A DNA stretch of 53,464 bases, the filler included, from Basidioascus undulatus (Eukaryota): assembly GCA_000826855.1 (NCBI GenBank). It is 3 parts of 3 records of this genome, joined end to end, with 100 filler letters (N's around TTAATTAATTAA, not from the genome) between each part and the next. Parts side by side here need not be neighbours in the genome. Positions count along the whole stretch, not along the records: positions 1 to 21,855 come from JTLS01000313.1; positions 21,956 to 36,880 come from JTLS01000682.1; positions 36,981 to 53,464 come from JTLS01000847.1. One strand, 5' to 3'. Of the stretch, positions 1-53,464 are shown piece after piece. The notes beneath the pieces are model-generated. The model did no database searches and had not been told where the DNA came from. It was given only the letters and a program-made list of their open reading frames with translations. The position numbers and the translations under genes are program-made. Positions within the stretch are counted from its first letter, which is position 1. Every line of letters begins with the position of its first letter.

Positions 1-3878
<3,878 letters not shown>

Positions 3879-3953
3879 ACCCGCGAAGAGCGCAAACACC
3901 AGGTACAGCGTACCGATATCCTTGGCGTTCGTTGACAGGAGCCAACGAGTCAT
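3879..3953 (-). CDS. cox1: Cytochrome c oxidase subunit 1, exon 1 ([25 protein letters not shown])
   Basis: Canonical Cox1 N-terminus [15 protein letters not shown]. The 75 nt exon joins in frame to exon 2. Confidence 0.95.
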
Positions 3954-5030
3954 CGGCTGTCTGGTGCGCACAGGTCTAGTTGTCAGTATCTAGTACGGCG
4001 AGTCCGAGCTCGCCATGCTCTTCCTATAATAAGAGATTAAAAGCTTCTTCTTCTCTGCCGTACCCGCAGCTCTCCTTCTCTGCATTCGCATTTTGATGCA
4101 GATGCGCTGCATCTTCTCTCTCCGCTCTATCTTCCGGCTCGACTTTTTTTTTTGTTTTTGTTTTTATTTTTTTCTTTTTGATTTTTTTTTATAAAAAAAA
4201 TCAAAACAAAAAATAAAAAAGAAAAAAAAAGAGAAGAGCAACGCATCAAAATGCTGAAGAAGAGCACTGCATCTTCTCTCCGTACCGACCCTAATAAGTT
4301 AGAGTGATGCGATGCTCTCTAACCCCCCCCTGCATTCTCTCTTCTCTGCTCTTCCCTGCGGCGTACCGACTGCATTCTGATGCGTAGAGGAGAGGAGCGG
4401 AGAAGAAGAACTGATGCGGTGGGGGGGTAAGGCTGGAAGAAGAAGGACCCTAATAAGTAAGACTGCGGCGTACCAGTGTAGTGAGCATCGTAAGACAATG
4501 GAAAGGGTCTGCTGGACTGACAGGCTTGCAAGTGCCCGTGTGCGTCAAGTATCGTGAGACAATAGTACAGCCGCCCCCTCCGCTCTCTCTTCCGGCTCCC
4601 CTTACCCCCCCCGCATTCTCTCTTCCATGCTCTTCTTCTTTGGAAGAGAGAGCCGAGAAGAAGAACTGATGCAGGGGGGTTAGAGAGCATAAGAAGAAGA
4701 GCACTGCATCTTTGCATTTTGATGCGCTGCTCTCTCTTCCCTGCTCTTCGAAGGCGAAGCCGGAGGGAGCTGAAAGAAGAAGGACTACGGACCCCCATGG
4801 GGGTTTAGAGCGGTAATGCCGTGGGGGAGACAATCGCTATGGATAGGCTCCTGTACCTGGCGAGGGTTGCACCGTTAGAGTATAGTTTGCTCCCCCCTAC
4901 GGGCTACGGACTCCTCTTGCAGGGCTTCGCAGAGAAGTGAGACAACGCATCACTCTCTCTAACCCCCCCTGCCGTACCTCTCCTCTTCGCATCAGAATGC
5001 AGTCATTGGGAGGGGCAGCATTCTTCTCCT

Positions 5031-5125
5031 CTCACTACGCTTCTTTTTTATTTTTTTCTTTTTGATTTTTTTTTATAAAAAAAATCAAAACAAAAAATAA
5101 AAACAAAAGCAGTGGGGGAGGGCAG
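5031..5125. repeat. Long A/T hairpin element (representative copy)
   Basis: T-rich arm, TTTTATAAAA centre, A-rich arm. Related copies at ~28-103, 4141-4232, 6642-6746, 20762-20817, 37345-37385, 38277-38349, 38556-38659, 39471-39542 and 40201-40266. Confidence 0.9.
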
Positions 5126-5267
5126 CATTCAGACTGCATCAAAATGCGGAATGCGGAGGGGGTAAGACTAATAAGTAAGACCCTAATAAGTAAGAGAAGA
5201 TGCAGTCTTACCCTAATAAGTTAGGGAAGGGGAATGACGCATCGTTGCTGCTGGCAGGGTTGAACCG

Positions 5268-6002
5268 CTACTCAGCAGTACGCTCGGCTGACACGTCAAC
5301 CAGAGTGTTCTCGAGCACGCCGATTGCCGGCACGATGATCAAGAACCAGCCGAAGTAGAACGCTGTAGCCGCAGCACCGATTTCGATGTACGGGCTCTCA
5401 ACGTGCTTGGCTCCGATCCATCCGAGCAGAATCAGGTTTACTGCGAAGAACCAGAACGCGGCACGCATCAGTGGTCGGAACTGGGCACCACGCACTCGGG
5501 ATGTGTCAAGCAGAGGCATGGCCAGCAGGATCAATAGCGATCCGAACATGGCCACGACACCGAGAAGCTTGTTAGGAATCGACCGCAGGATGGCGTAGAA
5601 GGGCAAGAGGTACCATTCAGGGACGATCGACGGCGGAGTTTGCATTGGGTTCGCTGGGATGTAGTTGTCGCTGTGTCCTAGTGTGTTAGGCGCGTAGAAC
5701 ACGAAAAGTGACAGTACCAGGAAGAACAGGAAAATGGTAACCAAGTCTTTAAATGTAAAGTATGGGTGCATCGCAAGCCGGTCAGTGTTACCGGTTACGC
5801 CCAGCGGGTTCGAGCTACCGTGTGTGTGCAGTGTCATCAGGTGCACGACCGCCAGCGCAGCCAACAGGAACGGTAGCAGGTAGTGCAGGCTGAAGAACCG
5901 GTTCAACGTTGCGTTGCTTACGCTAAACCCTCCCCAGACGAATTCAACGAAGTCTTGTCCGATCCATGGGATGGCGCTAAGTAGGTTTGTGATAACTGTG
6001 GC
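5268..6002 (-). CDS. cob: Apocytochrome b, exon 3 ([13 protein letters not shown]...PEWY...stop)
   Basis: Contains ATVITNL, RFFSLHY and the PEWY motif, and ends in TAG. The preceding intron ends in G. Confidence 0.97.
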
Positions 6003-6918
6003 CAGCTCTCTACGGGGACAGTAGACTGTTCCGTAGAGGCTCGACTGTACATTAAGCGGCTTATTGGGTAAGCCACCCACGAGCGAGGCAGTCAGTAGCG
6101 GAGGAGGAACTCCGAGGGTCTTGAGCCATCTTATGCTCTTGACCGTTATAGCTCGTGTTGCCAGGCTGACGACCATATTGGCACGCAACACTGCAAGCCG
6201 CGTTCACCCTATCACTGCATCGCATTTCCGCTCCTTACTTATTAGGGTCCGTAGTCCTTCTTCTTCTCTGCTCCCTAACCCCCCCCGCATTTCCGCTCCC
6301 CTCCCCTACGCATCAAAATGCAGGGAGGAGCAGCGCATCAAAATGCAAAGATGCAGGGGGGTAAGAGAGCCGGAAGAGAGAGCAGCGCATCAAAATGCAA
6401 AGATGCAGTCCGTAGGGCGGTGGGGGAGGCCTACAGCTGCAAGGTGCCTAGCAGGGAAGTCAGCTGACTATGGCTAACACTCCGCAGGAGAGATGCCCGT
6501 TCAGCTTGTATCGCATCGCCGGGACAATATACGGTCGGACGATCGCAGTGAGTCACCCAGCATCGAGCCAACCATAACCGAGACGGCAGACTGACTGTGC
6601 GGTCCGATTCGTTGTTCCGCGGGCACGCGCGGTGCTCCGCTCTTCTCTTTTTTTTTCTTTTTCTTTCTTTTTTATTTTTTGTTTTGATTTTTTTTATAAA
6701 AAAAAATCAAAAAGAAAAAAATAAAAACAAAAACAAAAAAAAAAGTCGAGCAGAAAGACCGAAGCGTAGCGATAGGCGTTACAAACAGAGCGAGTACAGG
6801 CCTCTGGCTGTGGAACTCTAGTAGCCATGTAGGGCACCGCATCTTCTTCTTATGCTCTCCCCTACGCATCCTGCATCAAAATGCGATGCAGGGAGAGCCG
6901 GAAGATAAATGCAAAGGA
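6003..6918 (-). other. Group I intron 2 of cob (after CDS nt 429), repeat-invaded, with an endonuclease relic
   Basis: Lies between SLWG and ATVIT with U|...G boundaries. Core GCTACTGACTG...GCTTAATGTACAGTCG at ~6042-6100. Confidence 0.9.
6552..6626 (-). pseudogene. Relic of a LAGLIDADG homing endonuclease (VPAEQRIGPHSQSAVSVMVGSMLGD)
   Basis: Hand translation gives RIGPH...GSMLGD, resembling the first motif of cob-intron LAGLIDADG_2 proteins. No intact ORF remains. Confidence 0.6.
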
Positions 6919-6954
6919 ACCCCATAGAGACATCTGACCGTAAGGTAGTACGTA
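6919..6954 (-). CDS. cob: Apocytochrome b, 36 nt exon 2 (YVLPYGQMSLWG)
   Basis: The minus strand reads TAC GTA CTA CCT TAC GGT CAG ATG TCT CTA TGG GGT, exactly filling the gap between exons 1 and 3. It is absent from the ORF track. Confidence 0.95.
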
Positions 6955-8344
6955 CAACCTCTCCACTACTAACAATTACACATTACTTTTAGTAGAAGTT
7001 GTACCTAGTCAACTAGTCAATCCCAGATCTCTCTTTTCTGACTAGCATCATCCTAGGCCTTGAAGATTGTTAAAAACAATCCAGAGGTCCGACTGTACAT
7101 TAAGCACCATTTCAGGCACCCACTAGTGACCCAGTCTGTAGCGATTGTACATACAACCGACGGTCTGAAAAGGTAATGACTTTTTTTGACCGTTTTCACT
7201 AGTATCGCCAGAAAGCTAAAACTAACTTTCCAACATCTCTGTCAAGATGTTCTACTGATCTCCATACATTATAGTGTACGAAATCCCTTTTCTCTATGTA
7301 GATTTACAAGGGATATAACAGTAGGACTATGAGTGTGTACTATATTGTCTATTTAATCTTTATCTGCATCTGCATCAAAATGCGGAATGCGGTGAGGGAA
7401 CATCCCTCTATTGAGAGAATAAGCCATTGTCGTTTAACAATACCATCCGCTTTAAGTGCACGTTGAATTGTCTTTTCACCGCAACCTAGAAAATGAGCTG
7501 CTAGTTTAATGTTAGAAAAATTTTTTTTTTTTCACTAATGTGGGAGGGGTGGATCCATCTAGTGCTGAAACAGTAACTGGTCGTTGATTTACAATACACT
7601 TAGTCCGAGTTTCAGCACTCATTGGTGGACGTGATAGAGCAGCTATTTGTATTTTAGCTCGTGTTTCTCCCATTAGGGGAGGGATAGCGACTTGTTTCGA
7701 TTAAGTGCTCCAATTCGATCTCTGCGAAGCCGCTCTTGTGAATAGTTGTCTTTCATCTTCTGCTTATTTTCTTCGGTATGCTTATAACCGAAAGTATTAG
7801 AAGCCCTTCTTCTTCTCTGGAAGAGGGAGGTGCAATATTGTATGATGGCTTAACTAGTTTAATGTATTGATCTTCAAGTGCAAGAAGGTCCTGTAGATTA
7901 ATTTTAGTGATAGGACCAGGAATAGTAGCAACTACTACAAAAGCAAATTGATTTAGACCATATTTTTCCGCTCTAACCCCCCATGGGGGGTAAGAGCAGA
8001 AGAACAGCTGCTGCTACGAGACGATTTCCAGCAAAAATAAAAAGATGTTTGTATAGACGAGCATAAAGATTGCCAGTAATAGCACTACCAACGTAACATT
8101 TACCGTTAACTAGATTAACAACCAAGTATACTCCAGCATAAGGTTTTAGTAGTTTGTAGGCTATTGACTTAACTGTTTGTTTATGCAAATTCTCGAATAC
8201 AGCTACAGGAGAAAACCCATACTTGTTAAGAATTAGCTGTAGTCGATCAGAAGCAATAATTGGAAGATTACTTAGACAAGAAATAGTGGAATATTCGCAT
8301 TCACTATTTATTATAGTACACACCCATTTTGGGCAACATGTGAT
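6955..8344 (-). mobile_element. Group I intron 1 of cob (after CDS nt 393, ID-like core) with a GIY-YIG ORF
   Basis: Follows TAFLG (GGT) and ends in G. The core at ~7089-7210 is nearly identical to that of cox1 intron 2. The intron is AT-rich relative to the exons. Confidence 0.92.
7395..8344 (-). pseudogene. GIY-YIG homing endonuclease, in frame with cob exon 1, broken by repeat insertions
   Basis: [18 protein letters not shown], then after insertions KYGLNQFAF...LEDQYI...YNIAP, GYKHTEENKQKMK (NUMOD3-like) and IKLAAHFLGC. A stop at 7973 comes from an inserted hairpin. Confidence 0.88.
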
Positions 8345-8737
8345 ACCCAGGAACGCGGTCGCCATCATCACGATAAAAATAACTACACCGACTGACCACG
8401 GCAGAATACGCGGCGATCGGTAACCACCGTAGTACAGGCCACGGGCGATGTGCAGGTAGACGAATACGAAAAAGAACGACGCTGTGTTAGCGTGCAAGTA
8501 TCGCAGTAGCCAACCGTAGTTTACATCACGCATGATATGTTCAACGCTGATGAATGCCATGTCAACGTTCGGCGTGTAGTGCATCGCCAAGATGATACCA
8601 GTCACGATCTGGATACCAAGGCACGTGGCTAGCAGCGAGCCGAAGTTCCACATGTAGCTGATATTAGCCGGCTGCGGCGAGTCGACGACGTAGCTGTTGA
8701 CCAGTGCCAGTAGCGGATGGGACTTGAGTAGTCGCAT
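8345..8737 (-). CDS. cob: Apocytochrome b, exon 1 ([10 protein letters not shown]...ATAFLG)
   Basis: Contains [17 protein letters not shown] and [11 protein letters not shown]. It is 393 nt, and the three exons total 1164 nt. Confidence 0.97.
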
Positions 8738-9862
8738 AGTGCTGTATGGCTCGACGAGACCGTGATCGCCTGGCTCATACCGGTGGCTGAGTCCGGGCGA
8801 CATCGACTCGTATCTCGGGTGAGCAGTCAGGCTGACTGTGCTGTGTGGTTGTCAGTCAGTCCGAAGGGGGAGAGTGTGTACTGACTGTGTAATTCGTGTG
8901 CTGAGTCCGGCTGCTGTACAACCGTGCAAATTCGTGTGGTTGGTACCGTAGTACCCAGTGGCCTCCTTCTTCTTCTCTTCCCCTGCAGAAGAAGAAGTAG
9001 ATGCGGGGGGACGAAGAGAGAACGAGACACTGCGTGAGCTGTGACGGGCTGCTACCTTTAATTCTGAGGCATCGTGGGAGAATGGCTGTACGATCGCACC
9101 GTAGTCACGTACGAGTTGACAGCTGTGTGAGACTGTAGCCAGGTGTTGGCTTCGCATCGGCAGTGAGACGACGGCAATGTGGTCAACTTTCTGCCCTTCC
9201 CCCGCATTCGCTACCCCTCTGTCTTTCTCTCTCTCTCTCTCTTCCGGCTCTTCCTCTGCATTCCGATGCGGAGAGGAGAAGAGCACCGCATCCCTTCGAA
9301 GATGCAGAAGAAGCCGGCTCTTCCCCTGCGGACTGCATCTTTTCTTACTAATAAGAGAAGATGCAGTGCTCCTAAGAGCGGAAGTAGATGCGGGGGGGGA
9401 GAGTATCTTCTGCTCTTACCCCCCCACCGCATTCCGCATTTATCTTCCGGCTCTGCTCCTTCTTCAGCATTTTGATGCGTTGCTCCGCTCTTAGGAGCAG
9501 AGCCGGAAGAGAGAGCGGAGCACAAGAAGAAGATGCAGATGCAGGGGTTAGAGCGGAAAAGCAATGCGGGGGAAGGGATAGGGGCAACGCATCACTCTAA
9601 CCCCCCCCTGCGGCATTCTGACTGCGGCATTCTTCTTGCAGACTGCATCTTCTCTCTCCGCTCTAACTTATTAGGGTAAGAGCAGTCCGTAGGGGGAGTA
9701 CCTCTCCTCTTCGCATCAGAATGCAGAGGGCAGACTAATAGGTAAGAGAAGAGGGCTTCGTCTTCTCTTACCCCCCTGCGGCGTACCGACCGCATCACTC
9801 TAACTTATTAGTCGGTACGGAGAGAAGATGCAGGGGGGGTTAGAGAGAAGGGTGCTGTGAGC

Positions 9863-9933
9863 TGCCGCCTATCCGAATCGAACAGATGTTCACTACTTAC
9901 AAGGTAGGCGTTCTACCACTGAACTAAGGCGGC
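9863..9933 (-). tRNA. trnT: Mitochondrial tRNA-Thr(UGU)
   Basis: GCCGCCT/AGGCGGC acceptor stem, anticodon loop CTTGTAA, T loop GTTCGATT. Confidence 0.88.
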
Positions 9934-10610
9934 TGCCATGTGCTCAGCCTGACTTTCACCGCTGACTGACTATTGTGAGACAAGCGGCATCGCTCACGCA
10001 TCGAGCACGCTTCCTTTACTGGCCTTCCTGTCGGCAGCATAGCACTGAGGGCAAGCGCAAGACGCATTGTCTCACGATATATATTGTCTCTCTCTTCGCT
10101 CTCCCTGCATTTTGCTTCGAAGGCCAAGGGGGAGGAGCAGAAGGCGAAGCCCTTCTCTCTTCCGGCTCTGCTCTGCTCTGCTCTGCTCTGCTCCTAAGAG
10201 CGGAGCGGAGCGGAAGGAGCAGAGAAGAAGAAGCCCTTCATTCGCATTTTGATGCAGATGCAAAAGGGTGAGGAGAGCCTCGCATCCCCTCTGTCAGCAC
10301 TGCATCTTCTCTGCATCTTCTGCTCCGGAGGAGCGGTGATGCGCTGCTACGTACCGACTAATAAGTTAGAGTGATGCGCTTCTTCTTCCTGGCTCTGCTC
10401 CTAAGAGCGGAGCAGAGAAGAGAGTGCGGGGGGGGAGAAAAACAAAGGCGAAAGAAGAAGAAGCGATACGACAGGCAGACAGTCAGGCACAGCAGTACGG
10501 CGTCGGAGTTGCTCAGTCGGTTCGGTACCATAGCGTGTTGTCTCGGCAGTGCACTCTCCTACGGACTGCTACGCACTCGGAGAGGAAGAGGCCCGTTCTG
10601 CTTCCATAAT

Positions 10611-10681
10611 GATCCACGACCGGAATCGAACCGGCATTGTCTGCACGAAAAGCAGTTGTCCTACCGTTGGACGACGTGAAC
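10611..10681 (-). tRNA. trnE: Mitochondrial tRNA-Glu(UUC)
   Basis: Cloverleaf with anticodon arm CTGC-TTTTCGT-GCAG and T arm CCGG-TTCGATT-CCGG. Confidence 0.85.
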
Positions 10682-11396
10682 GCCCAGTCGCACTGACTGA
10701 CCTGTGATGGCTCACTCTCTCCCCCACCGCATCAGTTCGCAGAATGCAGCATTTCCGCTCCCCCCACTACGCTTCTCTGCATCTTCTGCTCCGGAGGAGC
10801 GGTGATGCGCTGCTCCTCCTCCCCATCTCTCTCTCTCTTCCGGCTCTGCTCTGCTCTGCTCCTAAGAGCGGAGCGGAGCGGAGCACCGCATCACTCTAAC
10901 CCCCCCTGCATTTTCGAAGTGATGCGGGGGGGGGGGTAAGAGAAGATGCAGAAGAAGAAGCCGGCTCTGCTCTGCTCTGCTCCTAAGAGCGGAGCGGAGC
11001 GGAGCACCGCATCACTCTAACTTATTAGTCTCCAAGAGGTACTCCCCCTGCGGCGTACCGACTGCTCCCCCCCCTTCGCATTACTCTAACCCCCTGCATT
11101 CGCATTTTGATGCAGATGCGGTGGGGGGGTAAGAGAAGATGCAGGGAGAGCGGAGAGAAGATGCAGAAGAAGAAGCGCTTTTCTCTAACTTATTAGTCGG
11201 TACGTAGCAGCGCATCACCGCTCCTCCGGAGCAGAAGATGCAGAGAAGAAGCAGTCTGCAAGAAGAATGCAGCAGTCAGAATGCCGCAGGGGAGAGCACT
11301 TCACTGGGAAAAGCAGTGAGGTGCTAAAGATGCGGTGAGAGGGGACGCGAAGCCCTGCCTTTAAGGGGGTGGAGGGCTGGTGTTTATTTTCTTTTA

Positions 11397-11435
11397 GCAC
11401 GAAAAGCATGTGTCCTACCGTTAGACTACGTGGGC
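11397..11435 (-). pseudogene. Truncated second tRNA-Glu(UUC) (5' half only)
   Basis: About 33 of 39 nt match the 5' half of the tRNA-Glu at 10643-10681. There is no T arm or 3' acceptor strand. Confidence 0.7.
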
Positions 11436-11459
11436 GATCTGTTTCTTGGCTACCGTGAT

Positions 11460-11530
11460 ATGCGAGCACTGGAGTCGAACCAGTTCTAACGAGTCATGAG
11501 CTCGCTATGCTACCGTTACACCAGCTCGCG
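11460..11530 (-). tRNA. trnM: Mitochondrial tRNA with CAU anticodon (Met, possibly initiator)
   Basis: Anticodon arm GCGAG-CTCATGA-CTCGT and T loop TTCGACT. It has a C1.A72 mismatch, as in initiator tRNAs. Confidence 0.85.
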
Positions 11531-11570
11531 TGTCTCCTTCCGACTGATTAAATTCTGCTGGAGTGAACCG

Positions 11571-11603
11571 GCTACCTTTAACGTATTACAAACGTCTCAC
11601 GAT
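11571..11603 (-). promoter_or_regulatory. Candidate bipartite mitochondrial promoter upstream of trnM (dyad motif, 10 nt, TAAAGGTAGC)
   Basis: The minus strand reads ATCGTGAGACGTT-N10-TAAAGGTAGC, 40 nt before trnM. The same arrangement occurs upstream of cob (9051-9083) and trnR (17685-17712). Function is inferred. Confidence 0.5.
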
Positions 11604-11905
11604 GTCTTACTTAACTCGGTTGCTAGTCGATTGTCTGTGGTGGACCTGAGTCGGTCAGTACTTGCTCTTTGCTAATTGCCTCACGATGCAAGATAAAAAT
11701 CCGTCAGGCTAGCACTTCTTAAAGTACGATGACTACGGCGTGGTCTGCGATGGACTGACAGTGAGTAAGCGGCACTTCTTCTTCTCTGCTCTTCTTCCGC
11801 TCCGCTCTTAGGAGCAGAGAAGAAGAGAGAGCCGGAAGAGAAAAATAGGATCTCCTGCGGACTGCTAAAGGTAGCAAGTCAGCAGCTCAACACGCAACGC
11901 TAGCC

Positions 11906-12673
11906 ATGACGCAATTCACTGTGCTATCGCCACTAGAGCAGTTCGAGGTCACCAGCCTACTGCAGCTCAGTGCACCAGTTCTCGGCGGTACAGTACTGTC
12001 TCTGACAAACCTGGGACTGTACGCCCTGATCGTAACCGCACTGCTGCTAGGCACTCACTACGCAGCCAGCAACGACCACCGACTTGTACCGAGCCGATGG
12101 TCACTGGCGCTTGAGTCACTGTACGCTACTATCCAAGGGATGGCCCGTGAGCAAATCGGACCACGGAACGAAGTGTACCTGCCGTTCATCTACACCCTGT
12201 TCGTGTTCGTGCTCGTGGCTAACCTGAACGGTAACGTGCCGTACGGGTTCACAGTTACAACTTCGGCAGTCGTTTGTCTTGGTGTCAGCGCTGCCATTTT
12301 CCTGGGTGTCACAGTGCTCGGACTGGCTCGTCACGGTCTGCACTTCTTCGCCTTCTTCGTGCCTAGTGGTACACCGCTAGCTCTGGTACCGCTGTTGGTG
12401 CTGATTGAGCTGATCTCGTACGCTGCCCGGTCTGTATCGCTTGGTGTGCGACTGTTTAGCAACATGGTGGCTGGACACACACTGCTGAAAATCCTTGCTG
12501 GTTTCTTGGCACCAGTGTTCACAAACGGCGTACTACTGTTCGTCGTTGGACTAATCCCATTCGCTATCTTCATCGCTCTGATCGGCCTTGAAATCGCGGT
12601 CTCAGTCATCCAAGCGTACGTGCTGACAGTGCTGACTTGCTCGTACATCCGTGACGCTATCGAGCTGCACTAG
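11906..12673 (+). CDS. atp6: ATP synthase F0 subunit a
   Basis: Contains SPLEQF, PLLVLIELISY, SLGVRLFSNMVAGH and LEIAVSVIQAYV. Confidence 0.97.
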   Translation: MTQFTVLSPLEQFEVTSLLQLSAPVLGGTVLSLTNLGLYALIVTALLLGTHYAASNDHRLVPSRWSLALESLYATIQGMAREQIGPRNEVYLPFIYTLFVFVLVANLNGNVPYGFTVTTSAVVCLGVSAAIFLGVTVLGLARHGLHFFAFFVPSGTPLALVPLLVLIELISYAARSVSLGVRLFSNMVAGHTLLKILAGFLAPVFTNGVLLFVVGLIPFAIFIALIGLEIAVSVIQAYVLTVLTCSYIRDAIELH

Positions 12674-14176
12674 CCCACTCCCCTTGCAGTCTGCAAGAAG
12701 AATGCTGCCCCTCTGCATTCTGATGCGAAGAGGAGAGGTACGGAGTCCGTAGCGCATTACTCTCTAACTTATTAGTAAGACCCTAATAAGTTAGAGAAGA
12801 TGTAGAGAATGCCGCTCTGCGAAGCCCTGCATCGCATTCTCTTCCGGCTCCACTTACTTATTAGTTAGAGAGCAACGCATCACCGCTCTAACCCCTGCAT
12901 CTGCATCTTCTTCTTATGCTCCGCTCCGCTCCGCTCTTAGGAGCAGAGCAGAGCAGAGCCGGAAGATAAATGCGGAATGCGGTGGGGGGGTAAGAGCAGA
13001 AGATGCTGAAGAAGATGCAGATGCGAAGGGGGGGAGAGTGGAGACGGCATTGCCATTGTCCCACGATACGATACGTTACATGAACTACGAGACCGCTCAC
13101 AACTGTAGTACAGCAGGGCTCCCCTTCTCTGCTCTTCCCTGCGGCGTACCGACTGCATTCTGATGCGTAGAGGAGAGGAGCCGAGAGGCTGGATGATGTA
13201 TCCTCCTCTGCTCTCTTCCCTGCTCTCTCCTACGGACCCCTGCATCAGTTCTTCTTCCCTGCCCCTAATGGGCTTCGCAGAGAAGGCTCTTCTTCTTATG
13301 CTCCGCTCCGCTCCGCTCTTAGGAGCAGAGCAGAGCAGAGCAGAGCCGGAAGAGAGAGCAGTCTGCAAGAGGTACGGAAGAGAGAATGCGGTGGGGGGTA
13401 AGAGAAGGCGAAGCCCTCCCCCTACGCATCTGCATCAAAATGCGAATGCAGGGAGCTACGCATCACTCTAACCCCTGCATTCTCTCTTCCAAAGAAGAAG
13501 AACTGATGCGGTGGGGGGTAAGAGAAGATGCAGTGCTCTGCTCTGCTCTGCTCCTAAGAGCGGAGCGGAGCGGAGCGGAGCGGAGCGGAAGAAGGACTGC
13601 TCTCTCTGCGAAGCCCTGCTCCCCCCCGCATCTGCATCTTTGCATTTTGATGCGCTGCTCTCCGCTCTTAAGAGCACTGCATCTTCTGCTCTCTTCCGGC
13701 TCTTAAGAGCAGAGAAGAAGGGGGAGCGGTGATGCGATGCTCTCTAACCCCCCTGCATCTGCATCTTCTTCTTGTGCTCCGCTCCGCTCCGCTCTTAGGA
13801 GCAGAGCAGAGCAGAGCCGGAAGATAAATGCGGAATGCGGTGGGGGGTAAGGCTGGAAGAAGGGGGAGCGGAAATGCGATGCAGGGCTTCGCCTTCTCTT
13901 ACCCCCCCACCGCATTTTGATGCAGATGCAGGGGTTAGAGAAGATGCAGTCCTTCGGGGAAGGAGGAGCCGTACCTCTCCTCTCTCCCCCCCACATTACC
14001 GCAAGGCCAAGCCAGGTAACTCTCCCGGCTCTGCTCCTAAGAGCGGAGCACTGCATCTTCTCTTACTTATTAGTTAGAGTGATGCGGTGCATCTTCTCTT
14101 ACTTATTAGTCTTACCCTAATAAGTTAGAGAGAGTGATGCGGTCTGCAAGAGGTACGGAGAGGAGGAGAAGATGCG

Positions 14177-14232
14177 GTCCGTAGTCCGTAGTCCGTAGTC
14201 CGTAGTCCGTAGTCCGTAGTCCGTAGTCCGTA
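14177..14232. repeat. Tandem heptamer (GTCCGTA)x8
   Basis: Directly visible in the sequence. Confidence 0.95.
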
Positions 14233-14319
14233 GGGGCGGACTAGTCGCTGGTTACTAACTTATATATTGTCTCACGATACCTAGTACATACGTGACCAAG
14301 GGGGCTTGCGTTTGTAATA

Positions 14320-15790
14320 AATCAGCGCCACGTTCCCGTAGCGCTACCATGGTTCGACTTCGACCGGCTCGAAAAGGCAAACTCACAGCCGACAGTGCTG
14401 TCTCTGCCGTCGCGGTGCAGCCAGCAGTACTGGCGCGACTCCGCTGATTCGGCAGCGACTCCGTTAGGCTGTTTCGCTAGCTTTTTTCTTGTCGGTCGTG
14501 ACGAGCGGTCAGTGCCCGGGCTGGAAGCAGTTTCACCGCGCCGTGCTGTTGCGCGATTACTCGGAATTCCTATTTCACGCTGGCGAGTTGCAGCCAGCGA
14601 TCCAGACTCACTGACAGTTCGGCGGTTAGCTCACACGTTACCGTTTGTTTTTTTCGGTGTGGTCGCGTCGCATTGTAGTCAGTGGTGTGGCACGTCTATT
14701 GCCTTGCTCATAAGGGTCATGAGGACTAGTCATAGCCCGGAAGTCACAGCGCTAACTGTGAGACACCGTAGGTATTTTCTACGGAGCCGGCTTGCGTTCG
14801 TTAGTGGACTCAACCGTACACCACAAGGCACGAACTGACGACAGCCATGCAACACCTGTGCTGGCAAATTCGAGCCGAAAATCGACGTCGAACTCGCCGC
14901 ATGCAAGAGCAAGTGAGATGATCTGAGGGTTATCAAATTAAATAACATGCTTCACTCCGTTTGCCAGCCCACGGTCTAATTTTTTGCGTTTCTGCCGAGA
15001 GGCTGTACTATGCAGGCGGTTCGCTAAATGCGCTAGCGTTGACAGTGATGCACGTTGCACCACTGCCGAGCGAACATCGTTTACGGCGTGGACTACTCGG
15101 GTATCTAATCCGTTTCGCTCCCCACGCTGTCGTCCCTGAGCGTCAATCGTTACCCAGCTCGGTGCTTTCGCTCTTGGTAGTCGTCTGAGTATCAATGGAT
15201 TTCAGCCCTACACTCAGCATGCTCCGAGCTCTGATTCGATTCGAGCCGACCCGGCCGCCAAATAGTTTGGTGGTGGTCAAGCAGCCTGCGGACGCTTTAC
15301 GCCTAGTCAAAGCGTTCTACACTGGCCCTACTGGTATTACCGCTGATGCTGGCACCAGATTTGTCAAGGACTGCTCCGAGGCGTTGTCTCGGCACGGGTT
15401 TAACCGTACGTGACTGCCTCGTCGTCGGGCGGAGTGAGCCCCGACCCGATTCCAGCTGGCTGGTTCACTCTTGCGAGCATTGACCAAGGTTACCGACTGC
15501 TGCATGCTGTGGAAGCATGACGGAGCTACGACGTCTCCGTTGTGGCCATGCGCTCTTTCAAGCCGGCTACGGATCATTGGCTCGGTGCGCCGTTACCACA
15601 CCGACTGCCTACTCCGACTGCGACGGTAGTGATTCGGGTACAACCCTTCGGTCGCTGATCTCCAGCGGAATCACGTTTCCTAATCGCAGCATTACTCACC
15701 TGTGGGCCACTAGGGCACTGGGCCCTCGTCGGACTAGCATGTCTAGCCGCTGGACAGTGTTAGAACTGGGCCAAAATTAAACCCGTGAGA
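14320..15790 (-). rRNA. rns: Mitochondrial small-subunit rRNA
   Basis: Minus strand: 5' GGTTTAATTTTGGCCCAG, 530-loop GTGCCAGCATCAGCGGTAA, ATTAGATACCC, GCATGGCTGTCGTCAG and the terminal helix GAAGTCGAACCATGGTAGCGCTACGGGAACGTGGCGCTG. Ends are approximate. Confidence 0.95.
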
Positions 15791-16566
15791 TATTACTAGG
15801 CTCAGCTGTGCTGAACTGTCTTGTGACTCGCTCACGATCAGTGGCTCAGTCTGTTCGGTTCCTTTAGCACACCCTTCCCCTTCTCTGCGAAGCCTACGCA
15901 TTAGTTCGAAGAATGCCTTCTTCTTCCGCTCTTAGGAGCAGAGCGCATCAAAATGCAGAGAGAGGGGGGGATAGGAGCGCTGCCTGAACGTCACACTACT
16001 TGGCTCACTCCTCATGACTCAGTCTGTTCGGTTCCTTTAGCGTGGCCACACAGCATCGCACAGCCTGTCAGACAGCACTCCTTCCCCTCCATTCCCCCGC
16101 ATTGCTTTGAGCGCATCACTTCTTCTTCCAGCTCCCCGGAGGGGAGCAGGGAAGAGAGATGCAGAAAAAGCGCATGCAGTCCGCAGGGCTTCTTCTCTGC
16201 TCTCTAACCCCCCTGCATCAGTTCTTCTTCTTGTGCTCTTCCTCTTATGCTCTTAAGAGCCGGAGGAGAGGAGCCGGAAGAGAGAATGCGGTGGGGGGTA
16301 AGGGGAGCCGGAAGAGGGAGAGGGGGATAACTGTACTGTGACATTGTCTAACGATGCCTTCGTGTCCCCTCTGCATTCGCATTTTGATGCAGATGCGCTC
16401 TCTCTTCCAGAGAAGAAGAAGGACTACGGACCCCCCCTGCATCTACTCTTACTAATAAGTAAGACTGATGCGGTGGGGGTAAGAGGCATTGCTTTTCTCT
16501 TCTGGCGAGGAGCCATGCATTTCTCTAACTTATTAGTCGGTACGGAGAGAAGATGCGGTAGGGGAG

Positions 16567-17253
16567 TTAGCTTGTCCAACAGCGCACGGTGAACGCACCC
16601 AGTTTGTGCTTCGCCGAGTGGCGACCGTCGGACTTGCCTGTGAGCGCCGAGTCTGCGCCAGTCCGAGCCTCTTTCGTTGTGACAGTGACTGACTGGTCCA
16701 CGAGGCTGAGTCCGGCAACACTGACTACCAGGTTCTGATAGAAGCCTTGGCCTTCGGTACGCGAATTTGGCTGTGCTGATGGCTGTGCTGCGGCTGTGCG
16801 TGCGGTCTCAGCGAGCTGTTGAGCAATCTGGTCAAACTTGTAGCTGGCAGAGTTGACCGCGCAGTACTGTGACAGGAGCGTGGCGTCCAGGTACGGATAG
16901 TGCAGTCGGACGAGTCGCAGCTCGACTGACTTGCCGTACGCCTTCGACAGTGTGCTAGCGGTTCGACTTAGCAGGTCCTGTGAGGCCTGGTCAAGCTGTG
17001 CATTTTGATGCGGAGCCGACGGCACGTAGTAAAATGCGTGCACAGTCAGCGTGGTGGCCGTTTCGCTGTAGGCTGTGAGTGTCGCGACGCTGAATAGTCC
17101 GTTGAGTGCCGTAGCGACAACGCTCTGGATCAGTGCCTGAGTGGATAGACCCTGGTCGTGACCGGCACCACGGATTGAACTGGCTCGGACGTCATACGAG
17201 AACGCACGTGCGGTCCATTGCGCAGCCAGGCCACGGAGTGTGAGACGAGTCAT
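16567..17253 (-). CDS. rps3: Mitochondrial ribosomal protein S3 (VAR1/Rps3 family)
   Basis: VELRLVRLHYPYLDATLLSQY and C-terminal KHKLGAFTVRCW are typical of fungal mitochondrial Rps3. ATG at 17253, though an upstream non-ATG start at 17289 is possible. Confidence 0.85.
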   Translation of the reverse strand: MTRLTLRGLAAQWTARAFSYDVRASSIRGAGHDQGLSTQALIQSVVATALNGLFSVATLTAYSETATTLTVHAFYYVPSAPHQNAQLDQASQDLLSRTASTLSKAYGKSVELRLVRLHYPYLDATLLSQYCAVNSASYKFDQIAQQLAETARTAAAQPSAQPNSRTEGQGFYQNLVVSVAGLSLVDQSVTVTTKEARTGADSALTGKSDGRHSAKHKLGAFTVRCWTS

Positions 17254-17964
17254 AGTGTGCGGTTGAGCCTGAGCTGTCAAGTGTGACACGGTCAGGCTGT
17301 ATCATGCGGGCTGGACTGTGCTGTAGTCAGAGTTGCGGTTTGCATCAGTATCGGCTGGCGTTTGGACCAGCGTTGCCTTTAGCACTCTCTTCCTTCCCCC
17401 CCTACGGCTGCATCTCTCTTCCGGCTCTGCTCTGCCGTACCGACTGCTCTGCCGTACCGACTGCTCTGCTCCTAAGAGCGGAGCGGAGCGGAGCGGAAGG
17501 AGCAGAGAAGAAGAAGAGCACTCCTTCGGACTCCTGCATTTTCACTCTCTTCTCTCCGTACCTCCCCTCTGCATTCTGATGCGTGGAGGGCAGACTAATA
17601 AGTTAGAGGCGAAGACCTTCCTCTACGAAGCAAAGCATCAAAATGCAGAGAGAGAGGGGAGATAAATGCAGAAGAAGGGTTGGCATCGTAAGACGATTTA
17701 TGGCAGTATAGGGAGCGCGGGCTGTCGGTTGAATACCCTACTTCTTCTGCATCTTCTCTCCGTACCGACTAATAAGTTAGAGTGATGCGTTGCTTTTCTC
17801 TTCGCTCCCCTTCTCTCTGCATCTCTAGAAGAGAGATGCAGAGAAGAGCGAATGCAGGGGGATAGGGGAAAAGAAGAAGAAGAGAGAGCCGTGTCTCACC
17901 ATGCGGAGCGTGTGGACCGTGTGGACCGGTGTGGACTGACGGCACTGACAGCGCTGGCAGACCG

Positions 17965-18037
17965 GCGTCTTTAGCTAAATGGTCAAAGCGTCCGACTTCG
18001 GTTCGGAAGACTGTGGGTTCGAATCCTTCAAGACGTT
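17965..18037 (+). tRNA. trnR: Mitochondrial tRNA-Arg(UCG)
   Basis: Anticodon arm TCCGA-CTTCGGT-TCGGA, T loop GTTCGAAT, acceptor GCGTCTT/AAGACGT. Confidence 0.88.
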
Positions 18038-18482
18038 TACAGCCGTGCTTAACCGTGCTGAACTGTAGGACCGAGTCGACGAGCGTGCGTGCTAAAGGAA
18101 TCGCTTAGGCTCTTCCCCCGCATCTCTCTGCATCTTCTCTTACTTATTAGGGTTAGAGTGATGCGCTCTGCTCTTCCTCTGCATTCTGATGCGGAGAGGA
18201 GAGGAGCCAAGAAGAAGAAGCGCTTCTTCTCCCCCTCTTCTCTCTAACCCCTGCATCAGTTCTTCTTCTTGTGCTCTTAGGAGCCGGAAGAGAGAATGCG
18301 GTGGGGGGTAAGACTAATAAGTTAGAGACATTAGTGGGGGGGGTGAAAAAGCTATGTAGGGCTTCTAAGAGCAGAGCGCATCACTTCTTCTTCTCTGCTC
18401 CTTCCGCTCCGCTCCGCTCTTAGGAGCAGAGCAGAGCAGAGCAGAGCCGGAAGAGAGATGCAGAGAGAGAGGACTCGACTGA

Positions 18483-18553
18483 GCCGGTGTAGTTTAATGG
18501 TAGAACAGCCGCCTTCCAAGCGGCTAGCAAGGGTTCGATTCCCTTCACCGGTA
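18483..18553 (+). tRNA. trnG: Mitochondrial tRNA-Gly(UCC)
   Basis: Anticodon arm GCCGC-CTTCCAA-GCGGC, T arm AAGGG-TTCGATT-CCCTT. Confidence 0.9.
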
Positions 18554-18667
18554 GGCTCAGTCGGTTCAGCTGGACTGGACTTGAGTGGACTGAGCTGGAC
18601 TGAACTGATGGTTCTCTAACTTATTAGTCTGCAAGAGGTACGAGGGGAAGTGATTGACGGTGTAGTA

Positions 18668-20230
18668 ATGCTCCTGTTTGGACTACTGACCATTATCGTA
18701 GCGATCGCTACACTTCCCACCAGCATGACTCCAAGCTTGACCACTCGGACAGTCAGCCTGGTGCTTCTGCTCGCTGCGGTACTGACGGCCGACAGTCTTG
18801 TCGTCTCTCAGCTCGGTAGCGGCGTTAGCATTTTCGGCGGCCTGTTCCAGGTAACGACCACATCGCAGTCGATTGAGCTGTTCATGCTCGTCACTGCAGC
18901 ACTTGTACTGACACCTTGGTACGGCTACCATCCAGACCGGATCAACGACAACAACGCAAATTTTGTGGGCAGTCGAACTGCACGGCCGGAATTGAGTGAG
19001 TACGCACTGGTTGCACTGTTCAGCATCGCAGGGAGTTCGTTCCTGGTGTCGGCTGCTGACCTAGTGAGCTTGTTCTTGGCACTTGAACTACAGTCGTTCG
19101 GTGTGTATGTACTGGCGACATTGTACCGTGACGTAGAATCGGCTACGGCTGCCGGCCTGAAATACTTTTTCTTGGGTGCGCTGTCATCGGCACTGATCCT
19201 ACTGGGAGCAGCTACGATTTACAGCTACGCCGGTGTGACCAGCATCGAAGCGATTACGACGTTGGCAACAGTACCCACAGGGTCACTGACTGACTCGTAC
19301 TCGATCGGACTGACGTTCGGATTGCTGCTGGTTCTGACCGGTCTGTTGTTCAAAATCGCTGCGGCACCGTTCCACAGCTGGGCGCCTGACGTGTACGATG
19401 GTGTGCCTACTGTGGTGACCACGTGGCTATCGATCCTGCCGAAGATCAGTATCGTAGTCGTACTGCTGAACTTGCAGTCGATCGGCTCTGCACTGGTTCT
19501 CACCGGTCAGTCGTTCAGTGTCACGCCATGGAACCAACTGCTGCTGATGGCTGCACTACTGTCACTGATCATTGGTAGTCTCGTTGGCCTGGCTCAACCA
19601 CGTCTGAAACGACTACTGGCCTACAGTACGATCAGCCACGTCGGTTTCATGCTGCTGGCTCTGGCCTCTGACAGTAGCGAAGCGGTCGAAGCCGTACTAT
19701 TTTACTTGGTTCAGTATTCGCTCACCAGCGTCGCAGTATTTTTCATTGTACTGGCGTTCGGCTACTACTTGAACAATAGTGTCGGCGAATGGAACAGCTG
19801 GGACATCGAGTACTGGGCTCTACTTGGCGGTCAAGGCCGTTACCTGCCTGCTCTCGGACTCAGCTTCGCACTGTGCCTGTTCAGCATGGCTGGTGTGCCA
19901 CCGCTGCTTGGATTCTTCGGTAAGCAGTACGTACTGCTAGCAGCGCTCCATTCCGGCTACTACTTCGCTTGTCTCGTCGGCATCCTGACCAGCGTCGTGA
20001 GCGCCGCGTACTACTTGCGAGTTGTCCAACAGCTATTTTTCGACACGGTAACGTACACCGTCGACTCAAATGAGATCAACCTGGAAGAGGCTAACCCTAC
20101 GGTGCAGTTGAATCCGGTTCACTCGTTCGTGATCGCTATGTCAACGCTACTGCTGGTCGTGTTCGTGCTGAAGCCAGCGCTTGTACTGAATAGCATGCAT
20201 CTGCTAGCGCTTAGCGTAGCTACAGTATAA
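18668..20230 (+). CDS. nad2: NADH dehydrogenase subunit 2
   Basis: Contains [50 protein letters not shown] and [14 protein letters not shown]. The first ATG is at 18668. Confidence 0.96.
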
Positions 20231-20631
20231 TGCCTGGCATGACGCTCATTTTCCTGATCGTTCCGGTACTCGTCGCCGTTCTGCTCGGTCTGAACTTGCT
20301 GCTGGCTGTCCACCGGCCTGACAGCGAAAAAGTAACACCGTACGAGTGCGGCTTCAGTCCAATCCATGGACAGACTCGGGCGCCGTTCTCGATCCAGTAC
20401 TATCTCGTCGGTATTTTGTTCCTGGTGTTTGACTTGGAAATCCTACTTTTCTACCCTTTGGTGGCTACCTTGTACGAAGTCTCACAGTACGGTTTCTGGA
20501 CTGCCATGATTTTCTTTGGCGTGCTTACAGTCGGCTTCGTGTACGAAATCTCACGCGGCGTGCTGCACTTCACTGACCAACGTTCGTCACTGACCAGCAG
20601 CAACCTGTACCCTGGGCCCTCTTCCTTCTAG
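20230..20631 (+). CDS. nad3: NADH dehydrogenase subunit 3
   Basis: Contains [10 protein letters not shown] and LFLVFDLEI. Its ATG overlaps the nad2 stop (TAATG). Confidence 0.96.
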
Positions 20632-21585
20632 TCTTTTTTTACTCTCTCCCAATGCATTTTGATGCGCTGCATCTTCTCTCCCCGCTCTAACCCCCCCGCA
20701 TCAGTCTTACTTATTAGTTAGAGTAGAATGCAGGGGTCCGTCCTTCTTCTTCTCCGCATCACTCTTTTTTATTTTTTTTGTTATAAAAAAATCATAAACA
20801 AAAAAAATAAAAAAGTCATGCAGAAGAGGGAGAGAGCGGTCTGCGCATCACTTCTTCTTCTTGTGCTCCGCTCTTAGGAGCAGAGCCGGAAGAGAGATGC
20901 AGAGGTACGGCAGAGAAGATAGATGCGGGGGAAGTGCGTACAAGTCTAACTAATCCACTGACTCCCCTTGCTGCATCAGTCTAATCGTCTCCTCCTCTTA
21001 GTTCGCAGTTCGCAGCCGCTCTTACTTATTAGGGTTTAGAGAGGAAGATACCTGTCAGTCCACACCAGTACGACTTTGCAGTCAACCAGGTCTGAAGCCG
21101 CTAATTCTAGCAAACGTCACACGATACCTGAATCCTAGTAAACGTCACACGATACCTGAATTTAAGGTACAGCCGCCTCGGCTGGATTAGTCAGTTCAGC
21201 ACAGCAGTCCTGTCCCTTTGCTCTCTCCCCCCCCCCCTAATGGGAGGGCATCACTCTAACTTATTAGTCTGCCCTCTGCATCTTCGAAGTGATGCGAAGA
21301 GGAGAGGTACGGAGAGAAGATGCAGCGCATCACCGCTCTAACTTATTAGGGTAAGAGCAGAAGATGCAGAGAGGGGCGGCATTATCCTTTTCCCTGCATC
21401 TTCTCTCCGTACCGACTAATAAGTTAGAGTGATGCTTCTGCATTTTGATGCGGGAAGGGGGGGCGTAGGAGAGCGGAGGAAGGGGAGTGGTATAGCGAGT
21501 TCGTCAGTCACCTGGTTGGGACTCACTAGACTGTCCAGGCATAAGGGATCAGCCTGTAACAAGGCGTCTTGCGTGAGGCTGCTAG

Positions 21586-21855
21586 CTATGAACCCCACCA
21601 GTAGATCGACACGTACAGCAGTAGCCATACGACGTCGACGAAGTGCCAGTACAGGATCGCTGATTCGTAACCGATGTGGTGGTGGTCGGTTAGGTGGTAT
21701 TGGATGATACGGGCGAAGCCTACAGCAATGAAGGCTGTACCAATAATAACGTGAATTCCATGGAATCCAGTGGCGAAGAAGAATGTCGAACCGTAGACAC
21801 TGTCAGACATAGTAAAGTTAGCATCGTAGTACTCGACGCCCTGGAGCGCTGTGAA
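21586..21855 (-). CDS. cox3: Cytochrome c oxidase subunit 3, 3' part (truncated by the contig end)
   Basis: Contains [20 protein letters not shown] and YWHFVDVVW, and ends IYWWGS-TAG. Confidence 0.96.
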
Positions 21856-21955
21856 NNNNNNNNNNNNNNNNNNNNNNNNNNNNNNNNNNNNNNNNNNNNT
21901 TAATTAATTAANNNNNNNNNNNNNNNNNNNNNNNNNNNNNNNNNNNNNNNNNNNN
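21856..21955. other. Artificial contig linker N44-TTAATTAATTAA-N44
   Basis: N runs flank a palindromic spacer with stops in all six frames. The sequence changes from mitochondrial to nuclear across it. Confidence 0.97.
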
Positions 21956-22722
21956 AGGGAGGAGGAGGGAGGTGGAGGAAAGGGAAGTGAGAGGGGAAAG
22001 GGGGAGGTACCTTCGCGACTAGGTGTGTGAGACGCGTTTGGGGGGTGGCAGGTGGCAGGCGGAAGAAGACTTGGTAGAGTTGTGCGAGGGAGTTGAGCGT
22101 TACGAAGAGGTTGGAGTGTCGAGGCGCTCCGAGTTCTGTCGACCAGAGCGGGTGTGCGTTCAGCGTCTTCTCTTAGTAGTTATAAGCAGTGGAAACTTAC
22201 CGAAGCGAACGCCCAAGCGCCTATTAGTATGTTTCCCAAAGCATGAATCAGGACACAATCGAGCCGCGCCCTCCGCTCGTCCGGGCCCACGCGCGTGCGG
22301 AAGAGCCTCGAGAGCCAGTACAGCTGCAGGAGCTGTTGTGGCCTGAAGAAGGCGGGGATGAACCATGCGTAGGGGGACAAGACTGTCCAACATCTTTGTC
22401 TTCAGTAAGAACAGAAGACTGTAAGCAAGGAGAGGGCATACAGGAGAAGTACTTGTTGTGCACATCCAGCATGTTCGGCTTCGAGCGGAAGCCGTACTGC
22501 TGGGCGACTGCGCAAGCGTGTCAGTGCCACGGGGATGCAGGGGATTAGGAATGGGGGGAAGAGTGGGGTAGGAGGACACACCGAAATTAAACGCCCACGA
22601 CGCAGCCAGCCACTCGGCAGTGCTAACAAGCTCACGCCCATGCTGCTCGGTCTTTCGTCTTCGGTCTGGAGAGGGGGAGGAGTGTTGGCGGTGGTGGGGA
22701 GCAAAGGCTTGGTTGGAGACAT
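21956..22722 (-). CDS. Spliced nuclear gene, uncharacterised fungal membrane protein (3' end cut by the contig end; a frameshift near the start is possible)
   Basis: GT-AG exons join to give ...WLAASWAFNF|VAQQYGFRSKPNMLDVHNKYFS|FLSPYAWFIPAFFRPQQLLQLYWL...ALGNILIGAWAF|...SNLFVTLNSLAQLY...LTHLVAK, with hydrophobic segments. The family was not identified. Confidence 0.45.
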
Positions 22723-23611
22723 TGGGAGTTGGGAGATTAGGTGGGGGTTGGAGGTTTATATGCGGTGGGAAGGGGAAGGGGTGAGGAGAGCGAGGAGGGT
22801 GAACGAGAAATGACGCTGCGCTCGCATGGCATGGCGATCGCAACGATCCTGCCTGGCACTGTGTGCAATGGATGCTGCACTGCACGTGATGCCGGCTGAG
22901 CACCTCACAACTTTCTTCAGACAAAAAGAAAAGCCCTACAAGTGTTAACAGTACGTGAAAGGAGAAGACGACGCGTTCTGGCCGTACAGGCAAGTTGCGA
23001 GCTGCGTGCACTGCAACCGCTGAGCACCGAGCATGATACCCGCCGCCCCACACGAAACGTGGTGTACAACAGGTCAGGCCGTGGCAGACTGGCACATCGC
23101 AAGTCCGAAAGAAAGGACAGCCTGCAAGACGGCGACCTCGATTATTCGCCCACTACTGGAGACGAAGATCGTGTAGACTTCCTCCTTGGCCTTCCTTCTT
23201 GACCTTGAGCCCAGCCTAAATTATTGACGATGGACGAGGCAAGAGCACGTGCGAATCCTCTCCAAGTCCACTGCTACGCAGAGACAAGGTTGGGAACCCC
23301 ACGCCCAACTTGATCGCACAGACTTTGCATTTTGTAGTTGCAAGTGAACTCAAACGCAAAATGCGGGTTTTCAAATCATTGTTTGTTCGGAAAGGAGAGA
23401 GGGTAGGACCAAGATGGAGAGAGTGTGTTCTGCTGCTGTGCGGCGGAGACGGAAGATGCAAGAAAGTGATGGTACAGATGCGATGTGGTACGAATCCAGT
23501 GAGACGATTAAGGTGTGCGCGGGGGTGCGAGTGACAGACGAATGAAGATGCAGAGAATGCAAGTATGTCGTGACGGGTCGTAACAAAGAAGGGAAAGGAA
23601 AGGGGAATCTG

Positions 23612-24472
23612 CTACTGCGTCTTCTTCTCCCTCCCAACCTCCTCATATTCCCAGCCGTCGCCTTCGCTCCGGCCCCATACCATCTCCGCCACAGCCTTCA
23701 TCATGCGCGTGCTGCGTCGGCGCCCGCGCCGCTCGTCCGTGAGCGCGAGGCCCTTGCTGACGCTCCCCGGACTCTGGAGCGACAACTGGAAGAGGAGGCA
23801 CGTGATGAGGAGCGCGTCGAGGTCGGCGATATGCGACGCGAGGAGGGTGAACGCTGCGGGAGGTGTGGGCGTGGGGGTGAAGGAGGAGGATAAGGGGGAG
23901 TGGGAGAGGTGGAAGGCGGCTGCGAGGCGCGGGGAGGGGGAGAGCGTGTGGCAGTACAGCGTGGAGGAAGATACGGTCCATTGGTAGGATGTTCCGGAGG
24001 GACCGGTGAAGACTGAGGGACTATCGTACAATCGGATCAGCATGGCGGTTTTCGAGGGAAGGAAGGGAGAGAAGGAGACATCGGCAACTTACCGCTTATC
24101 CCTCACATCCGCATCCGGGTCCCATTTCCCATACGCCCCGAAGCCCTCCTCCTCGCTGCTGCTGCTGTCCAGCTCGTCCTCGTCCAGACCCTTCCAACCG
24201 ACCTCCCGCCTCCTCAAGACGTCCTCGAGCTTAACCGTGCCCGCCTCAGTGCGGAGCCAGCCCTCGCTCATGCGCCCGCGCCACTCGACAATCGCGACTG
24301 TCTCAGCGGCGCGGCGGGGTCCAAGGCAGCGCGAGATGGTCGTGCGGTTCGTGAGACCACGGGTGGTGCGCATCGTGAACGTCGGGGGTTCGCCCGCGTA
24401 CGCGGAGAAGGAGGTGAGGGACGTGTTGAGGAGCGAGGCGGAGGAGAGCGAGAACGCGAGGGTGCGGGGCAT
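23612..24472 (-). CDS. Two-exon nuclear hypothetical protein, DUF6593-like
   Basis: ORFs 24089-24472 and 23612-24043 are joined by a GTAAGT...CTGAT...TAG intron (~24092-24021). FSLSSASLLNT and FTGPSGTSYQW resemble basidiomycete DUF6593 proteins (family assignment from memory). Confidence 0.6.
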
Positions 24473-25836
24473 GATTGGCGGTTCTGGGGGTGGTGATTAC
24501 GGTGTGGATGGAGCGGTGGTTGATTAGGATCAAGAGGTGAAAAAGAGGAGGAGAGTGGGCGACAAGCGAGTCTTCCGAAGATCCAGGGGGGCCGTGCAGT
24601 CCTCTGGGTTCGTGAGATCAAATCCCAGCGGCTCGTGTCCGAAGGAGTCCAACACAAATATCGTTAACCGTTCCTTAGACCTGCTCTTAGGTATGTGCGT
24701 GGTGAAACGGAGAGAGCGCCCAAGAGACATTTCATCGCCTGAGCGGGAGCGGAAGGGCGACTGCGGTCTTCTGATACCGCAATCTGCGCTCGGCAGAAGA
24801 CGTCATGTTCGACATTTCGAATCTTGATCCCCGAGACGCTGGCTGGGCGTTGCGGCTCCTTTCTTTCGTTTGCACATCTTCACTTCATCAAGTGTGTTCC
24901 AATCCCTGTCTGTACAGGACGAAACTGCGAAGAAGAAAGCACAGATCGAGCCCGCGAGGCAGGACGAGGCGCTGGCAGTAATTGCAGTCCGGCAATTTCC
25001 GAGCTGACTGCGCTTAAGGCCATGCCCTGGCTTGTGCTATGGTGCAGCACGGGCTCTTCGACCAGCGGGACGGTGCGCTGATTACCGCTTCCTCACCATC
25101 TCTTCATCTCCTGGACGGAAGAACGTGAGGACGAACAGGGTATGCTGGCAAAAATTCGAGGGAGGGCAGCGTGGGGAAGACTAGTTGCACTGCGGTTTGG
25201 AGCGACGCAGCGCGCTAGCTGCCAATATTTCAGACTGTCAAAAATCAAGTGGATACGTGGGATACAGGATGCGCTGCGGTGGCTACATTATTCAGATCGG
25301 AAAGACATCATGGCTACCGCCTCCGCGTCAAGCACGGCTTTCTGCCCATCACCTTTCGTTGTGGCGTACGAGCCAATCGTGGGTCAGGTGTATTCCAAAT
25401 GCGCCATCTCCTCAGGCGGAATTTAGGTGAGAATGATGGAAAGGGGGACTGAGCTCCTCTAGACGCTACCAGACGGAGAAGGCGCTCGGACGGTGGTCAG
25501 ATGACCTTCGCGGGAGGAGGGAGAGCAGGGGGAGAAGACGCAACGTAAAGGTGTGCCTTGGGAGAGCACTATGGAAAGGGCTGTTGAGAGGCGCACAACC
25601 TCGGAATCCGATATGATCAGTTCACCTGATCTGCCTGAGCGTAAGGCAAGAAGAAGGGGAATCTGACCGGCACCTCGGAGATGGAAGGAGGTCGAGGCGA
25701 CCGTGACTGCACGTCCCCATCCACCGCTTCAGGAGACAGCAGAAAGTTCATCCAGCAGTCAGTGGTGAGTTTTGTAGGAGAGAGCTGATCCTCGCAAAAG
25801 AGAAGCGGTGCCGAACGAAGCACGGCAAAAGGTGAA

Positions 25837-25909
25837 AGCCCCACGCAGGGGTCGAACCCGCAGCCTTGAGATTAAGAGTCTCACGCTCTACCGATTGAGC
25901 TAGCGAGGC
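25837..25909 (-). tRNA. Nuclear tRNA-Lys(CUU)
   Basis: GCCTCGCTAGCTCAATCGGTAGAGCG-TGAGA-CTCTTAA-TCTCA...GGTTCGACCC, followed by a T-rich Pol III terminator-like run. Confidence 0.95.
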
Positions 25910-28900
25910 TTGTGGATGGTTTAGAACATTGTTCTCCAAATTACGACGGAAGCGCAAAGGCGTCTACCAATCTGCAGACTGACAACCCGAGCGCCCTACC
26001 TCGGACAGCTGAGTTCACTTTGCTCGATTGGCCTGAACACTTTAATATGGCCTCTCAAATTTGGGGCGAGGTCCGCAGTGATCATCCGTGTCACGGCCCA
26101 CCGTGCGGTGCGTCGTTTGCATCGAGGGCACCGGCATGTTCAGCGGTCTGGGTGCCTCACACGGAAATATCCAAAAAGAGAAAAATTTAACACTTGAACA
26201 AAAATGAAGTGGCAACTGAGGAAGACTATCACAGTGGTTCCCCTCCCTTGAGTTTGTGCGCCGCGCATTGAACAAGAGCCTTCGACGTAAACAGAGCAGC
26301 TCATGTCTCTTCAGTTCTTGTACCCACATGTCTTGAGGAGATATCACGGAGGTTTACGGCAACCGCCAGGCTCTGACTACTGTCGACCCAACCGTACAGA
26401 AGGCATCCCGTAAAGCTTCTCGCTCTGTGCATCGCAGCAGTTGTCACTTTTTTGCACCGCAGACAACAAATGACACTCCATTTTGTGACGGGGACATCGT
26501 AGCTATCTTATTTCAGAAAGTCCTCTTCGTGCGACTAAGCTTCTTATGTGGAATCGGTAAAATATGCGTGATACTCTTGTACATATTTAGTGCTAACAAT
26601 GTCTTAAGAACATCCGCAGCTGCTCCGGGTCACAGTGTACTGCGTCTTCCCGTCAAGAGCACCAGCTTGTCAACACACGTCCAGCCCGATGCGTGGCTGT
26701 AAAGGATACAAAGAAATAAACTTTAAAGTTCGACATGAAATTTGGAACCCCTATACAGAAACACAAGCCATTGCTCCACTCAACCACCCTGTTCGCGCCC
26801 GTCCATTCGTGCGCTGTGCTTCTCGTAAAAGCCCTCAATGCATACGCACCGGCTCATTTGTCCCCCGCCCTTGGACCGACATGTCTTCGACTAACTTTTG
26901 CAGCCCATGACTGAACATTTCTCTGGCACTGTTGCACCTGTATGTCTGCTCTGGGCTCCTTTTGTCTTTGCAAAGCTCGAAGAGGACCGCCTCCCCTCCG
27001 CCTTTTTCACGCTTGTCATAGGCAAGCCATGCTCCTCAGCGTATTTTGCAACCTTGGCGTCCCACTGGGCATAGAGCATGATGTGTAGCTAAGCCTAGCC
27101 TGTCTCGTTAGTAACGAGAAGGGAAAACTCACTAGGTTTTGGCCCATTAACCTGTTCGCCCGTAAGATGTCCTCTCCCGTCTCATACAGATGGCCACACA
27201 GTTTCGCCCACGCAGCGGCAGTAGCGTTGAAGCCTGGACGGGTTGTGGCCGCCTCAGATGCGGGCGCCGGGCGGCTCCAGTTGAGGTTGAGAGAGGAAGC
27301 CGTGAACGGGCGAGCGATGAGGCCTGACCCAGGACCTCCAAAATAGACTGGTGATCAAGGAGTTGCGGGTCAGCATTGGAGAGCGAGGCGAGGAGATGGG
27401 GGTGCAAAGGAGAGGAGTCTTGATGATTGACTCGCGTCTTCTGAGACCGAAGGCAGCAATCTCACGTCAAATACGAAGTGGGTGATAACCTCGTGGTCTG
27501 GCTGGAGTCAAGGCCATCCCTTTACGGTTCATTATGCCTATAAATGTCTTTGAAAAAGCTCTGAACGATGTATACTCGCTGAGTGGGGCCCGCACGCCGT
27601 AAGGAGCCTCTCGGCCCTGACCGTAATTGCCTCAAGTCCACACAGAACTTGTGGTAAGCAGTAACTAAAGGTCACAAACAATCTCTACCAGAACATACAG
27701 AAGTCGCAGATCCTTGCCCTGTGCATTACGGCTACAAATGGCACTCCTTACTGGCAGGAACATCAATGTGATATTGGTTCAGATAGTCTTTCATTGTTGC
27801 TTTGATGTGCAGTTGGTTACCGACCGCGGTGAAGCGAACCACAGTTTTCTGAGACGCAGCCTCTTCCCTGCCTCGTCTGGCCATGCCCTCCTCCTTGTCG
27901 TCTCCTCCCCCAATCAGCCTGCCGCTCCACCGATTTACGGCGACTGGATCATCACGATAGATTATTCTCGTTCAGTCACAGATCCAAACAACAACAGACA
28001 TTGCAACCGCGTGTCCACCCCATAGTCCGTGCCAATCCTCGCTCCTCATCCGGTTCCGCACCCGCCTCTTTCCCCCTCGTGGCGCGCTCCGTTCTTTCCC
28101 TCTCGCCACTCACATCAACTTCTTACCCTTATACCCATGCCTTCAGCTACAGGTGCTTCAGTGAACCGCAGTTCCCAGTTCTCCTTCCAGTGCCTCTGCG
28201 CACTCGTCTCTTTCTCGTTTAACTTTGTTTCTGTCATCCCCTTTTTGTCTGGTGCCTCTGCGCATCACCGTTCTTCTTCCTGCCTTCTTGCGGTGCCACT
28301 GTACACTGCTTCACTTGCTGCTCGATGACTCCGCGCATAAATCCTGATATTCTTCCCCCAGGTCCCCAAACGCCCCAAGAACCCCTCAGAGTTGTTGCAA
28401 TATTTTCTTCCGTTTCTCGTTCAAGGCGCCTTTGCGCACTTGTTTTCCGAGTGCTTCTGCGCACGAGCTTCTCTTGCCCCTCCTGCCGGAACTTGTAGCG
28501 CTTTTGCGTTCTACTGTGTCTTCTCTCCTTCCTTGATTCCGTGCTCCGGGGCAATTTTCCTTGTTCGATTTGTGTTCCTCCACGCACGTACCCCTCACTT
28601 TCCTCCCCAGGTCTTTCGACGCTGCGGGCGTTCCTCAAATTGGCCAGCCATCGCCGGCGCCAGCTTCTGCGCTGCCGTACACGGTGTCGACCTATTACTC
28701 ATGTGACTCAGGTACTCATACCTAGACAGTATAAATTCAAGCCCGTTAGCTGACTTGTGTAACTCTCAGCACCCCGCCGGCCCGTCCCCGCGCGATGTGT
28801 GTGAACGGTAGTCCTTGGGCGTGAAAGTCCAGCTGCTTCTCATGGCCGCTCTTACCCATCGTACGTCAAGCCTATCTCGTGCAATCACTTTTAATGAGAC

Positions 28901-29528
28901 GTCCCTGCTCGGCTCAACCTCGCAGATTCTCTGCCGCTCTGTTCTGCGCCTTACTGTTGCGGATCCCTGACTCCGTCTCGTCCCAGGCGGCTTACCCATC
29001 TTCCCTTCAAATGCGCAGCAGCTCTGAAGGGTCCTATAGCTGCTGGACACTCCGAACTGCGGGTCTAAGTGGCTCGAAGTAAACGATCGAGTGTGCTGTG
29101 TGTGACATGAAGGAGATTGCGAAGACCGACGTTCCATTTAAACGACTATGCTTTTTTTTTTACGAGGGTTATACTTGAGTTGAAATATTTCCAGCACGCT
29201 CATATAGCGGCGCGCACTTTCAGTGAATAATCTCATGAACTGACAATGCGTCCGCTAAAGAATTACTACTAGAAACTTGTACTGTGCGGCCTATGAGCGC
29301 TAGCCGCCTTCAGATAGCACCTTAGTGTTTCTCAGAAGCGATAACTGAGCCTTTCCAAAGCAAGTCCAATGCACCGTACACTCACCCGTACACTCACACA
29401 CAAGATCAGAGTCAGCGAGAATTGAGTCAAATGGCCGTGATGCGAAAGGACTACCGGTATATCTATCGAACAGAACGAAGGAGGGTACAAATAGACGAGG
29501 TGAATGGACAAGGGAGTAAGCGAGACGC

Positions 29529-31085
29529 TTAGCCGGAGCCACCGGCGTAGACTGGGTGAGAAGGGGAAGCGACGTCAGTGGCGATGAAGACGAGAGCTGA
29601 TGTGATGGAGATGTCGGGACTCACCCTTGCCGAACATGAGCTCCTGCATCTTGTCGTAGAGGGAGAGCACACCGGCACCGGCAACACCACGGAGGATGTT
29701 GGCACCAGCGCCCTTGAAGAGCGAGCGGACGCCCTCCTTGGCGATGATCTGCGCAGCGGCGTCGCCCATGCCCTTGTAATGAGGGCTGACGTTAAAAAAA
29801 ACATATCCAGTCAGTTTCAATCATTAGGAGGGTTTGGAGGGTCCAGGGAGGGTCGAGGGACTTACCCGGTGCCACCAGAGGTCATCATCATGCGGCGACG
29901 GATGGTGTCGAGCGGGTAACTAAGGGGAAGGAGCGGAATGAGACGCTGGAAAAGACAAGCACAGCGAGTTTAGGGAGACATACGAAGCGAGGCCAGCACC
30001 GGTAGTGACAGCCCAGCCGAGCGCGAACGAAGCAAGGAAGTTGCCCTCAAGGGGACCGACGAGGATAACCGGCTTGACGGACTAAATGGCGCAACAAATA
30101 TCAGTACCATCGCGTCGGACACAAGAGCGAACAACGCACGTCGTAGAGACCGAAGTAGAGACCACGGTAGACGACAATGCCGAGGACGGAGGGACCGAAG
30201 CCACGGTAGAGACCGGCGATACCGTCAGTGGCGAGGGTCTTCTTGTAGACGTCGACGAGACCGTTGAACTGGCGGGCACCACCCTTGGAGGCAGACTTGT
30301 TGTCGTTGGCGAGGCGGGTACGGGCGTAGTCGAGCGAGTAGACGAAGAGGAGGGACGAGGCACCGGCGGCACCACCAGAGGCGATCTGCGAGGCAACAAA
30401 GAAGCATCGTCAGTCGGGCTCTCAAGCGAAGGAAAAGGAGGAAGAAACGGACGTTGCCAGCGAACCACTTCCAGTAGCCCTCGGACTTCTTGAAGGAGAA
30501 GAGCGACTTGAAGTAGTCCTTGAAGGCGAAGTTGAGCGCCTGCGTCGGGAAGTAACGGATGACGTTGGCGGTGTTGCCGCGCCACAGGGACGCCAGGCCC
30601 TCCTCCTTGTAGGTGCGCGCGAAGCAGTCGCCGATGCCCTTGTACGGGGTGGCGAGACGGCCCTGCTTGATCATCTCATCCTGGTCTATGGGATCGGGAA
30701 AAGAGTGGAATGAGCGACTGCCAGGTATTGCAGATCTCGAGACGGAGCTGAACGCACTCTGGACGAGAAGCTTGATGCGCTCAATGGGGGCGGCAGCGGT
30801 CTTGGAGACCGCGGCGGAGACACCGCCCATCAAGCTTGGGAGAGAAGACCGCCGTCAGCCCTTGATCGCATTCCACTGTCGCCCCCCAGATCCCCGCCCC
30901 GCAGCCGCGCCTCGCGCACAACGATCGATGAAAAAGCATCGATTAAACTCACAAGTCGATGGTGAACGACTTGAGGTCCTGTGAAGCGAGAAGACACACG
31001 ATCAGCCACCGTGCCTTCTCGAAGACGCCAGCGCTGTGGGGGAAGAACGACGCACCTTCTGCTTCTTCGGCGCGGTGGTGGCCAT
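29529..31085 (-). CDS. AAC: Mitochondrial ADP/ATP carrier (nuclear gene, multiple introns)
   Basis: Contains [45 protein letters not shown], the RRRMMM signature and [20 protein letters not shown], with GT-AG introns. Confidence 0.96.
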
Positions 31086-34000
31086 CTTTCCAACAGAAAA
31101 CTGTGGATACAATGGGAGTCTAGTGAGCGGACTGTTGCCGGTGTAGAGCAGAAAGGGCGCAATAGGCGAGGCGTACAAAGGAAGGAGTGGGGATGGGGGA
31201 AGAGAGCGAATGTGAAAATCGCCGCTCTTGAGCTGGCCGGAGAGGCCTGCCGGACCCACCCATTTCCATTTCGGACCTAAGCCAAACACGACCGCCCATC
31301 GCCGACGCTTGCCCAGTGCCTCATCTCAGGTTTCACTTTGTTCCTGCATTCCAGACCGCGGTTTTTTTTTTCAAACATGTATCGAGCGCAACGGGTCCCA
31401 AAAGGTGTATGCTCCCGAGATACTTTTTTTCTGACAAAGTATCGCGAAGTAGAACCACAAGGAAACTGAAGGACTACTCGCGATTGGCCTGCGGACCTGA
31501 CTTCAGTGCTGCTCTGACCCGACCCCGCGGCGCCCACTTGAGAAGACCGGACGGGGTCGGCCCGCGTTTCCCCGGCCGCCGGGCAAGCATGTGCATTCGC
31601 CGTCTTTTTGGGTCTTGGAAAGAAGACTGGAAGTTGTCCTGCAAGGAGCTGTTGCACACAAATAACGTTCTCGAACGGCGGTGGCAACAAAAATTGTCGA
31701 ACAAGACTATCAGAAGGAACCTGCGACGCTGGCTGTCAGTCGGTGGCGGCTTCGGCCGCGGCCGGTGAGAGTCGCAAGCTCGCAGCGTTGCAACGGGCTG
31801 CGACAAAACTTCCTTTCGTGTATAACAACACATAAAAAGCGCATTACGCAAACATTAATCAAACAGTCTCCTATACATCGTTCAATAACAAGGGGAGGAT
31901 GTCCAATACCGACGTCGCGAAGGCGCGGTGTTGGACTTCAGACACGGCGCCGAAACGGCACATATGTGGCAGCGTTGCATCCCCTATCACTCCGAATCAG
32001 ATGCAGTTCGTCGCGGGACAGCATTGAATTTTTGTCTCCGCCAGCCAGGTGGCATGGGCTCGAGGAGTCGAGCACGGTGGTCCTAGTTGTGAGGCGACGG
32101 ACGCTGCATGCACTGGACCGGACACCTGGAGACTGCGCCTGTTCAAAGATCATAAGGGGGCTGCAGCTGGTTCTCGAGAAATTAGGACGTAAAAACCTTA
32201 TGTTTCTGATGATCCGTATGCTGGGAGCGCAAGCCTTGTGCATTGCTGTGTGACTTATCTCCTCAATAATCTGGCCGCTGGCGGCGCGCGACGAGTGACG
32301 CGCGGTCGTCGACAGCCTCTATCCAGAAAGTCACCAAGGAAAGGCTTTCCGCCGAAAACTCAGCAGTGGCAAAAGGTGTGGCTAATGAAGTTCCTGCGGA
32401 CAAACAGCTGCCAAGCGTTCCAGTTGTTCATGTGTCTTAGCCTCATGACCCGCTCGTTGTGTTCATAGGGAACCACAGAGAACAGCGACGCTGGAATGCA
32501 CTCATCTTCTGCAATTATACTTACGGATGCAGTGGACTCGAATTCAAAATGGAAAGCCACACCGGAACGCCGTATGAGCGTTGTCAGGGCGAAGTGACTG
32601 CATTACATTCCGTGAAGAGTCTGTCTTGAGTCCTGCTTGAAGCGCTGTTCGAAGTCATCGGGGTAGGTTATCTGCCTTTTCAGCAATTTTGAGTTTGTGG
32701 GAAGCTGTCTGAGAACCTGTCATCACGATAAGTCGAGATGACGTGTGTGAATAACGCCATGGCAGCGCACTGCAAGTAAGGGGCAGCCGGATTTCATGTA
32801 CTTTCATTATTTCAAAAGGTGCTATGCACATGTATCCCACCAGGACGCATACGTGCATACCATAAGCCTGTAAAATGACAGTCCAGGAAGCGAACACCTC
32901 TTATCACCCGCTGGACACCATCCCCCGCCGCACAACAAAGCCCTCTGTTGGCACTGGGTGAGTCCACCGACACCTTTAGGCATGCCCTGGATCCCCCAGG
33001 CCCTTCTAATGATGAGAATTGACTCAAAAATGGGTTCTACCTTCAAGGTCACACTACAAGGGCGTGGACGACACCGCTGCGCAGATGATCCCGTTCGCTT
33101 GCTGTTCAAAGGGAGGATTGCGGAACATTTGATGGGCTATGGTAAGACCGATTATGACGAAAAAAGTCCCTACTTGGGGATATACGCCATTTTGGGACCT
33201 CAAGAGCCCGAGCGTTAGCAACTCAACGATCCACCCACTGATATGGGACGGTTGAGAACGCTAACTTCACACCCTCGTCAGCTTCCATTTCTTCGGCGCT
33301 CAATACGACTACTCAGGAACACAAAGAGTCCAAGGAAGGGTACATATATACTTCTAGCATATCGATGTTCTAAGACGCATCCGTTTCAGCAATGGCACAA
33401 GCATGCACGGCCCGGAACGTGGCTGCATCCTGGCAGGCCAGAGCTCTATGCAGCCGGGACCGATTTGCATTTACATCGTATTATTAAACACAATGTTTTC
33501 AGTGGCTCTGTTGGGCCTGAACAGACTTGGTCAATGGCCGTTGTGCGTCTTTACTCCCGGACTCGGGGAGGACTTGAGTGAATGCGCAAACCTCCTTCTA
33601 CCTTCTCCGACACCGGCAAGCAGCTCAGAAGAAACACAGTTCAAAAGCGTTGTCCTATAACAAGCTAAAGATTTACCAGCTCATGAAGTCCTAGCTCACT
33701 GAAATCACATGCGAAAACCCCAAGCTCTGCGTGCCTGACGGCGCGCATGCGAGTCCAGCCAATGTACTCTGTCAATAGAAGAAAAGACAATGAAGATAAA
33801 CCATACGTTGCGCTGACTTCGTGTGCGGGGAAGGTATACTAAGGACCCCAACAAGTACGGTGGGTGCCACTGTCGGGCCGGGGGCCTTTCCAGTAAAAGA
33901 GAAGACGAGCGAAGGCGAGGAGATGTGGGAATGTCCTGCAGTGCGAGTGAACGTGACGCCTCCGAGAACCAGGCTATCGTTCCGAGCGTTTGATGCACAT

Positions 34001-35718
34001 CGATCTTGTAAGCAGAGGCAAAAAAACAGAGGCTTACTATTCCCAGGCTAGGCCAGAACGCAGAGCGTGATCTGCGTTTCATTGTCCGACCGACGCCGCT
34101 GCAGATAGTTATAGCGCTTTTCCTGCCCGCCCCGTACACCCAGCGTCTGAGTCTCCACCACAGAAGCATTCACACTGGAAGCGTGCCGCACACGCCAGCT
34201 ACCGGCGTGCGGACCGTGGGCGAAACGCGAAACGAGTCTGATCGTTAGTCCTGCGGTGCTCGAGCGAGCGAATGAATAAGAGACTGTACAGTGGGAGTGG
34301 CCGGAGTGGGATGCACCGTGCAGTAGATTGCGAAAGGGTTGGCGTGGCGGATGAGCGGAAGGATGGACAGCAGATGGTACGACCGAGAGTGTTTTCGAAA
34401 TCGACATTCTAGCGCAGAACGGACGAAGAAGTGGGAAGTGCACTGGGACGGGCACGACCTGCAAGAGAAGTCCGCGCGAGAGAGAGGCCCGAAAGAGAGA
34501 GGGGGGGCTACAGGTGTAAGATGGAGAGCAGCGATTCGGATGAGGTGGTAAGGTTTTAGCACCCGTTTCCTGGGCTTTGAGAGACTCGTCGAACTGCGGT
34601 CGCTGGGAGTGCGGGAATGAAGCGAGAGGAGGATGCGAGCAGCCAGAGCGAGGTTATGTTTGAAACGGGAAAAGTGAAGAAAACGAGTGTGCGCCGCTAT
34701 CCTCCCCAAGTCCGCATGAGCACGGTGGGCGTGCACTGAGAGAGATTCTGGGAGAGTCCGAGGAGCCCAGCGTTCAACAAGATTGAGGACGGGGTTGGAG
34801 ATGTACAAGCGTGCGCTGCGGGACACGCCAGGTAGGGGGTTGGTGCGAGCGAGTTCGGGCGTGCGTGCGAAGAAAAAACATTGAGAGGTTTTGAACGAGG
34901 GACTGTCCGAAATGGGAAGCGTGCAAAACAAGTAATGTGCTCAGGGCGGAACGCGGCTGTCCGTCGCGGATATCTGCTGTGAAAGACAGGCGACGTAAGC
35001 GCGTAGGAGTGGCCATGTGCCTCCGTGCGATTAGAGGATTCGACCGAGAGGGTTTGAGGGGAGGTTGCATGGAGTGAGCGGCCAGCGCTGTGCTGTGGAC
35101 ATGGAGTTCGGACCCTCGAGTGGGGAAGCAGTGAGCCGCGAGCCGCGAGCCTGGTGCAGCGGTGAGCTTCTGAGAACGGGCGACAGACACCAGCCGTCAA
35201 TCATCATCTGTAATGCATGCGACATGAGGCGTGAGGCGTGAGCGGTGACGTGTGAGGCCCGAGGCAAGCCGCGAGCGATGGTCGCCTAGTGTTCGTTGAA
35301 GCTCGGTGCGCTCCAGCAGTATCGATTGAACCGTGAGCCCCACAGCGGGATGTGCCTTTTCCTCAGGGAAGACGGCGTGTTAGGATACGCATAGCGGCGT
35401 AGCGGGCTGCAGACGAGACGTGGTACAGTTGGCCAGGTAAGTGCAGCATGGCAAGGCAGGTGGTGCTCGATCGAAGCGGGCACTCGCTCGCTCGCGAGTC
35501 CGAGTTGAGTAGGGTACTTTCTGCGAAGCAAACGAGAAGATATCCCAGGAGGGATGGGTGATTCGAGCGATACGGGCATGGAATCCCTAGCCGAAGCAGA
35601 TGTGCGAAGCATTCTCAAAATCGAAGCCGAAGCAGCCCATGCCATCCTATCTTATCCACACAGTAAGTATCTCCCTCCACCCCCACGCAAAGCCTGAACA
35701 AACCCGACGCACCTTGCA

Positions 35719-36391
35719 TCATTGCCTCCCCGCCTTCTCCCTCCACGCCCTCAACCTCCGCCTCAGCTCCTCCGCCCCAATCCGATGGCGCATGATCTCC
35801 TCCCCCTCCAGATGGAGGACCGGGATGTCGTACTGCTCCGCGCGCACCCCACACCTCATCAGCCTCCTTTTCGATATCCTCTCCACACCTCCACTCCACT
35901 CCACTTTCCCCTTCATCGCTTCACTTAGGGGACGGACAGGAGGGAAGGCAGGGAGGAAGGGAGGAAGAGAGACGGACCTGATAAGCCCTCCTCCACCTAT
36001 GCACCTCCTCGTCCGGCCGTTCAGGGGCCGCGGGGGGGTCGCGGATGTTGTAGAGCTCGAGGTGGAAGGGCGTCTGCGCTCCGACCCGTCAGTTTCCCTT
36101 CCCCGTTGCTTTCCTTCCTGCTTGGGGGCCCACCTCTGCTTGCACGGCGTGGAGGACTTCTTTCGCGTCCTGCCCAGACCAGAGAAGGATGTTCAGTAGG
36201 AATGGAGGAAGGAAGGAAGGGAGGGTAGGTGGGGAGGTGTGGGGTTGGGGATGGGAGGGGAAAGGAAGACGCACCTCACACAACGAGCACTCCCTCCCGC
36301 CCGTATACAGCGTGAGCTTCGGCACCCTCCCACCCTGCGCCGAGTAGAACCTCCTTCCTGCCAGACGCGCTGTATTTCTTAAAAACAACAT
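35719..36391 (-). CDS. Glutaredoxin-like (DUF836) protein with a mitochondrial-type presequence, spliced
   Basis: MLFLRNTARLAGRRFYSA...LTLYTGGRECSLCE|DAKEVL...|YDIPVLHLEGEEIMRHRI, showing CxxC and YDIPVLH motifs. Confidence 0.85.
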
Positions 36392-36880
36392 GATGTGCAG
36401 GCTCGAAGAACAAGACCAGGGACGCTGGAGAATGAAATGCGAGGAGCGTGGGAAAAGCCCTCGATGATGGCAGAGAGGCGAGAGCAAGAAACGCGGGTTG
36501 CGCTTTGCGACGGCCAATTTACGCGGTCGAGAGTCGTCTTCGCTCGCCTGCCTTCTTCCCCGTTCGCTCTCCCGGCCTACACTACTTTGCGCGCCTGCAG
36601 ATATCCTAGGCGTGCGCCTGAGCAGCGACGAGCACCGCAGACCACGGATCACCGACGGACGAGCGACGGCTGCGATCGAGCGGCGCAGCGGGCGTGGCGT
36701 AGCGGAGGTGAGTGTTCGCCGGGTGGGGGGGGTGTATGCTGAGGCTCCGAGGGAGCAGGCATCGAATAGGTGGGAGTACGGAGGGGCATGCTGGTTGGGG
36801 AGCACCGGGGCACGGTGGGGTGGGATGGGCGGGCGCGGGAGGGCTGGAAGGCGGATGGGACTGGCGGCATGGGGAGCAGC

Positions 36881-36980
36881 NNNNNNNNNNNNNNNNNNNN
36901 NNNNNNNNNNNNNNNNNNNNNNNNTTAATTAATTAANNNNNNNNNNNNNNNNNNNNNNNNNNNNNNNNNNNNNNNNNNNN
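36881..36980. other. Artificial contig linker N44-TTAATTAATTAA-N44
   Basis: Same spacer as at 21856-21955. Confidence 0.97.
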
Positions 36981-37085
36981 GCTGCATTCTGATGCGCTGC
37001 ATTCTGATGCGCTGCATTCTGATGCGCTGCATTCTGATGCGCTGCATTCTGATGCGCTGCATTCTGATGCGCTGCATTCTGATGC
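36981..37085. repeat. Tandem 15-mer (GCTGCATTCTGATGC)x7 at the contig end
   Basis: Directly visible. The unit contains the mtDNA palindromic module GCATTCTGATGC. Confidence 0.95.
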
Positions 37086-37484
37086 GTAGAGGAGAAGAGC
37101 ACAAGAAGAAGATGCAGATGCGGAGGAGAGGAGCACTGCATCTTCTGCTCTTACTTATTAGGGTCTTACTTATTAGTTAGAGAGCGGAAATGCAGTCAGA
37201 ATGCCGTAGCGCATTACTCTAACTTATTAGTCTGCCCTCTGCATTCTGATGCGAAGAGGAGAGGTACGGAGAGAAGATGCAGTCATTGGGAGGGGGGTTA
37301 GCGCATCTTTGCATTTTGATGCGCTGCTCCTCCCCCACTCGCATGACTTTTTGATTTTTTTATAACAAAAAAAATAAAAAAGAGAAATGCAGAGAGGGGG
37401 AGAGCGGAAATGCAGAGAAGGAAACACCGGCGCTGACACTGCACAGCACGCTATAGGTGACGCACACATAAGCCATGAGACCGA

Positions 37485-37556
37485 GAGCCCTTAGCATAAC
37501 GGTAGTGCACTGCCTTGTCGTGGGAGACGGTGCCGGTTCGAATCCGGTAGGGCCCG
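37485..37556 (+). tRNA. trnD: Mitochondrial tRNA-Asp(GUC)
   Basis: Anticodon loop TTGTCGT, T arm GCCGG-TTCGAAT-CCGGT. Confidence 0.82.
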
Positions 37557-37590
37557 AGAGCACTGGTCTATGGCGTGTTGAGTGACCTAG

Positions 37591-37662
37591 TAGGAGCAGC
37601 AGGGATCGAACCTGCGACCAACAAGTTAAAAGCTTGTCGCTCTGCCACTGAGCTATGCTCCC
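37591..37662 (-). tRNA. trnK: Mitochondrial tRNA-Lys(UUU)
   Basis: GGGAGCATAGCTCAGTGGCAGAGCG-ACAAG-CTTTTAA-CTTGT, T arm GCAGG-TTCGATC-CCTGC. Confidence 0.92.
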
Positions 37663-38195
37663 GATTCGACTGGCTCTCTGCATCTCTCTCTTCGAAGGCG
37701 AAGCCGGCTCTTAAGAGCAGAGAAGAAGAAGTGATGCGCTCTCTCTTCGCTTGACTTTTTTTTCTTCCCCCCCTCTGCATTTCCGCTCCTCCTTCTCTGC
37801 ATTTTAATGCACTAATTAGTGGGGGGAGCAGTCCGTAGGGATGCGGAGTCGGTACGCCGCAGGAGGGGAAGGGTGCGGCACTGTTCAGCACAGTTCTGCA
37901 CGGCTCTCTCCCAATGACTGCCTCTTCTCTCTCCCTCCGCTCTATCTTCCGGCTCTCCCCCTTCGCATCTGCATCAAAATGCGATGCAGGGAGAAGGAGA
38001 GCACCGCATCACTCTTACCCCCCCGTGGGGGGGTTAGAGAAGATGCAGAAGAAGAGCACTGCATCTTCTCTTACTTATTAGGGGTTAGAGTGATGCGGAG
38101 AAGAAGAAGGACGGACCCTAATAAGTAAGACTAATAAGTTAGAGTGATGCGGATGCGGGGGGGGAGAAAAAAAGTCAAGCAAAAGAAGAAAAAGG

Positions 38196-38247
38196 GTGCG
38201 GTACAGTACAGTACAGCACAACCAGCAACGGCGAGACTCGAACTCAC
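38196..38247 (-). pseudogene. Duplicated 3' fragment of tRNA-Gln with flanking sequence
   Basis: CAGCAACGGCGAGACTCGAACTCAC matches CAGGAACGGCGAGACTCGAACTCAC at ~38435-38459 with one mismatch. The anticodon and D arms are missing. Confidence 0.65.
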
Positions 38248-38434
38248 TACCCGACTGGTTGCCACCCTCTCACTACGCTTCTTTTTTATTTTTTTCTTTT
38301 TGATTTTTTTTTATAAAAAAAATCAAAACAAAAAATAAAAACAAAAGCAGTGGCGGAGGACTCAACTGCCGAGTCGATCGACTGAGCACTCAGCATGGCA
38401 CGGTGCGGCACAGCCAGGTACGGTACGGCACAGC

Positions 38435-38507
38435 CAGGAACGGCGAGACTCGAACTCACACTTTCTGCTACCAAAAAGCAGCGAACTGCCGATTGTTCTA
38501 CGTTCCT
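38435..38507 (-). tRNA. trnQ: Mitochondrial tRNA-Gln(UUG)
   Basis: AGGAACG/CGTTCCT acceptor stem. The arm CTGCT-TTTTGGT-AGCAG puts TTG at positions 34-36. Confidence 0.8.
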
Positions 38508-38663
38508 GTGGCGTCACAGCTCGGTGGCAATCAGTCCTCTCCCCCCCACTGCTTGACTTTTGTTTTTGTTTTTATTTTTTTTTCTTTTTTATTTTTTTTA
38601 ATAAAAAAAATAAAAACAAAAAAAATAAAAAAGAAAAGAAAAGAAAAAAAAAGAAAAGCGGAA

Positions 38664-38705
38664 GCAGTCCGCAGTCCGCAGTCCGCAGTCCGCAGTCCGC
38701 AGTCC
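38664..38705. repeat. Tandem heptamer (GCAGTCC)x6
   Basis: Directly visible. It is a one-base variant and permutation of the GTCCGTA array at 14177. Confidence 0.93.
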
Positions 38706-39657
38706 GCAGGGCGGGGTGCAGCACGGTCCTTTCTGAGCCGCGGCTACCTTTAGCAAGCAAGCTGTCCCATGGTATTGTGAGACAAAGGTTGTGCCGGCCT
38801 CTAACTGTCTGCTATCACTGTATAGTGAGACGTTACCTGTGCGCAGCTGTCGTGAAAGCCGTGACAGGTATCGTGGGACGATTAGCATGCTGACTATGCT
38901 GAGCTGTGCGTTGACGGCTGTACCCTTTTTTCTTCTTTTGCTTGACTTTTTCTCCCCCCACTTCTCTCTTCTGGGGAAGAAGAAGCGCTCCTCCCAATGA
39001 CCTAATGACCCCCCTTCGCATCACTCTAACCCCCCCTGCATCAGTTCTTCTTCTCTGCCGTACCTCTCCTCTTCGCATCACTTCGAAGATGCAGAGGGCA
39101 GACTGCTCTTCTTCTTATGCTCTCCCCCCCTACGCATCAGAATGCAGAGGGGGAGCCGGAAGAGAGAGCGGAGCCGAGAAGAGAGAATGCGGTGGGGGGG
39201 GGTAAGAGAAGATGCAGCGCATCTGCATCAAAATGCGAATGCAGAGAAGGAGCAGCGCATCAAAATGCAAAGATGCGGTCGGTACGGAGAGGGGGGACTT
39301 CGCTCTTCCCCTGCATTTGCTTTTTGAACAGATGCGGAGGGAAGAAAAAGAGAGAAAAGCGTAGCGCATCCCCTACGGACTGCTCCCCCCCCTCTCTGCA
39401 TTTTAATGCACTGCATTCTGATGCGGTGGGGGAGAAGGAGGAGCGGAAATGCAGTCTGCCCTCCCCCACTGCTTTTGTTTTTATTTTTTGTTTTGATTTT
39501 TTTTATAAAAAAAAATCAAAAAGAAAAAAATAAAAAAGAAGCGTAGTGAGAGGAGAGGTACGGGGGAGAAAAAAGGAAAAATGCAGTCTGCCCTCTGCAT
39601 CTTCGAAGTGATGCGAAGAGGAGAGGTACGGAGAAGGAGAATGCCGTAGGAGAGCCA

Positions 39658-39740
39658 CGGAAGAGAAGGGAGTCGAACCCTCAAGGACGTGTGTCCAGAC
39701 AGCTAGCAACCGCCTTAACCTTGCCAGTGGCGACTCTTCC
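39658..39740 (-). tRNA. trnS: Mitochondrial tRNA-Ser(GCU)
   Basis: GGAAGAG/CTCTTCC acceptor stem, anticodon loop TTGCTAG, long variable arm GGAC-ACAC-GTCC. Confidence 0.87.
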
Positions 39741-40558
39741 TACAGACTCACGGCTTCCTCTCCTTTAGGAAGGCCGCGGTGACAGTGCCGTACGGTTCTC
39801 CTTCTCCCCCACTGCTTTTCTTCTGCTCTCTTCCCTGCTCTCTAACCCCCCCCTGCATCAGAATGCGGGGGGGGTAAGAGAAGGCGAAGCCGGAGGGGAG
39901 CTACGCATCACTCTAACTAATAAGTAAGAGAAGATGCAGAAGAAGGGGGAGCGGAAAGCGTAGCGCATCCCCTACGGACTGCTCTTACTTATTAGGGTCT
40001 TACTTATTAGTCAGAGAGCGGAAATGCAGTCATTGGGAGGGGCGGATCGCTGCAGTATCGTGAGACAATTGAGTCAACTGGAGCCAACTGCGACCTTTGT
40101 CATGGCTTGGCAGCTAACCTGACTGCAGGCTGACTGCTCCGGCTGTCAGGGTCCGACTGCTCAGCCCTAGTATCGCTTCTTCTTCCCTGCCCCTTGGCCT
40201 GACTTTTTTTTCTTTTTTTTTATTTTTTTTTATAAAAAAATAAAAAAGAAAAGAAAAAAAAGAGAAATGCAGGGCTTCTTCTTCCGGCTCCTAAGAGCAG
40301 AGAAGAGAGAAGGCTCCTCCTTCTTCTTCCAGCTCCCCCTCCGGCTTCGCCTCTAACCCCCTGCATCTGCATCAGCATTTTGATGCGTTGCTCTCTTCCC
40401 TGCTCTGCGAAGCCGGAGGGAGCTGAAAGAAGGGGGAGCGGAAATGCGGTGGGGGGTAAGAGAAGAGCAGGGAAGAGAGAGCAGAGGGGCGGATGAAAGA
40501 TTCGAGGAAAGGAAACCCGAGGGACGCCGGGGAGGGAGGAAGAAAGGAGAAGACTGAC

Positions 40559-41381
40559 CAGTCCCCGCTCCTCCTCGCCCTCTCCTCCTGGCTCAGCCCC
40601 GCCAGCGCATCCAAACACCCCACGACCCATTCCCTCTCCTCCTCCTTCTCACACGCAATGATCCTTCCCCAAATCGCCGCAACGCCCATTAACGCATGCC
40701 AGCGCTCACGCTCGGCGAGCTGCCAAAGCGGGGCGCACGCGGGGTTGTGCCCCGCGCAGAGGAAGGCGTGGCCGTTTGCCAGAGCCCGTGTCAGGCAGAG
40801 GCGAGTGCAGTATTTTAGGGGGCAGCGCGGGCAGGATGTCAGGAGGGGAGGGGGCGGGGAGGGGAAGAGGCGCGTGCAGTGCGCGCAGTGCGTGGTGGAG
40901 CGTTGAGCGGCGAGGACATCCCTGGAGTAGGGTGGGGGGTGAGATACGAAGAAAGAAAGAGAGAAGGGAAGAGGGAAAAGAAGGGAGAGGGAGAGGAGGA
41001 GGAGGGGACGAACCAGCTCGGCGCGTAAATCCAGGGCTCCTCAGTCCACACGATCTCGCCCTGCTCGAGCGGCCTGGCCGCAACAAGCCCCTTGCCCTTC
41101 CCGCCCTCATACCACCGCACAGCGACCTTTCCCCGCCCGACCTTCTCCACGTCCAGCCCGGGGATGTCTTTCGACGACGGTGCTGCGGGCGCGGCGGCGA
41201 GGGAGGAGAGGAGCTTGCGGAAGCGCTTGTCGGAGACGGACCAGGTTGGGTGCGTCTGCCGCAGGAGGATGAGGAGCTTGGGGATGCCCAGGCTGGGGTG
41301 CGAGGTGCGCAAGGAGACGATGGACGGGAGGAGCTCCCCGTCTGGGGGGAATACTTGCGCGGCGGGGGAGGGGGCGGACAT
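40559..41381 (-). CDS. SET/MYND-type lysine methyltransferase (Set5-like), 5' two exons only
   Basis: GKGKGLVAARPLEQGEIVWTEEP (SET N-part), then Cys-rich CAHC...CPRC...YCTRLC...HAFLC. The next intron runs into mtDNA-type repeats. Confidence 0.8.
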
Positions 41382-41700
41382 GGTGATGGTGGGTAGGGGT
41401 AAGGGAGAGACGAAGGCCCGAAGGAGGAAGACCAGATTCGGGCCGGTCCATCCGCCTCTATCGGTCCTCACTGAACACCCTAAACCCCGCTATGGGCCCG
41501 CCTCCAACGTCAGGGACTCACTCCCCCCATGCCCTTGCGCCTTCTCATCTCACCAACCAACTGAAAATAACACACACTCACTCTCATAGCTCGCACAGCA
41601 CCCTCTCGATCACGCACCTCGCAAGCTGACGCTCTCGCTCGTCGTTTCGCTCTTCCTCGCCGTCGTCCTCGCTCTTGCGCGCAGACGCTCCTCCCCAGCC

Positions 41701-42481
41701 ATGTCTGTGCGTTCTCGGTATCGCATTCGGATACTCCCAATCAACAAGCAGTGCCTCACACACACACTCGACCGCACAATAGAAATCTCGTGCCGCCGCC
41801 CAAGCGCAGCGAGAACGGCAGATTGTCGAGCAGTCCGTCTCTGCCCCTTCTCCTCTCGCCTAGATCTGGGATTGATTGGGAGTGGGGGGTGGAACCAGAT
41901 TCCGACTGATCACCCAAGCCACGCCCGAGGTGGCCGCCAAAGTCCTGAAGCAGTACGGCTGGCGCTTCGACGAGGCTGTAGACCAGTTCTACGCGCACCC
42001 CGAGTGGCAGGTGGACAGCAAGGCGGTCGAGCGGGCGCTTGAGGGATTGTGGAAGAAGTACCAGGGTGCGTGTCTTCCTTCCTTTTCCCATGCCCCCGCT
42101 TCGTTTACCCACTGTCTCTCCCCCTCCCTTTGCTTCCTCGCTTGGCGTTGTCTCTTACTTCGCGGAGCCCAGACCCTGCCGACCCGTCGCACATGCTCGT
42201 CCCGGACGGCCTGATCTCCTACGGGTCCGACCTCTCCCTCGACCTCTCCTCATCCCTCGCGCTCGCCGTCGGCCATCGCTGCGGTGCGACGCACCAGGCT
42301 GCCACCTGGACGAAGACCGCGTGGGTCGCCGGGTGGAAGGAGCTCAGCGCCGACTCGCTCGAGAAGCAGCGCGCGGAGGTCGGCAAGATGCGTGCGGCCC
42401 TCAGGACGGATCCGGCCTACTTTGCCAGGGTCTATCAGTACACTTTCGACTTGGGGAAGGCGGAGGGGGCGAGGATCTTGG
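41701..42481 (+). CDS. DCN1-like cullin neddylation protein, 5' part
   Basis: UBA-like FRLITQATPEVAAKVLKQYGWRFDEAVDQFY, then PONY-like DGLISYGSDLSL...WVAGWKEL...FARVYQYTFDLGK. The C-terminal exons are missing. Confidence 0.82.
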
Positions 42482-42721
42482 GTGCGTGCCTTCCTTTCTC
42501 CCTTTCCATCCTTCCCCTTTCCCCCTTCCTCCGCTTCCTTCTTTCCCGTCTCCTCCTCCCCTTCCTCCGCTTTCTCCTTCCCCTCTCCTCCCCCCCTTCC
42601 TCCTTCTCCTTCCCCTTCCCTCTTCCTTCTCCTTCTAACCCTTCTCTTTTCTTCTTTGTCTTCCCGGCTAAGGACGGAGATGATACTGACTTCTGACTTC
42701 TGTGGCACTGGGGACACGCAG

Positions 42722-43223
42722 GCTGGGTCGTCTCCATGGGCTCGTGCGCCAACGGCGGCGGGTACTACCACTACTCATACTCGGTCGTCCGCGGCTGCGA
42801 CCGCATCGTCCCCGTCGACATCTATGTGCCTGGTTGCCCTCCCGTGAGCTCCGCTCCTTCTCCTTCCCTCCTTCCTGTCCTGCTTTCTGGGAAGGCAGGT
42901 GAGCGGTACACTGATGCGATTATGTGCGGGGTGGAACGGATAGACCGCCGAGGCCCTCCTCTACGGCATGCTCCAGCTCCAGCGTAAGATGCGCCGCAAC
43001 CGCAAGAGCGTCCTGTGGTAGTGCGTCTTTGCCGGCTCTGTTCCCGTTCCCCCTCTCCTACTCCCCCTCCCGCCCGGTGTCGTCCTCCCTGTCTCCTCCC
43101 TTCCGCTCGCCCTCTTCTCGCCCTCCTCTTCCCTCTTTGCCAATCTTTGCTCCTCCCCACCGAACGAGTTCGGACCGACATTTTCGCTGACCGACATTTT
43201 CGCTCCCGAACAGCCGCCGCTAA
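42722..43223 (+). CDS. NDUFS7: Complex I PSST subunit, last three exons only
   Basis: [58 protein letters not shown]...W|YRR-stop. Confidence 0.93.
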
Positions 43224-44955
43224 GCGAAGCTGGTACTGCACGATGTGTGGTTGGAGACGGAGGACGGAAGGACTTGCATACAGATGAGGCTGCGAGGTGG
43301 GAGGAGGTGGGCCTGGGGGCGGCGGAGGGAAGAAGAGGATTGATGGGGTAATGCGATGCGATGGCGAGTGTGGATTCTGTAATGACTTTCTTCTTGAGAG
43401 TGAGTGAAAGTGTGCGTGGGTGGGCGTGGGAAGGAGCGCACGAAGATCGGGGTGCATGTCGGGCGTTGGATAGTGGCCAGATAGGGGAATCCGCGATCCA
43501 GTAAGCCAGACTGCATCTTCTCGCTGCGTCAGATTTCCGTCTAGTCTACTTGAAGAAAGAATGGGCGGCTGGTGAGAGAATAAAGGTTCGCAGTGGAGGA
43601 CCCCCTCATGCCGTCCTGTCGCTCGCACGACACACCCTTGGACGTTGGATTGTCAATGTGGGAGACCAATGCTCCGGAAGAGTGTGCACTGTGTAGTAAA
43701 GAAGGTTCGTTTACGGAATTCCGAAGAGACGCTTGGACTGCCAGTAAAGTCATAGTCGAGCTCCGATCCCCCGGATTCCAGGCAGCCACCGTCGCTGGTC
43801 CCACTTGTAGATCAACACGGCCAGTGCCTTGGTGATAGACCCTGATCCATGAACTCTCCGAGGCTTACCTATCGACCTAAGCCGCGTAGCGCAGGGCAGC
43901 TACAGCCGTTCGTCTTCAATCTGAGATACCCGTATCTCTGCTCCTGTTTGTTACAAAAATCCATACGTAGTTTTTAAACGATTGGCTCAGCCGTTTGGGT
44001 CCTCAATGCTCCACTGGGGTGCATTGCTGCGTGCAGCGACTCGCTGAAACTCGCTGCCAGCGTATACGTAAGACGCCGTCTCGATCCCGGCCGTGCTGTC
44101 TCCCTGGGCAAATAACAAAGGCCTGGATAGGTCTGGAGCTGGGGAGCCTAAGTATGAAGCAAATTTTAGGCTGACAATACGCTTCAGAACAAGTGCCTCA
44201 ACTGAAACAAGGATCGTTATCGTTGTCGCAGTCGCATAGACTTCGCGAGAACGCTGCAAGGTAGTTGTCTCCGACCAGAACTTGGGAGGCACGATAAGGC
44301 TGACAAACACACCAAAAGGAGCCACAATGGCACAGTGCAGCGATGCGAGACATTGTATAAGTCGAGGAAAAACAGACGGTATCATGAAGAGGTGGCATGT
44401 GTGGAGCGATGCGCGGAGAAGAGAATGGAGAGGAACTGTTCAGGGAACACCAAGAAGACTTTTGCAAAATTCGACACCCTATCCTTGCGACGAGCCGTCT
44501 TCTCACGCAGCCTGCCCCGCCTAGCTTGGGACCTCCTCGAGCTCAACGTCCGCTCCCTCCTCCTCGTCGCGTCTCCGCCGGCACATCAGGGAGGAAACCG
44601 AGGTGGACCCTTTTCCCGTCAGCCCGAAGGAGCGGCCTCCGAGCCACCGAGAAGACGGGCTGTTCTGCGGTGCGGGCTGCGCCATTTGCACGGAGGACGA
44701 CGACGTGCCCTGAGGGGAAGACCTGACGGCGACGAGGGGAGCGAAGGGGCCAGTAGGGGCGGAGCTGCGCGCTGGAGGGGACGGGGGGCGCAACGGGTCG
44801 TACTCTGGGTGACGGGCTTCGCACAAAAGGACGCCAGGTTTCCGTCTGAGCAGGAAGGGAGCGACAACGGCTCACAAAGAATGGAAGCCCGCGCCTCAGC
44901 CAATGCATCGCGTGCGTTCTCAGCTTCAGGAGTCGTGCTTTCCCGGAGCAGAGCG

Positions 44956-47497
44956 TCAAGGCTCTGTAGGTCCTTCAGGTCTCCGACGTCCCCAAGAACA
45001 GCAGCGCAGCCGCCGTAGAGCGTACGGTCTCCTCGTCCACGTCCACATTCGCGAGTTCTCCCGAGCTGAGTCGGCGGTATCCGTACGACGCCATGCGAAC
45101 GTAGTGAGAGGAGCCGGCAGGATGATCGAAGCACACGTGCAAGAGGGGAGAATCGAGGAGGTGAAGGGCAAGCGTCTGCCACGCCCAAGTCGCGTTGTCG
45201 GTGAGGGTTGGGAGCATGCCAAGCATCTGCGAAGCATCTGCGAAGCGCATTCAGCAAGATGAGCATATCGTTTGGTGATCAAGGAAAAGGATCGAGGACT
45301 CACCAGAGTATTGAAACGGGGATCGTTTTTCATAGTGTAAGCTTCGAGCGGCAAGCCGTGCAAGGCGACGAGGCTGTTCTTCCCGTACACGGTGTGGAGA
45401 CACTGTAGAAGCTGGAAGCAGCGCTCCTGGCTCGCACGATCGCCTTTAATCTCTCGAGCCAATTCAAGCCAGAGAGAGCGAACAGAGAAGAGATCGTGCC
45501 GTCGCTAGGTTGGGCATCCTGGAGAGCGTCCAGGAAGCCTGGAGCGCGTTCAGGAAGCCTGGAGCGTCGCCCTCAAATAGCGAATGGGCTGCGATCAGGC
45601 CTATGTCGAAGATTTGCCACCCGAAGCGGAGCTCTGACGGCTGTGACGGCTCAAACCGCACCTCGGCGTAACCAGATTTCGGGTTCGTGTGTACAGCGAA
45701 ACAACTGAGAGTGTACTCCAGAGATTGCCCAGGTACCGGTTTTGGCTCATCATAGGATGCCCGGGATGCAAGAAAAGCCGCGAACTGCAAGAGGCGCCGA
45801 GAAAGCCCAGACTGGGAGCGAGCGCATTCCAATTCGAAGCGGGCCCTAAGCGCTTCAGAGACATTCCCGTAGGAATGTCCCCAATATCCCATACGTGGGA
45901 AGCGGACGTACTCCGACGCTACGCAGAGGTGTAACACGCAGTCGCTCCACCCTCCGAGAGAAGGCAGACTGACATCTGCAATAGTCGGGGTACGGACATG
46001 TAGTTATGATCCGCAGGCATATCCGAGCGGGAGATATTGGGAGGAATCTCCAATGAAGAACCGGATATTTCGTCAAGCTCCGCGGCAGAGCCGAGACGAG
46101 GGAGAAGCTTCATGAAGGTGCCCCCCAGGCGGTCAGCTTCGCGCGCACGAGCTCGGTTGTAGCGACGTTCTGCGAGGCCGTCAAAAATGCTAGAGTATCC
46201 GGCAAGATACACGTAAACCAGGAAGACCGTTGAGTATCGAATTGCGTTCTCGTAAAGACCGCAGAAGGGCGACGTGGCGAACATGATGCCATTGCACGAA
46301 GCGGCAGCCAGCAAAATCAGGGTGAGCGCAGCCAGAACGAGGCTCGAATAGAAGGCCAGGGTGAGGTGGTTGGGGTCGTTCAGTGACGGGATCAAACCGT
46401 GCAGCCAAAAGGAGAACCCAAAGGCGAACACGGCGATAGCGGCTTGGAGACGAAATATATTAGACCGAGCACTTTGGGGATGAAGCGCTTTGCCGACTAG
46501 AGCCTATCGTCCTGTTTGAGAGCTTTGGTGGTAGTTGTTCCTCCCCAAGGACGGGCCGGCGAGGCGAGCGAGCCACTGTCGACATGTCACAGCGAGAAAG
46601 CCGGCGCAGAGGGCGAGTACCAGCGAGAGGAAGAAAAAGAAGTTGACGCGAGCGGCAGTGGGCGAAGGACGGAAGTCGCTAGTGTTGAGCTCCGCGGGTG
46701 CGATGGTAGAGCCGTTGTTGCCGAGGTAGAGAAGGGTGTGGTTCCGCAGGAACTCGTTCGTGATTTCGCGCTCTTTGAGCATGACGAGGGTTTCCCCCGA
46801 GCGTAACACCAGCGACCTGGATCAGAAAGATTTAAAACCGCCATAGTTGTACCTGGTCCGGCTTGTACGTCTCGATGATGAACGCGGTGACGATGGCCGA
46901 GAACAGACCGATCTGCAAGCAGCTCCCCCAGCATGGTCAGAGCTCAGAGAGGGCGTCTCATCCGTTTGAGAATCATATGGGACTCACCAAGATAAGCGCA
47001 ACTCGAGTCCCTCTCGCCACTCCTGTACGCACTCCGCTATGTCGTCGCGGACGACACGGTAAAGCGGACCCCACGAGCTGGAGTCCTTGGCTGACTTCGC
47101 GGGCGTCGGACCGTCCTGGAGCGGTAGAAGGGCTGAAAGCGAGGGGACTTCCGTGAGCGACTTTAAAGAACCGTGCGCAACCGAACGAGACACACAGGCT
47201 TGGACGTGCTTCGAAAGGCGGTTCAGCTCGTCCTCTGTCCTCTGCGTGCGCTCGTTGCTGGCTTTGAGAAGCTCGGCAATGCCTGCAAGGGTGGTTCAGC
47301 TAGTCAATGCCTTGCAACAGAATCGGTGTTCCTCCCCGTCCCCCGTCCTCCGCAGAAAGTAAAGGTCTCGTACTCTTGAGAGTATCCAGCTCCTGCGACC
47401 GAGTACCCGCTGCCGATCCAGACGTGGACTGGGTGGATGCGGTCCGAACAGAAGCGGCGTCTTCGGATGTCAAGTCTGCCGGCGATACGTCGGGCAT
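44956..47497 (-). pseudogene. DUF6535-like basidiomycete membrane protein, frameshifted
   Basis: Contains W...VRDDIAECVQEWREGL, IGLFSAIVTAFIIETYKPD and RVNFFFFLSLVLAL...CRQWL. There is an apparent 1 nt deletion near 47003 and a stop at 46504 with frameshifts. The 3' limit is uncertain. Confidence 0.7.
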
Positions 47498-48835
47498 GGC
47501 GAGAGAAGAGGAAGTAAATAAGGGATTAGAGGCGAGGCTGGGGTGAGGAGTTTGTAGAGGCTTGCTGGGCGCGGTCGCGAAGTGGGGTGGTCAAAGGGAA
47601 AGCGGGACGTGAAGACTGGTGTGACCGCGTGCACCGCCTCACGGTCAGTAGTTTGCACGACATACACACCTCAAGAGAAGTTTCTGCAAAATTTGAACAC
47701 TTACATTGAATGCAAAATCAATATCAGATCACTGATCAAGGTCCTATTCAATTGGAGTTGAGCATATTTCAGCGGTCGGTAAACTGAAACGCTCCTCAGA
47801 GCTGCCGTTTAACAAGTTCAAGTTTGTTTTAGATAAAGACTTAGGCCACTGGTGATTATTTGCACCCACAGAAATGGTGCAGCCAGGGCCTGCCTTTGCG
47901 CTGGGCGCTGCCCCCAGCCCGCACATCGATTCGAGACGGATTGTGCATATCGCCAGTCTCTGGGACCAGGAACCGCCCACATAAGAAAATACTTCGTATA
48001 GCGCTCAGATAAATATGATTTATGGGCACTTAAGACGATTCGGGAGGTCGAGGGCCTCACTCGCACGTGCGTGTGTGTCTACCCAGCAATGGCTTTGCTT
48101 CCATGCGTTGAGACTCCAGGAACATATTCTCCTCCGAAAACTGAGACTAAAAGGTATTACTTACGGACAAGGAGTTAGACGTACGCGTCGATGGAGGATG
48201 GTCGGGAAGGAAGTGGCAAGTGCGGCCAGCGGTCGGCCGAATGAGGGGACAAAGATCTGGCTACGGCACTCTCTCCTCCCTGCACCGTTGCACCGTTCCA
48301 GATCCACCCCACTTCATGCTCTTAACCCCTTCCTGTTGCCGACTCAGGGGCCCAAAAAGGCGGCCGAGGGCGACCCAGGGACAGCCGGGCAGTTCCACGA
48401 AAACTGGCAAGCACGATATACGGGGGAGCTATAGTGGCATAGAAAAATTGGAGATATTCACCCGCTTAAAAAAACATGGCATGCGAAGAGTAGGTGTATT
48501 AGACGGCGAAAGTGGGAAACATTGTGCTGAAAGGTGTTGTGGCAGCACCTCGCAAACGCACCATCGGGGGGACTTGCATTGTGAGGCAGTGAAGGCAAGG
48601 GTTACGATCGAAAAACTTTATTAGCTGAGTTTTCAATGCCGAGGAAGGATTTCAAGAAAGCAGCCGAGGAGACCTGGGAAGAGCCTGGTGGTATTAACGA
48701 AAATTTGCGGGCAGGCAATAAGGAGCAGGCTCAGTAGGACGAGCGGTTGGGAACCACTGAAATTCATGAATACTCACCGAATGTAAGATGCGCAATTAAT
48801 AGGAAAGCATGCGGGCGGCGGTGAAAAACACTGTC

Positions 48836-50047
48836 ATCGAACCGAAGGACCTTGTGATCGACGAGACTGTCCGGCTCGGACAGGGCGGTTTCGGACAAGT
48901 TTTCCTGGGATCGTGGCACGGCTCGAGCGTCGCGGTGAAACGGCTCAACTAGGGACGCCTCGTCGGACGTGCGTACGTGGATTCTGAATCATTGTCGGAG
49001 ATGTACTTATAGTCCAGACCCTTTCATGCTCGTCAAGGAGATTAAGGCCTGGCAAGCGTTACGGCATCCCCAGGTTCTTCCATTCTAGGTGCGAGCGCAC
49101 CTGGCACAAGGTGTGTCTGTACTCCTCCCGAACCCACCGTGCTCCCTCTTGACCAACTGGGATCTTCATGGCAGTTCCTGCCTTCATCGTTTCGCGGTAT
49201 ATGAAGAACGTCTACGTCCTCTCTTACCTCAAGAAGAACCCTCAAGCGAACCGTCGGCAGATGGTTCGTTTCTTCTTTCGAACTTTCACGGAGCTCGCTC
49301 ACACTCTGGTCTGCATTCCCAGGTCCGCGAAGTCGCATTGGGCATGCAGTACCTCACCACAAAGGGGTGATCCACGGCGACCTCAAGGCGGTATGTGCTT
49401 CATCCTCATGCGTCCTTTGCAGTGGCTGAAACAACGTTGCGGCTGTAAGGTCAACGTCCTCTTCACGGATTCCGGGCAGGTGTATCTGGCCGACTTTGGT
49501 CTGGCGGAAGTCAAGTGCGAGGCCTCGACTGGCTCCCTTACAGCCGCGACGAAGGGCATCTCTGGCAGCCCGGCTTGGATGGCTCCGGGGCGCTGGCAAG
49601 GCGTGGGTCTGCTGTTTCTTCCGCTTCGCGCAGCATGGCATTGACATTTCCCTCCAGGTCTTCAACGCGCCTACTGTACGAACTTTTCAGTAGAGCTTCA
49701 TCTGTTAGATTCTCATTCTTCGGACCTTTGCAGGATGTTTATTCCTTCGCCATCACCGCGCTCGAGGTGAGTGACACACAGATGACGTACCGACCTCTGC
49801 GAGTATCCTGACCTTGTGGCTTTCTGCGTTCGTGCAGATCTTCACGGAAGAAGCGCCATTCGGCTATGTCGACACTAACATGATACACCATGGTCGTGAA
49901 GCACGGCCAGCGACCGAGTCGTCCGGGCGCAGACAAGGGCGTCGCCCGCGGGCTTTCGGACGACACCTGAGCGATCCTGGAGAGGTGCTGGACGGCGGAC
50001 CCGCTCAAGCGACCGACTTTCGCCCAGGTCGTTCAGCAATGGCCTGA
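48836..50047 (+). pseudogene. Protein kinase (TKL-like), disrupted
   Basis: Contains LGQGGFGQVF, VAVK, IHGDLKA, LADFGLA, GSPAWMAP and DVYSFA. There is an in-frame TAG at ~48950 and a frameshift before IHGDLK. Confidence 0.82.
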
Positions 50048-51945
50048 CGTTCGCTCTCCGAGCCCGCCCCATGCAGTGGTTTCCCGGCAGGACCCGCCTG
50101 CGAGTGCTCCGACTGGCGACCGTCCCGCTGCGCCTCCGACCGAGATGTTCTGTGCGTCCCCCTTCCTTTTTAACTGAAATAGGATTTGGCTTACCGATTG
50201 TTCCCCATTCTCGCCTTGCGCCCGTTGTTTGTTCAAGCTCGCCCGTTCTTCCCTCATAAAAAGGGACTTGCTGCCCAAATTATTCCTAGGTACTTGAGCG
50301 TCACACGGCGTCTTTCCATTCTTAAAGGTATGGATATTATCCTTGGTCCTGGAACGTAGTAGCAACGCTCTGTGCACGGGCAGCCTCACGCAGTCATGAG
50401 TCTTGCTGGATTCCCTCTTGCAACTTAGACAGCATTCGTCCCATTGTTTCGTTGAAGTTGTTCATTCGCTTGATAATCAGTAAATAACTTTCAGAGTGTC
50501 AGTCTCAGCATTTCTGCAGCCACGGGTGGGTCGCGCCTCGTGCGGGCGTTTGCGCATTCACGGCTGCTTGTCTGCCCTTTCGCCTGTTCGGCTCTTCAGC
50601 TGACTCAGACCGCCGTCTCTGTACGGCCTCAATAGCGGAAAAAACACCCATCCTTGAATTCATTGGCGCGCATAAGAAGCGGCGTTGCACACTTCTTCTT
50701 CTTGTCCCATCCCCCTCACCACGTCCTACTGACGTGTAGGGAGAGCCGCAATCACCATCGATTCACTATCCCCCTCCTCTCGTCGCCGCCGAGCTATACA
50801 CGGGATCCGTCCCACTTCGCAATGAGTCCCGGCCTTCTTCCCCACCTCCGTCTCAACCCCCCTCTCCCGGTCGGCTTCGGAGATCCACATTCGACTCTGC
50901 AGTGCGTTGGAATGTGTACCATGCTCGTTATGGAAACCGGCTAGAAAAGGTGAGTTGGGCCGCGCGATTGGTGGTTACGGATCTGTTGCTGGATGAAGAG
51001 ATGGCGCGGTTGGAGGGGGTCCACGGTGACTCGGGGGACGATACCGGGGGGGGGAGGTGAAGGATTTGCTCGACGGCGTGTTGTACTGTTGCCAAGGAGG
51101 AGAGCGACGCGTGGAGAAGTGGGTGCGCAAGGCCATAGAATGTTCTGACCTTGCGCATCCTCTTCTTCAACCGCTCAATCTCCTCCTTGGCCGTAGTTGG
51201 GGACGGCCTCGAGCGCATCCTTCAGCTCCCCCCCTGGTATCGTCCGCCAACTCTCCTCTCTCCCCCTGTAACCGGGTCCAATAGCAATGCATTGTGCCCC
51301 TCCAGTTGCGCCACCTTGATGAAGCGCCTGCTCTTAGCTTTCTGATTCCGGCTCGGAGTGCTTCTCTGACGACTGGACCCTCCTTCGCGAGCTCGGCGAT
51401 CTTTTCCCTGGACTTGGTGACCTGTTGCCAAGTCCAAGGAGAAGATCATCGATCTCGTGAACGTCGGGGTCGTGTGATTGAAGAAGCATGCCGAGTCCGT
51501 GGACCTCGAGGAGGCCACCGAGTCCAAGGAGAAGGCCGTTTTATTCACTCTTCGCGCGTTGCACTTGCTTTCTCCACACCTTGCGGCGTCTGCTTCTGAA
51601 GCACCCGAAAGTGTTGCCTGAAGCTCTCGCTGGGGCGGTGACTGCGTGTTTCCCGGATTCGCGCATCGATCGCTCTCGCGACCCGTCTTGGTGATCGCTA
51701 TCGCTCGTGCACGGTTGATTGAGAGAAGCAAGATGTTAGAGAAAGTCGAATATGTAAGGCGTGCAGATCCGCGATCAGCTGCGATCAGCTGCCATGCAGT
51801 GCGCCAACGACGGCGATGTGCAGTGTGCCACGAACGGAAGTCAGACGAAGCAGCGTACTGCGCGGATGGTGACTACAAGCAACAACGTCCAACAGAACTC
51901 AGTACAACAAAACGACCTCCCATCTCTCATCTCGCCTGTCGAACC

Positions 51946-53464
51946 TCAGCCAGCCCTCCCCTTCCCCTTCCCCCGTCTCGGCACGCTCAACCCCAACCCC
52001 AACTCCTCCTCGCGCTCCTCCTCCCGCTCCCGCAGCGCGACCGCCGCCGCCGTCAGGCTGCCTGCGCCTTGCGCGCCCGTGGAGGGGAGGGGGAACGTGT
52101 CTGCGAGGGTGGAGAGGAACATTTCGTTCCTCGGCGTCGTCGCGTCTTGCAGGGAGGAGGCGGCGAAGTCGCGCGGCGAGCGCGTGGTCGGGATGGGCGC
52201 GGAGGAGGAAGGCCCGTTAGAGACGGTGAGGGTCGAGGGGGTGAGCGTGTCGTTCGCGCCTGCTGCGGAGGCGTCGCCGTCCGACACCGCCGCACTAGAC
52301 GCCGAGTCATCCTCCACAAGCTCCTCTTCCTCCTCCTCCTCCTCCTCCACATCCCGCATCCCCCTCAAAACGTCCTCACCCTCGCCGTCCCGCATCCCCT
52401 CCGCGACGACCATCCGCGTCTCGCTCTCGGGGAGCTGCGCCGGGGGTGGTTGGGGCGGGTTCAGGCTCAGTCGGCGCAGGGAGGCCGTCTCGACGTCGAC
52501 CTCGACGTCCTCCTCGAGGTCGGCGAACGTCCGGCAGAGCGGGCAGCAGAAGCCCGGATAGTGCTGCGCCAGGAGGGGCCGGATGCACTTGTAGTGGAAG
52601 ACGTGCGAGCAGGGCGCGATGAAGAGCGATTGGCAGACGGTCACAGAGAAGAGGCCTGCGCGCGACCCGAAGGGGAGCAATCAGCCTCCGAGCCCCAGTG
52701 CAAGTTTGCCGAGAAGGGGAGGAGGAGGGGGACACCCACAGATGCAGCAGTCCGTTATGGACGCCTTTTGAGCGGCGGGAGCGGCCGCAGCGGCGGCAGT
52801 CTTCTTCGCCGCCTCTGCAGCGGCCGCACCCTCGGGCGCAGGTCCGACATCGCTGACGCCGAGGTTCCGAAGCTGGTTCAGAGCCTGGGTGCTGTCCAAC
52901 GCCCAACCCACCCCAATCAGTTCCCCATCCTCATCCTCACACGCTTCCTTCGCCCCCGATTATCCCTCCAAAAAGCTAAGAAAAAGTGGGAGGGAAAAAA
53001 AGGAGAAGAAAATAAGGAGAAGGAGGAGGGTGGGGTCTGAACTCACTTGTAAGCGTTCCTCCCCCTCTGCCAGTCCCTCCCCCTCCCCACCTCAACGCGC
53101 ATCTTGACGCAGCGGTAGATCTCCTCCGTCCCGCCCTGGTAGTCCACCCCGAGCTGGACGACGTCCCCGTCCTTGAGCGGGAACGGCTTGGACGCGACGC
53201 CGGGCGAGGACAGCCGGATGTGGTTCAGGAACGTGCCGGAGGAGGAGGAGGTGTCGCGGATGAAGAACTGCGAACACCACACCCACAGTGGTCAGCCTTC
53301 TTCTCTTCGTGTTTTTAGGGAAAGGAAAGCAGGAGGAAGAGGAAGAGATGAGGGAGGGGAAGAGGAAACGCACCTTCCCGTCCTCCTCGACCCAAACCTC
53401 CGCATGCCCCCTGCTCACAACCTTACTCTTAAACGCGACCTTCGCGCTGCCCCAACCCCCTCCC
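51946..53464 (-). CDS. FHA-RING E3 ubiquitin ligase (Dma1/Dma2-like), 5' end outside the window
   Basis: FHA region KSKVVSRGHAEVW|FFIRDTSSSSGTFLNHIRL...QLGVDYQGG, and RING-H2 region DCCIC|...APCSHVFHYKCIRP...CPLCRTFADLE. Confidence 0.92.

Follow-up and report, generated by a model that had tools for sequence, protein, structure and literature searches.

It has been reported, in the portion of PMC3778013 available to us, that the animal protein mTTF binds the junctions of convergently transcribed mitochondrial blocks and terminates transcription both ways in vitro, and that its sites double as replication pauses. As far as the accessible part of PMC3981765 indicates, mTERFs are apparently absent in fungi. 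In E. coli, the matS site, a 13-bp dyad with a 5+3+5 build that was first found in silico, is present in 23 copies (excerpt of PMC3116907). Here, we describe a dyad of 13 letters with about 30 copies in the mitochondrial contigs of Basidioascus undulatus, a testable candidate, judged from its sequence, for a stop or boundary signal that binds protein and has not been described before.

An oriented dyad in unique intergenic DNA

The window, i.e., the whole stretch of 53,464 nucleotides that was analysed, comprises three contigs with N/linker runs between them. Only positions 1-21855 and about 36981-40470 are mitochondrial, and no perfect dyad is present in 21956-36880. The screen covered four mitochondrial contigs of this one genome, 46.7 kb of an incomplete mitochondrial assembly, about 15 kb of which consist of mobile repeat modules. 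A preliminary description of the window had listed nine perfect and seven near matches to the dyad, and all of them (9/9 and all seven) were recovered at the same positions, together with four unlisted one-mismatch matches (2608, 7429, 31693 and 38492) that fall below a weight-matrix score of 6. The rarity by chance that it had invoked was borne out, with 0.10 perfect matches expected versus nine and 0/100 dinucleotide shuffles reaching nine. Across the 46.7 kb there are 21 perfect dyads, none of them within genes, versus 0.07-0.09 copies expected under Markov models of order 2-5 and 0.03-0.23 under a model trained on unique intergenic DNA.

The dyad set consists of 34 weight-matrix sites with a score of at least 10, of which 21 are perfect, and all 34 lie in unique intergenic DNA, as had been proposed. 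The flanks of the 27 strongest sites share a mean identity of 26% (0.264), with a maximum of 43.5% (0.435), values too low for the dyads to be alignable fragments of a single repeat. Nor is the palindrome continued outwards, pairing being observed in 13/27 sites at the first flank base and in 2-11/27 further out. A mobile palindromic element is disfavoured by these flank identities and by the lack of a shared longer hairpin.

It had also been suggested that the arms are kept while the centre and the flanks vary. The flanks are indeed unrelated, but the variation of the centre mostly reflects strand flipping. Once oriented, the dyad reads RY-ATCGTGAGACAAT-R, with position 8 always G, and the conserved block outgrows the 13-mer by R-Y before and R after to reach about 16 bp. 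Position 8 is G in 16/16 copies oriented by their arms alone; after orienting, position 3 is C and position 8 is G in 21/21 copies, and position 11 is A in 16/21. The centre is GAG in 14 of the 21 perfect copies from the four mitochondrial contigs, the two arms are unequal in 16/21, and 12/21 are letter-identical even though the spacers around them are fully turned over. This orientation and asymmetry make the site a poorer fit to a symmetric homodimer operator whose spacer is free, the fixed G at position 8 and the unequal arms being at odds with equal half-sites and an unread spacer. What survives of the operator-like site for a dimeric factor is a selected DNA-level site tied to transcription, which the position pattern supports.

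Candidate promoter cores and the borders of predicted units

A second motif, TAWAGGWA, lies sense-oriented ahead of the next gene in 25/25 scorable non-genic copies (25 sense, 0 antisense and 1 unscorable at a contig start), and positions that were not selected for are also conserved (R in 25/25, C in 21/25). Like yeast-type promoters, it is sense-oriented, non-coding and placed before genes, which makes it a candidate variant of the yeast mitochondrial promoter. It would represent the promoter core of a phage-type polymerase, with +1 predicted at its last base by analogy with yeast. Before genes of 32 related loci, TATAAGWR is found 52 times in sense versus 10 in antisense. Transcription units are predictions built on the promoter motif from the same sequence, and 42.2% of unique intergenic bases fall inside them. 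The dyads and candidate promoter cores of the window are the following:

4021..4028, - strand, candidate promoter core TATAGGAA before cox1; 30 unique bases to dyad 4487, modules excluded
4487..4499, + strand, perfect dyad, cox1/cob tandem gap; score 24.7
4551..4563, + strand, perfect dyad of consensus form, cox1/cob gap; score 28.5
9053..9060, - strand, candidate promoter core TAAAGGTA before cob (motif)
9071..9083, + strand, near-match dyad, 10 bp ahead of the cob core; score 17.9
9972..9984, + strand, weak near-match dyad in the trnT leader, the sole site of 34 within a predicted unit; score 10.1
10011..10018, - strand, candidate promoter core before trnT (motif)
10066..10078, - strand, perfect dyad downstream of trnE, 47 bp ahead of the trnT core; score 26.8
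11573..11580, - strand, candidate promoter core before trnM (motif)
11591..11603, - strand, near-match dyad between the divergent trnM/atp6 cores, 10 bp from the trnM core; score 16.1
11675..11687, - strand, near-match dyad, divergent trnM/atp6 gap; score 19.4
11866..11873, + strand, candidate promoter core before atp6 (motif)
13055..13067, - strand, perfect dyad, convergent atp6/rns gap without promoter core; score 25.3
14266..14278, - strand, perfect dyad 31 bp past the Rfam-defined rns 3' end (motif match)
15859..15866, - strand, candidate promoter core before rns, with a duplicate copy at 16032-16039 (motif)
16343..16355, - strand, perfect dyad flanked by the rps3 3' end and the rns promoter cores; score 23.3
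17374..17381, - strand, candidate promoter core before rps3 (motif)
17685..17697, + strand, perfect dyad between the divergent rps3/trnR cores, 9 bp from the trnR core; score 21.6
17707..17714, + strand, candidate promoter core before trnR (motif)
18093..18100, + strand, candidate promoter core before trnG-nad2-nad3; the gap has no dyad, a miss (motif)
21113..21125, - strand, near-match dyad, convergent nad3/cox3 gap; score 12.1
21141..21153, - strand, near-match dyad in one 28-bp tandem duplication with the 21113 site (motif match)
37452..37459, + strand, candidate promoter core before trnD (C2992 position 472)
38745..38752, - strand, candidate promoter core before trnQ (C2992 position 1772)
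38774..38786, + strand, near-match dyad, 21 bp ahead of the trnQ core; score 15.2
38822..38834, + strand, near-match dyad, new beyond the earlier list; score 13.6
38870..38882, + strand, perfect dyad, trnQ/trnS tandem gap; score 22.2
39760..39767, - strand, candidate promoter core before trnS (C2992 position 2787)
40057..40069, + strand, perfect dyad upstream of the trnS core by 43 unique bases; score 27.0

A truncated trnE-like piece is located at 11382-11452.

The dyad occupies 19/22 border gaps. It is present in 5/5 divergent gaps, which hold 7/34 dyads, always between both promoter cores, and in 8/10 tandem gaps with a promoter core (two carry none) versus 0/7 tandem gaps without one. As expected of mTERF-type sites, it is also found at junctions of convergent blocks, in 6/7 gaps between predicted blocks. 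Eleven dyads lie in convergent gaps that have no core, and three of these are found 31-35 bp beyond the 3' ends of rns, trnC and atp8; the distance from 3' end to dyad ranges from 31 bp to more than 1 kb (17-284 unique bases). Either orientation occurs beside promoters and beside 3' ends; both orientations, and the 11/34 sites in convergent gaps, speak against the dyad itself being a promoter core.

Inside predicted units there are 0/21 perfect dyads (P=1e-5) and 1/34 matrix sites (P=2e-7), the control hexamers giving 12/26, 17/28 and 7/19. Repeat modules likewise avoid the units, with 19.2% of their bases inside, and against this rate 0/21 gives only about P=0.01. Sequence statistics establish the enrichment of the dyad, its oriented consensus, its absence from genes and predicted units and its presence at predicted borders of three geometries. 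A trnY fragment outside the four contigs, which was kept out of model building, carries a dyad on either side, the upstream one lying 20 bp from a promoter core.

Relatives and copies outside the mitochondrial contigs

Positional conservation in relatives was not borne out: the best 80 of 554 confirmed metagenome stretches (592 kb; cox2 identity 59-83%), all from distant basidiomycetes, contain 1 perfect match and no cluster, and 8/80 have a single matrix match scoring at most 15.0. The viral contigs searched yielded no relative. Protein comparisons assign the lineage to the basidiomycetes, with no finer resolution. The sole look-alike from a de novo dyad search in 36 related loci of at least 6 kb, AAATC-N3-GATTT in L073-L075, was discarded as the tip of longer hairpins.

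Outside the mitochondrial contigs, 21 copies versus 5 control matches genome-wide represent an excess. Twelve have mitochondria-like flanks, and some of the others are probably chance matches or contig-end chimeras. Diverged nuclear copies keep the dyad and the promoter core and differ in the spacer between them, a conservation that is biased because most were found via the motif itself. Protection of dyads by protein during DNA escape to the nucleus is unsupported, since so few of the listed alignments (at least six, counted by hand) overlap dyads. In near-identical mtDNA, some contigs stop 8-12 nt past the predicted starts of atp8 and atp9, and, at atp8, some stop about 25 nt ahead of a dyad; these stops, which come from four runs of one study, probably of DNA, are not counted as evidence because contigs cannot show ends.

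A proposed boundary signal, its alternatives and known systems

A mitochondrial protein with sequence specificity would recognise the 13-16 bp element as double-stranded DNA and mark unit borders. We give nearly an even chance to the proposal that the dyad is a protein-bound roadblock or insulator, with the same action as the mTERF sites of animals although the lineage is reported to be mTERF-less. Its fuller form, in which about 25 small units have an undescribed non-mTERF boundary protein at nearly every border that stops transcription from both sides and may set up the adjacent promoter, is tentative and has a rather less than even chance of being right. A putative nuclear-encoded protein would bind the dyad and block the elongating polymerase from either side, so that transcripts would end in convergent and tandem gaps, read-through would be kept off downstream and opposite promoters, and copies within units would be purged. 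A profile search with PF02536 (mTERF) gave 0 matches in this fragmented genome, where the control was also without a match. Against the boundary protein, it is not obvious why two divergent promoters should need a terminator between them, two promoter-bearing tandem gaps have no dyad, the distance to 3' ends is variable, and the modules also avoid units.

Sites for TFAM sit ahead of mammalian promoters, and initiation might similarly be helped by a factor that binds 9-65 bp ahead of the core, an upstream activation that we consider unlikely. It would account for the position of dyads between both cores in every divergent gap and for the 7/25 cores with a dyad within 25 bp upstream and none downstream (permutation mean 2.08, P=0.0018), an excess that weakens to P=0.033 when placement is restricted to DNA outside units. 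In addition, TAWAGG points away from 5/21 dyads on non-mitochondrial contigs (within 56 nt) and toward 0, with 0.022 expected per site. However, the spacing to the core is not fixed (9, 10, 10, 12, 15, 20, 21, 34, 47 and 64 bp and, where modules intervene, as much as 712 bp), both orientations are used, the eleven convergent-gap dyads have no core to serve, and in 12 related loci read by eye a similar core has no visible dyad ahead of it.

Rather unlikely is a role in DNA maintenance, as a MatP/matS-like nucleoid-organising or segregation site or a replication pause, in which dyads would avoid units only because tight binding of the protein there would block transcription. The matS build and its similar copy number (23, in the excerpt of PMC3116907) and the replication pausing at mTTF sites (excerpt of PMC3778013) agree with this role, as does the spread of dyads over all four contigs in either orientation, divergent gaps included. 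Nevertheless, it does not predict that borders are almost all occupied or that dyads lie close to promoters and 3' ends, and the dyad has no sequence likeness to matS.

It appears improbable that the dyad is a neutral relic, whether an ancient mobile palindrome left it as its tip or footprint or it is a dispersed target of a homing endonuclease. Mobile modules that avoid units are abundant, and the hairpin tips of L073-L075 are 5-N3-5 dyads too, but the unrelated flanks, the palindrome that does not extend, the letter-identical copies among turned-over spacers and the lack of an evident way for a 13-bp unit without a common flank to spread all stand against it. The dyad has the 10-bp core TCGTGAGACA in common with the I-CreI target in large-subunit rRNA, a foreign rRNA contig in the assembly reaches a matrix score of 11.8 at that site, and an I-CreI variant substrate holds 12/13 dyad bases (excerpt of PMC1635285). 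I-CreI reads 22 bp (11 per half-site), whereas conservation of the dyad ends at 16 bp and the first base differs, which disfavours a LAGLIDADG target of the I-CreI type. Searches with PF00961 and PF03161, in an assembly with part of the mtDNA missing, matched nothing beyond the cox1 intron ORF and two nuclear relics, both broken, and revealed no intact I-CreI-like gene; the nuclear relic compared with solved structures is I-OnuI-like, not I-CreI-like. A domesticated endonuclease, with no candidate gene, may be a coincidence or a lead.

Finally, a 3' processing signal or hairpin like the yeast dodecamer, an RNA-level 3' processing signal, is highly improbable: some dyads do lie 31-35 bp beyond 3' ends and the arms can pair on one strand with G-U wobble, but the sense-strand orientation is mixed (24 vs 13 site-gene pairs), no stable RNA hairpin forms at the dyad (folding energy just 0 to -0.9 kcal/mol), and seven dyads should not be transcribed because they lie upstream of both divergent promoters.

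If true, the boundary protein would define, for the first time in fungal mitochondria, a terminator or insulator acting at the DNA level, in a GC-rich mitochondrial genome that reveals signals hidden in AT-rich ones. The dyad gives a specific pulldown bait and sharp transcript-end predictions, TAWAGGWA offers a candidate basidiomycete promoter consensus, and a border element per unit could explain the tolerance of heavy gene shuffling and repeat invasion.

The candidate cores share with the yeast nonanucleotide and the Neurospora consensus a short, dispersed and sense-oriented motif shortly before genes. The sequence cTAWAGGWA aligns with the yeast promoter ATATAAGTA as given in the available part of PMC8979003, the fifth core position being G here and A there, and, unlike the yeast and Neurospora promoters, the cores number about 25, most of them predicted to drive one to three genes. 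Like matS, the dyad has 13 bp, a 5+3+5 build and about two dozen scattered copies; unlike matS, it is asymmetric and follows predicted unit borders. Its different sequence and its spread over all four contigs, versus the Ter macrodomain only for matS (excerpt of PMC3116907), place it outside matS/MatP. The sites of Drosophila mTTF, sea-urchin mtDBP and human MTERF1 likewise lie in mitochondrial DNA at transcription-block borders. The fly mTTF has two sites per genome, whereas the dyad has about 30, tandem and divergent gaps included, and its proposed use, as opposed to that of the mTTF and MTERF1 sites, would extend to almost all units and involve another protein.

The dyad and the mitochondrial contigs that carry it

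A marker of the mobile repeat modules places 77 of its 81 occurrences in four contigs, which are therefore taken to be all the mtDNA in the assembly (46.7 kb). Two lie in the window; the others (C2988 and C2989) were located via the dyad, the 13-letter motif ATYGT-N3-ACRAT, and their whole sequence was examined.

Features of the window
1-21855: contig C2990, mtDNA of ~54% G+C, with cox1, cob, atp6, rns, rps3, nad2, nad3, cox3 (part) and tRNAs
961-2640: cox1, group I-type intron with double LAGLIDADG ORF, invaded by repeat modules
6003-8340: cob, group I-type intron with interrupted ORF remnants, invaded by repeat modules
11382-11452 and 38215-38255: truncated duplicates, trnE-like and trnQ-like
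15841-15870 and 16020-16045: duplicated rns promoter region
21856-21955 and 36881-36980: N/linker runs between the three contigs
25836-25910: nuclear tRNA-Lys
29500-31090, minus strand: nuclear ADP/ATP carrier-like gene with introns (read by eye)
~36981-40470: mitochondrial-type DNA with four tRNAs, then nuclear-type DNA
near 40480: mtDNA passes straight into a nuclear gene inside one contig, either a contig mis-join or an insertion made very recently

This mtDNA is not complete: it lacks several tRNAs and the greater part of cox3. The closest named cox2 proteins are from Rhizoctonia (80-82%) and nad2 has named matches at 50-52%, similarities that indicate a basidiomycete, with no finer placement. 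The core protein genes of C2990 contain no TGA codons and therefore use the standard code. Short modules, shuffled into a patchwork, occupy about 15 kb of the 46.7 kb (window 3200-21500 and 36981-40470; loci L040 and L042); they comprise GC-rich purine/pyrimidine blocks, small palindromes and long T/A hairpins, and occur in introns too. Near-identical contigs of other runs have one module swapped (L040 7225-7273), which suggests that the modules are still mobile. Among the matches listed, many nuclear contigs finish with 50-90 bp of identical mtDNA, apparently an artefact of assembly. The assembly also contains foreign DNA (L227 = C1206; L173, L177 = C952): a cox3 of 27% G+C in which TGA occurs as a codon 8 times, and a large-subunit rRNA that shares ~63% identity with that of the organism itself.

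The nine perfect and seven near dyads of the preliminary description are all where it had placed them; 0.10 perfect matches would be expected by chance, and none of 100 shuffles gets to nine. Across the four contigs 21 perfect dyads are found, versus 0.07-0.09 expected under whole-mtDNA Markov models and 0.03-0.23 under models of unique intergenic DNA. A weight matrix built from 20 of these copies yields 34 sites scoring at least 10, all in unique intergenic DNA, as had been proposed, and none in 23.6 kb of genes or 27.9 kb of nuclear window DNA. The flanks vary as described, being unrelated among copies and thus not alignable as an old repeat, but the centre does not vary freely: it is GAG in 14/21 perfect copies, and position 8 is G in all 16 copies oriented by their arms. 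The element has an orientation, ATCGTGAGACAAT being read by 12 of the 21, with R-Y before and usually R after it, and no palindrome extension was seen among the copies compared. Orientation, GAG centre and fixed G rule out a free-spacer palindrome; together with the unrelated flanks and missing extension, they identify the dyad, at the sequence level, as a conserved 13-16 bp pseudo-dyad rather than a piece of a longer repeat.

Predicted promoters and transcription units

Word counts in unique intergenic mtDNA return as over-represented the dyad's own words and TAAAGG (14 seen versus 1.75 expected). All 25 scorable non-genic copies of TAWAGG are sense toward the next gene, 11-682 bp off; one further copy, overlapping a palindrome where a contig begins, could not be scored for want of a gene. 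Positions outside the search word are also conserved, giving gcTAWAGGWAGC, which can be aligned with the yeast mitochondrial promoter, ATATAAGTA (PMC8979003). TAWAGG is thus a predicted promoter core. Before genes in 32 related loci (36 annotated minus 4 near-duplicates), TATAAGWR occurs 52 times sense versus 10 antisense. A clear, yeast-like TATAAGWA or TATAGGTA, a candidate general basidiomycete mitochondrial promoter, lies 10-40 bp upstream of many tRNA genes in metagenomic basidiomycete mitogenomes (L058, L088, L092, L127, L130, L073-L075). A literature search, with most subscription journals outside it, found no basidiomycete mitochondrial promoter or boundary element described.

Units were predicted from these cores on the corrected annotation. 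Dyads occur in 5/5 divergent gaps, where they sit between two cores, in 6/7 convergent gaps (the exception is 33 bp long) and in 8/10 tandem gaps containing a core, versus 0/7 tandem gaps lacking a core (1189 unique bases). Predicted units contain 42.2% of unique intergenic bases, yet none of the 21 perfect dyads (P=1e-5) and only one of the 34 matrix sites, a weak one (P=2e-7); control hexamers have no such bias. Repeat modules avoid units too (19.2% of module bases inside), and measured by that rate 0/21 corresponds to P of about 0.01 (hand arithmetic). A dyad lies at most 25 bp upstream of 7/25 cores and downstream of none, an excess with P=0.0018, or P=0.033 when placement within units is disallowed. 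Three dyads follow a 3' end by 31-35 bp. Orientation is mixed both near cores and near 3' ends. In this one incomplete genome the dyad is genuine, strong and well placed, and it comes with a promoter candidate.

Relatives and nuclear copies

Conservation in related mitogenomes was not borne out: the best 80 of 554 metagenomic cox2 stretches (592 kb; 59-83% protein identity; no close relative with intergenic DNA among them) contain a single perfect match and no clustering, and 36 long related loci hold no conspicuous counterpart. The dyad would therefore be lineage-restricted, as far as these relatives reach. No account of it was found in the literature searched, although annotated mitogenome records or supplements might mention it; among the papers listed by a literal text search, the I-CreI paper was the sole match to a dyad string.

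In the whole assembly the refined pattern is found 41 times, its reversed control 5 times. Of the 21 occurrences outside the mitochondrial contigs, 12 have mitochondria-like flanks, and several are mitochondrial insertions (77-98% identity). Nuclear trnI and atp9 copies keep dyad and core while substitutions and indels alter the spacer; most nuclear copies were located by the motif itself, which biases toward conservation. A trnY piece, spread across two contig ends and left out of unit-model building, is a one-gene unit flanked by dyads, 15 bp beyond the 3' end of the gene and 20 bp upstream of the core. One nuclear piece (L029 1458-1597) has three dyads inside 140 bp, and three separate pieces (L047, L050, L054) have a common dyad and the identical 15 bp after it.

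Candidate roles and known systems

A protein bound at the dyad would block polymerase from either side, which would be useful at unit ends and harmful inside units. This is the simplest single account, with binding, protein and termination all things that we infer, and a roadblock or insulator is our tentative preference, somewhat short of an even chance. The divergent-gap dyads are the part it explains least well; these fit a second function at promoters, or a maintenance function like that of matS (PMC3116907). An activator site is unlikely, and a nucleoid or replication site slightly more so. These three readings have a protein-bound dyad as common premise and may overlap. That the dyad is a relic is improbable. 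Mixed orientation, negligible RNA folding energy and the presence of dyads in divergent gaps that are not transcribed favour a signal in duplex DNA and make an RNA signal very improbable.

The dyad does share a 10-bp likeness with the I-CreI rRNA target. It is too short for such a target, however, and PF00961 and PF03161 searches, with mtDNA incomplete, turned up no intact cognate gene, only the cox1 intron ORF and two broken nuclear relics. The relics are of GC-rich LAGLIDADG ORFs (L230, C2562; L232, C1654), one carrying group I intron sequence, and are absent from the four mitochondrial contigs. In the organism's own rnl (L042 9205-9225) two bases differ, apparently in a compensatory way, within an otherwise highly conserved dyad-like hairpin, and the rRNA gene therefore has no dyad match; the change may reflect GC drift or avoidance of the dyad site.

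The dyad would work like an mTERF site but cannot be filed as one: fungi reportedly appear to have no mTERFs (PMC3981765), and a PF02536 search of the fragmented genome gave no match, its control giving none either. The proposed behaviour of the dyad resembles that of Drosophila mTTF sites, where the bound protein blocks polymerase from either side (PMC3778013); for the dyad, such blocking is a proposal.
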